In this document: piece by piece, positions 1 to 64,000 of the stretch | Layout of the letters: each line of letters starts with the position of its first letter | Position numbering within the stretch: position 1 is the first letter of the stretch | Source of the DNA: an uncultured Chlamydiae bacterium | GTDB lineage: Bacteria; Chlamydiota; Chlamydiia; Chlamydiales; SM23-39 | NCBI GenBank assembly: GCA_963730605.1 | Contig: CAVSSM010000007.1 | Coordinates: 166,806 to 230,805, forward strand | Reading direction: 5' to 3' | DNA length: 64,000 bases | Notes under the pieces: generated by a model | The model's input: only the letters and a program-made list of their open reading frames with translations | Database searches by the model: none | Told to the model about the DNA's origin: nothing | Position numbers and translations under genes: made by a program

Positions 1-281
1 CCGGGTTTCAACTTCTCATCAATGAAAATGCCAGCATCGATGGATTGCAGGCGCCCTTGATTGAGAATACCGACCGTTTCTTTAGCCGCGTCACAAGTGC
101 GATCCGATGGCTTGTCCGGTGCAAGATATTGCCTGCCCATTTTAAAACCCTATTCGACCGTCTCACGCAAGATGGAAAGGCATTCGTTGAAGCCGACCGC
201 CTAAGATTAGTGACAAGCAGCCACTATGTAGTCGCTGAAAAACCAAGAGTTCCGCGTCAGCAAGAGTTTTTCAAGTCTTAA
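1..281 (+). CDS. C-terminal end of a gene entering from the left; resembles the C-terminal domain of sterol/SAM-dependent methyltransferases
   Basis: Frame open from position 3 to the stop at 281. The tail WLVRCKILPAH..LFDRL..DGKAFVEAD..LVTSSHYVVAEKP echoes the ERG6/SMT-type C-terminal pattern. Partial gene only. Confidence 0.4.
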   Translation, partial: GFQLLINENASIDGLQAPLIENTDRFFSRVTSAIRWLVRCKILPAHFKTLFDRLTQDGKAFVEADRLRLVTSSHYVVAEKPRVPRQQEFFKS

Positions 282-309
282 GCAAAAAAGTTTCTCAGGA
301 TTTGCTCTG

Positions 310-696
310 TTAACACCCGCTGCCAGGCATCAGCACGACTGGAATGAGGTGGTCGGCTGTTAGCGTGTAGGTCGCGCCCTGTATAAAGTCGATCCAGTTA
401 GTGACGTAATCGGGCTCTCCAGAACCTTTCGACCAGACCAGCACGCGGAATTGCTGTGCTTTTATAGGGATGGTGAGTTTGACTTCCCCTGTTTGAGAAA
501 CGGGTTGCAACGAGGAGGGATTCAGTTTTCCGCCATACATCAGAGTTTTGTTATTCACGTCTACATCTCTTGCAGAATTGGCCCATTGTACAGCCATTTT
601 CGACTGTTGCGTCGGATAAGCGCTCTGATTGTCGAGAAAGATGGATTCAGCGAAGAGAGAGGCTGTTAAGAAAAAGAACAAGCAAATTTTTTTCAT
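310..696 (-). CDS. Secreted hypothetical protein
   Basis: 128 aa ORF with Sec-type signal peptide MKKICLFFFLTASLFA; 17 bp downstream of the amidase gene. Confidence 0.75.
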   Translation of the reverse strand: MKKICLFFFLTASLFAESIFLDNQSAYPTQQSKMAVQWANSARDVDVNNKTLMYGGKLNPSSLQPVSQTGEVKLTIPIKAQQFRVLVWSKGSGEPDYVTNWIDFIQGATYTLTADHLIPVVLMPGSGC

Positions 697-713
697 GGTG
701 TTACCGGTTTAAG

Positions 714-1910
714 TTACTTAATTAAGAGTCCTTCTTGGGGCACGCATTGTGGGTTTGGATCGGGTTGCGGCGCTTGAAGAGGGAAGACTCCTTCCGAGCA
801 GAGGGTCGTCGTCCGTCCTTGTTGCTTAAAAACTTCTTTTGGAAGGTGGACGGTGACGTTTTTGATCATATTGACCGCTTCAGCGATTTCGAAGTCGCCG
901 ACCATGCTTAAGAATTGGTAACTCTCTTCGCGGGTGAATCCTTGCATCCGAACAAGGAAGTCGATTGTGTTTAGGGCGGCGAGCTTCATCGCTTCCATGA
1001 GATCCGTATGGAGGCCGACAAGCATCCAGTGGGTCTCGTTTTCGATAATGGGCCATGTAAAGACATCGCCCCCTTTGCGTTTTGTTTTATCGAAGACGCC
1101 TTTTGCCCGGAGATCTTTTCTCACGATAAATTGGAGGGTGATGCCTTCATATGAGGTTTCGAGGGCTGTAACATCGATCTCTCCGTTGCTCTGCATGGCG
1201 TGGGAATCGCCGGTCCAGACCAGCCCTCCTTTTTGGAAGACGGGAACGAAGAGGATGGAGCCTGCTTGCAGCTCTGGCTGATCTAAATTACCGGCAAAGG
1301 GGCCTGGTGGAACAGAATTGAATTCCCCTTTGACCGGTTGTGCGAGGGGAGTATCAATATCGACGGGCCACTCTTTTGGCCAGTCAAGAGGTGGGGCGAC
1401 AGCGATGATGCCTGGAAAGGGTTTGAGGGGAAGGCAAATGCCAGGTGAGAATTCGGTTGTGTTATGTTCTTTATCGAATTTGAAATACTTGATTTGGGGC
1501 TTGGAAAAGTTGTCAAAGATCCCTGCTGATGGGCTGAGGAAATTATATCCAAAGTCGCTGAGTTTAATATCGAGGACGCGGATCTCTAACACATCGCCCG
1601 GTTCGGCTCCTTCCACGTAAACGGGTCCGGTGAGCGAGTGCATGCCGCGTCTTTTTTGGATGTCGTGTTTCTGATAAAATTTGGCTACATCGGCAGGGGT
1701 TGTTACGTTATAGACCATGGCGTGGAGACAGCTATTCCAGGTCTCGAAAGTGACAGAGTCTCCAGAGTTTACTTTGACGACCGGGGGTTTATTCAGGGTA
1801 AAAAGTCCTAGAGTGACCGTTTCCGATGTTGCTGGGACATTGTAGGTTTTCCCCGCGAGAGTTGCAGTGATGAAAGTAGCAGTTGCGAGCAGGGTAAAAA
1901 ACTTCGTCAT
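714..1910 (-). CDS. Acetamidase/formamidase (FmdA/AmdA) family protein with signal peptide
   Basis: Motifs HSLTGPVYVEGAEPGDVLEIRVLDI, PFPGIIAVAP, GNLDQPEL, GDSHAMQSNGEID; hydrophobic N-terminus; RBS GGAG. Confidence 0.9.
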   Translation of the reverse strand: MTKFFTLLATATFITATLAGKTYNVPATSETVTLGLFTLNKPPVVKVNSGDSVTFETWNSCLHAMVYNVTTPADVAKFYQKHDIQKRRGMHSLTGPVYVEGAEPGDVLEIRVLDIKLSDFGYNFLSPSAGIFDNFSKPQIKYFKFDKEHNTTEFSPGICLPLKPFPGIIAVAPPLDWPKEWPVDIDTPLAQPVKGEFNSVPPGPFAGNLDQPELQAGSILFVPVFQKGGLVWTGDSHAMQSNGEIDVTALETSYEGITLQFIVRKDLRAKGVFDKTKRKGGDVFTWPIIENETHWMLVGLHTDLMEAMKLAALNTIDFLVRMQGFTREESYQFLSMVGDFEIAEAVNMIKNVTVHLPKEVFKQQGRTTTLCSEGVFPLQAPQPDPNPQCVPQEGLLIK

Positions 1911-1971
1911 TTCAGCTCCTGATTTCCAAATCTATATGTAATCGCTAATGTGGCTAAAGGCAAGAGAATAA

Positions 1972-3246
1972 TCAGAATAGAAAAGTCATCCGATTTGTGA
2001 GAGCGGCGACGTTTGATTTGTCGGGATGGGCGCCCGGATTGGGGATATAGCTGAGAGCGGATTCAAAGTAGATGGAGCTGAGGATTTGAAGTTGATAGTA
2101 GCCCTGGAGCATGAGTTCTGAGTAGCGGGAATAGAGGTGAGAATTGAGGCGCGACCAGGCCAAGCCAAATCCAAATGAGTCATTTGGCCGTTTGGGAATG
2201 AGTGCAAAAGCAGTTAGGCCTGCTCCTACAAATAAGTTCATCTCGAGCGTGCGGGAATTGTTCCAGCCGAATTGAAGAAAACTCGAGATATTGCCTTTAT
2301 TGGTGGAACTTGATGGTTTTGTCCAGAGCGCTTTTGAGGCAAATCCGTAGATGCCGCCTGTTCCTGTTTGGGTTTGGTTGCCATTTATGAGCTTTCCATT
2401 CTGAAACCATCCTCCAACGGCTGCGATCCCAGGCTTAGCAGAGGCCCAGCCATAACCAACTTCCATAATTGAGAAGTAATAGCCGTTAAAATGGGGGCCT
2501 AGCTTCAGTCCCGTTTGGACGCCTCTTGCTAAGCTGCCGTCAAAGACACCGAGATTGACATAGACTTCTTTAACTGGTGCGATGGTAGCGACCGCGCCAT
2601 ACACCGAATTGTAATAGCCGCCGATAGCTCCTAATAAGGTGGTATTTACGAAGATCGGCGTATAGGTCAAGCCGCTGACAGACGGGATACTGACGGCTGG
2701 ATTGCTAGTAGGGACTGGTTTCGATACGTTGTTAAAGTGGGCGATAGGGATGACTTTGCCTATGCGGAGTGTGAATTTCTCACCCCAAAATTTTTGGAGA
2801 AGCCAGAGTTGATAGAGTTCCGATCGATTTAGAGGAAAAGATCCGGTTAAGCTGTTATATCCTTGCACAACGCCTGCATCAGCGTTGGTCGGCTGTCCGT
2901 TAAATTGGAGAAACTCGCTGCCGAAATAGGCCCCTTTCCACCCAATGGATTTTTGCAAATCGATCAAGAGATCGATAATCAATACGCTGTTGCCGGTCCA
3001 GGGTCCGGTTCTTTGTCTACCGCTGAAGAGCGCGTTGCAATCGCCTATGTACATTCCTCCGAGGCGAACGCCTGAGTTTTCGGGAATCTGGAGCAGTTTA
3101 CCTAATTCTCCCGTACCAGTAACTGAGTTGACAGCGCCGGGGTTTCCGCTGATTCCATAGCTCTGTTCCGCCGAGTGGATAGAGGCTATGCCAGCAAAAA
3201 GACAAAAAGAGAGTAAGAGGCTGTGGATATGTTCCAAATTTGCCAT
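1972..3246 (-). CDS. OprB-like carbohydrate-selective porin
   Basis: Signal peptide, ELYQLWLLQKF..LRIGK, DSFGFGLAW, SELMLQGYYQLQ, YIPNPG, C-terminal Phe. Confidence 0.85.
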   Translation of the reverse strand: MANLEHIHSLLLSFCLFAGIASIHSAEQSYGISGNPGAVNSVTGTGELGKLLQIPENSGVRLGGMYIGDCNALFSGRQRTGPWTGNSVLIIDLLIDLQKSIGWKGAYFGSEFLQFNGQPTNADAGVVQGYNSLTGSFPLNRSELYQLWLLQKFWGEKFTLRIGKVIPIAHFNNVSKPVPTSNPAVSIPSVSGLTYTPIFVNTTLLGAIGGYYNSVYGAVATIAPVKEVYVNLGVFDGSLARGVQTGLKLGPHFNGYYFSIMEVGYGWASAKPGIAAVGGWFQNGKLINGNQTQTGTGGIYGFASKALWTKPSSSTNKGNISSFLQFGWNNSRTLEMNLFVGAGLTAFALIPKRPNDSFGFGLAWSRLNSHLYSRYSELMLQGYYQLQILSSIYFESALSYIPNPGAHPDKSNVAALTNRMTFLF

Positions 3247-3357
3247 AATTGGGAGCGCTTACGCTCTGCTCACAGCAATAGAGTATCCAGCCGATCCCTT
3301 TCTTTCAACAGGCGACAGTTGTCCGAGCATGAGGAAAATAGGGTCGAACTGTCTAAT

Positions 3358-5769
3358 CTAGGGCGTTTTCATTTTGCCATAGAGAACTCTCTTTACCCCA
3401 TCTTCAATGAACATCCAAACGAGAGTATAGAGCCATAGATAGCCAATGCCGGCCCATGAAACAGGCGTAACAAAAATGCCGACACCTACAATGAGAGCCG
3501 CGGTGATTTGGGTGAGGAGGATAGCCGTAAACAAGATGGGCGAAGGATAGGGTTTGGCAAAAAATGCTTGCTTTGTGCGAGCTATGAAGAGCGTTTGATG
3601 GCCGGCGATAGAGAGCTTCAAAAAAATTAAGGATTGGATTTCTGGCAAACTCAAATGGAAATAGGTTTTAATCATGATGAGGAGAAGAAAGGTTTCCAGC
3701 ACTCCAATGCATCCCAGAGCCGTGGCAATGATCAGCACTCGTTTCATTTTCCAACGGACCGGTTGGGTTTCTATGGAAGTATGGTCGTACGCAATCGTCA
3801 TGATCGGCAGGTCATTGAGCAACGCTAAAAGTAGGATCATCAATGCCGTGACTGGATAAAAATTGTAGATCAGGATGCAAGAGACCATGAAAAGCATGAC
3901 TCGAATGGTTTCTGTAATTCGATAAATGGAATAGCTGTTCATCCTTTCAAAAATGCATCTTGCCTCTTCAATCGCCTGAATGATGACGGACAACCCGGGA
4001 GCAGTTAAGACCAAAGAGGCCGCCGCTCTAGCCACGTCCGTTGCGCCGCTGACAGCGATCCCGACATCAGCTTGTTTTAAAGCCGGAGCATCGTTCACCC
4101 CGTCGCCAGTCATGCCTACAATGTGTTTTTTGTCCTGCAGGTATTTGACAATTTGATACTTGTGTTCTGGAAATACCTGAGCAAACCCATCGACTTGATC
4201 GATTTGAGGTCCGAGGTGATCGAAATCTTCCGCTGTTTGAATCTCCTTTCCCATCGCCAGTTGCTGTGCGATCTCTCTTGCTATCGCGATATTATCCCCG
4301 GTGAGCATCTGCACTTTGATTCCGTGCTCCACAGCACGGGCAATCGTTTCTTGAGAGTCTTCTCGGAGCGGGTCGGAGAGAGTGAGCAATCCTAGAAATT
4401 GCCATGTTTTTTTATCATCTCCGCTGCTGGCGACGCCGAGTGTCCTATACCCCTTTTCAGCGAGGGCATTGATGGCCGTTTTGACCTCGATTTCCAATTG
4501 AGAATCTGGATGGCAAAGAGACAAAATAACTTGAGGGGCTCCTTTGGTCACATAGAAAATATTTCCTTCGGGTGCGATGACTGCCGCTTCCGTCCGTTTG
4601 ATGACGGGATCGAAGGGAGTAAATTTGACTTGCTTAAAGGGAGATAAGATACCGCTATTATTAAAGCCATTGATCACGGCCAAATCGATCGGATCTTGGT
4701 TCTCCGCCTTGGACGCTAAACATCCGCAGATCAATAGCGTTTCCACTTCCCCATTTTGGAAGACGATTGGGTCGCCTAATTTCAGCTTGTTTTGCGTGAG
4801 AGTCCCTGTTTTATCGCAACACAGGACATCTATGCCTGCCATTTCTTCAATGGACTCGAGTTTTGTGACCACGGCTTTCATTTTGGACAGTTTTAAAGCG
4901 CCAAGGGCCATGGTCACTGAAAGAACTGCTGGCAGGGCAACTGGGATGGAAGCGATGATCAAGATCAGTACGAATTGAATGAGAACGAGGAATGAGTCGC
5001 CTCTCAAAAGTTGAACAATGATAATCAAGAAAGCCAACCCTAAGCTGATGTAAATGAGATAATTGCCAATTTGCAACACGGCCTTTTGGAAATGGGAAGC
5101 CGCTCCGGCTTCTCCTACGAGTTGGGCCGTTTTGCCAAAAAACGTGTTTTGCCCAGTCGCAATTACATATGCATCCATTTCTCCCTGTTTTGCGATGGAT
5201 CCTGAAAAAACTAAATCGCCCGCTTTCTTCGATACCGGCAAAGATTCACCCGTCAGCGTCGATTGGTCTACTGTGAGATAATCGCCAACGACTAGTTTGG
5301 CATCTGCGGAAATAAGATTGCCTAAATGCAAGCGAATGAGATCCCCGGGCACGAGTTCCGATGACTCGATTTCTATCCATTTCTCGTCGCGCTTCACAAG
5401 ACTCTTGAGAGCCAATCTTTTTTTCAGGGCTTTAATTGCATTCCCGGCTTGATATTCTTCAAAAAACGCAACTAAACCATTCACGAGAAGAAGGACCAAG
5501 ATGATGATCAAATTCGACCAGTGGTTAAGAATTGCTGATAAAATTGCTGCGAATTCGATCATCCAAGGGATGGGGCCCCAAAAATAGGAGAGGAACTGCA
5601 GAAGGAGATTGGCTTTCTTTTCTTCAATTTTATTAGGACCATATTGGGATAGCCGTTTCTCGGCCTCAGCTCGGGACAGTCCTTCCAACGAGGACCCCAA
5701 TTTTTTCTCGACTTCCGTCAAAGATAGGGTTTCCCATTCGTCTTTTTCCCTCACTATGAGCCGCTCCAT
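3358..5769 (-). CDS. Plasma-membrane-type proton-efflux P-type ATPase (P3A family)
   Basis: [21 protein letters not shown] phosphorylation motif, [27 protein letters not shown]. The likely start is ATG 5769; the longer ORF runs into a MITE. Confidence 0.93.
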   Translation of the reverse strand: MERLIVREKDEWETLSLTEVEKKLGSSLEGLSRAEAEKRLSQYGPNKIEEKKANLLLQFLSYFWGPIPWMIEFAAILSAILNHWSNLIIILVLLLVNGLVAFFEEYQAGNAIKALKKRLALKSLVKRDEKWIEIESSELVPGDLIRLHLGNLISADAKLVVGDYLTVDQSTLTGESLPVSKKAGDLVFSGSIAKQGEMDAYVIATGQNTFFGKTAQLVGEAGAASHFQKAVLQIGNYLIYISLGLAFLIIIVQLLRGDSFLVLIQFVLILIIASIPVALPAVLSVTMALGALKLSKMKAVVTKLESIEEMAGIDVLCCDKTGTLTQNKLKLGDPIVFQNGEVETLLICGCLASKAENQDPIDLAVINGFNNSGILSPFKQVKFTPFDPVIKRTEAAVIAPEGNIFYVTKGAPQVILSLCHPDSQLEIEVKTAINALAEKGYRTLGVASSGDDKKTWQFLGLLTLSDPLREDSQETIARAVEHGIKVQMLTGDNIAIAREIAQQLAMGKEIQTAEDFDHLGPQIDQVDGFAQVFPEHKYQIVKYLQDKKHIVGMTGDGVNDAPALKQADVGIAVSGATDVARAAASLVLTAPGLSVIIQAIEEARCIFERMNSYSIYRITETIRVMLFMVSCILIYNFYPVTALMILLLALLNDLPIMTIAYDHTSIETQPVRWKMKRVLIIATALGCIGVLETFLLLIMIKTYFHLSLPEIQSLIFLKLSIAGHQTLFIARTKQAFFAKPYPSPILFTAILLTQITAALIVGVGIFVTPVSWAGIGYLWLYTLVWMFIEDGVKRVLYGKMKTP

Positions 5770-5816
5770 TTCCAGTTTCGGATTCCGAGCATGTCTTGAT
5801 CGTGCTTGGCGATGTA

Positions 5817-6009
5817 TACCGCTCGTGATTGAAAAATCGGTTCTGGTGGCGCCCCACCCCAAAGACGATGCGTCTTCAGGGACCCCGGACCCGGCGCCGG
5901 CAGAGCCTGGCTCAAATTCAGGCTGCTTCCCTTGAAAAAGCTCGACCCCCCGAGCTTTTTCAAGTGTCCGCAGCCTTGCCATATTCCGATTTTTGAATCC
6001 CTCCCGGTA
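5817..6009. mobile_element. IS630-derived MITE (193 bp)
   Basis: TA flanks on both sides. Ends TACCGCTCGTGATTGAAAA and TTTTGAATCCCTCCCGGTA match the ends of the IS630 at 16387-17503. Internal hairpin TTGAAAAAGCTCG...CGAGCTTTTTCAA. Confidence 0.8.
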
Positions 6010-6018
6010 TAAGGTTTA

Positions 6019-6194
6019 GAGGGTGTCTGCAAAGTGAGGTTCTGTCGATTTTTCGGTTCTTTTGAGCCGATTTTCGATTCAAGACTTGGGGGGCAATATC
6101 GATCGCACAGTATATGGCCCCCCAAGCTTTGAAGTCGAAAAGCGGCCAAAATAATCCAAAAACTCGGGCGTTCCCTCACTTTGTAGACACCCTC
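6019..6194. mobile_element. MITE copy 1 (IS5/IS1031-like ends)
   Basis: TIR GAGGGTGTCTRCAAAGTGAGG; TTA flanks on both sides; near-identical inverted copy at 7035-7207. Confidence 0.85.
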
Positions 6195-6330
6195 TTATGT
6201 TCGATGAGTTTATTTTGCATGAGCTGTTTGAGATAGTCCTCCACAACCTTCTCTTTAAATTATGAATCATTATAATGCAAAAAGAACAGCTCTACACAGC
6301 CTGCGGCGACAAGAAAGTTATAGGTGACTG

Positions 6331-6969
6331 TTGCGAATCTTCCTTCTTGCTCTGCCTTCTCTTCTCTCTGCGTCACTCAATGGACCCGGTGATTTTCAAA
6401 TCTGGCAACGCAATTTTATCGTGAAACATTTTGCTCATAACTGGAGCGCTTGGTTAATTTCTGAACTGAGATGGGGCGATACAGCCTCTCAATTCTACAG
6501 CGCCATTCTCCATGCCCAATTGTATTATGCACCTCGACCTTGGATTGTCATCGGACCGGGTTATGAGCAAGTATGGACCAAGGAGCCCCCTCTCGTTATA
6601 TGGGAAAAACAGTATATCCCTTTGGCCGATGCCATCTTCCGAGCGAGGTTTGATGGATGGGAAATTCAGGATCGCAATCGGTTGGAATACATTTTCTTTG
6701 ATTCTAGCCCAGATCATTGGCTCTATCGCAACCGTTTTCGAATCATCGCTCCATCCATGCTCCAAAGCCCTCGCATCTCATTTTTCACAGATAATGAGTT
6801 GTATTGGCTTGAATCCAATGGAATTTCCGAAGATCGTATCTCTTTTGGTCTGATGCTCCAATGGCTGGACAATTGGGGAGGCGAAGTCTTTTATATGGCC
6901 CGGCTGCTACATCAAGATAGCTGGATCTGTAACAGTGTGATCACTTTCGATTTCCTTTTTTCTTTTTAA
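6331..6969 (+). CDS. DUF2490-like outer-membrane beta-barrel protein
   Basis: Signal-like N-terminus, DRNRLEY..., YRNRFRI, FFTDNELY, C-terminal Phe. Confidence 0.7.
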   Translation: MRIFLLALPSLLSASLNGPGDFQIWQRNFIVKHFAHNWSAWLISELRWGDTASQFYSAILHAQLYYAPRPWIVIGPGYEQVWTKEPPLVIWEKQYIPLADAIFRARFDGWEIQDRNRLEYIFFDSSPDHWLYRNRFRIIAPSMLQSPRISFFTDNELYWLESNGISEDRISFGLMLQWLDNWGGEVFYMARLLHQDSWICNSVITFDFLFSF

Positions 6970-7034
6970 AAAACCCAACTATTATGCACATGTACGGAGA
7001 TTTTTTAAGAGGATGTTAGCAATTTAAGCATTTA

Positions 7035-7207
7035 GAGGGTGTCTACAAAGTGAGGGAACGCCCGAGTTTTTGGATTATTTTGGCCGCTTTTCGACTTCAA
7101 AGCTTGGTGGGCCATATACTGTTGTCGATATTGCCCCCAAGTCTTGAATTGAAAATCGGCTCAAAAGAACCGAAAAATCGACAGAACCTCACATTGTAGA
7201 CACCCTC
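7035..7207. mobile_element. MITE copy 2 (inverted relative to 6019-6194)
   Basis: Reverse complement of copy 1 with few differences; TTA/TGA flanks. Confidence 0.85.
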
Positions 7208-7279
7208 TGATCCTCACCTCAAGTAAGGCACTAATCTTGATGGTGTTTGAGAAATTGCCGGTTAGTGATGCGGTAAAAT

Positions 7280-8506
7280 TGTCAAAAATTGGACTTAATC
7301 TGACACCCGTGCTATGAGCACGTAAAAAGAACCTAAATGAAAAGAGACCGAATCAGTACCGCTGGCCGGCCCCTTTTTGATTAACTATGGTGTCAATCAT
7401 GAATGTAACACAAAATGAAAAAGTGATCAAAAACAAATTAGGCCTACTCAACCTGGCTAGAACCCTCGGGAATGTCACCCAGGCCTGTCGTACACTGGGT
7501 TACTCCAGGGACAGCTTCTATCGATTTAAAGAACTCTACGAGAACGGTGGAGAGATCGCGCTGCAGGAGATTAGCCGCAGAAAACCATGCATGAAAAATC
7601 GTGTTGAAGGATATGTAGAACAGGCAGTTATAGATTTTGCTGTTGAAAATCCAGCCTATGGCCCCGTTCGAGTAGTCAATGAACTGAAGAAGCGTGCCAT
7701 TACGATCTCTGCTGGTGGAGTGCGTTCGATCTGGATACGGCATGATTTGGAGACTTTCTCTAAACGCTTGAAAGCCCTTGAGGCTCATTCTGCTAAAGCG
7801 GGAATCATTCTGATAGAGGATCAGGTCCGAGCTCTCGAAAGGGCCAAGGAAGAAAAAGTAGCCCATGGAGAAATTGAAACCGAACATCCCGGTTACTTGA
7901 TTGCTCAAGATACTTATTATGTGGGGACTATCAAGGGCGTTGGACGTATATATCAGCAGACGGTGATCGATACCTATGCAAAAGTCTCATTTGCCAAACT
8001 TTATGATCGCAAAAATGCAATCACAGCAGCAGATTTTCTGAATGACAAGGTGATTCCTTGGTTCGAGGAGCAAGATGTTCGGATTCTAAGAATTCTCACT
8101 GATCGTGGAAGCGAATATTGCGGTAAAATCGAGCGCCATGAGTTTCAGCTCTACCTGGCCATCGAGGATATCGATCACACAAGGACTAAAACTAAATCTC
8201 CACAGACCAATGGGATTTGCGAAAGGTTTCACCAAACGATTCAAAATGAGTTTTATGCGGTCGCTTTTCGAAAGAAATTGTATCGATCTCTGGAAGAACT
8301 CCAGGGGGATGTAGATAAATGGCTCGATGAGTATAATAGCTCTCGACCTCATTCAGGGAGGAAGTACTGCTATGGTAGAACGCCGATGGCGACTTTCCAA
8401 GAGACGCGGCATTTAGCGAAAGCAAAGATGCTGGATGAGATTCAACCGACAGCCCAAGTAACTGTCAGATGAGTCTTGACTGTCAGATTAAGTACTGATT
8501 AGGACA
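7280..8506 (+). mobile_element. IS481-family insertion sequence
   Basis: 26-bp TIRs starting TGTC and ending ACTTAATCTGACA; flanks GGTAAAAT/GGTAAAT. Confidence 0.9.
7387..8472 (+). CDS. IS481-family transposase
   Basis: [49 protein letters not shown] (rve DDE). Confidence 0.93.
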
Positions 8507-8576
8507 GGTAAATCCCATTCGAGGGATTAGCGGTTACTTCACCGGAAGGATTATTCTCCTCTTCTTCACTGAAATC

Positions 8577-9364
8577 TGAGGTGGACCCAATCGACTGGAC
8601 AACTTTTTAGGCTAAACTAGTTTGCCTCTACCGTTTCGTTTTCCTTCTTTGAGAAGGAACAACGGCTGCTGTCGGTTGAGCAGCCTATCAAAACAACAGA
8701 TTTACTCACAACTGTTTTTTAATACACACTCCTTTGCTCTTTGTTCAGAGCTACACATATCTTCAGATCCGCAGGTAAACAGAAGCACGGGGGAACCCCC
8801 GTGCGCGCGCGCGGGCGCGACCCGGTGTTCATTGTGCATAGTGCACCTCGTGAGGTGTTTTGTAGCCGAGCGCCTGGTGTGGTCTCTTGGTGTTGTAGTA
8901 CTGAAAATAGCTGGCAAGGCCGATCCTTGCTTCAGGCACGCTTTGGTAGTCTTGCAAATACACGTTCTCATACTTCACCGATCTCCATAGCCGTTCCACG
9001 AACACGTTGTCCAAGGCGCGGCCTCGGCCGTCCATGCTGAAGCGAATATCGCGGCCAATCACCGCCTGAACGAACTCTTTCGAGGTAAATTGCACGCCTT
9101 GGTCGGTATTGAAGATTTTGGGCCTCCCGTGCTGTTCTATCGCTTCTTCGAGGGCATCCAGGCAAAAGCTCGTCTCCAAGCTGTTGGAGAGGCGAATTGG
9201 CTAAGCGTTTTATCCTCTCGCAGCGCTTCCAATGCGACCTTCTTTTTGAACGCGGCTGTTCGAGGGGTTCGTGGCCTCTTGGTCATTTCTTTATCTCCAT
9301 GCTCAGTGGGTTAAGTAGCATGAAGCAAACTAACTAACCTGTCCAGTTTTCGGGGTCCACTTCA
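8577..9364 (-). mobile_element. Internally deleted IS3-family element (orfA stub plus orfB C-terminus 8829-9179)
   Basis: TIRs TGAGGTGGACCC..ACTGGACA and TGTCCAGT..GGGTCCACTTCA; ATC target duplication; NTDQGVQF, DNVFVERLWRSVKYE. Confidence 0.9.
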
Positions 9365-9985
9365 ATCTTGAGCCAGCATCATTGTCCTCATCGCTTCCAC
9401 AGTATCTTCATAATCTTCAGTGTCTGATAGAGAGGAGGTATTAACCCCATTCGAGGTATTATAGGTTTCTTCATCGGAAGATTGAGCATCATTGGCCTCA
9501 TCGCTATCTTCATATTCTTCGCTGAAAACTTGAAAGTGAAAGCGTTTGACGTCATCGATTTCTCTACTGTAATTTTGGAAGCCATTGACCCCATCGCTAT
9601 TATCTTCATTCTCTGACGGTGGAGGGGAAGTTTCGATTATCCCAGGCTCAGCTTCATTCTCTGACGATGGAGGGGAAGTTTCGATTATCCCAGGCTCAGC
9701 TTCATTCTCTGACGATGGAGGGGAAGTAGGAGGCTGTTGAATCGCTGTTGGGTTATCCACATTCAAAGGAGTTCCTATCCGCTCCAGAGTATTAGTTGTA
9801 GAGACGTTATTTCTGGCCTGTTGCCTATTATCTTGATCAAAAAAAGAGAAAATCGGTTTTGATGATTCAGAAATGCGATTAGAAATATTTGCGAATATTT
9901 CATCTTGGAATGTGCTGGTTTGTTCAGATTCAGTTTTCCTACCCTTGACAACAAATTGAGCTATGTATTTTTCAATATTAATCAT
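9362..9985 (-). pseudogene. Acidic low-complexity repeat protein (effector-like), interrupted by IS3 and IS481
   Basis: The stop codon is supplied by the IS3 TIR. The frame resumes left of the IS3 (DFSEEEENNPSGEVTANPSNGIY) up to the IS481. Confidence 0.65.
9604..9727 (-). repeat. 48-bp coding tandem repeat, about 2.6 copies (TSPPSSENEAEPGIIE)
   Basis: Direct inspection of the repeated unit cttcattctctgacgatggaggggaagtttcgattatcccaggctcag. Confidence 0.92.
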
Positions 9986-10577
9986 TTGGTCTCTTTTGTT
10001 ATTTAGTTATATTTATCATTATACTAAATAATTTATTTTAAATCAATTAATTTTTTTAAATAATCAGTTCGTGAAAATGCGTAACATACTGATGATCAGT
10101 TGTTTACAAAAAAGAAGCTTCAGTATATTGCTGATACTAAGTTTGTTGAGAAAAAAGCAAAACAAATCCTAATAAAGACCTGCTTTATGAAGGCCCAATT
10201 TCCCCTACTTCTTCGCTAGTCATCGCAAGTGGGAGAAGAAAGCATGGCAGAAGGCCAGCTCCAATAAGCCCTCAGTACTATACTGCTCCCACCCAAAAAA
10301 TGTGAATCTGCCGGCGTCAGCTTGGCAGCATATTTTTGGTCTTCACTTCGGGCCGTGTCTATGAACACGTCCCTCGTTCCAGAGCCAAAAATCTGCGCCG
10401 CTTCCTTTGCATTTTTCACACTTTTTGAGCGGTCGCAGTATACATGTTTAGGACTACCGAATTTCGCAATCAATCTTCGAATCTGCGAAATTGAATCTGG
10501 TGATTCAAACCATTTGGCAACACCCTCTGACAAAGACGGCTATTTTTTCAAAATGCCAATTGTGGTAGGAAAAAGGA

Positions 10578-12005
10578 ATGGAAGAAGGCTTTAAAGCGAT
10601 ACCAGCCGAGCGCAAAGTCTATTGCAACCGCACGCTGAACCTGAAATCGATTTCTGCTATTGGCTACGACATGGACTATACACTCATTCACTATCGAACT
10701 GAAGTATGGGAATTGCGTACTTATGAGTACCTAAAGCAGCAATTCCTCGCTGATGGATGGCCTATAGAACAGCTCCAGTTTAATCCGAACATTATTTCTC
10801 GAGGGCTTATCATTGATACAGAATATGGCAACCTGATCAAAGCAAACCGATTTGGTTTTATCAAACGGGCCATGCACGGAACAACGCTTATGAATTTTGA
10901 AGAACATCGCACACTGTATTCCAGAACTTTGATTGATTTAGAGGATAAAAGATGGGTTTTTCTCAATACTTTATTTTCCTTGTCGGAAGGGTGTATGTAT
11001 TGTCAGTTAGTCGATCTTTTAGATCGTCGGCTGATTCCTGAGATTTTAGGATATGCTGATTTGTATGAGAAAGTGAGTCGAGTGCTCGATGCCGCCCACA
11101 TGGAGGGTAGGGTCAAAGCTGAGATTATTACGTCTCCTGAAAAATATGTCCTTTTAGACGAAGACATTCCTCTGACTCTCTGGGATCAATATTGTTCGGG
11201 CAGAAAACTGGTTTTGATCACCAATTCGGAGTGGAGCTACATGGTTCCCATGATGACCTATGCTTTTAATCGGTTTCTTCCCTCTGGAATAACATGGAGA
11301 GACCTATTTCAAATCATTATCGTGGGTGCGCGCAAGCCTCATTTTTTTACGACGGATCAGCCGTTTTTTGAGATTGTCAACGAAGAAGGATTACTTAAAC
11401 CACATTTCGGAGGATTAGAAAAAGGTAAGGCGTATCTGGGAGGAGCTGCGCGGGCTTTGGAGAAAAGTCTAAAGCTCTCCGGAGATGAGATTCTCTATAT
11501 TGGGGACCATATGTTCGGGGACGTTCATGTTACAAAAAATGTTTCCCGCTGGCGAACGGCATTGATTCTTCGAGAACTAGAAGATGAAATCCGAGCCATC
11601 GAGGATTTCAAACCGTATCGCCAGCGGTTGGCGAGCCTTATGGAAAAAAAAGAACAGCTAGAAAATAGGTACTGTACCGTCAAGCTGGCATTCCAAAGAA
11701 AGAAAAAATCTTCGGATACTAAAATAATAATAGATGACGATCTTGAAAAAAAGATGCAGGGCATCAGAGCCTCGATAGAAGCTCTGGATAAAGAGATCTC
11801 TCCTTTAGCGCAGATGGATGCCGAATTGAACAATAAGACTTGGGGTCTTTTGCTGCGTGCAGGGAATGATAAAAGCTATCTAGCTTACCAATTAGAGCGG
11901 TACGCAGATGTGTATACGTCAAGGGTTTCTAATTTCATGTGGATCACTCCTTTTGCCTACCTTCGTTCACCTCGAGGAAGCCTGCCTCATGATTCTGGCA
12001 TTTGA
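10578..12005 (+). CDS. HAD-IG family (cN-II-like) 5'-nucleotidase
   Basis: IGYDMDYTL motif I, LITNS, ARKPHFF, LYIGDHMFGDV, ERYADVYTSRVSN. Confidence 0.92.
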   Translation: MEEGFKAIPAERKVYCNRTLNLKSISAIGYDMDYTLIHYRTEVWELRTYEYLKQQFLADGWPIEQLQFNPNIISRGLIIDTEYGNLIKANRFGFIKRAMHGTTLMNFEEHRTLYSRTLIDLEDKRWVFLNTLFSLSEGCMYCQLVDLLDRRLIPEILGYADLYEKVSRVLDAAHMEGRVKAEIITSPEKYVLLDEDIPLTLWDQYCSGRKLVLITNSEWSYMVPMMTYAFNRFLPSGITWRDLFQIIIVGARKPHFFTTDQPFFEIVNEEGLLKPHFGGLEKGKAYLGGAARALEKSLKLSGDEILYIGDHMFGDVHVTKNVSRWRTALILRELEDEIRAIEDFKPYRQRLASLMEKKEQLENRYCTVKLAFQRKKKSSDTKIIIDDDLEKKMQGIRASIEALDKEISPLAQMDAELNNKTWGLLLRAGNDKSYLAYQLERYADVYTSRVSNFMWITPFAYLRSPRGSLPHDSGI

Positions 12006-12014
12006 CTCAATTGG

Positions 12015-12048
12015 ATTCAGGTCAATTGCGGAAAAAATGCGGAAAATT
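12015..12048 (+). repeat. 34-bp direct repeat, copy 1
   Basis: ATTCAGGTCAATTGCGGAAAAAATGCGGAAAATT; one mismatch to 19703-19736. Confidence 0.85.
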
Positions 12049-12917
12049 TAGTTCATTCTTTCTTTCATTTGCTGTTTTCCTCGTTCGATAGCTTGTTTGA
12101 CCTTTTTCTCATTGTCTATCTCTTCTTGGATCACTTGATCGATTAAACCAGCGTTGAGCACTGTTTTGATCCCAAGTCGGGTTGCCTCCCTGCGAACGCA
12201 TTGTTCTTGAGCAGGTGCTAGAAAATGGCTGAACAGAAGAAAAGCAGTGAAGGCGGTTTGGTTATTTGTCGAGAGCCCGTTTTCTGGCAGATGCGCAATT
12301 TTTACAACAGTCTTGAAAGCAGCGATTTTGGACTCAGCCAAATTGTCCCTGAGTTGGAAAAATTGATTCAGCTCTCTTTTTTCTCGATGTAAGTTCTGTT
12401 CGAGCTGTTGTAGATCTCCTTCCAGTTGTCGAATTTGCTCGCGTCGCGGATAGGGGAGGAAGGATCTTCCTTGACCTGCGCTATTTTGCGCATGGAGGGC
12501 ATGTATTTGCATTCGCATTTGCTCAACTTTTTCTTCCAAAGAAGATTTCTTTGTTTCGTCTATTTTCTGTATGCATCGGGAGAGAATCTTAAGAGAAGTG
12601 ATCGGCTCCGGGGCATTTGCACTAAAGGCTGTCTTCGTTTTCTCCTGAAGGATCTGGAGAGCGCCATTTTCCAGGATCAGCTTGGGGGCTTGCTTTAGAA
12701 ATGTATTCGTAAGAATCGCTAGCGTCTCGGATGGATCGGAGTTTTCAATGTTGATCCGTTTGAAACGACGAGCAAATGCTGCATTATTTACATAAATATC
12801 TCGATAATATTCTTCTTCAGTCGTAATCCCAATTACATAGGGAAAATTGGCAGATCCAGGGTCTAGGCATGTCTTTAACTGTTCTCCAAATACCGCATGG
12901 TTTGTTTGACAGGCTAA

Positions 12918-14278
12918 GGGATTGTCTGAAGATAACTCGTACACTCTCATAGGAAATTTTTCAAATTTCCATAGATAAAAATATATATTGATGCTACTCT
13001 TCCTGCCCTCAGAGTAGAGAGCGTGGTTTCTCAGAACATAATCCGAACAAAATATCTTCGAGTCAATCACTCATTGAACGAAAAAAGCCGTCGCTTGTGG
13101 TGTGCCGCTGAAGCGTTAGCACTTGGAAAGGGCGGAGTAACATTGGTGCATGCCGCTACTAAAGTTAGTCGTTCGACAATCTATTTGGGGATCAAAGATA
13201 TCCAACAAAAACGGCGTCGGAAAAAATCCAAGGGACGTATTCGTAAAAAAGGTGGTGGAGCAAAACCCATTTCGAGCAAAATGCCTGGGATATTATCGGT
13301 GCTGGAAACATTGATTGAGGCTTTCACCAAAGGAGATCCCGAGGTTTCCTTGAGGTGGACCAGTAAGAGTTTACGCAAACTATCCGCAGAGCTCAAAAAT
13401 CGGGGATACGAAGTAGGTCGCTCTACGGTGGGCAATTTATTAGAGGAGGCCGGGTACAGTTTGCAGTTGAATAAGAAAGACAAAGAAGGCAAATCCGTGC
13501 CGGACAGAAACGCTCAATTTGAACACATCAATGAGCAGGCGAATGCATTCTTGCAAGAGAAACAGCCTGTGATTTCCGTTGACACCAAGAAAAAAGAATT
13601 GGTTGGGAATTTCAAAAATGGCGGGAGAGAATACCACAAGCGAGGAGAGCCAGTTAAGGTCGATGTTCATGATTTTCCCGACAAAGAAGCGGGGAAAGTG
13701 GCCCCGTATGGGGTATATGATATTGGCAAAAATAAGGGCTGGGTCAGTGTTGGAATTACGAGCGACACTGCTGAATTTGCTGTAAATACGATTCGTAGTT
13801 GGTGGCAAAAAATAGGAAAAAAAGACTATCGAAATGCCTCCAAGTTGATGATAACTGCCGATTGTGGTGGCAGCAATGGCAATAGGGTGAGGCTTTGGAA
13901 GTGGGAACTGCAAAAACTGGCAAATGAATTGGGGTTAGAAATTCATGTATGTCATTTCCCGCCAGCGACAAGTAAATGGAATAAAATCGAACACAAGATG
14001 TTCAGCTATATTTCTCAGAACTGGAGAGGGGTGCCGCTGATCACCCGTGAGGCGATCGTGCAGTTAATCGGTAGCACAAAAACGACCAAAGGGCTAGAAA
14101 TTCAAGCCCAAATCGACTTCAGAGAGTATGAAAAAGGCAGAGAGATTAGCGATGAAGATTTTCGAGAGATTGCGATCACCTTCAATGAATTTCGGGGTGA
14201 CTGGAATTATACCATTTCTCCAATGGTAAGAATCGGTATTTCCCTATGAAAGTGTACGAGTTATCCTCAGACAATCCC
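12918..14278 (+). mobile_element. ISAzo13-family insertion sequence
   Basis: About 40-bp TIRs GGGATTGTCTGARGATAACTCGTACACT...; TAA target duplication. Confidence 0.93.
13023..14249 (+). CDS. ISAzo13-family transposase
   Basis: LNEKSRRLW, ISVDTKKKELVGNFKNGG, ITADCGGSNG, SKWNKIEH. Confidence 0.95.
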   Translation: MVSQNIIRTKYLRVNHSLNEKSRRLWCAAEALALGKGGVTLVHAATKVSRSTIYLGIKDIQQKRRRKKSKGRIRKKGGGAKPISSKMPGILSVLETLIEAFTKGDPEVSLRWTSKSLRKLSAELKNRGYEVGRSTVGNLLEEAGYSLQLNKKDKEGKSVPDRNAQFEHINEQANAFLQEKQPVISVDTKKKELVGNFKNGGREYHKRGEPVKVDVHDFPDKEAGKVAPYGVYDIGKNKGWVSVGITSDTAEFAVNTIRSWWQKIGKKDYRNASKLMITADCGGSNGNRVRLWKWELQKLANELGLEIHVCHFPPATSKWNKIEHKMFSYISQNWRGVPLITREAIVQLIGSTKTTKGLEIQAQIDFREYEKGREISDEDFREIAITFNEFRGDWNYTISPMVRIGISL

Positions 14279-15429
14279 TAAATGGATTTCATCAAAGACA
14301 AGAATGATGTTATTGCGATGACGGCCAATCTCTTCGCTGATTTTAGATAATGCTTTATTTTCGCTTTGGAACATTTCAGAACTTTTGACTAGATCAGCGG
14401 TATTGAAATAAAACACCTGCTTTCCTCTGAGTTCTGGATAATCGCCGCGTTCAATTGCTTGCACAAATGCTTTCATCGTTTCTGTTTTTCCTACTCCCGA
14501 TCGGCCGATGAGTAATGGATGTGTTTTTACTTTTGTACTGGCTAGGAGGGCATGTGCAACCTCATCCAAGGATTTTTTTCTTCCTTGAGAGACAAGTAAT
14601 TCTCCTTGGTTGTATTGCTTGGTCCAATTTATGCCTTTGAAAAGATGAGAGGGGGCTGGCCGGATGTAGGGATAGATTAAGCTGAGACCCGCGATAGAAG
14701 CAAGTGTCCATCCAATGGGAGCGCTTCCTACAACCGTTCCGATGATGGTGACGAGCAATGTGGAGAATTGAAGTAACATCATAATTTGCTGGCTTTTCCA
14801 GCTCGCCTCGAGAGGGCTGTCGGCAGGCTTGAAAAACTCTGCAATACCAAATCCAGAAAGGATGCTTTCGATCATGGAAATCAGTGAATTGAGAGCCGCA
14901 GACAATCTCAAACGAAGAGTTAATGACGGACGCTCATCACCCGCTTGCAATACCTGGAGCGCTTCGGAAAGCATCTCTTTTGCTGTTTGCAATGCATCTA
15001 TATGCAGCGGATGCTCGATTTGAATCGCTTTTTGAAGCTGTTGAAGGGGGATAATTTCCGCCAGTTGTTCCATGGTTTTGATTGGGTTGTCTAAGCAGGC
15101 AATTCTTCGCGTTACTATATCTAAGACTTCTTTTAATTGTTCGTTGGAAAGAGCTGAAATATTTCGCTTCCATTCAGTTTTGTTGTTGAAAACATGACCA
15201 ATGCGAAGGTTGTGCATAATTTTATGTGCAATCGTATGCGTTGTGGAATCGATTGTTTTTTTAATCATAGAATTGCGAAGAAGTAGAGGTTCTTGAGATC
15301 GTGTATTTGAAAAAATGGATCGGCATTGAACGGTAGGCATGATTCTCCAGAAATTGCTATTTATTGTAAAAACATACAATATCTTAAATACAAAATCAAT
15401 TGATAATGTTAAATCCTGAACCAAATGAC

Positions 15430-15939
15430 CTTTGTACTGGACAAAAAATAAATTCATAGCTTGCAACCACCTGGTTCTAAACAAGTAAAACACGGTAGTC
15501 GCCTGAATTTTCTCAGAATCCACCTCCCAAAAATCGCCCTACGGATCAGATTTAGCCCCTCCCTAAAGAGGCTCCTCGCCTTTCTCCCGTGAGTTTTGAC
15601 CTCTATCGCCTGTATCTGATCCTTGATATCCCTCATTCGATATGCCCAGCAGAAAGCGATCGCGAGGACGAACACCATCTTCTCAATCTTGATCGATGAT
15701 GTGTGTGTCCTCCATTCGGAACCCACGGGTCTTCAAACAACCGAACATGGTTCTGACGACGAACAGAGCCTGAATGATTTGCCCTAGACAGGCGAGACGG
15801 CACTTGTGCCAATCGAAAAAAATGGATAAAGTTGCTTGCAACTCGCTGATGTGTTTCATTATACCTCGATGCTTGAAAGACAACGAGATATGATCGGCCT
15901 TCAGCGAGCCATTGTCAGCAACTTATTTTTTGTCCAGTA
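15430..15939 (-). mobile_element. Internally deleted IS4-family element; the tip of its right TIR is displaced to 19491-19495 by an IS630
   Basis: TIR CTYTGTACTGGACAAAAAATAA at both ends; transposase fragments FRMEDTHI and KTHGRKARSLFREGL. Confidence 0.75.
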
Positions 15940-16386
15940 CTACAGCGTTTCATTAATTTTGACATAATTTCTTGATAAAAAATATACTTGACGCCTTGTA
16001 AAATTCGTGGGAGTGCAGGTATGCGAAAGAAGTATAAAGTCAAGTTAACACCTAGTCAGCGCAAGCAATTACTCGAAGTTGTGCATAAAGGAAAGCAGAA
16101 GGCAAAAACAATCACTCATGCTCGAATACTATTGCAGGCAGATTCTGGTGAAGAGGGGCCGGGTTTGAGAGCAAAAGCTATTGCGGCAGGGTTGAATATT
16201 CACGAACGCACTGTACATCGAGTCAGAGAATCTTTCGCAAACGATGGACTGGAAGCTGCTTTGCACCGAAAAAAACATCGCCAATACAAACCAAGAAAAC
16301 TCGATGGTGATCAAGAAGCCCATCTGGTTGCCATATGTTGCGGGGCCCCTCCGGAAGGGCGCAAAGAATGGACCTTGAGATTGTTA

Positions 16387-17503
16387 TACCGCTCGTGATT
16401 CAAAATTTTGATGCGTGAAAATTTCCCTTGACTGCACAATGGCTGCGTGAATTTTTTAACCGACTCAGAACGACAGGAACTCAAACTCCGGCACCGGGGG
16501 GACCGCGATGGGCGGGTGCGTGATCGAATAAAGGCTGTTCTCCTCTATGATGAGGGGTGGGCTCCCAAAGACATTGCCAGGGTTCTGTTGATTTCTGACG
16601 AAGCAGTTCGTCACCATGTTGACGCATACAAAACGTCGAAAAAATTGCGCCCCGAAAGCGGCGGCTCCGAGGAGAAACTATCCCAAACGCAGTCCGAGCA
16701 ACTTGAGGCTCATCTTCAAGAACACACGTACCTTTACGTCAAGGATATCGTCGCATATGTAGAAGTGACTTTCGGTATTGTCTATACCGTCCACGGATTG
16801 AGGGATTGGCTGCGAAGACACGGATTTTCCTACAAAAAACCCGCCGTTGTACCCGGGAAAGCCAACAAAGAGCAGCAACAAAAGTGGCTCGCCGGATACG
16901 AGAAACTCAAGGCAGAACTCCTCGAGGATGAGACTATCTGCTTTATTGACGGCGTTCATCCAACGCACAATGTGCAGCCTGCTTATGGGTGGATCAAAAA
17001 AGGCGTGCGTAAAGAGATCCCAGCAAACACAGGACGTGCCAGGCTCAATCTTTCAGGGAGCATCGATGTCATCACCCACAGTGTGGTAATCCAAGAAGAC
17101 GAGACTTTAAACGCAGAATCGATAATCCGGTTTTTCCAAAAGATCGAAGAATTTTACCCGAGTAAACGAAAGATCCATGTATTTTGCGATAATGCACCGT
17201 ACTATCGGAATAGGGCTGTGAGGCAGTACCTAGAAACGGCAAAAGTTTGTTTGCACTTTTTACCGCCCTATAGCCCCAATCTAAACCCGATAGAACGACT
17301 GTGGAAATGGATGAAGGAGCGGGTAGTTTACAATACTTATTACGAGTACTTTGAAGACTTTAGAGGAGCGATTCTTGGTTTTTTCGCTGTATTGGCGACT
17401 GTGACCGCGGAGTCAACTTTAGGCCGGGATTTAAGAAGCCGGGTTAGGGATAAATTTAGTCCCTTTCAGGCACCTGCTGCCAAGTTTTGAATTTCCTTGG
17501 GTA
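16387..17503 (+). mobile_element. IS630-family element B
   Basis: TA-flanked; ends TACC...ATTCAAAA and TTTTGAAT...GGTA. Confidence 0.88.
16447..17490 (+). CDS. IS630-family transposase (intact)
   Basis: FIDGVHP, CDNAPYY, LPPYSPNLNPIERLW. Confidence 0.93.
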   Translation: MNFLTDSERQELKLRHRGDRDGRVRDRIKAVLLYDEGWAPKDIARVLLISDEAVRHHVDAYKTSKKLRPESGGSEEKLSQTQSEQLEAHLQEHTYLYVKDIVAYVEVTFGIVYTVHGLRDWLRRHGFSYKKPAVVPGKANKEQQQKWLAGYEKLKAELLEDETICFIDGVHPTHNVQPAYGWIKKGVRKEIPANTGRARLNLSGSIDVITHSVVIQEDETLNAESIIRFFQKIEEFYPSKRKIHVFCDNAPYYRNRAVRQYLETAKVCLHFLPPYSPNLNPIERLWKWMKERVVYNTYYEYFEDFRGAILGFFAVLATVTAESTLGRDLRSRVRDKFSPFQAPAAKF

Positions 17504-17526
17504 TAAGCGAAAGACTGGTTCAGCTA

Positions 17527-18722
17527 GTACCTGACCACAAAAGTTTTCATGGGTAGAGCCTCTTCATTTTCACTCGCGCATCTGGGATAGCAAATCCCCA
17601 AAGGATCTTTGCCCGTCTAGCATTTCTATCTGATACATAAGCGGCCACCTCTCTACCGAGAACTTCTTTTGAGCCTATTCGCCTTTTGAGGCACTGACCG
17701 CCAAGAACAGAAATTTCAATCTCTGCCATGTTCAACCAACTTGCATGTTTTGGCGTATGGCGCACCTCTAATTTCTTAATGATCCTCCTGGCTTCTTCGG
17801 GCTCAAACGTCTCGTAGAGATTAGCCAGTCGATGCGTATTCAAATTGTCCATGACAACCCTAATTTTTTCTGCCTCGGGAAAATGTTTGTCCACCAGATC
17901 CTTCATGCACTCGGCAAAATCTTTTTTTGTTCTCTGGTCTGTGACTTTTATTTCCCGCCAGCCTCCCAAGGGCTGTACAAAAACAAAGAGGTTGCTTGTT
18001 CCATTCCTTTCGTACTCATAATCTCGGCGTTTGACTCTCCCTGGCACTGCGGCAATTGGCGCCAACACATCATCTACCAATTGGACTGGTGTTTCATCAA
18101 AACACACAACGGGTTTCTTTTCGTTCAGCGGCTCCTCATATAAATCTAAAACATCTTCCATCCGACAAATATACTCGTAATCCACTTCTGGAACACACCA
18201 ACTCTTTACTTGCCATGGCTTTATTTCGTTTTTTTTAATGTTCTGCGAACCGTTTCGTCCGATATGGAATCTGTCAACTCTAGCGTAATGCAACGATCCG
18301 CAAGTAGCTGCATTGTCCAGCAGGCGCGTCCTTCGGGCGCCTCGCTGCAAGCAAGCGCGATTAAATGGGCTTTAGCCTTTCCAACCATCTTCTCCGGTCT
18401 TCCGGATCGCGCTTTTTCATTGAGTGATTGTTGTAGCCCGTGTTCACAGTAGGCTTTTCTTGTATTGTAAACGCTCACCTCGCTGCACCGTAGCAAAGAG
18501 GCAATCTCTTTATCTGGTTTCTTCTCATCAGCGAATAACAGAGTTTGCGCTCTTCTGATAATCCGCGCGGATGACTTCCCTTTTCTAACAATGTCCTCGA
18601 GTTCGCTGCGCACCTCAACTGTGAGATGAACGGACCATTTTTTGTTCATAGCTGCCTCCAAATGAAAGGCATATATGGAACACTATTCAAACATTTTTTT
18701 AAAAACTTTTGTGGTCAGGTAC
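17527..18722 (-). mobile_element. IS630-family element C, copy 1 (two ORFs, 18221-18661 and 17547-about 18230, joined by an A-run frameshift)
   Basis: TIR GTACCTGACCACAAAAGTTTT; CTAG target; DETP, MDNLNTH, HASWLNMAEIE. Confidence 0.93.
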
Positions 18723-19495
18723 TAGAAGTTATTGATTCTATTTCCAGAAGCACAGTCCATCGCACTTTAAAAAAAATGAACTTAAGCCCTGGCTAAAGAA
18801 AGAATGGTGTATTCCTCCTGAGGAAAACGCTGACTTTGTTTGCCGAATGGAAAATGTGTTAGGCCTCTATAAGTGCCCATACAATCCAGAATATCCAATG
18901 ATTTGCATGGATGAGTCGAGTAAGCAACACGAGGCAGGAAAGCTGGATAACATTCCAGCAAAACGAGGTAAGGTTGAACGCTTTGATACAGGATATGAGC
19001 GCAATGGCGTGAGTAATATTCTGCTGAGTTTTGAGCCACTAACAGGGAAACGATACATTGATGTTTCGGAGAGAAGGACTCGATTGGATTGGGCCAAACA
19101 TATACAGAAACTTGTAGAGGAGCATTATCCCAAGGCAAAAAAGATCCTCTTGGTCTGCGATAATTTAAATATCCATACAGGTGCTGCTCTTTATGAGCTT
19201 CTGCCGCCCAAAGAGGCGAAAAGGATCGTAGACCGTCTGGAATTTCGTTATACGCCGAAACATGGGAGCTGGTTAAACATGGCAGAAATCGAATTAAGCC
19301 ACCTTTCCAGGCAATGTTTAAACCGACGCCTAAGAGACATAGTCGAGGTTAAAAAAGAAGTTGCCTCCTGGCTAGAGGGCAGAAACAAGGATGCGCATGT
19401 TATAGACTGGCGCTTCACAGTTGAGGACGCAAGAATCAAGCTAAAAAAGCTTTACCCCACAATTGGCAAAATTAATGAAACGCTGTAGTACAGAG

Positions 19496-19575
19496 CTAGC
19501 AAGCGGATCCAAGTCTTCTTTCTGCCATTGGCGCAAGACAAGGCGTTCTGTTTTAATAATAGCCTTCGTATCCAT
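19496..19575 (-). pseudogene. N-terminal stub of a RimJ/RimL-type GNAT acetyltransferase, truncated at the IS4 end
   Basis: Translates as MDTKAIIKTERLVLRQWQKEDLDPLA; RBS GAGG upstream. Confidence 0.6.
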
Positions 19576-19702
19576 TTGTATGACAACCTCTTATCTTCTA
19601 GAGCATCGGAAGCCTTCAAACCTAACCGTTATAGCACCCCGCGCGTTTTCCTATGAAGATCATTAAGGTCTTGTTCAGGCAGATTCCAGACAATTCCTTT
19701 GA

Positions 19703-19736
19703 ATTCAGGTCAATTGCGTAAAAAATGCGGAAAATT
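19703..19736 (+). repeat. 34-bp direct repeat, copy 2
   Basis: ATTCAGGTCAATTGCGTAAAAAATGCGGAAAATT. Confidence 0.85.
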
Positions 19737-19795
19737 CTCGCCCAAAAACTTTTTGAAGCCATACAATGTCCTATCGTTTTGTCAGCTAGGGTCTC

Positions 19796-22498
19796 ATGAG
19801 TCCGGAAATTGCTCAGTTAGATGTCTCTGTAGAACTGAGCTTGTCTCCTGAGGGTCGTGTCTATGTCAATAGAGATAGACAGTCGGATGAACGTTTGCTT
19901 TTAGCCGAATGTACAAAAATCGAGGAATTCTTTGTTAAGAGCGTTCCTTATGCCCTTCTGCATTTGGGACTTCGCGATTTCGAATCTCTACCCTCTAGTT
20001 TTTTATTCTGGCAGACCTTTTCTCGTCAATTTATCATACGTGTTTGTCAATTACAGAGTACTGAGAATCAGGGCAAAATCATTATCGATGAACCAAGTAG
20101 CGATGAACTCCGAGCCATCCTAGATAAAGCACCCTTCATGCAAGGAACGGAATATCTTTCGGAAGAAGTCCTAATTGATATTTGGAGGCAGATGGTAGAG
20201 ATCCTGAATCAAGAACTCACCGCTTTTTCAGGGTCCATACAAGCATATTTAGGTCAATATAGTTCCCGTTGGAACCAAGTAGGGCGGGTTTGTTTTCACT
20301 TAGCGGAAAATAAAAATAACGAAAAGAAGCCGTTTGCTTTTTTGGCTACTTACACGCAGCTCAGCCGTCACGGCGCCCTTCCGCAACATTTGCCTTTGAA
20401 GCGGGCGTTGCAAGAGTCCGCAAAGGATGCAACACGCTCTGACCTACTATCTCTTCTTATTCCTGTACAAAAAGCGGCAGCCCAAAGCCCTTTTGTTAAA
20501 GGACTTGTTGATGCAGGGACTATTTTTGAAGCCATGGCTTGGACGACCCGTGATGCGCACAGGTTTTTACAAGACATTCCCTTAATGGAGGCAAGCGGTG
20601 TGATGATTCGCGTGCCGAACTGGTGGAATCCGCAAAAACCGCCGAAACTGAAAGCGGAAGTGCATTTAGGGGAACGGTCTGGCTCTATTTTGGGGTTAGG
20701 GAGTTTGCTGGAATTTGATATTCGTCTGGCTCATGCTAATGGGGAATCCTTGACGAGAGATGAGTGGCTTGAACTCATGCAAGGCGATGGGGGGTTGGTT
20801 AAAGTCAAGGGGCAGTGGATCGAAGTGGATAAAGAGAAGCTTAAAGCTCTCCTTTCTCACTGGGATCATCTGAAACAAACCAAACGAGAAGGTCTCTCAA
20901 TGGCGGAGGGTTTACGCCTTTTGGCGGGGATGGATACGATGGCTGTACCCGGAGGCAAAACAGAGGAAACTTCTGTCGAATGGTTTCAAGTCACTGCGGG
21001 AAATTGGTTAAAGACCGTTTTGGAACAGCTTAAATGTCCGCACCATTCTCAAAAAAAAGCACTGGAAGAGGCATTAGATAAAAACCTTCGCGGAGAGCTC
21101 CGCCCCTATCAGAAGAAAGGAGTTCAATGGCTCTGGGTACTGTATCAACTGAGATTGGGAGGCTGCCTTGCGGATGATATGGGACTTGGCAAAACCATTC
21201 AGGTTCTCTCTTTGCTCTTGGCAATTAAAGAAACGGGCGCCACAGATAAACCTCATCTCTTAGTAGTTCCCGCCTCATTATTAGGAAATTGGCTGTCAGA
21301 AGCAGCCCGCTTTGCTCCAACGCTTAAAGTGACTCTCGCACATAGCTCGGCAAAAGAAAGGCTGGAAGGCGTTGATCTTGTCCTCACTACATACGGATTT
21401 CTTCAACGGGAAAAAACACTGCAAGAGACCAGGTGGAATCTCGTCATTTTGGATGAGGCGCAGTCGATCAAAAATCCTAATGCAAAACAGACTCTCGCAG
21501 TGAAGGGCTTGATGAGCGACGTGCGTCTTGCTCTCACAGGGACACCCGTTGAAAATCGGGTTGGCGACCTATGGTCCCTCTTTGACTTTACTTCCCCAGG
21601 CCTTTTGGGTTCGGCTAAGGCATTTGCAGGTTACTCGAAACAGGCGGAGCGCGCCCATTTTATGGCAGCTCTTCGTAAACTTACACAGCCCTACATCCTC
21701 AGACGGCTTAAAAGCGATAAAAGCATTATTTCTGATCTTCCCGCTAAAACAGAAATGAAAATCTACTGCTACTTAAGCAAAGCGCAGATTCGCTTGTATG
21801 CACAAGCGATTGAAGAATTGGGGAAACAACTGGAAGAAGCCGAAGGAATCCAACGACGCGGACTTGTCTTATCCTCCCTGATGCGCCTCAAGCAAATTTG
21901 CAATCACCCCTCTCAATGGTTGGGGTTTGGAGAATTTGCTGAAGAGGAAAGCGGCAAATGGACCCGTTTGCGAGAAATTTGCGAACAGATCGCTGAAAAA
22001 CAAGAGAAAGTTCTGATTTTTACACAGTTTAAAGAAATCATCAATCCTCTGTTTTTGTTCTTAACCAACCTATTTGGCAAGGAAGGGCTAACCCTTCATG
22101 GGGATATTGCAGTCTCAAAGCGAGCTGCCTTAGTGGAGAAATTCCAACAAGACCAGGGACCGCCTTTCTTCATCCTCTCTCTCAAGGCGGGAGGAATCGG
22201 GTTGAACCTCACAAAGGCGTCTCACGTTATTCACTTTGACCGTTGGTGGAATCCAGCTGTTGAAAACCAGGCTACGGATCGTGCCTATCGCATTGGGCAA
22301 AAGCATCCCGTATTGGTGCATCAATTTATTTGCCAAGGAACAATTGAGGAAAAAATCGATACTTTGATCGAAGCGAAGAAAAATTTATCAAAAGAGCTGC
22401 TGGAAGAAGGAAAGGAAATCTCTCTCACCGAACTATCGAATGAACAGGTGTTGCAGATGGTTTCTCTCGATATTCAGCGCGCAATGGGAGAGGAATAA
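19796..22498 (+). CDS. SNF2-family (SWI2/SNF2) helicase/ATPase
   Basis: LRPYQ, LADDMGLGKT, LDEAQ, LTGTPVEN, SLKAGGIGLNLT, WWNPAVENQATDRAYRIGQ. Confidence 0.95.
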   Translation: MSPEIAQLDVSVELSLSPEGRVYVNRDRQSDERLLLAECTKIEEFFVKSVPYALLHLGLRDFESLPSSFLFWQTFSRQFIIRVCQLQSTENQGKIIIDEPSSDELRAILDKAPFMQGTEYLSEEVLIDIWRQMVEILNQELTAFSGSIQAYLGQYSSRWNQVGRVCFHLAENKNNEKKPFAFLATYTQLSRHGALPQHLPLKRALQESAKDATRSDLLSLLIPVQKAAAQSPFVKGLVDAGTIFEAMAWTTRDAHRFLQDIPLMEASGVMIRVPNWWNPQKPPKLKAEVHLGERSGSILGLGSLLEFDIRLAHANGESLTRDEWLELMQGDGGLVKVKGQWIEVDKEKLKALLSHWDHLKQTKREGLSMAEGLRLLAGMDTMAVPGGKTEETSVEWFQVTAGNWLKTVLEQLKCPHHSQKKALEEALDKNLRGELRPYQKKGVQWLWVLYQLRLGGCLADDMGLGKTIQVLSLLLAIKETGATDKPHLLVVPASLLGNWLSEAARFAPTLKVTLAHSSAKERLEGVDLVLTTYGFLQREKTLQETRWNLVILDEAQSIKNPNAKQTLAVKGLMSDVRLALTGTPVENRVGDLWSLFDFTSPGLLGSAKAFAGYSKQAERAHFMAALRKLTQPYILRRLKSDKSIISDLPAKTEMKIYCYLSKAQIRLYAQAIEELGKQLEEAEGIQRRGLVLSSLMRLKQICNHPSQWLGFGEFAEEESGKWTRLREICEQIAEKQEKVLIFTQFKEIINPLFLFLTNLFGKEGLTLHGDIAVSKRAALVEKFQQDQGPPFFILSLKAGGIGLNLTKASHVIHFDRWWNPAVENQATDRAYRIGQKHPVLVHQFICQGTIEEKIDTLIEAKKNLSKELLEEGKEISLTELSNEQVLQMVSLDIQRAMGEE

Positions 22499-22499
22499 A

Positions 22500-23458
22500 A
22501 TGAGATATTGGGCGCCTTATATGCCAGTTGCTAAAAGGAGAGCGCAAGCAGCCAAACAACTACAGAAGGTAAAAGCGAAGGGCAAGGCTTTAAATCCCGT
22601 GGTTATCGCTGGGCGCCAGATTGCGAATACATTTTGGGGAAAAGCTTGGTGCGATAATCTAGAAAACTACAGCGACTATGCCAATCGCCTGCCGCGAGGG
22701 AGGACTTATGTCCGGAACGGCTCCGTGCTCGACCTCAAGATCGCTAAGGGGGCAATTTTGGCCCAAGTAATGGGGTCTTATCTTTACGAGGTTGCTATTG
22801 AAATTAAGGCCATGCCCGCTTCAAAGTGGACTAGCCTTGTTAAGAGATGCTCTGGGAAAATTGAGTCTCTGATCGAGTTGCTCCAGGGAAAATTTTCAAA
22901 CGCTGTTATGTCGATGATCATTGATAAAGAGAGCGGCTTATTTCCCCGCCCCAATGAAATTGAGATGTCATGCAGCTGCCCCGACGGCGTGAGAATGTGC
23001 AAACATACCGCGGCCGTTCTTTACGGCATCGGCGCTTGCCTCGACCAGCAACCTGAGAAGCTCTTTATAATGAGGCATGTCGATCATCTGGAGCTTATTG
23101 CTCAGGCAAGTACGGATGGTATTATCGCTGCATCTCAGCCAAGTGCAGATACTCTTGAAGACAGCGACCTCTCAGATGTATTCGGCATCGTAATGGCGCC
23201 AGCCGGTGAGAAAAAAAAGCACCCTTAGCCACACAAAAGAAAGCTCCCTCTCAAAAACCCAAAAAGAAGACGATTTTTCATTCCGACGAACGGACGGAAT
23301 TATCTGTACCACAAGCGGCGGTCCTCTTAAAACTCTCCGAAGCTCGCCTCCTTAGGTTGCTCAATGATAAAATGATCCCTTTTCGTCGAGAAAGGAAGCA
23401 GCGCTGGATTGCATTTGAAGAGATTATTAAATACAGAAAAAATCGAGGGCAAATATGA
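22500..23458 (+). CDS. SWIM zinc-finger protein, probably continuing through an A-run frameshift (about 23211-23218) into an excisionase-like HTH_17 domain
   Basis: NRLPRGRTYVRNGSV, CSCPD...CKHTAAVLY. The shifted frame reads ...ELSVPQAAVLLKLSEARLLRLLNDKMIPFRRERKQRWI, with stop at 23458. Confidence 0.8.
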
Positions 23459-23907
23459 GATCATTTGATATTTTTCTTAGGATGGTAGATAGACGCTTGA
23501 ATCTCCATTAGCAAGGAGAGAGATTTTACAGAGGGCTCAAAAGTCAGGAAAAGAGAAATTTTTTCTGGAATACAAATAACCTGAGTTTTGGGTTCATTTG
23601 TCTATGAGATTCAAGGATATTTCGAGCATATTTTTGCGCTTTGGAGCCGAGAGCAATATCGGGACGAGCATCTTGCCGAGGCGAAAAGTCAAAAAGATGC
23701 CGAAAGAAATTGAAGCTCAGGCAAATGAACCCAAAACTCAGGTAAATAGTCAATTTGACTGTCCAGAATATCCGGGTGGTCGCTGAACATAGAAGAGCCA
23801 CTAGCTTTTCTCAACTTCAAGGAAATTAGGCGGTACATAAATAGTTAGGTTAATTTTTAATTGATGCGATAAGATTCTTGGCTTCTGGTGGAAAAGGGTT
23901 AAAGAAT

Positions 23908-24615
23908 ATGCTGACGTGCTGTCCTTCATGTGGTTCAAATGTCTTCAAAAAAATGGGATCAATCAACACGGAGACCAGAATCATAAATGCCTGATATGCC
24001 ATAGGCAGTTCGTTTTTGACCCACAGAACAAAATCATCTCTGATGAGACAAAAGGCCTGGTTCGCAGGTTGCTCTTAGAAAAACTGTCTTTGAGAGGTAT
24101 TTGCCGAGCAACTCAAGTCAGTCAGCCTTGGCTATTGAACTTTATTCAGCAGGAATATGCGCAAGTCCCTCAGAATTTGAATGTGAGAGTGCCGCCTGAA
24201 TCTACGGGTCTTATTCTGGAGCGTCTCGAGGCAGATGAGCTGTGGTCGTTTGTAGGTAAGAAGAAAAACCAGGTATGGATCTGGCTCGCATTAGATGCTA
24301 CAACTCGTCAAGTTGTAGCAGTACATGCAGGAGGACGATCGGAACAAGATGCGAAAACTTTTTGGACAGAGGTGCCTGAGCCTTACCGTTCAGGATGCGA
24401 TGTTTATACCGATGAGTGGGATGTCTACAGAGGAGCTATTCCTCCAGAAGTTCATTTTGCCGTAAAAAAAAGTCCGGAAAAACAAGTCTCATTGAAGGAG
24501 TTAAGTGCATTCTCCGACAGAGAGTGAGTCGTTTGGTGAGGAAGACGGTGGCCTTTTCCAAGCAATTTGCCAATCACATAGGAGCGATACGGTACTTTGT
24601 TAGCCATTACAACAT
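23908..24615 (+). mobile_element. IS1-family transposase (frameshifted); ends not resolved
   Basis: CPSCGS..KNG..Q.HKCLICHRQF zinc finger, EADELWSFVGKK, YTDEWDVY, LRQRVSRLVRKT.AFSK. Confidence 0.85.
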
Positions 24616-24814
24616 TGATGAGGACTTTAATGAATGGAGTCCCAACATCATTCGTGTGAACGTGGCCGACCATATGTTTATTATGGTCGATGACTGGCAG
24701 ATGACTAATATCGTGTCTATGCAGGATTTCAGCTGCTTTATGTATCGGATCCTCTGGCGTTATTGCCTTTGGCTTTTCATTCATAATCGCTTTCACGTCA
24801 ACCATCTGTGGCAT
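24616..24814 (-). pseudogene. CBS-domain protein truncated by IS1
   Basis: VKAIMNEKPKAITPEDPIHKAAEILHRHDISHLPVID; RBS AGGAG. Confidence 0.7.
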
Positions 24815-24868
24815 AAACTCTCCTTGTAATTGGTTTGCAATATCTCTCGTGATTACCACAGATTGCAT

Positions 24869-27229
24869 TTATACCCACTTCCAATTCCGAATTTCAGGCA
24901 TGTCTTGGCCATGTTTGTCAATATAGCTCTTATGCTCGATGAGCTTATCTTGCATCAGTTGCTTCAAATAGGCCCCCTTGGCGCCCAAATGCGTCAGTCG
25001 GTCCACTACGTCTTGCACCAGATGAAAGCGGTCTAGCTTATTCTGTACCCGAATGTCAAAGGCGGTCGTGATCGTCCCTTCTTCGATGTAACCCCGAACA
25101 TGGAGGTTCCTGTTAAACCTGCGGTAGGTCAACCGGTGAATGAGCGAGGGGTATCCATGAAATCCGAAGATGATGTGCTTATCTTTTGTGAATAGCGAAT
25201 CGTAATCCCTCTCGGAGAGTCCATGCGGGTGCTCGCTTGCGGACTGCAGTTTCATTAAATCGACGACATTGACCACGCGGATTTTCAGATCGGGTAGATG
25301 CTGACGAAGGATGGAAACAGCCGCCAAGATCTCCAACGTGGGTGTATCTCCAGAGCAGCCCATCACTACGTCTGGTTCGCCATCCTGGTCATTGCTAGCC
25401 CATTGCCAAATGCCTATTCCTTCTGTGCAATGGACAATTGCTGCATCCATAGTTAACCATTGCGGCAATGCGTGTTTGCCAGCCACTACCACATTGACGT
25501 AATGCCGGCTGCGCAAACAGTGATCGAAGATCGACAAGAGACAGTTGGCATCTGCTGGCAGGTAAATGCGGACAATGTCGGCCTTCTTGTTGATGACATG
25601 ATCGAGAAAGCCAGGATCCTGGTGCGTGAAGCCGTTGTGATCTTGCTGCCAGACGTGGGAAGCGAGCAGATAATTTAAAGAGGCAATCTTCCTGCGCCAG
25701 GGGAGTTCTAACGTTACCTTCAGCCACTTGGCATGCTGGCTGAACATCGAATCGACGATGCGGATAAACGCCTCATAACTGTTGAACAGTCCGTGCCGTC
25801 CTGTCAGCAAGTATCCTTCCAACCATCCCTCGCACTGGTGCTCGCTGAGCATCGAATCCAGCACTTGCCCCTCACACGCGAGGAATTCATCATTTTCTAC
25901 TTTCTGGGCATCCCATTGACGATTGGTCGCCTCAAAGACTGCGCCCAAGAGATTTGAAAGAGTCTCATCCGGCCCGAAGATGCGGAAATTACGCTGATCC
26001 TGATTCAGCTTGACTACATCGCGTAAGTATTGACCTAGCACCAGAGTATCTTGACCCTCAATGGCGCCAGGAGATGGCACATTCACTGCGTGAACGCGGA
26101 AATCCGGCATATTCAGGTCCCTGAGTAGAAGGCCTCCGTTGGCATGGGGATTAGCACCCATCCTCCGGTCTCCCTTGGGCGCGAGCTCGGCTAATTCCGG
26201 TAATAACCTCCCATTTTCATCGAACAGTTCTTCAGCCTTATAACTCTTCATCCAGCCTTCCAACAACTTCACATGATCCGGATGATCGGCATTCACCAAG
26301 ATCGGCACCTGATGCGCTCGGAAGGTGCCCTCAATTTGCAGACCGTCGACGACTTTCGGACCTGTCCAGCCCTTGGGCGATCTCAAAACGATCATTGGCC
26401 AGCGCCGCCGTGTCGTGTCATTCTTGCTCCGTGCATTGCTTTGGATTTGCTGGATCTCTTCGATGGCCTTATCCAAAGTACCGGCCATGAGTTGATGCAT
26501 CTCTTCCGGCACATCGCCCTCGACAAAATAAGGCGTCCAGCCGCACCCTCTAAAAAATTGTTCCAACTCTTCAGGCTCAATGCGAGATAGAACTGTAGGG
26601 TTGCTGATTTTGAATCCATTGAGGTGCAGAATAGGCAGCACAGCTCCATCGGTAATTGGATCGAGAAACTTGTTTGACTGCCATGCGGTTGCCAAGGGGC
26701 CGGTTTCCGCTTCACCATCCCCAATGACGCAGGCAGTGATCAGATCAGGATTATCGAACACAGCCCCGAAGGCATGGCTGAGGGAATACCCCAGTTCCCC
26801 CCCTTCGTGGATCGACCCCGGCGTCGTCGGTGCGACATGGCTCGAAATCCCGCCCGGCCACGAAAATTGTGTGAACAGTTTTTTTAGCCCGGCTTCGTCT
26901 TGGCTGATGTCCGGATAAATCTCACTGTAGCTGCCTTCGAGATAAGTATTTCCAACTAGCGCCGGGCCGCCGTGGCCAGGACCAGCGATATAGAACATAT
27001 TTAAGTCGTATTTCTTGATGACCCGATTCAAATGCACATATATGAAGTTCTGCCCCGGCGTCGTGCCCCAATGTCCGACCACCAACGGCTTCACGTGAGA
27101 CAATTTCAAAGGCTCCTTCAAGAGTGGGTTGTCGTAAAGATAGATCTGACCGACCGATAAGTAATTAGCAGCCCGCCAGTAGGCATTCATCTTTCTGAGC
27201 AATTCCGGCGAAAGCATTTTGGTCTTCAT
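24869..27229 (-). CDS. xfp: Phosphoketolase (intact copy)
   Basis: [50 protein letters not shown]. The start overlaps the ackA stop (ATGA). Confidence 0.95.
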
Positions 27230-27771
27230 AGTTTCACGCTTTTTAATACTGTTTTGGCAATCATCCACTCCTCATCTGTGTGAATCACACGGACTGAGAC
27301 TGGCCCTTTGGAAATCACTCCCTCATTCGTCCCATTCCGTTTTTTTTCGAGCTCGATTCCCTAGGAAGCCCATCGCAAATCCTGGCCCGTACAATCGGCG
27401 CATTCTCCCCAATGCCGCCAGCAAATACAAGTGTATCCAATCCCCCCAAGCCGGCCGCAAATGCGCCGATCCATTTCTTGACCTGATAGCAAAAGAGAGC
27501 GACTGCCTCAGCAGCACGGATATCTTCCTTTTCCTTCTCAAGCAAGTCGTGCATGTCGGAATTGGTCTCTGAAATACCGAGCAGCCCAGACTCGAAATTG
27601 ACCATCTTATTAAATCGTTTTGCATCGAATCCTTCGGTGCTTGCCAGATACAAAACCAACCCCGGATCGAGATCTCCTGAGCGAGTGCTCATCGGCACAC
27701 CGGCTGTCGGTGTGAAACTCATGCTTGTATCTATGGACCTGCCGCCATGTACCGCATTCAGGCTTGCGCCC
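27226..27771 (-). pseudogene. ackA: Acetate kinase C-terminal fragment
   Basis: [33 protein letters not shown]; 5' part missing. Confidence 0.85.
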
Positions 27772-27995
27772 CTTCTCCATGTCCTTTTGCATTCTGATTT
27801 CCGTTAACAGTCTCTTAGACGTTTAGCGGGGTATTTTTCTATTTTCCTCCAGAAAATTTTACATATTTTACATCGAAAATAGGATGGGAGTCAATTGCTG
27901 AATAGAGAGTAATTAAGGAAGCAGGATGCAACAAATTTTGGCGTACTGGCTCGTAAAATCTGGCGATTTCGAACGATCTTCTTTTCGGGAGTTTG

Positions 27996-28324
27996 AGTTC
28001 GGGGGTGATGTGGACGAGGGCGTAGGCGCCTAGTCGGGTTTTCCAGTAGGCGAGGTGGCGTTTGGTGTCGTCGCCGGAACGATGATGCTCCAGGGCGCCG
28101 TCTTGGGTGTAGCGATTCGTGAGTTCGGCGAAGGTCCGGATTTGGTTGTGTTGGTCGAACTGGAATTGGCCGGCTTTGATCTGGCGCTCCACTCCTTGCG
28201 CCCAATCCTCCGCCTCTTGCTTGCGTTCGAAGTGGTTGCAGACGGTGGGGTAGCCCTTGATGCGGACGACCGCGCGCCAGACGGTCGTGCCGTCGTCGTT
28301 TTTGCGTTTGTAAATGGATGCCAT
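27996..28324 (-). pseudogene. Tyrosine integrase N-terminal fragment, near-identical to 50254-51324
   Basis: MASIYKRKNDDGTTVWRAVVRIKGYP...HITPEL, then identity stops. Confidence 0.9.
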
Positions 28325-28487
28325 GATGCCAACTTTAGGTTAACGGTTTTGGGTTGGAGGGCGCTGCCGGTTAAGATTATTCTTTGCTGCAACGCCATTG
28401 CACCGTCGGCATACATTTTAAACTTTAACTTGATATTCGATCAAGCCGAGTCTTGCCTAAGTGCAGTGGATTGTGCTGGTTATGAAA

Positions 28488-28529
28488 TGGGGCAACCTGG
28501 ATTTGAACCAGGGACCGACGGGTTATGAG
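28488..28529 (-). tRNA. 3' half of tRNA(CAU) (Met/Ile2); att site 1
   Basis: CTCATAA anticodon loop, CCCGT, T arm CCTGG-TTCAAAT-CCAGG, TTGCCCCA; no 5' half. Confidence 0.85.
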
Positions 28530-28820
28530 GGAGGGAGATTTCCATCCCATTCAGCACGATCCAACCGTTATGAGCATAAGTGTAAATGAGTTGTTGAATG
28601 GTTGCAACGGGTTTTTGCGGATTAAGACCGGGTTTTTGGTGCAGCCGTTGCACCGCCATTGCACCGTGAGCACGCTGGGAACTGCAAAAATTGGAAAATG
28701 GTTTAGAATGAGGGCCAGCAGAGTTCGCTTTCTTATCAGCCATGATCTCTGCCCAGATTGGTAACAGCTCTCCCGTGAAGTGAAATGGCCTTAAATAAAG
28801 GATAAAGAGGTTTAATCAAC

Positions 28821-29786
28821 ATGAAACAACCAATAAAAATCCCTTTCGGCCTCAATAAAAGCAATGTTCTTGTCCATATTTCTGATGTAGAAAGTGGCAA
28901 AAAATGCGGCTGTATCTGTCCGGCTTGCAAATCTCCGCTGATTGCAAGCAAGAAAGGCCGACAAAGGCAAGAGCACTTCAAACATGCTGCTGTCATCGAA
29001 TGTGAAGGCGCATTTGAAAGCGCAGTCCATCTGGCAGCTAAAAAGATTATTACCGAAAGAAAGCAATTAACCCTCTCGCAGTACCTCATCAGTGTATCGA
29101 AAAAAGACTCAAGGGGAAGAGAGTATACGGCACAAAAAACCATTGTAAAGCATGGGACGAATATAAACTTCGATTCCGTAGAAGAAGAAGTAGAATTACA
29201 GGGCATGAGAGCTGACATACTGGCTAAGAAAGGTGCTCATCAACTCATTGTTGAGATTTTTTATCGCCATAAAGTGGATGATCAAAAGCGTGAAAAAATA
29301 ACTGAGAACAACCTATCCGCAATAGAAATCAATCTTTCTAATCTATTGCCAAGAGATGTGCAGGACTGGGAAGCTTTTTGGCTGTATATTAATGATCCTC
29401 AGCATATTCAATGGTTACATAATGCTAAAGCTCATCATGCCGATTATCCGGAACTTGAAAAGCAGGTAACAGAAAAAATTCAAGAGCAAGAAGAGAAATA
29501 TAAACAGGAAGAAATCGAAGCACAAGAACGGGCTCAAAAAGAGCTTGTATCTTTCCCGAATGACTTAAAGGGGCGTCAACGCAAGGAATATCCATCACCC
29601 GATAATCGGCCTCTTTTGTATAGACCATCGCTACCTCAACGAAGAGGGCCGCCGCTTATTGATTTGGTACATCCGTCTAGCGGAAGATTTACGGGAACCC
29701 AGAGACCAAGCAGCTATCGAGAAAATCGAACCTTTGGTCGCAAAAAAAGTGAAGCTGCCATTGATTTTCTATTGGAAAAGCCATAG
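28821..29786 (+). CDS. CoiA-like zinc-finger plus PD-(D/E)xK nuclease protein
   Basis: CICPACKSPLI...HFKH...ESAVHLAAK; RADILA...LIVEIFYRH. Confidence 0.7.
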   Translation: MKQPIKIPFGLNKSNVLVHISDVESGKKCGCICPACKSPLIASKKGRQRQEHFKHAAVIECEGAFESAVHLAAKKIITERKQLTLSQYLISVSKKDSRGREYTAQKTIVKHGTNINFDSVEEEVELQGMRADILAKKGAHQLIVEIFYRHKVDDQKREKITENNLSAIEINLSNLLPRDVQDWEAFWLYINDPQHIQWLHNAKAHHADYPELEKQVTEKIQEQEEKYKQEEIEAQERAQKELVSFPNDLKGRQRKEYPSPDNRPLLYRPSLPQRRGPPLIDLVHPSSGRFTGTQRPSSYRENRTFGRKKSEAAIDFLLEKP

Positions 29787-29853
29787 TACGGGTGTCTTTT
29801 TTGTTTGAACAGACAGGCGGCGGCGCATTAATTCCACTCTTGAATTGCCAAAT

Positions 29854-30833
29854 TTATTCTTTTTTAGATGGCTTGATTTCGTCGAATTTTGTCTTGGGAA
29901 AAAGAAACTCTTCTGTTAAACCTTCAGACTTTAGAAATTCTTTCACCTCATCAAAAGTGTTCGCTGGAATAATCATTTTGATGAAGGTTTGTTGTTTGGT
30001 TTCCGAGTAATGTTCTTTCCATGACAATTCAAAATCTTTCCTAAAATCCATTTGCGCAAGATAAATCGCCTCTTGTCTTTTGGCTTTGGGATCTAGGGTA
30101 TTGTTCAATTGAGCATTGGGCCACGGAAGACGGGGTAGGCCGGAATATTCTTGTAAAGGGTTTTGGACTAATGATTGTCTCAGCATTGATACGATGTCTT
30201 GGAACGGGGTTTCTCCAGGATGAAATACTGGCCCAAGATTTTTCTGATGAACCACAAACAAAGCTGCCTCATCGGGTTGTAAACGATTTCTGTTTGCAAA
30301 AAACAAACCGATTTTCCAATTAAGAGAAAAATCTAAAAAATTTGTCCCTAAAGGTATAAATCCAGCTAAATTCGGATCTTTTGGATTTTGTTGAACATGG
30401 ATGTGATGTTGGAAAATCATGTCAATGGGATGACCTCTTACTACCATAGGAGGTGCAACTCCGAAAAGAAACCGCCTTAAAATTGGGACTGACTCAAGAG
30501 TTATCAATAGATCATTCCCAAGTTCATGTTGGAGGGCAGTATTCGACCGTTCTTCGGCTGTGTATCTTTGGGTATCTTCCAATCCTCTCCGCACTTTCAT
30601 GTTACGAGCAAAAGTTGAATCAAGAAGACGATAGCTAAGGCGCTGACCTCGATAATAACAGGATTCTGGTATGAGAGCTTTGATGTGTTCCAGTTCGATC
30701 AAACAATCATAAAAAGTTGCAGGTCGCCACTCAAAGCCATCATCGCTAACAAGGGTATTTGATAAGCTTGGGGTATGAATAAGGCGTCCTAAGTAGATCG
30801 GGTTAATTGCTTTTTTTCGGGTTTGTTAGGCAT
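29854..30833 (-). CDS. FRG-domain protein (5' end probably shifted at an A-run near 30811-30817)
   Basis: YYRGQ, QHH...TNFLDFSLNWKIGLFFA match FRG motifs. The upstream frame is open towards ATG 30833 with one indel. Confidence 0.7.
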
Positions 30834-31069
30834 GATCCCTTTTAAATTGGTCGTGTTGTCGATGGATGCTATTCTTTCTAAATCATTATTTCAACACTTT
30901 CAAGGACAGCAAAGAAGTTTATCTTAGGGGGGATTTTTCTCCCGTTCTCTCTCTAGAGTTTTTCAACACAGCCCAAAAAGACTGGTAATCACACAGCCAA
31001 TGAACACGCCAATTCTTAGAACAAATGAAAATAGAATAGCGAAGAGATCATTCATGTTTTTCTGTATTA

Positions 31070-31411
31070 TTATTGATGGTTTCTTGATTTTATTTTTAAT
31101 TCATATAACACCAGTAGCTTTAAGTCTTCCGGTAAATTGCTGTTCTGAACACGAGTAACATACTCAACATGTTGTTCTGGAGTCCATGAATTGAGTATTT
31201 CATCTATAAAAATTTCATTTTTTATATTGTTTATTCTTTCCTGTTCTTCTAGATTTTTTCTAATACCTTGTCCAATCGATTTTCCCAAATTCTCTCCAAA
31301 TTTTGACCAAGCCTCCATTCTTGGATCTGGCCCCGTTTCAATCATTTGTACCGCCTGAATACTCGAAATACAGAGACACATCCCAAGCATGCTTAAAACT
31401 AATAACTTCAT
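31070..31411 (-). CDS. Secreted hypothetical protein
   Basis: Signal peptide MKLLVLSMLGMCLCISSIQA. Confidence 0.65.
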   Translation of the reverse strand: MKLLVLSMLGMCLCISSIQAVQMIETGPDPRMEAWSKFGENLGKSIGQGIRKNLEEQERINNIKNEIFIDEILNSWTPEQHVEYVTRVQNSNLPEDLKLLVLYELKIKSRNHQ

Positions 31412-31453
31412 GCCGCAGCCTTTAATTTATTTTTTTATTTCGTGATATCGCTA

Positions 31454-31747
31454 TTATTTACTTCTTGCGTAGGGATTTACGTACGTATATCCCTTGCTTG
31501 TTTTTTTCACGTGACCGGATGTAGTTTTAGTCTTCGGCAATCCGTTGACAGTGCTTCGTTTTCCATATCCCGCATAAGGAGCGGCCTTTTTATACGAAGA
31601 GCCGCGGCTTTTTGCCACAACAGCTTTAGGCGTATAGTCTGGGGTAAACTTCGGATAATATGACTTTTTCGGTGCAGCATTTAGTCCGCCTGCTGATAGC
31701 ATCAACACTCCCAAAAGAGCTGCGCTAAATAATTTGTTTTTAAACAT
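31454..31747 (-). CDS. Small basic secreted protein
   Basis: Signal peptide; C-terminal SGHVKKTSKGYTYVNPYAR; RBS GAGG. Confidence 0.7.
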   Translation of the reverse strand: MFKNKLFSAALLGVLMLSAGGLNAAPKKSYYPKFTPDYTPKAVVAKSRGSSYKKAAPYAGYGKRSTVNGLPKTKTTSGHVKKTSKGYTYVNPYARSK

Positions 31748-31883
31748 TTTCTATCCTCATCTTACTGGTTATTTTTCATTCTTTTGTTAAAATTTGCGAT
31801 CAACGAGAAGATTAATTCGATATAAAAACGAGATAAATCCTCTCCGCAATTAATAATTTCATTTTTTCATACTAAGATCATGC

Positions 31884-31917
31884 AACACTATCGTGTTTTA
31901 ATCAACACTATAGTGTC
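31884..31917. promoter_or_regulatory. Tandem palindromic operators upstream of the XRE gene
   Basis: ACACTATCGTGT and ACACTATAGTGT, 21 bp apart, in a divergent intergenic region. Confidence 0.6.
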
Positions 31918-31959
31918 TGTAAAAAGAGAGCTTTCTTGCTTAGCCTCTAGAAGAGGCCA

Positions 31960-32190
31960 ATGTCGACAAAAACTGAAAAACGTAAAGATCCATTACTCCT
32001 GGAATTCGCCAAGAAGATTCGTCTACGGCGACACGAGCTGCAAATGACGCAAGAGGAGCTTGCCGAAAAGGCCGAGATTCACGTGAATTTTGTAGGAGGG
32101 ATCGAACGTGCTTCAAGAAATCCCTCGTTAACGAGCATTGTGAAGCTTGCCAAAGCCCTTAAAGTGAGTCCTAAGGATCTTGTTCCTTAA
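31960..32190 (+). CDS. XRE-family (C-protein-like) HTH regulator
   Basis: MTQEELAEKAEIHVNFVGGIERASRNPSL. Confidence 0.9.
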   Translation: MSTKTEKRKDPLLLEFAKKIRLRRHELQMTQEELAEKAEIHVNFVGGIERASRNPSLTSIVKLAKALKVSPKDLVP

Positions 32191-32429
32191 AGCTGGCTCA
32201 AAATATCTTTACTCATCTTGATGAGCCGCATAGCCTCTTTGTGTTCGCCTATTGCCTTCTTGGTACAACCCCCATGTTTCAAAGCGGCTTGACGGGACTT
32301 TTCCTTGCCGACTTGAGTAATCGGCCCTTTCGACCGCCCCCCGTGCATTCGGCAGGTTGTTCGCTTGCGAATTGCCCAATTGAGGCAACGTTGCTTTGAT
32401 CTTTTGCTGATGGCTGTGCACTGTCCCAT
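32187..32429 (-). CDS. HGGxSTG-domain protein
   Basis: CTAISKRSKQRC...CRMHGGRSKGPIT..GK...ALKHG. Confidence 0.85.
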   Translation of the reverse strand: MGQCTAISKRSKQRCLNWAIRKRTTCRMHGGRSKGPITQVGKEKSRQAALKHGGCTKKAIGEHKEAMRLIKMSKDILSQL

Positions 32430-32446
32430 GGTGCAAGGGGTTCAAT

Positions 32447-33055
32447 TCAAGAAATTATGTCCCCACCCCTCCTCCCAGATGATAGGTTTTGAGCGACGAT
32501 CGCCTGCCCTTCATTATGGAAGTGGATCACTTGTACTGTTTGCTGACCCTTGGCTCGGTACTTAGTAAGAGCTTGCATGGTTTGAGTAGCAGCGTTGAAG
32601 AGTTTTGTTGCTAAATTGATATAGCGCTCAGTGTAATCAAGCTCACCTTGAAAATGGCCTTTACGCAGATAGTTCATGGCAGATGCTTGTAAAGTTATGA
32701 ATTGTCCCGCAAGCAATGCTTCCGTTTCATCCTGTGGTCTAACCGTTGGAAGTAGACTGGCCATGCGCGTGAACCGTTGCTCGAATGTTGAATCCGGTAA
32801 TCCTCTCGAGACATGCCACAATATGTCTATGGCAAAATTTGCATCATCGGTACCCGTGGCTTGCTTGAAAGCCGTTGCAAAGCGTTCCACCGATTCCTTG
32901 TTTCTAGTTGTTCCATCGGCAAGAGTGAGCTTCGTTTCCTCTCCTCCAGATTCAGGGTTATCCAATACCCGCAGAGGTTTCTCTAGACGATTTTCCACTG
33001 ACGATTTTGGCGAGAGTGGAGATATATCAGTTTGTTTTTTCAGATTTTTCTTCAC
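32447..33055 (-). CDS. Hypothetical protein of the type found next to HGGxSTG genes
   Basis: PQDETEALLAGQ...KYRAKGQQTVQVIHFHNEGQAIV. Confidence 0.7.
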   Translation of the reverse strand: MKKNLKKQTDISPLSPKSSVENRLEKPLRVLDNPESGGEETKLTLADGTTRNKESVERFATAFKQATGTDDANFAIDILWHVSRGLPDSTFEQRFTRMASLLPTVRPQDETEALLAGQFITLQASAMNYLRKGHFQGELDYTERYINLATKLFNAATQTMQALTKYRAKGQQTVQVIHFHNEGQAIVAQNLSSGRRGGDIIS

Positions 33056-33222
33056 TGCTCTATTTCCTTTAGTAGCATTTCAAATGCTACCCATTAATTT
33101 AAATCATTCAAAGAATTGATGGTACAATAGAAATCCAATGGTCCAACGATTTGTTGGATGATAAAGTTGGGATTTCCGATTTTCTGAAAACCATAGGGGA
33201 TCGGAAAATCAGAAATGCCCAT

Positions 33223-34938
33223 CTAGTCAATGAGTTCCAGATCGCGAGCCCTTTTTTGTCTTCCTTCAACCTTCGCTTTGGTCAATCCAGTTTTCTCCAT
33301 GATTTCTTTGATCGTGTGGCCTTTCTTTGTAAGTTCAGCTACGGCTAAGACTTCCGGATCGATATCGGCTTCTTCGACTTTCCAAAACCAGAGGCCATCG
33401 TTACTTTCGCACAGCTCGACTTGGAAAGGCATCGCCGCATCTCCCGCGAAATTTCGAGTTTTCTCAAAGACAACCTCGAATCGCGCCCCCTGGTCAGAAC
33501 GGTAGTTTGGTGGATGCTTGAGACAGATTACTGCGTCGAGGATGTCTTCTTTTTTGCTCGTTCCTCGTTGCTGGCCGCCTTTACCTGCGTGGTGAACGAA
33601 AAGGATCGATTTTCCGCGTCTTCGCAAATCTAAAGCCCAATCTTGGGCAGGCTGCCAACTGTCCGCATCGTTTTCTATCCCGCTTCGGAATAGAGAGGAG
33701 ATGTTATCGATAATGATCAGGTCGCAGTCGACTATGAATTCTTCGATCGTATCCCTTCCCGATCTCAGGGACAGATCGGGCATCGGTCTATCTTGCAGGT
33801 CGGGTGTAATCAGCCGAAGGTTTCCTTTGGCGAGGGTATCAAAATCGTCAGTATCTGCAATACGACGTAAGCGCTCTTGAATAGCGACTCCGGGCATTTC
33901 TCCGTCGATGAAGAGTACTTTCCTGGGCTTCGGAGCTTCCCATTTCCAAAATTTTCCGCCTCTAGCGACGGCGCCCGCAATACCAAGTGCCGCGTGAGTT
34001 TTGCCAACGCCGCGCTTGGCATAGATCATAGCTAACCCTTGCGAAGGTAAAAAAGGAGATAATAGCATTTCTCTTTCTGGGAGCTGCATAGCCAGAAACT
34101 CTCCTAGGTTCACCGCTATGATTGTACCTTTTTTCCTGGCAGGAGAGTAGTCGGGAGTTTTAGAAACGATCTCGAGCAGTTCCAACGTGGTGTGGCCCAT
34201 TGCCAGCCAATCGCTCACATCTAGTCCATGTGAATCGTGATATTCGAGCCCCGGTAGATCCACAATCCGCAACCGTTTTACTTTATTGTGAAGGTTCTCG
34301 CAGAGAAGATTTTTCCTATTAACGCCAGTCTCGTCCATATCATAGAGGATGACGACGTCGGCCCCGGCAAGCATTCCGGTAAACTCCTCAATCCATTTGA
34401 TTGATTCTGGCGAGGTCGTAGCAATGAGGCCGTAACCAATGAGCTTGTCCGCGTCTTTTTCACCCTCAACCAAGAAAATTTGTGTCCCTTCTGCAATAGC
34501 CTTGATGACCTCAGGAAGACGGTAAAGGACTTTTCTACATCCATGCAAATTTGCAATCACCTGTCCGCTCTCGTCCATGCGTTCGAGATAGAAGGTTTTG
34601 CTCTTCCCGTTTGGGCCGGGCTCGAGGCGGACTTTTCTGTAGAGTTCATGGCCTTCTTCATCTTTGTAAGAATAGACAGTGCGAAGAGGGGTGCGTTTTG
34701 CGGTCGAGTCAGACTCGAAGAGGTCGGACATCCCCAAACCAAGGGAAGCGCAAATGGAGTCAACGGGACATCCAGCGAAGCAGTGGAGCAGAATTTTTCC
34801 ATCACACCCCTCTCTGATCGAAAGGCTGGGATTTTGGTCACCATGAGCGGGGCAGCAAGCCGAGTAGCCGGCACCCGATTTCTGGGCAGCTCTGCCGGTC
34901 TTCGATTGAAGGTTTTCTAAAAATGATCGAATTTCCAT
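33223..34938 (-). CDS. Primase-helicase (Zn finger, TOPRIM, AAA_25/RepA-like)
   Basis: CPAHGDQNPSLSI..HCFAGC; FLVEGEKDAD; D.DETG; AKRGVGKT; IIIDN; VHHAGK. Confidence 0.9.
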   Translation of the reverse strand: MEIRSFLENLQSKTGRAAQKSGAGYSACCPAHGDQNPSLSIREGCDGKILLHCFAGCPVDSICASLGLGMSDLFESDSTAKRTPLRTVYSYKDEEGHELYRKVRLEPGPNGKSKTFYLERMDESGQVIANLHGCRKVLYRLPEVIKAIAEGTQIFLVEGEKDADKLIGYGLIATTSPESIKWIEEFTGMLAGADVVILYDMDETGVNRKNLLCENLHNKVKRLRIVDLPGLEYHDSHGLDVSDWLAMGHTTLELLEIVSKTPDYSPARKKGTIIAVNLGEFLAMQLPEREMLLSPFLPSQGLAMIYAKRGVGKTHAALGIAGAVARGGKFWKWEAPKPRKVLFIDGEMPGVAIQERLRRIADTDDFDTLAKGNLRLITPDLQDRPMPDLSLRSGRDTIEEFIVDCDLIIIDNISSLFRSGIENDADSWQPAQDWALDLRRRGKSILFVHHAGKGGQQRGTSKKEDILDAVICLKHPPNYRSDQGARFEVVFEKTRNFAGDAAMPFQVELCESNDGLWFWKVEEADIDPEVLAVAELTKKGHTIKEIMEKTGLTKAKVEGRQKRARDLELID

Positions 34939-34948
34939 TTGCCCCCCC

Positions 34949-35167
34949 TTAGCGTTGTTTTGGTGATTGATGTTTAGTGGCTTGATTTTCGATCCATTGC
35001 TCGAATAGGTCGATCCGCAGCATCAAACGTTTGCCAATTTTTCTGACGGCATTGTGAAGGCCGTTTCGGTGGCGGAAGAGGAGCAAGTGCCGAACCTGCC
35101 CCATGCTCAGAGAATATCGCCCACTGGATACAATTTTTTGAGGCGACCAGTATTCGTAATTGCTCAT
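34949..35167 (-). CDS. AlpA/excisionase-like DNA-binding protein
   Basis: 72 aa; NGL..AVRKIGKRLMLRIDLFEQWIE; directly upstream of the primase. Confidence 0.65.
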   Translation of the reverse strand: MSNYEYWSPQKIVSSGRYSLSMGQVRHLLLFRHRNGLHNAVRKIGKRLMLRIDLFEQWIENQATKHQSPKQR

Positions 35168-35293
35168 ATAACCTCTGGGTAATTGGGTGTTAATTATATG
35201 AGCTTGATTGTACTAGATTTTTTTACGAGAGGATTGATGACTGTATTTTTCTACATAGAGGAGAAAAAAAATATCCCTCACTTGACACCGTAT

Positions 35294-35989
35294 TTATTTC
35301 TCGACAGGTGCGTGCTTTTTTGGACGGCCTTTCTTGCGTTCCTCCAATTGGGCTAACCAAGCATCTGTAATCGTCCTTTTTTTATAGTGTCCTCCAAGAG
35401 CTCTGATTTGACGAAGAGCGCTCTGCATACGTGGATGATCATAGATTTCGTTTCTGCTTAGCCTGTATTCAAATTTGCTGACCAAGTTGTTAGCAGCTTT
35501 CAAATAGAGAGCTCTGTGATACGCCTGACTGAATTTTGGCTTTGTATGTAATGGAGAGTTTTCAGATGAAAACTCCAAGAAAATTTCGAGTAAGGGAAAA
35601 GGCAGAGCATCCAAAAACCGCCGTTTAATAGGCAAATCCTTAATTGCCGCCCACTTCATAAAACGCCAAGATGACATCGCGTAGTTTTGATCCTCGCGAA
35701 TACGCTCTGTCACACGTATTTCCTCAATCTCGCTCAAAAACCGCCGAAAGATCGTATTTGCCTCAATTGCTCTTTGGAGGTTTTTGGCATTTACATACCT
35801 CTCATCTTTTGCCAGAACCCCTTGATATACTTCAGGAATCATTCCGGCCATTAAGCAAGCGAACTCCTCAAGCGACCACCAATTTTCTTTGAAATATGCC
35901 TTATAACGATCTTCTTCCGTGGGAAAGAGAGAACGATACAGCATTCCTCCAAGACTGTCATTTTGAGTAGGGGGTTTATCTGTCATCAT
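35294..35989 (-). CDS. Hypothetical protein
   Basis: 231 aa ORF with WSLEEFACL..G..P and C-terminal KKGRPKK; RBS GAGG. Confidence 0.65.
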   Translation of the reverse strand: MMTDKPPTQNDSLGGMLYRSLFPTEEDRYKAYFKENWWSLEEFACLMAGMIPEVYQGVLAKDERYVNAKNLQRAIEANTIFRRFLSEIEEIRVTERIREDQNYAMSSWRFMKWAAIKDLPIKRRFLDALPFPLLEIFLEFSSENSPLHTKPKFSQAYHRALYLKAANNLVSKFEYRLSRNEIYDHPRMQSALRQIRALGGHYKKRTITDAWLAQLEERKKGRPKKHAPVEK

Positions 35990-36097
35990 TTCCTCGGAAT
36001 ACTATCATCCAGGCGCTGCTGGGCGTGTCCAATGGCTTTGAGAGTTTTTCTCGCAGGACTTCTTTATAGATTCTAAGTCTCGAGCCATAAACTCTCC

Positions 36098-36422
36098 TTA
36101 TGAAACGACGTGTCGCAACTGTTCAGTCACATAAGAATTTAGACTGATCCCCATAGTTTTTGCCTGAAATGCCAGTTTTGCATGAAGTTCAGGGGGAATG
36201 CGAAGATTGAAAGTGCCAGAAAAAGTCTTTTCAGGTTTCTCACCGCGTTCTCTGCACCAATTTAGATAGTCATCGACAGAACCTTTAAAAAGCTTGCTCC
36301 AATTCATCTACGCTTTTGCCTTGAAAGGTGATAATGTCGCTAAGTCCAACAACTTCGCCATGGAATATTTTGGCGTCGTCATCATATTCGACGTGTCCTA
36401 TATATCCTTTATATTTCATCAT
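36098..36422 (-). CDS. hicB: HicB antitoxin (one indel in a T-run near 36290)
   Basis: MKYKGYIGHVEYDDDAKIFHGEV..ITFQG, then SVDDYL.WC.ERGEKPEK.FSGTFNLRIPPELH. Confidence 0.88.
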
Positions 36423-36691
36423 GGCAGCTTTTTCTCCTTTGGTTTTACGCCTGCGTTCTCTAGAAATTTTCTAAGGGAGACCAATGCTCCTTTGTCGGTC
36501 TCCTTTTTCGGGTGAGGCCGATGGAAGACGGCCTTCCGCTTATTCAAAAGGATCCTAACTCTAGATCCTTCGCCTTCCGAAATCTCCGCTCCTAAAGATT
36601 CTAGGAGCTTTTCGCAGTCTTTCCAGACTACATTCGATTGGACCGGAACCTTGAAAATTGCTTCAAGGGTTCGCTCGTGCTTCTTGCTCAT
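36419..36691 (-). CDS. hicA: HicA toxin
   Basis: KHERTLEAIF..P...W...EKLL..LGAEISEGEGSRV...VFHRPHP. Confidence 0.9.
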   Translation of the reverse strand: MSKKHERTLEAIFKVPVQSNVVWKDCEKLLESLGAEISEGEGSRVRILLNKRKAVFHRPHPKKETDKGALVSLRKFLENAGVKPKEKKLP

Positions 36692-36709
36692 ATATCTTTT
36701 CTATCCTTA

Positions 36710-36731
36710 ATGGTACCATAAATTAGTACTA
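36710..36731. promoter_or_regulatory. Putative HicB operator
   Basis: Palindromes ATGGTACCAT and TAGTACTA just upstream of hicA. Confidence 0.5.
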
Positions 36732-36850
36732 TTTTTCAAATCAATCACAACCCATTTAAAGTAAACGATATAAGCTATCGTCCGCCAAGAAACCTATCGC
36801 TATTTTGGAGATTGTTGCGACGGCTTGGCGACGTCCTCTTAGGTCGTTTG

Positions 36851-37913
36851 TTATTCAGAATTTCCTTTCAAAATTTGGTCTGAGATTTGGTTACTGAACT
36901 GTTTAGTGACGGCTACATCCATGTGGGTATATTGAAGTAACATACTCAGGGTTTTGTGCCCTGTAGCGGTTTGGAGTTGGAGATTGGAGGCTCCTTTCGC
37001 GGCGGCATAGGTACAAAAAGTGTGGCGCATATCATGAGCCCTACAGCCAGTGATGTCCCCTCGTTTCAAGGCTTGTTGCCAAGCTTTTTTGATGTCGATG
37101 CGGCCAAAGGCTGTTTTGCTGGCAAAGACAAGAGGTTTTTGAGGATTTCTATTTTTGTAAAGTTGTTGCAGTTCTTCAATGACCGGATCACAGAGAGCAA
37201 TACTGCGAGGGGAGCCATTTTTGGTTTCCTTGATGAATGCAATTTTGTTGTTGAAATCGATATGTCTCCACTCGAGATTGAGAATTTCTCCCTGGCGTGC
37301 GCCCGTCGTCAAGGCGAGGAGAATGATACAGTAGAGGTGGGGGACTTGCTCTTCCGAGAAGCTTTTAAGAGTCGGGTGATTTCTTCTTCAGAAAGTACTC
37401 GATCGCGCCCTGGATTTTCTTTCAGTTTTTTCAGGCGCAGTGCAGGGTTTTCGCTAATCCATACGAGATTCTGCAACGCATAGGAGAGAATAGCAGAAAG
37501 GGAAGCGATATAGCGATTGACAGTGCAGAAGTGCGCTTTTTCCCTTTTGGGGTGGGAGTTTCAGCGAGGAATCTGTCGCTCTTTGCCGAGGAGTTCCGAA
37601 TTGATATGAACGAGGGCGTAAGCTCCCAGGCGGGATTTCCAGTAGTCGAGATGCCGCATTGTATCTTCTGCGGAACGGTGGTGTTCCAGGGCGCCATCAA
37701 GAGATAGCGATCGACTAGTTCATTGAACGTGTGGAGTGTTTTGTGCTGACCGAATTTGAACTGGCCAGCTTTGATTTGTCGCTCGATTTCGATGCGCACC
37801 AGTCTTCGGCCTCTTGCTTTACGTTCGAAGTGATTGCAGACAGTGGGGTAACCTTTGATGCGGATGACTGCGCGCCAGCCTTTGCCGTCTTTTCGTTTAT
37901 AAATAGATGCCAT
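36851..37913 (-). CDS. Tyrosine integrase (several frameshifts)
   Basis: MASIYKRKDGKGWRAVIRIKGYP; TGARQGEIL, HDMRHT, TGH....QY; paralogue of 50254-51324. Confidence 0.85.
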
Positions 37914-38081
37914 AGTTCCAACCTTATGTGTTTTAGGGTTTGGTTGGATGGCGTGCTGGTTAAAATTATTTTTCATTGCACCGCTATTGCACCGTAAGGG
38001 ATAAATTTAAACTTAAACTTGATTATTTAGATCAAGTCTAAATGCGACCTATCTACAGTGGAATTGAGTGCTTTAGAGAAA

Positions 38082-38128
38082 TGGGGCAACCTGGATTTGA
38101 ACCAGGGACCGACGGGTTATGAGTCCGC
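38082..38128 (-). tRNA. 3' part of tRNA(CAU); att site 2
   Basis: GCGGACTCATAACCCGTCGGTCCCTGGTTCAAATCCAGGTTGCCCCA; no 5' half. Confidence 0.85.
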
Positions 38129-38246
38129 GGGGTGCCTCCAATTGGCAATCAATCGCATTAACTAACAGCAGACAGTTTAGCGACTTGCAGAATTTCGATC
38201 TAGTGCGGTTTTGAGCGATCTGTTGCCACTTTTAGGAGTTTAGTGG

Positions 38247-39800
38247 TCATCCAGTGGACCTTTGGAGTGCCAGTTCTCTTCTCTGTCTGTCCATAGATTG
38301 GAGAAAGAGTTTACTTTTCATTTTTTGCTGAAGATCTTTTATCTCATAGCTTTTTGGAGAAATTTTTTGAATCATCTCCAGATAGATTTTTGCTTGGTGT
38401 AGGTCATTTTTTTGAATCCAGTAAAGACTCATGGTATAGGCAAAAGACTTCCATTCAGCGGCATGAAAAACTTTTCTGTCTGGATAAAGCTGGGATAGGG
38501 TTCCTGCATTCTCTAGGGCCGCATGAGCTTTTTCGGGTTCTCCCCGACGAAGTAGGTAGAGCGCATATTCTACACGGGCAAATAAGTAATCTGGAAAAAT
38601 TTGCAATGTTTCTTTCATTAGCTTGATGGCTTCACGAGGGCGTTTCAATTTGCGATAGGCCCCGTATAAGAAATTATAGAGCATGGGGATGTCGGGATAT
38701 TTCGATATATACATTGGGGCGGTTGCCACTACCTCTTCTGGGTTTTCTTCAGTGAGGTAGTAAAGAGCCAAAATTGATTCTCTGACATCTTCAGGGAGGG
38801 CTTTCATAGAATCTGAGGGTTCCAGGGGACCATAAGAAATGATCGATTCTTCAATTTTTATTCTAGTCGGCAGCTCGGACAAGGAGGGCTTATTCATACA
38901 GCACTTTTTATATTTTCGCCCGCTTCCACAGGAGCAGATTTCATTTCTTTGTGGTTCTTTATCAGATGATCCTTTTAGGGCTCGATTCGCATCAGTACCA
39001 GCTTGGTTGACTAGCTGGAACAACTTATCCCATTGTCGAGACTGGTTTTCATCAGAAGGGTCTGGGAATTTTGGGAGCACTTCCCAAAAACAGTGCTGTT
39101 TTATTTGTTTTTGCAGTTTTTCTATACAGCATTCTTTGCCCCGCGAAAAATCTTCAAGGACGTAGTCAAGGCCGAGATGGGTTTCATCAACTAAGTTCAA
39201 TCCAAATGATTCCCGGATCTCTTCGAGACATTCTCCAGGCCAAAGGTCTGAGCAGGAAGAGACGAGATGAGTGCAAAGCAATTCATCATCGAGCCCTCCA
39301 TTCAAAAGATGGAAAAGGCTCTTGAAATAATCTGTGATTTCTAAACGCTCAACGCGTCCTTTTACAACGGAAAACACCAATGCATCAAGACAGGCGCTGC
39401 GGATAAATTCATCAAGAGCAGGGTTTTCGATTTCAATCTTAAGCGCGCTCCATTGATTCATCGTATCAGCCAATAAATACGCTAATTCTTCTGTAGCGAA
39501 ATATTCCCCAAGGGATTGGTCAAGAGCCTCTATCGACAGATGGCAGAGCTTCTGGAGCCATTGGAATGCCTCAGATGCTCCAAGAAATCCGGCAAGCCTT
39601 AACCCCCAAAAAAGAGCAGTTGCATTCAGACATTTTTCTCCTTCCAAGAGGCGAGGGATCTCTTCTGAGAAAATGGCATTGAGATGTTGTATGACACCCT
39701 CTCGGTTTTCCGTCAGCGTAGATCTGACTTGGTCAGATAACAATTCCGCATCTCCATTTAATAATTTGCTCAGAAGCTCGCCGGCTTGAACATCGATCAT
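38247..39800 (-). CDS. DUF1186-like, SEC-C motif and TPR-like protein
   Basis: DEFIRSACLDAL..; RNEICSCGSGRKYKKCC; FPDYLFAR TPR-like tail. Confidence 0.8.
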   Translation of the reverse strand: MIDVQAGELLSKLLNGDAELLSDQVRSTLTENREGVIQHLNAIFSEEIPRLLEGEKCLNATALFWGLRLAGFLGASEAFQWLQKLCHLSIEALDQSLGEYFATEELAYLLADTMNQWSALKIEIENPALDEFIRSACLDALVFSVVKGRVERLEITDYFKSLFHLLNGGLDDELLCTHLVSSCSDLWPGECLEEIRESFGLNLVDETHLGLDYVLEDFSRGKECCIEKLQKQIKQHCFWEVLPKFPDPSDENQSRQWDKLFQLVNQAGTDANRALKGSSDKEPQRNEICSCGSGRKYKKCCMNKPSLSELPTRIKIEESIISYGPLEPSDSMKALPEDVRESILALYYLTEENPEEVVATAPMYISKYPDIPMLYNFLYGAYRKLKRPREAIKLMKETLQIFPDYLFARVEYALYLLRRGEPEKAHAALENAGTLSQLYPDRKVFHAAEWKSFAYTMSLYWIQKNDLHQAKIYLEMIQKISPKSYEIKDLQQKMKSKLFLQSMDRQRRELALQRSTG

Positions 39801-40924
39801 AATCCTCCATCCTTTTTCTTCTTACGGCGGCCCTTTGGAACATCTAGAGGAGAACCAGACAGCTCAGCTTCAATTTCTTGAATAGAAGGAAGTGATTGCT
39901 GTAGTCGTTTTGGAAGAGATTTGGTAATGATCCCTTGATATTGAGAAACGCCCATTGGTTTACGAATATCTCGCAGAGCATATTCAGCCGTAAATTGCTT
40001 TTTCGTTTTACATAAGATCAGCCCAATCGATGGATTATCCGTATCGCTTTTGACGTAATCATCCACAGCGGAAAGATAGAAATTCATTTTTCCAGCATAT
40101 TCCGGCTTGAAGCTCGTTGTTTTGATTTCGATAACACAGTAGCAGCGAAGCTGGAGATGGTAGAACAGCAAGTCGATGTAGTAGTCGTCTCCGTCAACTT
40201 CAAGATGATATTGCCGTGCTACGAAGGCAAAGCCTTGTCCCAGCTCGATGAGGAATTGCTGAATGTGATCGATCAATCCTTGTTCCAGTTCTCTTTCTTT
40301 GTATCCATTGCGCAATTCGAGAAAATCAAATTGATAGGGGTCTTTTAAGATTTCCTGCGCTAATTGGGACTGCGGCTCTGGGAGCCGATCCTTAAAATTG
40401 GTGATGGCTTTTCCATGCCGACGAAAGTACTTTGACCCGATTGCATCTTCAAGAGCGTCTCGGGTCCATCCTTCTTCGATGGTCATGTGGGCATACCAGA
40501 GACGTTCCTCGGTATCTTTAATTTTTGTAACCAGGATGACGTTATGGCCCCAGGGAATCTGTGCAACAGGGAGCTCTTCAAATTGTTTCACGGTCTGTGA
40601 GACTTTTTCATAAGATAGGTAAAACGCCCTCATTTTGAATAGGTTAGATCGTGAGAATCCGCTGATACCAGGGAACGCTTTTTGCAGTTCATTTCCTAAC
40701 GATTCAACGTCTCGAGAGCCCCATTTTTGAGTTTGCTGAATCTCAAAGATTGTTTTACCCATCTCCCAATAGAGCTTGATAAGCCGCTGGTTTACTGCAA
40801 CAGCTGCACTGAGTCGCGCCTCCTGGATTTTCTTCTTTAACTCTTGGAAAACTTCCGCAAAGCCCAAAGGAATCGAGGTCATAGAGGGAGAGTTGTCTAT
40901 TGGGGAAGGCTGTTTTTTCGCCAC
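39797..40924 (-). CDS. yhcG: YhcG/DUF1016 PD-(D/E)xK nuclease
   Basis: LYWEMG, GFSRSNL..MR.FY, PWGHN, LKDPY.FDFL, IDLLFYH, EIK, GKMNFY. Confidence 0.92.
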   Translation of the reverse strand: MAKKQPSPIDNSPSMTSIPLGFAEVFQELKKKIQEARLSAAVAVNQRLIKLYWEMGKTIFEIQQTQKWGSRDVESLGNELQKAFPGISGFSRSNLFKMRAFYLSYEKVSQTVKQFEELPVAQIPWGHNVILVTKIKDTEERLWYAHMTIEEGWTRDALEDAIGSKYFRRHGKAITNFKDRLPEPQSQLAQEILKDPYQFDFLELRNGYKERELEQGLIDHIQQFLIELGQGFAFVARQYHLEVDGDDYYIDLLFYHLQLRCYCVIEIKTTSFKPEYAGKMNFYLSAVDDYVKSDTDNPSIGLILCKTKKQFTAEYALRDIRKPMGVSQYQGIITKSLPKRLQQSLPSIQEIEAELSGSPLDVPKGRRKKKKDGGL

Positions 40925-41199
40925 GTGAAATACCCGCGGATATGTTTAGATACGGTAAGGACCAAACATTATAGGCGAGTTCAAGAATTTTGATCTATTG
41001 CCATTTTCTGGTACGCACAGTCATTGATCGCGATGATATGTCTCAACATGGCAATCAACATGGAAGCACTGGGCTGTCCACCTCTTCCATGTTGGTTGCG
41101 AAGTACACGTTGTGTGCAAGGTGTGCCTGGTGAATTTGATTTTAAATAAAATACATTAAAACGCCTTGATTCACACCAGAGAGAAAAGAGGGAGGGGAG

Positions 41200-41371
41200 C
41201 TACATTAGAGGGAACCTACCAAACATCTGCATGAGTCTCTGCTCTGCCAATTCATTCAATCGCCAAATCTCGTCTCGGTTTCGTTCGAAGGTCTTTTGAT
41301 GCATTCCCTTGGGTCTTTTGATATTCCATTCGGAATCGCCCCCGTATTTTCGAATCAAATTCCATTTTTTA
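41200..41371 (-). pseudogene. C-terminal fragment of a KPKGMH-motif protein
   Basis: Translates as KKWNLIRKYGGDSEWNIKRPKGMHQKTFERNRDEI... Confidence 0.5.
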
Positions 41372-41758
41372 AAGGATTGTCGATTAGTGAAATTCCCAGG
41401 ATGGGGAGGCAGAGGAGCATTTGTTGCAAATATCCCTCAGCGACGGCCAGATCCATATCAGATAGGGAGGGGGTGTTGGGTGTCTGGGTATTCTCGTCGG
41501 TATTAAACAGACCGGTACGTTTTATGATTTGAATGAGACGGGCTTCAAGATGCTGGATGATGGCTTTATGAAGCGTTCGATCTTTTGCAGTGAAGGCAAT
41601 GAGAATATCCCAAAATTCCTTTTTACGTTCGTGGGATTGATACGAGGAAAAACAGGGTCGCCTTCTCCCACATAGATCTTTGGTTGCTCTGTATCTCGAT
41701 TTCCCAGAAGTAGATAGATTCCTGGGTTTTGGAGTTCGGGACGGTCTTTATGTTTTAC
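41372..41758 (-). pseudogene. GIY-YIG nuclease (DUF4357-associated type) internal fragment
   Basis: RPELQNPGIYLLLG..PKIYVGEGDPV..R, then (after a shift) KEFWDILIAFTAKD..L.KA..QHLEARLI. Confidence 0.65.
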
Positions 41759-42482
41759 GAATTATCACCATTTTTCGTTTCGAAGAGGAGGAAGATCCGA
41801 TTTTCTAGGTCAATATCTTTGCCTTTCAATCCGAGGATCTCAGATTTTCGAGCGCCTGTCGTTAGGGCGATGAGAAAAATAAGATGCAGGTCTTTGTTTT
41901 GGCTTCGTTTGCACTCTTCTGTAAGCCGAACGAGTTCTTCTCTGCTGAGATAGCGGACTCGGCCAAGCGGAGATTTGGACTTTCGCACTTTGATGCAGGG
42001 ATTCTCGTTCATCCATTGCCATTCGCGCACAGCGGTGGTTAAGACATGAGAGAAGCTTGTCAAGTATCTCGAGACGGTACTGTTCGAGCGCAATTGGTTT
42101 GGACGGATGTTTTCGCCAAGCATCCGATCGCGCACCTCGGCAATGATCGATGGATTGAGGCGGCTTAGTTTTAAATGGCCGAGTTCTGTTTCCCAGCGAT
42201 TGAGGTGCCGTGCTACGTTTTCTCCATCATTGGTTTTATGGGGAGGATCTCCTTTCGATAACGACGGATAGCGTCGGCGATGGTGTATTGATCAGCCTTC
42301 AGGAAGCTGACGTAGAGCCCCTTTTCGATTTGGCCTTCAGTGACCCGTTTCCACTGCTTGGCATGGATAAGGCTTTTAAAATTTTTTGATACGGGCTTAT
42401 GTCCTTTGATTCGGATGCGGACTCTGTATCGATAAGTGCCGTCATCGAGGGGTAGGCGGTCAATGCCTGGCGGAATGTTCAT
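41759..42482 (-). pseudogene. Tyrosine integrase of a second family, C-terminally truncated and frameshifted
   Basis: YRYRVRIRIKGHK, STVSRY, GRVRYLS, TTGARKSEIL, ETKNG; HxxR and catalytic Tyr absent. Confidence 0.82.
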
Positions 42483-42636
42483 GGCGTCTCCTTGCGTCTG
42501 TTTTTTCAAAGAGTTAGCCATGCAATTGATTGCCCTCCGATGTTGGCTTTTGGAGTTTAGTGGTCAGCCAGTGGACATTTGAGTTTAGCAAACATTTTAG
42601 TGAGTGCCAATTATTTCCTTACGTCTATGACTTTTA

Positions 42637-43553
42637 GGAGCCTATCCCCTACTCATTAACCTAATCCAAACAAAACACATTCTCTCACCCAGTAAAGTAA
42701 TACGCCGAGCATCAAAAAACCTTCCCAATATCTCATTCTTCTTTCCCATCGCACAACCAATCGTCGGTATTTTCGTTGTAACCACGAGATTCCTCGCTCC
42801 ACTTTCCATCGGTGGTTTTCTAGGACTTTCGTTTGTTGTTCCGCGTTGTCCCGTCCCATTCTTCAGTGAGGGATATACGGAAATAACTTCATCGCCAAAA
42901 TTTGCAACCGCAATTCTTCCGCATCATACCCCTTATCTGCTTCCACGATCGGTGTTATTCCGCGTGCTACGAGAGGCTTTAGCCACCCGCTGATTTTTTT
43001 TTATCAGGGGAATCACCTCCTTTCGTTCATCACCGGCAGCCCCCGTACTTGTGGTCCTAAGAGGTTGACCTAAACCGTCGACAAGCAGGTGAGTGGTAAC
43101 GCCTTTTCCTTTGTAACCATGGTCTACTTTTTCTCCGCCTCCCTTCCCAGCAGAAAAAAAACCATCAATTGCCAATCGGGTTAAATCGATCATTTTCCAC
43201 TCCAGACAAACTTCCTGCAATGCAGCGAGTACGCGCTCTAGAATTCCATTCTCTTTCCACAATCCCAGATATCGATGTGCACAAGATTTCGACGCCCATT
43301 GTTCACCGGTCGGCACGTCGCACCAACGCGCTCCGGTTGTCAGCACCCAAATCAAGGTATTGAGAACTTTTCTTGGATGCATTGGTTGCGTTCCGCTTAC
43401 TGCTATTCCCCACGGATAAGGAATCAACGGCTCTATAACAGCCCATTCATGATCGTTAAGTCCTACGAACTTGCCCATCGATACAACTCCTTTAAAATCA
43501 GGGCAAATACGGTATCGCATAAAGAATTTATTTAACAAGGAGGGATAGGCTCC
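42637..43553 (-). mobile_element. IS5-family element (frameshifted transposase)
   Basis: TIR GGAGCCTATCCC; TA flanks; LNDHEW..., GARWCDVP, AIDG, ADKGYD, RWKVER.ISWLQRKYRRL. Confidence 0.9.
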
Positions 43554-43776
43554 TATAAGCGCAATGCCAGATCAACCATAATGGAATCAGTCCGGCAATC
43601 GCATAAGTTAAAGGCTCAATAAGTGCATCCTCTGAGATTGAAATACGCGTCGATAAAAAAGAAAAAAATGCAAACAGCGCAAGTGGGTAAAAAATGAGAA
43701 AGCTGGCCGTAGAAAACAGCCAATGCTTGCGGATTCTATTTTCACAATTATTCGCTATACTGCTTGGCATGCTCAT
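43554..43776 (-). pseudogene. Membrane protein truncated by IS5
   Basis: Two hydrophobic segments; ORF runs into the IS5 TIR. Confidence 0.55.
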
Positions 43777-43972
43777 TAAAAGTCCTCTTGAAATTCCATA
43801 ATTTAAAACATATGTACTGTTTAAATTAAATATTTTAATGAATGTTAAAAATCGTTATTCATTTAATTGTCGCGTGAATAATATCAGTTAACTAGATTTA
43901 AAGTCTTTAGATCTTACGTCTCTAGATGCTGAAGCTTTAGACGCATAGCCTTTCCTTATTTAGGAAGAGGGT

Positions 43973-44236
43973 ATGGGTAAGCGAAAAGTCATTAAGCCAA
44001 AAAATGTTAGGCCGAAGGAGCGTAAAACAAGTCTTCAGATCTCCTTCGGGAAAATTATAAGAACGGCGAGGTTAGAAAAAGGGTTGTCGCAAGAGGAGTT
44101 GGCGGATCTATCTGAGCTTCATTTTACGTACGTCAGCTCTGTAGAAAGGGGCGAGAGGAATATTTCTATCGAGAACATAGCCCGATTGGCAAAAGCTTTA
44201 GGATGTCAACTTAAAGATTTAATGCCGACGATCTAG
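43973..44236 (+). CDS. XRE-family HTH regulator
   Basis: LSQEELADLSELHFTYVSSVERGERNISIENI. Confidence 0.9.
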   Translation: MGKRKVIKPKNVRPKERKTSLQISFGKIIRTARLEKGLSQEELADLSELHFTYVSSVERGERNISIENIARLAKALGCQLKDLMPTI

Positions 44237-44571
44237 AGACCAGAGACTGCGATGCAACCTCGGCCGGAGAAGATATTTTGTCTGCGGGGTTTTCTGACTC
44301 TAATTTCTACTTTACACCCCAGAATGGCGAGATAATGGAGGAGAGTATCTGTGCTGAATTCAGAGAGATGCCCATTCACTAGCATAGAGACTTTGGATTG
44401 TTTAATTCCGAGGTTTTTAGCGACTTCGTGCTGGGTAAGTCCACTTTTCTCAATGAGATCGCCGACTTCGTCTAAGAGTTCGGATCTTGCAACGAGCTCG
44501 TCAGCATCTTTTCTTCCAATAGCGGCAAAAATATTACCTTCATCGACTTCGTATTCAGCTTCTTTAGTCAT
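44233..44571 (-). CDS. HTH antitoxin (HigA-like, HTH_37)
   Basis: GNIFAAIG..DADEL...LTQ.EVA..LGIKQSKVS.L..G.LS.FS; overlaps the toxin stop. Confidence 0.82.
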   Translation of the reverse strand: MTKEAEYEVDEGNIFAAIGRKDADELVARSELLDEVGDLIEKSGLTQHEVAKNLGIKQSKVSMLVNGHLSEFSTDTLLHYLAILGCKVEIRVRKPRRQNIFSGRGCIAVSGL

Positions 44572-44951
44572 TTTTTGCCTCTTTTTTCTTTCCATTCTCT
44601 ATATATGATCTCTGCGAGCTTAATCCTCGAATGGATGAGCTCTTTGTCTTGCTTTGGTGTCTGAATCCCTTTTTTGCTCTTCTTCTGAAAAGCATGGAGG
44701 ATGACGACTACCTCAGCATATCTGACGGTGTACACAGCTCGGAATGTACCGTCAGCGTTGTCTTTCCAAAGTTCCATTACTTGGCCCCCTCCGAATCCAC
44801 TCAATGGTTTCGCATTTTTGGGGACTTTTCCTTTTTGCACTTGGAAGAGCCAGTGTCCGAAGTCGTTCACCACATCTTCGGGCATTTCTACGAAATCTCG
44901 CTTTGACGAAGCCACCCAAAGGAGGGGGCGCAAGTCAGCTGTTTCATTCAT
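44568..44951 (-). CDS. Gp49/RelE-like (HigB-type) toxin
   Basis: KPLSGFGG..VMEL....GTFRAVYTV....VILHAFQKKSKKG..TP. Confidence 0.88.
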   Translation of the reverse strand: MNETADLRPLLWVASSKRDFVEMPEDVVNDFGHWLFQVQKGKVPKNAKPLSGFGGGQVMELWKDNADGTFRAVYTVRYAEVVVILHAFQKKSKKGIQTPKQDKELIHSRIKLAEIIYREWKEKRGKK

Positions 44952-45041
44952 TATCTACCTCAAATTATATCAATATCGTGATATTTTTGCTACTCTCTCT
45001 TATTCGACTGTATTTCAAAAGGTTATGTTCATCAAGGAGGT

Positions 45042-45614
45042 TTATGCCTCGCCTGAAACCTCAATTTTGGCTTCTTTTAGCACCCGATAAACGGAGGCTT
45101 CTCCAATATCTAGCCGTTCGGCCACTTTCTTGCGGGTGATGCGGGTTTCACAGAGCCTGAGCACTTCATCGATGACATCTTGGGATAAGGGTTTCCTTCC
45201 CTTGAATTTCCCTTCGGCTTTTGCCTTAGCGATCCCTTCACGCTGTCTTTCGAGCATGATTTCCCTCTCAAACTGCCCGATAGCGCCGAGCATCGTGAGC
45301 ATGAGCTTCCCAGTGGGGGTATTTGTGTCGATCCCGAGGTTGAGAATGCGCAAGGAAACTCGTTTTTTCTCCAACAGTTGCACGATCGATAATAGATCAG
45401 CTACGGAGCGGGCCAATCTGTCGAGCTTCGCAACGACAAGGACATCGCCCTCTCGAACGAAATCTATGGCAGCATTGAGCTGTTCTCGTTCTGCTACTGA
45501 AGAAATTTGTTCTTGGTAAATTTTATTGCAACCAGCTGCCTGCAATTCTTTGATTTGTGCTTCTAATCCAGCAGTTTGCTCGATAGTGGAGGTTCTAGCG
45601 TATCCGACGATCAT
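45042..45614 (-). CDS. Serine resolvase/invertase
   Basis: VGYARTST.EQ, DVLVVAKLDRLARS, ERQREGIAKAK..G...GRK, C-terminal HTH. Confidence 0.95.
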   Translation of the reverse strand: MIVGYARTSTIEQTAGLEAQIKELQAAGCNKIYQEQISSVAEREQLNAAIDFVREGDVLVVAKLDRLARSVADLLSIVQLLEKKRVSLRILNLGIDTNTPTGKLMLTMLGAIGQFEREIMLERQREGIAKAKAEGKFKGRKPLSQDVIDEVLRLCETRITRKKVAERLDIGEASVYRVLKEAKIEVSGEA

Positions 45615-45725
45615 ATCTATCACACAAGTTTAAGAGGTTCGATAGGTTTTCTATCTTAAAACAAATCATGAGTTAAATGATAGAGAATTTGTCTCTATCT
45701 TTAGAGCCCTGCCCTATTGATAGAC
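45615..45725. promoter_or_regulatory. res site with three subsites
   Basis: Three CTATC-N(19-23)-GATAG inverted pairs immediately upstream of the resolvase. Confidence 0.75.
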
Positions 45726-46000
45726 TTCTTGGGGTTCAATGACTCTCTCCGTGGCTCGTTCCAATATTTTTCGTAGATGATCAGCAGAAGGGTGGTTATA
45801 CGTCTGGGAAGAACGCACGTCTTGATGATTAGTGATTTTCATAGCATCGAGAACGGTAGCTCCCGATTCGGCTAAAAGTGTTCTGCAGGTATGTCGAAGA
45901 GAATGGAACACAACGCCGGCTCTTTTGAGGTTCGCTCTTTTCAGGGCAAAGTTAAATGCGGTAGTGATATCTATGGGACGTTTATTTAGGCGGGGGAATA
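45714..46000 (-). pseudogene. Tyrosine integrase C-terminal fragment
   Basis: DITTAFNFALKRA...FHSLRHT...ITNH.D....Y; cut by an IS3 end. Confidence 0.8.
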
Positions 46001-46043
46001 TGAGGTGGACCCAATCGACTGGACAACTTTTTAGGCTAAACTA
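46001..46043. mobile_element. Solo IS3 end
   Basis: Identical to 8577-8619. Confidence 0.85.
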
Positions 46044-47239
46044 GTACCTGACCACAAAAGTTTTCATGGGTAGAGCCTCTTCATTTTCACTCGCGCATCT
46101 GGGATAGCAAATCCCCAAAGGATCTTTGCCCGTCTAGCATTTCTATCTGATACATAAGCGGCCACCTCTCTACCGAGAACTTCTTTTGAGCCTATTCGCC
46201 TTTTGAGGCACTGACCGCCAAGAACAGAAATTTCAATCTCTGCCATGTTCAACCAACTTGCATGTTTTGGCGTATGGCGCACCTCTAATTTCTTAATGAT
46301 CCTCCTGGCTTCTTCGGGCTCAAACGTCTCGTAGAGATTAGCCAGTCGATGCGTATTCAAATTGTCCATGACAACCCTAATTTTTTCTGCCTCGGGAAAA
46401 TGTTTGTCCACCAGATCCTTCATGCACTCGGCAAAATCTTTTTTTGTTCTCTGGTCTGTGACTTTTATTTCCCGCCAGCCTCCCAAGGGCTGTACAAAAA
46501 CAAAGAGGTTGCTTGTTCCATTCCTTTCGTACTCATAATCTCGGCGTTTGACTCTCCCTGGCACTGCGGCAATTGGCGCCAACACATCATCTACCAATTG
46601 GACTGGTGTTTCATCAAAACACACAACGGGTTTCTTTTCGTTCAGCGGCTCCTCATATAAATCTAAAACATCTTCCATCCGACAAATATACTCGTAATCC
46701 ACTTCTGGAACACACCAACTCTTTACTTGCCATGGCTTTATTTCGTTTTTTTTAATGTTCTGCGAACCGTTTCGTCCGATATGGAATCTGTCAACTCTAG
46801 CGTAATGCAACGATCCGCAAGTAGCTGCATTGTCCAGCAGGCGCGTCCTTCGGGCGCCTCGCTGCAAGCAAGCGCGATTAAATGGGCTTTAGCCTTTCCA
46901 ACCATCTTCTCCGGTCTTCCGGATCGCGCTTTTTCATTGAGTGATTGTTGTAGCCCGTGTTCACAGTAGGCTTTTCTTGTATTGTAAACGCTCACCTCGC
47001 TGCACCGTAGCAAAGAGGCAATCTCTTTATCTGGTTTCTTCTCATCAGCGAATAACAGAGTTTGCGCTCTTCTGATAATCCGCGCGGATGACTTCCCTTT
47101 TCTAACAATGTCCTCGAGTTCGCTGCGCACCTCAACTGTGAGATGAACGGACCATTTTTTGTTCATAGCTGCCTCCAAATGAAAGGCATATATGGAACAC
47201 TATTCAAACATTTTTTTAAAAACTTTTGTGGTCAGGTAC
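46044..47239 (-). mobile_element. IS630-family element C, copy 2
   Basis: Same length, TIRs and ORF translations as 17527-18722; CTAG target. Confidence 0.95.
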
Positions 47240-47358
47240 TAGAGCGCAAGCTATATCGGCGCTGAACAGTCGAAGGTAAGGCTTGTAGTAGGAAAAAAAC
47301 TTTCTATCTCGAGAATTCACAAAATTCCTCTACGCAATCGGCTATCATGCAACATCTT

Positions 47359-48426
47359 TCATCCAATGAATTCGATTGTTTTGGTTTTAGTATTAATTCT
47401 TATCCTACCGCCATTGGGAAGAATCATTTGAGGATCGGTATGCCCAAAGTTCATGTTGAAAATGACGGGGATAGAGGTGCCATAGTCCTTCAATGCAGCT
47501 GTAATGGCATTTTGTTGATTCTGGATAAAGGTTTCTCTTCCCTCGGGAGGAAAGTGTCCACAGAATTGGGCTTTGGGGAAACCCACAAGAATGGCTTGGA
47601 ATTGTTTTAGGAGTCCTATTTCTGCAAGCGAGGCGATAAAGCGATAGACAAATCCACTGGAAGGCATTTCTTCGGATGTTTCTATAAAGAGAATCGTATC
47701 GTTGAGGGTTTGAGGCGAGGGGATAAATCGTTGAATTCCCAAATGGAAATGAAGGACTTCAAGACATCCTCCCCAAAGCCTGCCCTCAATGATCCGATCT
47801 TGAGGCTCGTGCCAATGCCAGCCATCCGATGGATACATGGGACGATTTTTATGTAAATTTTGCTTATCTGACCAATCTAAATCTGCATCGCTGTATACAG
47901 GCGAAGAAACGACCAGCCCAATCGAAGAATGAAATAGAGCCTTTTGGATCGAATGAATTGTGTATTCATGCATTTCCTTCCCCATGGCAAATTGGGTCAT
48001 AATAGCACCGCCATAATAAGAGATAATGCCAAGGTTCCACAGGACAAGATGAAGGTTGGTGTTATCGCTGTAGCCCATGAAAATTTTCGGATTTGCCTGT
48101 ATGATCTTTTTATCCAAGAAAGGCAGAATTTTTACCTGATCATTTCCTCCGATTGTTGCGATAATTCCTTTAATCGATGGGTCGGCAAAGGCTCTATTAA
48201 TATCATCTGCTCGTGCTTTGGGGTTTTGAGACAAAAATTCGGGGGATTTGCGAGCTGTTGAAAATTCTACGGGCTCCAGTTCAAAAACTTCTTTCAGCCT
48301 TCGTAAGCCTTGTTCATATACCCAAGGAAATAGGAAGGGCATTCCAGAAGAAGGAGAAACCACGGCGATTTTGTCTTTGGGTTTTAACGGATGGGGTTTA
48401 TGAAATTCCATAGGGCATGGTGTCAT
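47359..48426 (-). CDS. S66 peptidase (LD-carboxypeptidase/MccF-like)
   Basis: IAVVSPSS, IGGND, GYSDNT, WGGCLE, ETSEE, FGHTDP. Confidence 0.92.
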   Translation of the reverse strand: MTPCPMEFHKPHPLKPKDKIAVVSPSSGMPFLFPWVYEQGLRRLKEVFELEPVEFSTARKSPEFLSQNPKARADDINRAFADPSIKGIIATIGGNDQVKILPFLDKKIIQANPKIFMGYSDNTNLHLVLWNLGIISYYGGAIMTQFAMGKEMHEYTIHSIQKALFHSSIGLVVSSPVYSDADLDWSDKQNLHKNRPMYPSDGWHWHEPQDRIIEGRLWGGCLEVLHFHLGIQRFIPSPQTLNDTILFIETSEEMPSSGFVYRFIASLAEIGLLKQFQAILVGFPKAQFCGHFPPEGRETFIQNQQNAITAALKDYGTSIPVIFNMNFGHTDPQMILPNGGRIRINTKTKTIEFIG

Positions 48427-49523
48427 AAATGCTTCCCCAGCGCTCGATCATTTGGATGTGTAGGCTCTCCATCGGGATTGTTGAATGGCATCTCTATGTA
48501 CCCGAGCTTTTTGTAAAAAAGATAGGCATCTGGTGAGGCTTCTGTTTGGAGAAGTACCACGCCCAGCTTTTTGAGCGCTTCCTCGCAATAATCCATCAAA
48601 TATTTTCCTATGCCACCGCCACGCCTTTGCTCATCGATGACTATAATACGCAAAGCCGCCCTATGTTCTGGCCAGATTTGTACATGGGCATAGCCAATAA
48701 CCTTGCCATCTTCATACAAAAGCCAGTGGAGATGATCCTTTCGATCTAAAGTCCAAGCGTATTGAGCATTCCATGTTGCTGGAGGAGGATCTAATCGCTG
48801 CGGGAGAGGATGAGTATCACGCTTTTTAAAGACTTTTTGCAATGCGCGAAGCATCTCATCGGGCTTGGGGGTTTTCATGTTCAGTAGAAGAACCATATCG
48901 ATCAGATCCTTTGGGCGGGAATTGACTTTCTGACCGCGAAGCAGGGTGTAGGTGTGTAGTTTTTCGGCGAATTGTTGCTCGATTGAAATCATGGGAATAA
49001 TCGGTGCGGGGACTCCGCAGAATTCGAGCCAGTTCGACCCTTGGATGGTCTCGACTTGATCGAGAAGAAAATCGGCGCCTACATCCAACCGGAAGCGGAC
49101 ATAGAGTTTTTTATCGACCAGGGCTGAGACCGGATATCGGGCACCTCCATAAGGAGCGTTTTCCAGATCGATTTGCGCTTCTCCAACTTGGTAGATGAAG
49201 TGATCGTTCAGATCCCGCTCCGCTAGATCCCGAAGATCGTGCAAGATCAGCGCACTGATAAGTTCGCTCTCTTTTTTAACTCGTCGCACAAAGGTGAGGT
49301 CGATGTCTTTCGTTGCTCGGGCATGAGCGAGGCGCAATTCCATTGCGTAGCCGCCCTTGAGGTAAAACCCTGGTTTCTCTCGAGAGAAAATCCGCGCTAG
49401 AAAACGATCGAACGCGACTTTGCGGCGAAGGCGCTGCAAGTCGACTTTGGTTTCGGCAGCGAGCCCCTGAAGGCGGGCTTCAAGACTTTTACGGAAATCA
49501 GTAGCGCTTTTGAATTTTATGCT
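48423..49523 (-). CDS. AbiEii/AbiGii nucleotidyltransferase toxin fused to a C-terminal GNAT domain
   Basis: LKGGYAMELR...RATKDIDL, AEKLH, SRPKDLID; then GYAH...LRIIVIDEQRRGGGIG...FYKKLGY. Start is approximate. Confidence 0.85.
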   Translation of the reverse strand, partial: SIKFKSATDFRKSLEARLQGLAAETKVDLQRLRRKVAFDRFLARIFSREKPGFYLKGGYAMELRLAHARATKDIDLTFVRRVKKESELISALILHDLRDLAERDLNDHFIYQVGEAQIDLENAPYGGARYPVSALVDKKLYVRFRLDVGADFLLDQVETIQGSNWLEFCGVPAPIIPMISIEQQFAEKLHTYTLLRGQKVNSRPKDLIDMVLLLNMKTPKPDEMLRALQKVFKKRDTHPLPQRLDPPPATWNAQYAWTLDRKDHLHWLLYEDGKVIGYAHVQIWPEHRAALRIIVIDEQRRGGGIGKYLMDYCEEALKKLGVVLLQTEASPDAYLFYKKLGYIEMPFNNPDGEPTHPNDRALGKHL

Positions 49524-50106
49524 TATGGACATAAAGATCTCTATATTGTTTTAATTGAGGATGAGAGGTTTTATTCAAATCTTGAAGAGTCAAATTCCCT
49601 TTCCTAAGGCCATCTCGAATGGCTTGTTCGATTTGTTCTTGAGGAACGATTCTCTCATCGATCACATCGATCAGAGTGCGTAGAGGCGTAGTCACTTGGT
49701 AGCCTTGCCAAGTTTCTCTATCGGTTTTGGCTAGAGTCGCAAAATGGAGTTTGAGATGTTTGGGAATTGCGATTCGCTTTCGAAAACGGGGAGGGACTGT
49801 CATGTGCATTTTGGAGGGCATGACATCGCTTAGCTCATGAATATCGAGAGCTGTCTCATGAGACCAGACTCCTTGAGGGTTGCCTTTTTTATCCCTGCTC
49901 CAAAGAATCCAAAGAACTAGTTCAGATCGATCGGTCAATGGGTAGCGAGCGAGACGATAGATCCCTCTAAGCAATTTGACCCATTCTCCTGAGCGAATCC
50001 TGAAATGAAAATTTGAAGTAGGGATTCCACATGCCTCAGCTTGCTGTGAAGTAAAATATCCTTGCTGTCGATCTGCTACTTCAAAGAGTTTGTCTTGCGG
50101 GTTCAT
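49498..50106 (-). CDS. AbiEi-family type IV antitoxin
   Basis: ADRQQGYFT..QA, RGIYRL, SHETAL.IHELSD.MP, VTTPLRTL.D. Confidence 0.9.
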   Translation of the reverse strand: MNPQDKLFEVADRQQGYFTSQQAEACGIPTSNFHFRIRSGEWVKLLRGIYRLARYPLTDRSELVLWILWSRDKKGNPQGVWSHETALDIHELSDVMPSKMHMTVPPRFRKRIAIPKHLKLHFATLAKTDRETWQGYQVTTPLRTLIDVIDERIVPQEQIEQAIRDGLRKGNLTLQDLNKTSHPQLKQYRDLYVHKHKIQKRY

Positions 50107-50127
50107 TCTGATTGATACCGGTTGTTG

Positions 50128-50160
50128 TACAAATACTATAGTTTCTATAGCTTTTGTGTA
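50128..50160. promoter_or_regulatory. Inverted-repeat operator upstream of abiEi
   Basis: TACAAATACTATAG-TTT-CTATAGCTTTTGTGTA; AbiEi proteins are known to autoregulate through promoter inverted repeats. Confidence 0.5.
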
Positions 50161-50253
50161 AATAGAGACATAGTAGTTGATCCATCGACCTGATCCTTAG
50201 AGTAATATGAATTGTCGTGTCATGACGCGACAATTGTAACGGGCTCATCACAA

Positions 50254-51324
50254 TTATAGAGAATTTCCTTTCAGGATTTGGTCCGAGATTTGGTTGCTGA
50301 ACTGTTTTGTGACTTCCACGTCCATATGGGTATATTGGAGGAGCATCGACAAGGTGCGGTGGCCCGTGGCTGTCTGGAGTTGAAGATTGGACGCTCCTTT
50401 TGCCGCGGCGTAGGTGCAGAAAGTGTGTCTCATGTCATGCGCCCGGCAATTAGAAATGCCGCCGCGTTTGAGGGCTTGCTGCCAGGCCTTCTTGATGTCG
50501 ACGCGGCCGAAGGCGGTCTTGCTCGCGAAGACGAGTGGCTTGAGCATATCGCGGAGGTCGCGAAGGCGCCGCAGCTCGGCTACGACGGGATCGCAGAGCG
50601 CGATGCTGCGCGGACGCCCGTTCTTGCTCTGCTTGATGTAGGCGATCTTGTTCTCGAGGTCGATGTGTTTCCATTCCAGGTTGAGGATTTCGCTCTGGCG
50701 CGCGCCGGTTGTGAGGGACAGGATGATGTAGCAATAGAGGTAGGGGGATTTGCTCGCGCGAGAGGCGGAAAGGAGGCGGGCGGTCTCGTCTTCCGTGAGG
50801 ACGCGGTCGCGGCCTGGATTCTCTTTGAGTTTGATGAGCCGAAGCGCGGGATTCTCGCTAATCCAGCGAAGATGTTGGGCCGCGTAGGTGAGAAGAGAGG
50901 AGAGGGACGCATAGTAGCGGTTCGTGGTGGACGAGGTTCGCTTGCGTCCCTTCGGGGTCGGAGTGTCGATCAGGAGCTGCCGCTCTTTCCCGAGAAGTTC
51001 GGGGGTGATGTGGACCAGGGCGTAGGCGCCTAGGCGGGTTTTCCAGTAGGCGAGGTGGCGCCTGGTGTCATCGCCGGAACGATGATGCTCCAGGGCGCCG
51101 TCTTGGGTGTAGCGATCCGTGAGTTCAGCGAAGGTGCGGATTTGGTTATGTTGGTCGAACTTGAATTGGCCAGCCTTGATCTGGCGCTCCACTCCTTGCG
51201 CCCAATCCTCAGCCTCTTGCTTCCGTTCGAAGTGATTGCAGACGGTGGGGTAGCCCTTGATGCGGACGACCGCGCGCCAGACGGTCGTGCCGTCGTCGTT
51301 TTTGCGTTTGTAAATGGATGCCAT
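50254..51324 (-). CDS. Tyrosine integrase (intact)
   Basis: TGARQSEIL, KNG, HDMRH, GH, QY catalytic residues; adjacent to att site 3. Confidence 0.95.
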   Translation of the reverse strand: MASIYKRKNDDGTTVWRAVVRIKGYPTVCNHFERKQEAEDWAQGVERQIKAGQFKFDQHNQIRTFAELTDRYTQDGALEHHRSGDDTRRHLAYWKTRLGAYALVHITPELLGKERQLLIDTPTPKGRKRTSSTTNRYYASLSSLLTYAAQHLRWISENPALRLIKLKENPGRDRVLTEDETARLLSASRASKSPYLYCYIILSLTTGARQSEILNLEWKHIDLENKIAYIKQSKNGRPRSIALCDPVVAELRRLRDLRDMLKPLVFASKTAFGRVDIKKAWQQALKRGGISNCRAHDMRHTFCTYAAAKGASNLQLQTATGHRTLSMLLQYTHMDVEVTKQFSNQISDQILKGNSL

Positions 51325-51487
51325 GATGCCAACCTTGGTTAACGGTTTTGGGTTGGATGGCGCTGCCGGTTAAGATTATTCTTCGTTGCACCGCCATTGC
51401 ACCGTCGGCATATATTTTAAACTTTTACTTGATATTCGATCAAGCTAGGTCTTGCCTAAATGCAGTGGATTGTGCTGGTTATGGAGA

Positions 51488-51537
51488 TGGGGCAACCTGG
51501 ATTTGAACCAGGGACCGACGGGTTATGAGTCCGCAGC
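51488..51537 (-). tRNA. 3' part of tRNA(CAU); att site 3
   Basis: GCTGCGGACTCATAACCCG...GTTGCCCCA; upstream sequence forms no proper D arm or acceptor 5' strand. Confidence 0.85.
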
Positions 51538-51701
51538 ACCCGCGCCACTTCCCAGCAGCTAACTCCCCGAGATCATAGCGGAAAGCCAGCCTTTCGAGCT
51601 ACTGCGAACTGTCGTCATTTATCGCACTTTTTTGTACGCCAGTGGTCCACAAATGGTCCACGGAATCAGATCGATCTATAATCGACACTTCATCTCTATT
51701 T

Positions 51702-53135
51702 TTATCCCTTTGCGATGTGCTTTGCCAATTGGCTGAAAATAAGAGCATGAAACGGGTAAAGACTATACCAATAAAACCTACCCCAGACTCCATTGGGACG
51801 AAAAGAGGCTGTTTGTTTCAGAGTTCCCCCTGTTTCATGAGGGATGATCTCAAATTCAAGCCACGCTTCACCTGGCAATTTCATTTCAGCATAGAGAAGT
51901 AAGCGTCGATTTTTTTCATCCGCTAACAAAACGCGCCAGAAATCGAGAGCGTCTCCTACTTTCAGTCGCGTTGGATGAGTTCTGCCTCGGCGCAGCCCAA
52001 TTCCTCCCACCAATTTATCCAGAAAACCCCTGAGTTTCCAAGCCCAATTCATTGCAAGCCAACCCCGATCTCCACCTAGAGACCAAATCCGTTTTTGCAC
52101 TTGTTCTATAGGACAAGAAAAAGGAATGGTCCGTCTATCGCTCAAGATGCCGAATTTAGGAACGTGGACATAAATGGAAAGATCGGGATTTAAAGTGGAG
52201 CCACTTAACGTATCTTTCCAGCTTGAAGGTACCCAATCTTCTTCGGTACGGGTAAAAGCCAGTTGCAGTGCCTCTTCATAAGAGAGTAGTTTTCTAGGAA
52301 AAAGCATTTGAATTCGATTTTCTTTACAAACCGCATTATTAATGAGACTTTCGACTAGGAAACGGGCAAGTGAAAAGCTTGTGCTAGTCACAAAGAAAAG
52401 CCAGTAGGAGGAGAGGCGCGGCGTAAGAACGGGAACCGTAAAAATTTTCCGCTTCAACCCCCGCATTTTAGCGAAATTTAATAGAAGGTCTTTGTAGCTC
52501 ATGACATCAGGTCCTCCGATCTCAAAGGACTGTCCAAAGCAGGCAGGATTGCCCAAAACAAGCGTCAGATAAGCTAGAACATCGCTTATGGCGATCGGTT
52601 GGGTGAGCTGCTTAAGCCATTTTGGTGCAATCATAATGGGCAGTTTTTCAACCAAGTCTCGGATAATTTCAAATGAAGCACTTCCTGAACCGATGATGAT
52701 CCCAGCCATTAAAATAGTCACAGGAACTTTTCCTTCTCGGAGGATTTCTCCGACCCTTTTTCTCGAGGTTAAATGACGGGAAAGATGGGCTTCGTTTGAG
52801 AGACCGCTCAAGTAGATGATTTGTTTCGCTTGTGTATTTTCCAACCGACTCACAAAATTTTTTGCTGAAGCAGCTTCCAATTCGGAAAATTTTTGCGAAT
52901 AACTCATTGAATGGACTAGATAGTAAGCTGCATCGATATCATCGGGAATCTTTAGCAAAGAGGAAGGATCAAGGAGATCAGCTTCAATGACATGAAGTTG
53001 AGATTGGAATTTCTCGGGAATTTCAATTCTAGAGCGGCTTCTTACCAGGGCATAGATCTCATGCCCCTCCTCTACCAAACGAGGAAGAAGGCGAGTTCCA
53101 ATATACCCATTAGCTCCAGTAAGTAAGATTTTCAT
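51702..53135 (-). CDS. SDR-family NAD(P)-binding protein with DUF2867
   Basis: TGANGYIG, YYLVHSM, GSGSASFE, GDALDFWRV, AEMKLPGEAWLEF. Confidence 0.9.
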   Translation of the reverse strand: MKILLTGANGYIGTRLLPRLVEEGHEIYALVRSRSRIEIPEKFQSQLHVIEADLLDPSSLLKIPDDIDAAYYLVHSMSYSQKFSELEAASAKNFVSRLENTQAKQIIYLSGLSNEAHLSRHLTSRKRVGEILREGKVPVTILMAGIIIGSGSASFEIIRDLVEKLPIMIAPKWLKQLTQPIAISDVLAYLTLVLGNPACFGQSFEIGGPDVMSYKDLLLNFAKMRGLKRKIFTVPVLTPRLSSYWLFFVTSTSFSLARFLVESLINNAVCKENRIQMLFPRKLLSYEEALQLAFTRTEEDWVPSSWKDTLSGSTLNPDLSIYVHVPKFGILSDRRTIPFSCPIEQVQKRIWSLGGDRGWLAMNWAWKLRGFLDKLVGGIGLRRGRTHPTRLKVGDALDFWRVLLADEKNRRLLLYAEMKLPGEAWLEFEIIPHETGGTLKQTASFRPNGVWGRFYWYSLYPFHALIFSQLAKHIAKG

Positions 53136-53147
53136 AGTCTACTCTGG

Positions 53148-54185
53148 CTAAGGGGTTAATATCACTTTCAACGCGTTTTGTTCAGCGGCATGACCAAAGA
53201 CTTCATAAGCTCGCATAGCATCTGCTAAGGCAAAATGATGAGTGATCAATTTCTCTGGCTGTAATTGATCATTTTCGACGAGACGCAATAAATTAGGGAT
53301 AGAAAAGGTATCTACTAGAGCTGTCGTGAGAGTTATATTTCGATCCCAAAGTTTTTCGAGGTGTAAGTCCACGCTTTTTCCATGGACGCCAATGTTCGCG
53401 AGATAGCCTCCAGGAGCGAGGATCGCTTGGCATATGTTAAAGGCTTCGGGGGTGCCGACTGCTTCTACTGAAACATCCACCCCTTTTTGGCGAGTGTGTT
53501 CTAAAATCTTTAGCACAGCTTTCCCGTCTCTCCCGTTGATAGTTAGGGTCGCTCCTAGTTTTTTGGCTACCTCTAAGCGAAAATCATCTACATCCACCAA
53601 GATGATTTGGCTGGGAAAGTAGAATTGGGCTGTCAATAAAACGGCTAAACCTATTGGCCCTGCGCCAATAATCGCGACAACATCGCCCAATTTTATTTGT
53701 CCCTTTAAAACTCCTGCTTCGTAGCCCGTTGGGAAAATATCGCTCAACAAGACAAGTGCTTCCTCATTTAGATGCGGAGGGAGCTGATGAAGGCTTGTGT
53801 CAGCGTAAGGAATGCGTACATATTCAGCTTGGGTTCCATCAATGCGCTGTCCGAGCAGCCATCCTCCATCAGAACAGTGGGAGTACATTTTCTCTTTGCA
53901 ATGAGCGCAGCGTCCACAAGAAGTAATGCAAGAAATAAGGACTTTATCTCCTATTTTAAAATCTAAAACTCCTTCTCCAATTGCTTCAATAACGCCGATT
54001 CCTTCATGTCCCAGTGTGCGGCCTACGTCAACTGTAGGGACGTCGCCTTTACAGATATGAAGATCTGTGCCGCAAATCGTTGTTTTCAAAATTTTCACAA
54101 GGCAGTCTGTCGGTTTTTCAAGGCGGGGTTTAGGCTTTTCTTCGAGGGCGAGTTTCCCAGGACCACGATATACGACTGCTTTCAT
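53148..54185 (-). CDS. Zinc-dependent alcohol dehydrogenase
   Basis: ICGTDLH, GHEG, CGRCAHC...C, GAGPIG. Confidence 0.93.
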   Translation of the reverse strand: MKAVVYRGPGKLALEEKPKPRLEKPTDCLVKILKTTICGTDLHICKGDVPTVDVGRTLGHEGIGVIEAIGEGVLDFKIGDKVLISCITSCGRCAHCKEKMYSHCSDGGWLLGQRIDGTQAEYVRIPYADTSLHQLPPHLNEEALVLLSDIFPTGYEAGVLKGQIKLGDVVAIIGAGPIGLAVLLTAQFYFPSQIILVDVDDFRLEVAKKLGATLTINGRDGKAVLKILEHTRQKGVDVSVEAVGTPEAFNICQAILAPGGYLANIGVHGKSVDLHLEKLWDRNITLTTALVDTFSIPNLLRLVENDQLQPEKLITHHFALADAMRAYEVFGHAAEQNALKVILTP

Positions 54186-54213
54186 CTTTTTACTTCCTAT
54201 AAGTCGAGTGGAT

Positions 54214-56837
54214 TCATTTTCTTTGAGCCTTTGTATGCTTTTTATTTTTCAGAATTTCCTGCTCCGCTTGTCTCCAATCCTGATCCGCTAGACCGTCCTG
54301 GTGGCCTCGCTGCTCATATAGTTCGTAGGCGCGTTTAGAGATCTGTGAGGTTAAATCAGAGGAGGTCTTCGGTTTAACTGGATCAAAAATCCGATAGGCA
54401 AGCCATTTTACTTGATCATTTAGGAGGAACCATACAATGGCATAGCCCCAAACAAAACCGGCCCATTTCCAGCCGAGGGGGGTCATAAGTAGCCCATAAA
54501 CAGCAATCAAAGTCGCTATCATTTGCGTGCCGAGGACTGCTCCCCATAAAATATTTGCAGGTCGGATGGTCCAGAACGGACCCCGCGTACGCGTCAGGAA
54601 AATCGTCAGATGCCCGGCTACAGACAATTTCAAATACATCAGCGTTTGGATATGTGGACGGTCGAGATGAAAGACGCGCTCGCCAAGATAAAATAAACCG
54701 AAGGCAGACACGACGCCGATGAGGCCCAAGGCTGTGGCAACCCCAAGCACCATCCGCATGTTCCAGCCTTCAGGCTGATTCTTATAGTGAACATTGTCAT
54801 AGGCAATAGATAGAATGGCGCCGTCGTTGAGCAATGCCAGCATTACGATCATCACCGCTGTCAATGGATAGAAATTAAAGATCAGAATGGCCAGCGTCAT
54901 GAAAAACAGCACGCGCAGCGTCTCGGCGATCCGATAGATCGCATAGCTGTTCATCCGTTGAAAAATTTTCCGGCTCTCCTTGATCGCATCAATAATTACA
55001 GACAGGCCGGGAGTTAGCAAGCACAATGGCCGCTGCTGCGCGCGCTGCATCTGTTGCGCTTGAAACAGCGATGCCGCAGTCGGCTTTTTTCAGTGCAGGA
55101 GCGTCATTCACTCCATCGCCCGTCATGCCAACGATATGGCCTCGTTTTTGCAGGACATCTACAATATGGAACTTGTGTTCAGGGAACACCTGGGCAAAAC
55201 CATCAGCCTTCTCGATCGACTCGGCAACTTGAGCTGTCTCTTGCTTCTTTGACGTCGCCAAGGCCGGTGGCATCGAGAATGTTTGTGCCCATGCCTAATT
55301 TTTTGGCAGTTTCCTTGGCAATGGCCAGTTGATCACCCGTGACCATCTTGACTTTCACACCCATTTGAGTTGCGGTCGCAATGGTTGCCTTGGCGTCTTC
55401 TCTCGGTGGATCGAACAGGGGTAATACGCCGAGAAACTGCCACCTCCCTCTCCATCGGCCCGCGCTACGCCAAGCGATCGAAATCCACGCGCTGCAAATT
55501 CGTTGACGGCTTTTTCAACTTCAGCTCTTTCACTTGGGCCGCATTAGCCGATAAGGCCAAAATCACTTGAGGCGCACCCTTCGTCACCTTGAACTCTTTT
55601 CCATCCTGGCCTTTGATAGCGGCTTCGGTCCGTTTATGCACCGCATCAAATGGCTGGAAATGGACCATTTGATAACCCTTCAATGCATCTTTATTTTTTA
55701 AACCGCCCAAAACAGCGAGATCAATGGTGTCGTTATTTTCCGCGCGCGATGCAAGAGCGGCATAGAGAATCACTTGCTCGGCGGGAATATTGTTCACGCT
55801 GAACGGATCGCCGAGTGTTAGCTTGTTTTGGGTCAAAGTGCCGGTCTTGTCCGCACACAAGATGTCTACGCCTGCCAACTCCTCAATAGCCACAAGCCGG
55901 CTCACAATCGCTTGTTTTTTGGCAAGCAAACGAGCCCCGACCGCCATCGTTACCGACAATACCGTTGGCATTGCTACGGGGATCGAGGCAACGGTCAGAA
56001 CTAAGGCAAACTGCAGCGTGGTGAGGATCGGATCTCCTCGGAAGATCGCAACGGTAATGATTCCCGCAACCAAAACGCCTGCGAGAATGATCAGATAATT
56101 GCCGATCTTCAAAACCGCTTTTTGAAAATGACTGACGGTGTGCGCTTCTTGTACTAGTTGTGCCGTCTTACCGAAGTAGGTATTCATACCGGTTCCATAG
56201 ACGAATGCGTCGATTTCACCCTGCCGGACAATCGACCCTGAAAACACCGCCTCGCCAGATTTGCGTGTGACAGGCAATGATTCTCCCGTCAGAGCAGACT
56301 GATCTACTTCGACAGGATCGCCATCCAGAAGCCTGGCATCCGCAGGTACAATGTCGCCCGAGCGCAATCGGATGACGTCTCCTGGAACCAACTCACGTGC
56401 CGCCGGAGTGATCCACTTCCCATCGCGTTTCACTCGAGCCTTAATCGCAAGCTGGGCTTTCAGAGCAGCAATGCGCACTGGCTGCCTTGTGTTCTTCCCA
56501 GAATCCGACTACGGCATTGGCAAAAAGTAAAAGGAGAATAATGAAAAAATCTGGCCAGTGGCGAACCACGCCGGATAGAATCACCGCTATTTCAATCATC
56601 CATGGAATAGGACCCCAAAAATAGCAAAGGAATTTTAGAAATGGATTCGTTTTCTTTTCTTCGATCTCGTTAGACCCATATTGAGTCAGCCGTTTTGCCG
56701 CTTCAGCTTCAGTAAGGCCATCCGGAGAGAATCCCAATTTTTTCTTAACCTCTTCCAGAGGAGAGAGATTTTAGATCCTCATTCGCATTGGGATTTTTCG
56801 ATACTGGAGCTTTAGGTTTATCGGCATTAGGTTCCAT
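54214..56837 (-). CDS. Second P3A H+-ATPase with a C-terminal DUF2934-like tail (multiple frameshifts)
   Basis: Fragments carry [17 protein letters not shown] and [12 protein letters not shown]; tail [25 protein letters not shown]. Confidence 0.85.
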
Positions 56838-56863
56838 TAATAATTGGCCTCTTGTTTTTGCCA

Positions 56864-57070
56864 TTAGAAAGTGCCTTCTTTTTTTCGTTTTTTTGTTTCT
56901 TCTGGACTGAGAGCCTCTTCTTCTTCGTGATATTGATAGTCTTCAGTGTCGCCTCTTGCATCCTCCGGCGTCATGAATGGTTTTTTTAAATAATCACCTG
57001 TCCCTTTATCATGATCAAAATTAAGAGGCTTAGGATTATCAGATTTTTCTTTCTTTTTTTTACGTGACAT
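56864..57070 (-). CDS. Small charged hypothetical protein
   Basis: 68 aa, RBS GGAG, lies within the operon. Confidence 0.6.
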   Translation of the reverse strand: MSRKKKKEKSDNPKPLNFDHDKGTGDYLKKPFMTPEDARGDTEDYQYHEEEEALSPEETKKRKKEGTF

Positions 57071-57080
57071 ATAACTCTCC

Positions 57081-58108
57081 CTAGTTTAGCTTTTTTATTG
57101 CGATATTGTATTCGCCGCGGCGCGCTAGCTTATTGCATAGGGCTCGGGTGTAAAGAGCTTGCTGTGCCGCAGGCACGTTGCCTTCCTTTCCTTGCCAAAT
57201 CTCCAAAGCTGGCTGTTGAATAGCCCGAGCAAATGAAAACGCTAACGCCCAAGGCAGTCGTGATTTGAATCTAATATTCATAGCATTCAAACGGGCTGAG
57301 GCCAATTCACCGCTTTGTCCGCCTGACAAGAACGCAATCCCTGGAACAGCAGCGGGGACAGTTCGCAAGAGACAATTCACTGTAGCATCGGCAACGAAGT
57401 CTACTGTCTCTTGCTTGGGGCAGGTCAATCCAGGAAGCACCATATTGGGTTTCAGGATCATACCTTCCAGCATGACTCGTTGTGTGTAAAGCTGATTGAA
57501 GACTGTGTGTAAAACTTCTTCTGTTACCTGCGAAGCACTGATCCAATGTATGCTCGCCTTCCATGAGAACTTCTGGTTCGACGACGGGGACCAATCCAGC
57601 TTCTTGGCACAAAGCGGCATAGCGGGCTAGAGTCTGCGCGTTAGCCTCGATGCAGCCTCGGCTGGGAATGTCATTTCCTAAGGCAATCACTGCGCGCCAT
57701 TTGGCAAAACGGGCGCCCATTTGTGAATATTCAGCCAACCGCTCGCGCAATCCGTCCAGACCTTCGGTTATTTTCTCTCCGGGGTGATTTGCCATGTCCT
57801 TTGCGCCGGTGTCAACTTTAATGCCTGGAATGATTCCCGCATCGATAAGGACTTTAATAAAAGGAGTGCCATCTTTCTTCTGTTGCCGGATCGTTTCATC
57901 ATAGAGGATCGCGCCGCTGATGCATTCGCCGAGATTGGGGGTGGTTACAATCAATTCCCGATAGGCACGCCGGCTCTCTTCGGTCTGGGGAATTCCCAAC
58001 TTTGGCAAATCGTTTGTTGCAGGTTGGATTACTTTCATCCATCGCCAGCAAGCCTTTATCTCCAGCGACGAGCTTTTTCGCGGTATCTACAAGATTTTTG
58101 ATATTCAT
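57081..58108 (-). CDS. fba: Class I fructose-bisphosphate aldolase (frameshifted)
   Basis: [54 protein letters not shown]. Confidence 0.9.
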
Positions 58109-60482
58109 TTGAGGATTACCCCACTTCCAATTCCGGATTTCCGGCATATCTTGACCGTGCTTGTCGATGTAGTGTTTGTGTTCGATGAGCTTGTCCTGCA
58201 TCATCTGTTTGAGATAGGCCCCCTTAGCTCCCAAATTCGCTAGCCTGATCGATCACGTCTTGCACTAGATGAAAGCGGTCCAGGTCATTCTGAACCCGCA
58301 TGTCAAAAGCTGTCGTGATTGTACCTTCTTCCTTGTAGCCTCGAACATGCAGATTTCTGTTGGTCCGGCGATAGGTCAATCGGTGGATCAGCGTGGGATA
58401 TCCATGAAAGCCGAAGATGATGTGCTTATCTTTTGTAAAAAGAGAATCGTAATCCATCTCAGAGAGGCCATGCGGATGCTCGCTTTGGGACTGGAGCTTC
58501 ATCAGATCGACGACATTGACCACGCGGATTTTCAGATCGGGCAGATGCTCGCGAAGGATGGAAACGGCAGCCAAGATCTCCAGTGTGGGTGTATCTCCGC
58601 AGCAGCCCATCACTACGTCAGGCTCGGCATCCTGGTCGTTGCTAGCCCATTGCCAGATGCCAATTCCTTCTGTGCAGTGCACAACTGCAGCGTCCATAGT
58701 CAGCCATTGAGGGAGAGGATGTTTGCCGGCAACCACCACATTGACGTAGTTCCGGCTGCGCAAGCAGTGATCAAATACCGACAATAGGCAGTTGGCATCA
58801 GGCGGCAGGTAAACCCGCACAATAGTCGGCCTTCTTGTTGATAACGTGGTCGAGAAATCCGGGATCTTGATGCGTGAAGCCGTTATGATCCTGCTGCCAG
58901 ACATGAGAGGCGAGCAGATAATTCAGCGAAGCGATCTTCCGGCGCCAAGGCAATTCTAAGCACACCTTCAGCCACTTGGCGTGCTGGCTAAACATCGAAT
59001 CGACGATGCGGATGAACGCCTCATAACTGTTAAATAGCCCGTGCCGTCCCGGTCAGCAAATATCCTTCCAACCAACCTTCGCACTGGTGCTCGCTGAGCA
59101 TCGAATCCAGCACTTGTCCTGCGGGTGCGAGGAATTCATCATTTTTTACTTCCCTGGCATCCCACTGACGGTTGGTGACTTCAAAGACTGCGCCCAAGAG
59201 ATTCGAGAGCGTCTCATCTGGCCCGAAGATCCGAAAATTACGCTGATCCTGATTCAATTTGGCCACGTCGCGCAGAGAATTTGCCCAACACGAGCGTATC
59301 TTGACCATCAACGGCACCAGGCGCTGGCACATTTACTGCGTGTTCATGAAAGTCCGGCATGCGCAAATCACGCAGCAACAGGCCGCCATTGGCGTGAGGA
59401 TTGGCGCCCATCCGCCGGTTACCTTTCGGCGCCAGCTCAGCCAATTCCGGTATAAGCTTTCCATTCTCATCAAACAGTTCTTCTGCTTTGTAGCTTTTCA
59501 TCCAGCTTTCAAGTTGCTGGACGTGCTCAGGATGCTCGGCGTTTACTAGAATCGGTACCTGGTGCGCTCGAAATGTGCCTTCAATTTGCAGACCCATCGA
59601 CGACTTTTAGGCCCCGTCCAGCCTTTAGGCGATCTCAGGACAATCATCGGCCATCGCCGTCTTGTGGTGTCGTTTTTACTGCGTGCATTGTCTTGGATTT
59701 GCTGAATGTCTTCGATTGCCTTTTCCATAGACGCAGCCATGAGTTGATGCATCACTTCCGGTTCATCTGCCTTCTACAAAATAGGGCGTCCAGCCGCAGC
59801 CTCGTAAAAATTGCTCCAATTCCTCATGCTCGATGCGGGCCAAAACGGTCGGGTTGCTGATCTTATAGCCATTGAGGTGGAGGATCGGCAGCACAGCTCC
59901 ATCAGTAATGGGATCGAGAAATTTATTGGACTGCCATGCTGTTGCCAAAGGACCTGTTTCCGCTTCGCCGTCGCCAATGACACAGGCGACAATCAGATCG
60001 GGGTTGTCAAACACGGCTCCAAAGGCATGGCTGAGTGAATACCCCAGCTCGCCGCCTTCATGAATCGACCCTGGAGTTGTTGGGGCAACATGGCTGGAAA
60101 TTCCGCCTGGAAACGAGAATTGCTTGAACAGCTTTTTCATTCCCGCTTCGTCTTGGCTGATATCTGGATAAATCTCACTATAGGAACCTTCAAGATAAGT
60201 ATTGGCTACTAGAGCCGGACCACCATGGCCGGGACCTGCGATGTAAAACATATTCAGATCATATTTCTTGATCACCCGGTTCAAATGCACATAGATGAAG
60301 TTCTGGCCTGGCGTTGTTCCCCAATGTCCGACCACGAGCGGCTTCACATCCGACAATGATAGCGGCCGCTTTAGCAGTGGATTATCGTAGAGATAAATCT
60401 GACCGACCGATAGATAGTTGGCGGCCCGCCAATAGGCATCCATCTTATGAAGCAGTTCTGGTGAAAGAATATTTGTTGTCAT
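58105..60482 (-). CDS. xfp: Phosphoketolase, second copy (multiple frameshifts)
   Basis: Collinear fragments highly similar to 24869-27229. Confidence 0.9.
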
Positions 60483-61691
60483 GGCTCTACTTCCTTTGTT
60501 CCAAGACCGAGAACGCGGCAAACCGTCTTGGCTATCATCCATTCTTCGTCCGTACGAATGACGCGAACCGCAACGCGGCTATTGTCCGGAAGAAATCACA
60601 CCTTCATTCGCACTGTTTTGCTTTTCTTCGAGTTCGATTCCAAGAAATTCCAGGCCTTCGCAAATCCTAGCCCGTACAACAGGCGCATTCTCTCCGATGC
60701 CGCCAGCGAACACTAGCGTATCCAGACCACCCAAAGCCGCTGCAAATGAGCCAATCCATTTTTTAACCTGGTAACAAAAGAGCGCTATAGCTTCAGCAGC
60801 CCGCACATCCTTTGCTTCAGCTTTCAGCAAGTCATGCATGTCGGAACTGGTCTCCGAAATTCCGAGCAATCCGGACTCGAAATTGACCATCTCATTGAAT
60901 CGTTTTGCATCGAATCCTTCGGTGCGTGCCAAATACCAAACCAGTCCAGGATCGAGATCGCCCGAACGAGTGCTCATCGGCACTCCGGCTGTCGGCGTGA
61001 AACTCATGCTTGTATCTATCGATTTGCCATCTCGTACCGCTGCCAGGCTCGCGCCATTGCCAAGATGAGCAAGAATGACTCGGCCTTGTGCTGCTTCTGA
61101 TCCTGCCAGGCGGCCTAATTCCCCAATAAGAAACTCATACGACAGCCCATGAAATCCATACCGCCTCACCCCTTGCGCTTCAAAGCGTCGCGGGATCGGC
61201 AACATTTTAGCCACACGAGGCAGGTCATGATGAAAAGCAGTATCGAAACAAGCCCATTGGGTCAAATTAGGAAACCTGCGATGAAACGCCTCAACAAGCT
61301 GGATCTCTTCCGGCATATGTTCAGGATCAAAAGACTCGAAGCTCATGCAGATCTTCGATCATTTTCGGAGTGATTTGCTCCGGTTTCCAATACTTCGGAC
61401 CGCCATGCACCATGCGATGCCCTACCGCAGTCAATGCATCGTGTTGACTGCGTTGTTCGATCCAATCCATCAGGAAGCCTACTGCTGCCGTATGATCTGT
61501 CGCCGCTATCGGCCTTGAGAAATTGTCCGCCGGGTTTACACCCTTCACTCGCAAAGCAGCGTCATCCAATCCAATCCGCTCGATCGTGCCCTCTAGAATC
61601 CGTCGAAGAGAGTCATCACTTCAAACAGCGCAAACTTGATGCTCGAAGAGCCGCCATTGATCGTCAGGATGCGCGATTTAGCTGGTTTCAT
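60479..61691 (-). CDS. ackA: Acetate kinase (frameshifted)
   Basis: [47 protein letters not shown]. Confidence 0.9.
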
Positions 61692-62340
61692 GGATAGCTC
61701 CTTCGTAATTATGCAATCCAAACGAAGCTAATTTCGTACAGGTGGATTTATAATCTGTGTGAAGAATGCTTCGAATCCCCAGCCCTTCAGCGATCTCGAC
61801 AAACATCGGGGTGTTTTCAATATAGAGCACCTTTTGAGGCTCCGCTTGAGCGATATCCAACGCAAGCCGAAAAATTTCCTTGTCTGGTTTGCGGATGTGG
61901 ACGAAGCAGGAAGAAATAAAAGAATCTATAAAGCGATTCAGCTTGAACGTTCGAATCCGATACGCATTTAGTTCTCGCGCTTCGTTGCTAACAACAACGA
62001 TTTTCAATCCATGCCGAACCTTGAGTTGAGTAACCATCTCGATCATCTCAGAATAAGGTTTCGATTGCGCGAACATAAAACGTCGAAACTGAGCCCGAGT
62101 AAACGATCGCTTTTGGTAGAAGACCACTAGATTTAAATATTCTTCTAGAGTGATCTTTCCTTTCTCATAGATTTCGAAGATTAGGTGATGCCGATCTTCT
62201 ATATCGGAAAACTTGAATTTGAAGTTGATCGCTGCCCGTTTGCGGGCATGATGATCCCAGCCGTTAGTGAGCAGGACGCCGCCGATATCCAGAAATAAGT
62301 GTGTGATTGCCGCATTTTTCATCGCGTTTTTCTTCGACAT
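61678..62340 (-). CDS. HAD-family phosphatase
   Basis: LFLDIGGVLL, VSNE, RKPD..IF. Confidence 0.88.
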   Translation of the reverse strand: MSKKNAMKNAAITHLFLDIGGVLLTNGWDHHARKRAAINFKFKFSDIEDRHHLIFEIYEKGKITLEEYLNLVVFYQKRSFTRAQFRRFMFAQSKPYSEMIEMVTQLKVRHGLKIVVVSNEARELNAYRIRTFKLNRFIDSFISSCFVHIRKPDKEIFRLALDIAQAEPQKVLYIENTPMFVEIAEGLGIRSILHTDYKSTCTKLASFGLHNYEGAIHETS

Positions 62341-62565
62341 ATCGGGGTTTATTCACTAGCAACGAATTTTTCATCATTTTCTTATTTTTTTGTAAATGTG
62401 CTCTAGCGAATGATAAATCTGCTCCAATTGTTGTATCTAAAAAATTGGATAAAAGATCAATAAGAAAGCATACGAGTAAAGGCAGAACCCAAGCCAAGAC
62501 TTGAAATTATTCACCCTAAAGGATATGTCCCCAAAATAGGGCTAATCTTAAAGCGGGGATATTCT

Positions 62566-63925
62566 ATGAGGGTTTTTCTTTTTTATACTCTTGCGATCCC
62601 TCTTCTTGTCTTTGGTCAGCAAGATTCCAAAGAAGAGATTCCCTCCCAGGCTGCAAGAAAAAAATCGAAGTCAAGCCGGTTACTCAGGATAGTGAAATTC
62701 AAAAACGTCTGGAAGATATCCTCAATGCGACAGGCTGGTTTACAGAAGTTTCTGTTGAGGTAAAAGAAGGTGTTGTTTTCTTATCCGGCAATACGAAAAA
62801 CAAAGACTTTAAGAAATGGGCTGGCAATTTAGCGAGAAACACACAAAACGTAGTAGCCGTTGTAAATAAGATTGAGGTGAGTGAACCCTCTCTCACTGAT
62901 TTTAGCATAATTACGCAAATCCTTAGGAATCACTGGCGCGGTTTCGTTAAATCCCTCCCTTCCCTCATCATCGGAATCATCATTTTGATCACTGCTTGGG
63001 GACTAGCTCGTTTAGGCTCTTTAATGACGCGGGCTTTGCTTGGCCGCAAACACCGCAAATCGCTATTGCAAGATGTGATTGCGCGTGGCGTTGGGATCCT
63101 ATCATTTTTCTTCTGGGAGTTTATCTCATTTTTGAAATCGCCGATCTGACTGGCGCGGCCTTAACCATCATTAGCGGAACTGGCTTGCTGGGCATCATCT
63201 TGGGGATTGCCTTCCGAGATATCACGGAGAACTTTTTGGCGAGTATCTTGCTGAGCATACATAACCCATTTCAAACGGGCGATCTAGTTGAGATTGCAGG
63301 ATTTACCGGTTATGTACAGGGACTCACAATGAGAGTGACTCTTTTGATGTCGTTGGATGGCAATCATATTCAGATTCCGAACTCGATTGTGTATAAAAGT
63401 AACATCCGCAACTATACGAGCAATCCGAATCGGCGCGAGGAGTTTTTGGTCGGCATAGGCTATGACGACACAATTTCTCAAGCTCAAGAGATTGCCTTAA
63501 ACGTTCTAGAAAAACATGAAGCTGTGCTCAAAGATCCTGAACCCTGGGTTTTGGTGGATAGTTTGGGTAAAGCGACCATCAATCTACGCGTCTATTTCTG
63601 GTTAGATGGCAGCCAACATAGCTGGTTGAAGGTGCGATCGTCAGTCATCCGTTTAGTGAAGCGAGCTTTTCAGGCGGAGGGAATTTCTATGCCAGATGAA
63701 GCGCGCGAAGTCATTTTCCCAAAAGGCATTTCAGTTCAGATGCTCGAGTCAGAAGAAGGGAAAGCAATGCCCGAAAAGCCGGTTCCAAAAGAGCCTGAAA
63801 ACCTAGCTACGGACAGTGAATCAGGGCTTCGCAGTGAAGCAGAAGAGATTAAAGAGCAGGGGAAGCAAGCTCGGCTTCCGGAAGGGGGGAAAAATTTCTT
63901 AGCCCCTGTACACAACAAAACTTAA
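62566..63925 (+). CDS. BON-domain plus MscS mechanosensitive channel (frameshifted)
   Basis: Signal peptide; VEVKEGVVFLSG...VVAVVNKIEV (BON); GIAFRDITENF, PFQTGDLVEI, IPNS (MscS). Confidence 0.85.
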
Positions 63926-64000
63926 ATCCAAGTGTAAATTTAAAACGGGACATTCCATTTTTGCTGTAACAGTTATCCTGTCGCTTTTTTTATATGCCGT

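Follow-up and report, generated by a model that had tools for sequence, protein, structure and literature searches.

A probable tandem array of at least five mobile islands, contributed by three integrase lineages, at one tRNA(CAU) gene of a Chlamydiota genome

The window (the whole 64,000-nt stretch analyzed, on contig C7) carried three displaced 3′ halves of a tRNA(CAU) gene, probably the Ile2 gene, where the earlier sequence-only reading had placed them (Table 1). All seven of its motif pairs were also recovered, with the small correction that the pair near att3 starts at 51387. The 67-nt "tRNA-Met" called by ARAGORN at 51488-51554 was att3 rather than a whole gene. The window runs to the end of its contig, so the intact tRNA(CAU) that had been predicted further to the right sits on contig C12, where it was followed by a TGGAC pair and a TGGAC-type integrase, all 8 kb from the C12 end. 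We infer that C12 joins C7 at its right end. In G001, the gene that follows the element mapped 50 kb further along C7, and synteny is therefore only partial. Outward from the tRNA, the islands belong to integrase clades B2 (E1), A (E2), B1 (E3), A (E4), and A again as a remnant (E5), with orphan clade C arms beyond.

Table 1 Features of the stacked islands in the window (E, element; int, integrase)
Feature	Position	Strand	Remarks
Clade C signature, second copy	12011..12048	.	No att adjoining
Orphan fourth signature, clade C type	19699..19736	.	TGCG(G/T)AA pair; no att adjoining
int1 remnant	27996..28324	-	N-terminal part; 95% DNA identity to int3
Clade A arm pair upstream of int1	28388..28405	-	TGCA(A/C)CG
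att1	28488..28529	-	42 nt common with tRNA; identity ends at anticodon-loop edge
Clade A arm pair, E4 far end	28649..28666	-	TGCA(A/C)CG; 72% identity over 174 nt to far end of C11 tRNA-Lys element
E4 core	33223..36691	-	HicAB, 231-aa protein of no named family, excisionase-like protein, primase-helicase
int2, clade A	36851..37913	-	Frameshifted
Clade A arm pair upstream of int2	37977..37994	-	TGCA(A/C)CG
att2	38082..38128	-	47 nt, 5 nt beyond att1 extent, through TCCGC
B1 arm region, E3 far end	38231..38264	-	TGG(T/A)C pair at 38244-38259
E3 cargo	38247..40924	-	YhcG-type nuclease and SEC-C/TPR protein
Clade B1 integrase	41755..42482	-	Frameshifted; cut off near residue 240, without C-terminal third
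B1 arm region, E3 near end	42548..42581	-	TGG(T/A)C pair at 42561-42576
IS5-family element	42637..43556	.	End about 10 nt from E3 att position in orthologues
E2 body	43557..50253	-	Replication module and far end absent
int3	50254..51324	-	356 aa; sole integrase still intact in the array
Clade A arm pair, 63 nt upstream of int3	51387..51404	-	TGCA(A/C)CG
att3	51488..51534	-	47 nt: tRNA(CAU) 3′ half and 5 nt of 5′ anticodon stem, through TCCGC
E1, clade B2: far end and metabolic cargo	51535..64000	-	
B2 arm pair, E1 far end	51643..51660	-	TGG(T/A)C; same pair behind intact tRNA, C12:26398-26415

Only E4 was complete within the window. Its primase-helicase (33223-34938) was preceded by a 72-aa excisionase-like ORF (34949-35167) that was conserved in clade A loci and whose nearest named atlas clusters were HTH_17 (42% of members) and excisionase (at 0.90). 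Together with the integrase, these two genes give E4 a set expected of a PICI/P4-like satellite. No head or packaging families were found among the E4 ORFs scanned, several of which had no family at all; a terminase/gp3-like ORF was present in the sister element on C11. E1 carried an epimerase, ADH, P-type ATPase, aldolase, xfp, ackA, HAD, and MscS genes; its near end and integrase were on C12 with the intact tRNA (from 26242 onward). E2 contained AbiEi/AbiEii-GNAT, an S66 peptidase, an IS630 (46041-47243), an unrelated integrase C-terminal fragment, a resolvase, and a Gp49/HTH toxin-antitoxin pair, and a complete element with the same integrase and AbiE was found in G001. In E5, the int1 remnant (approximately 110-119 N-terminal residues) was followed by a partial ackA and an intact xfp; no far end of E5 was found. 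Relaxase, coupling protein, and T4SS genes were absent from the 103 ORFs of the Pfam scan, all of them from outside the C12-C7 gap, and the ORFs scanned held no capsid, tail, or conjugation genes.

The int3 product showed an N-terminal domain of three strands and a helix, a core-binding domain, and a catalytic domain (PF00589) in which R209, K234, H296, R299, H322, and Y331 were invariant or nearly so in 57 rows. In the alignment-based AlphaFold model, which superseded a single-sequence fold of pLDDT 41, the N-terminal domain (strands 2-8, 14-20, and 28-32; helix 35-50) had a pLDDT of 87-91 (approximately 89). Pfam arm-binding models did not match this domain, and a fold search with the low-confidence single-sequence model gave only Z < 5, with matches that included AP2/GCC-box and dsRBD chains. 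The HP1 and P2 integrases were the best profile matches after archaeal XerA and the best non-Xer solved structures; by fold, Tn1549 Int also ranked high, and Chlamydia examples have been placed under IntTn916 (PMC8138268). The B1 (42482) and B2 (C12) integrases were 43% identical and had different pairs, although they shared a supported branch separate from that of clade A. Thus, the two integrase clades claimed earlier became three, the TGGTC group splitting into B1 and B2.

TGCA(A/C)CG pairs occurred four times in the window (mean 0 and maximum 0 in 200 first-order Markov resamples), and the only other two in the genome flanked an element at tRNA-Lys on C11. The short TGG(T/A)C pattern was weak alone (resample mean 0.28, maximum 2; 12 counts genome-wide). 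The two B1 ends were identical at 31/34 nt, and the pair right of att3 recurred genome-wide only beside the intact tRNA on C12. Repeat spacing peaked at lag 11 in all three clades. Their position, the fold of the integrase, and their co-variation with it make arm-type sites the likeliest identity of the pairs, on which the N-terminal domain of a three-domain tyrosine integrase would dock. They might instead be operators through which the integrase or a small repressor regulates itself, a reading that would suit a near-end pair 63-79 nt upstream of the start codon and just downstream of a weak sigma70-like match (9/12; 0.5 expected by chance), and in KplE1 arm sites overlapping the integrase promoter do repress intS (PMC2951348). 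However, the far end had this pair too, 110-140 nt from att and not followed by any integrase gene, and regulation could coexist with an arm function without displacing it; we regard operators in place of arms as very improbable.

Across related loci, mostly from Chlamydiota and gathered with three queries, arm signature tracked clade on the integrase tree, and a motif distribution unrelated to clade was not observed. With regex motifs drawn up after the data had been seen and kin that are not independent, the clade motif was present for 33/36 A, 18/18 B2, and 7/7 B1 members among 111 full-length integrases. The motif label changed 13 times on the tree (59 when shuffled), and a motif-blind nearest-neighbour test was correct in 60/61 cases. 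The A pattern also matched 1/75 non-A integrases, and the B2 pattern matched 6/93 others, which were 49-56% identical to B2. Both element ends bore the same signature in 24 of the 27 assignable intervals. The clade A motif was kept on tRNA-Lys and on another tRNA(CAU), and therefore the motif goes with the enzyme rather than with its target. At least six arm signatures stood behind one tRNA across loci.

The earlier observation that att length tracks the far-end motif held across genomes. The att edge at clade A far ends was a loop stop in 10/10, with identity starting at the loop edge there and at tRNA-Lys; B1 far ends had GCGGA in 5/5, and the 20 B2-type far ends had GCGGA (13), ACGGA (6), or AGGGA (1). 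These lengths could record different cuts by the A and B clades, with B cutting in the 5′ anticodon stem: the full 5-nt stem was matched by 5/5 B1 and 13/20 B2-type far ends and never by A. Against this, B2-like far ends in G162 and L062 matched the host tRNA at only four bases of the stem, the two sides of the stem flank a 7-nt loop as an inverted repeat, which is the usual core geometry (bioRxiv 10.1101/2023.11.06.565760), and cut position is not fixable from sequence alone. We consider different cuts doubtful; the longer att is probably an element-side core half-site.

Islands with surviving ends had the paired repeats of their own integrase at both ends. The units behind the intact tRNA, att3, att2, and att1 are tandem islands under the Islander definition; the B1 unit lacked its upstream tRNA fragment, and E5 lacked its downstream one, no terminal att being found left of int1 on C7. 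A 5′-nucleotidase at 10578 was rejected as a backbone anchor (present in 0/6 same-genus genomes). Intact A, B1, and B2 orthologues lay directly behind the same tRNA in G001, G014, and G005, respectively. The analysis supported the claims that 38.1-42.6 kb is an element of its own, its intact orthologues having the matching signature at both ends, and that at least five elements stand in tandem. The stretch from att3 to att2 (38.1-51.5 kb) might alternatively be a chimera, a single element that came to hold two integrases through homologous recombination or module exchange, which would leave four units. It is one of three intervals with mismatched ends (the others were in G162 and L080), there was no att between 42.6 and 51.5 kb, and the available account of SXT/R391 tandem arrays reports that they give rise to hybrids (PMC5812530). 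Yet both ends of 38.1-42.6 kb matched those of B1 elements that stand alone (72-90% for the near end and 79-87% for the far end), and the att of E3 was lost beside the IS5-family element, whose flanks showed no matching duplication and whose end is about 10 nt away from where that att would be expected. We therefore judge a chimera improbable, and it would differ only in the manner of junction loss. An IS-associated deletion probably removed the junction between the second and third elements. Overall, the locus is very likely a tandem array of site-specific integrative elements at one tRNA(CAU), formed via arm-binding lambda/P2-like tyrosine integrases.

The claimed order, with the newest element to the right, is probable; a strict order goes further than the array supports. 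The proximal E1 had the closest outside relative, a complete element in G162, from a different chlamydial family, that matched E1 at 92-97% DNA identity and held the E1 integrase (91.8%) and the 51.7-62.5 kb window cargo (96.9%, 95.8%) contiguously; outward displacement is also a pattern described in the excerpted account of tycheposons (bioRxiv 10.1101/2020.12.28.424599). Both points favor order as a record of age. On the other side, the far ends of B-type elements would restore a complete stem-loop core open to later internal insertion: att2 and att3 have stem, loop, and 3′ half, and the one integrase still intact belongs to the second element from the tRNA, the tRNA-proximal one on C12 being frameshifted. 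Those frameshifts cluster toward the assembly gap, however, and may be assembly errors. That order holds no record of age seems to us unlikely, if less so than the alternatives above. The proposed competition between clades was not supported, since relatives hold the clades together in either order.

In the mechanism we propose, an incoming circle would recombine at the anticodon loop, its own 3′ half restoring the tRNA and the old half being pushed outward. Integrated units read att, arm pair, inward-facing integrase, optional Xis-like or replication genes, cargo, arm pair, att. The 11-bp-spaced pairs would be bound by the integrase N-terminal domain; with a common core and clade-specific arm sequences, A, B1, and B2 would use one target without sharing arms. 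Clade A far ends would replace the 5′ anticodon stem, and B far ends would bring a stem-like core half-site that gives the longer att. Five sequencing runs covered part of the locus, all as contigs and none of RNA, with a best share of 0.22; the four compared over 27600-44000 contained no circle junctions, although contigs cannot show absence. Members of the B2 family usually have a further integrase paralogue with a complete catalytic set, encoded in a core module on the opposite strand; this module was not in the G000 assembly and may lie in the C12-C7 gap. A second internal att core in B2 elements was suggested by the cargo that separates the second integrase from the far arm, whose borders seemed capable of re-forming a tRNA-like core, but it was unsupported: the far border of the cargo was not at one fixed base, and the empty-junction pattern had 0 matches in viral contigs and nine in metagenome contigs, none near an integrase, att, or arm.

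The design is already known, and it is depth and readability that are unusual here. As far as the excerpts available for the following sources go, P2/186 phage integrases and their attP arms have the same architecture, and the P2 consensus given there, tgTGGaCa (Nilsson et al. 2011, PMC3448106), is similar to our B2 unit. Unlike P2/186, several clades here use one tRNA core and are stacked in one genome of a Chlamydiota host, and the scanned ORFs lack genes for a capsid, a tail, or conjugation. The mv4 attP has two pairs of adjacent 11-bp direct-repeat arm sites, one ending each arm (bioRxiv 10.1101/2023.11.06.565760); it shares a tRNA target, paired sites with an 11-bp period, and possibly a 7-bp overlap with our locus but is a single phage system shown biochemically, with a different sequence and host. 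Islander tandem tRNA islands have, as here, a displaced tDNA fragment and an integrase per member and an anticodon-centered site class A (PMC4383910), and the same pairing of fragment and integrase holds for tandem ICE accretion (PMC5812530). Among 3919 Islander islands, 125 tandems had at least two members and four had at least three (PMC4383910), against at least five units in one genome here and six and five displaced att copies in G162 and G142. Tycheposons and PICI-like satellites likewise combine cargo and a small replication module with an integrase that faces inward from a tRNA, and in them, too, newer arrivals displace older elements outward (bioRxiv 10.1101/2020.12.28.424599); tycheposons have their own integrase clade per tRNA, as opposed to at least six signatures at one tRNA here. 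Pam100G (PMC548262) and PnaD_GI4 (PMC5010888) are likewise tRNA-linked islands in environmental chlamydiae, one of them near tRNA-Met with an integrase, and their main-text passages mention neither arm sites nor integrase clades nor att junctions in a stack.

Chlamydiota are regarded as mostly intracellular, and few mobile elements have been described in them. The mechanism is textbook, and the setting is useful. We tentatively suggest that tRNA(CAU) is a landing pad for at least six clades, with stacking insulated by arms, joint excision within a clade, and a possible two-integrase B2 class. If so, one tRNA(CAU) gene would be a landing pad reused across environmental Chlamydiota, and mutually unreadable arms would let elements stack without excising or repressing one another. 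Judging from the placement of its arms, Int3 could pair its near arm (51387) with the far arm at att1 (28649) and so excise and mobilize three elements together as a 23,000-bp composite. B2 would be a possible class of two-integrase elements. The locus shows that 10-kb metabolic and defence cargo has passed between chlamydial families, recently enough for B2 elements to remain 92-97% identical. Arm signatures allow broken or contig-split islands to be delimited, as at the C12-C7 gap. The locus also offers a natural panel of integrases with one common core and different arm codes, so that arm-domain specificity and cross-talk between stacked elements become directly testable.

The window, the final 64 kb of contig C7 in a 2.2-Mb genome of 12 contigs, follows 17.5 kb of backbone in common with relatives. 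Apart from IS, MITE and SNF2 stretches, positions 1-20000 were without a match in five same-genus genomes (in four of them, among the matches listed). Three displaced tRNA(CAU) 3′ halves (att1 to att3), four TGCA(A/C)CG pairs and three TGG(T/A)C pairs were found where the sequence-only reading had placed them. The first pattern, typical of integrase clade A, was absent from all of 200 resamples; taken without flanking sequence, TGGWC was weak by itself, and the longer context around TGGWC pairs was specific.

Three integrase clades were found (A, B1 and B2) rather than the two originally claimed, with global protein identities of 112/350 (A-B1), 125/354 (A-B2) and 151/352 (B1-B2). Intact members of each lie directly behind this tRNA in relatives. 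A quick IQ-TREE analysis of 111 full-length proteins (from 150 records; shorter, X-containing and duplicate rows omitted) set clade A apart from the branch containing B1 and B2. With corrected patterns, the clade's own 11-bp-spaced pair was present upstream of 33/36 A, 18/18 B2 and 7/7 B1 proteins of the tree set, the three A misses being degenerate copies of the pair. Off-clade matches were found in 1 of 75 outsiders for the A pattern and 6 of 93 for the B2 pattern, and motif labels changed 13 times on the tree vs. 59 times when shuffled. Because these regex patterns were composed after data inspection, clades were also assigned without them, in a motif-blind nearest-neighbour test on the best lag-11 repeat ahead of each gene. 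It gave the correct clade for 60 of 61, and lag 11 outscored lags 8-15 in every clade. Kin are not independent, and the motif-clade counts are therefore descriptions, not P values. Clade A elements retain their motif at other targets: tRNA-Lys, where the element on contig C11 has both ends intact, and a different CAU gene. A motif distribution independent of clade, the outcome that would have refuted the proposal, was sought among the homologous elements and not seen; the probable arm signature follows the integrase clade.

Close relatives of int3, the sole intact integrase of the window stack, were found at 59 loci, mostly labelled Chlamydiae, Chlamydiales or Parachlamydiales MAGs, and on this ground we regard the host as an environmental chlamydia. 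In the alignment-based model of int3 (pLDDT 84.5), the N-terminal domain consists of three strands and a helix and is joined to core-binding and catalytic domains; the model matches the folds of XerA, Tn1549 and lambda integrases. In PMC8138268, an N-terminal fold of this kind is given as the arm-binding domain.

Across the far ends counted (duplicates removed), att length tracked the far-end motif, as had been proposed. Identity stopped at the loop in 10/10 clade A ends, GCGGA was present in 5/5 B1 ends, and the 20 B2-type ends carried GCGGA (13), ACGGA (6) or AGGGA (1); 17 further junctions in the set had no motif assigned. On the simplest reading of these sequences, one 7-nt loop overlap, with element-side core half-sites differing by clade, would explain att length.

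In two of 29 att-to-att intervals neither end could be assigned a motif, and 24 of the other 27 had the same signature at both ends. The three mismatches were locus L080, one interval in the relative G162 and att3-att2 of the window. Here, 42625-41762 corresponds to the near end of a B1 element that stands alone (90% identity) and 38101-38265 to the far ends of B1 elements (79-87%); an IS5-family copy terminates ~10 nt from the expected att position of E3. Because B1 ends lie at both borders and an IS5-family end adjoins, the mismatch is attributed to a lost junction. E3 is thus an element of its own, with both ends matching B1 elements, and the proposed stack of at least five elements stands.

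Elements of the stack, from the tRNA outward, and other features (window positions unless a contig or locus is named)
Feature	Position	Remarks
E1	first behind tRNA	clade B2
E2		clade A; far end lost
E3	38.1-42.6 kb	clade B1; att lost
E4		clade A; both ends present; Xis-like gene and primase-helicase
E5		clade A remnant
Clade C direct repeat	12011-12048; 19699-19736	copies 7.7 kb apart
Clade C unit	L073:7344-9789	2.4 kb; directly behind intact tRNA; clade C pair at each end; no integrase match
SNF2 + SWIM module	19727-23452	93.5% identical to G002 (another genome); start within clade C motif
ackA-xfp	24874-27770; 58120-61055	80% identical; metabolic cargo block with ackA-xfp also carried by stacked elements in several relatives
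P-type ATPase, related	3358-5982	in addition to the cargo block
MITE-like repeats	6012-6195 and 7031-7214; 23575-23750	two ~180-bp palindromic families, many genome copies; a lone DUF2490 gene lies between the members of one pair
48-bp tandem repeat	9604-9747	three copies within 207-aa ORF; ORF without Pfam match
Clade A element at tRNA-Lys(TTT), L002	C11:90.9-97.3 kb	6.3 kb; both ends present; D5-type primase, gp3/terminase-like ORF; more PICI-like than E4
Four more same-superfamily integrases, source genome	C7:32280; C2:279985; C9:239948; C1:7796	behind tRNA-Asn, -Tyr, -Thr, one without tRNA seen; own 11-bp pairs clear for Tyr, Thr and C1, weak for Asn
Opposite-strand module of B2 elements	L159:2068-5365 (G162); L168-L173; G142	usual in B2 elements
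SMODS nucleotidyltransferase + patatin	L159:66-2016 (G162)	CBASS-like pair; directly upstream of second integrase

An intact tRNA had been predicted to the right. Extension was impossible, as the window stops at the contig end; an intact tRNA with one mismatch vs. the att copies is present at C12:26242-26315. Downstream of it are a GTGGACCA pair, which recurs right of att3, an integrase gene broken by frameshift, and cargo for type I restriction, with the end of C12 8 kb away. G162 belongs to another family and its genome is one contig; there, a single 26.5-kb element contains counterparts of this integrase (91.8% DNA identity) and of window 51682-56839 (96.9%) and 58116-62479 (95.8%), and terminates in a GTGGACCA pair and att. 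In same-genus G001, the C12 backbone precedes the tRNA and the C7 backbone follows it in the expected orientation, but 50 kb further along C7. From the single G162 element and the G001 backbone order we infer, with good support, that C12 continues into the right end of C7. The genome has two further CAU genes, one with initiator features; by resemblance and elimination, the target is probably the Ile2 gene.

Outward displacement predicts that the newest element is rightmost. The closest outside relative in the stack belongs to E1, consistent with this order; counter to it, the E1 integrase is broken and that of E2 intact. The window cargo of E1 has 22 one- or two-base indels, all beyond ~55.0 kb. 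These cluster toward the assembly gap, and in the backbone 1 gene of 24 carries a frameshift, so that the E1 indels may reflect either decay or a local error of assembly. Competition between clades, as first suggested, was not borne out: no exclusion was seen among relatives, both A-then-B2 and B2-then-A orders occur, and the clades therefore coexist.

A fourth, clade C-type arm signature was formed by a direct repeat in the window, 27-28 nt of which recur at both ends of the L073 unit behind this tRNA; in genome G296, a clade C element ends in a similar pair. No att or integrase lay beside the window copies, and the DNA between them is riddled with IS and contains a ClpA-like AAA gene that is split.

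The opposite-strand module, not present in the B2 elements examined in G399 and G225, encodes a second integrase, which shares ~55% identity with B2, retains its catalytic residues and has no arm pair upstream of its gene. The other products are an unknown protein of 240 aa, an Xis-like protein of 97 aa and an HTH/Rep-like protein of 350 aa.

Clade-specific paired arm repeats were already described in P2/186 phages (PMC3448106), two 11-bp direct pairs were shown in mv4 (bioRxiv 10.1101/2023.11.06.565760), arm sites overlie the integrase promoter in KplE1 (PMC2951348), and tandem tRNA islands are known from the Islander catalogue (PMC4383910). No paper on these chlamydial elements was found in the literature covered, which includes few subscription journals. 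In Williams's work, several integrase subfamilies reportedly use one site. The locus adds depth of stack (6 displaced copies in G162 and 5 in G142), at least six arm signatures at one tRNA, a second integrase paralogue in 15/400 genomes (13 of these 15 also with a B2 integrase), and recent transfer between chlamydial families.
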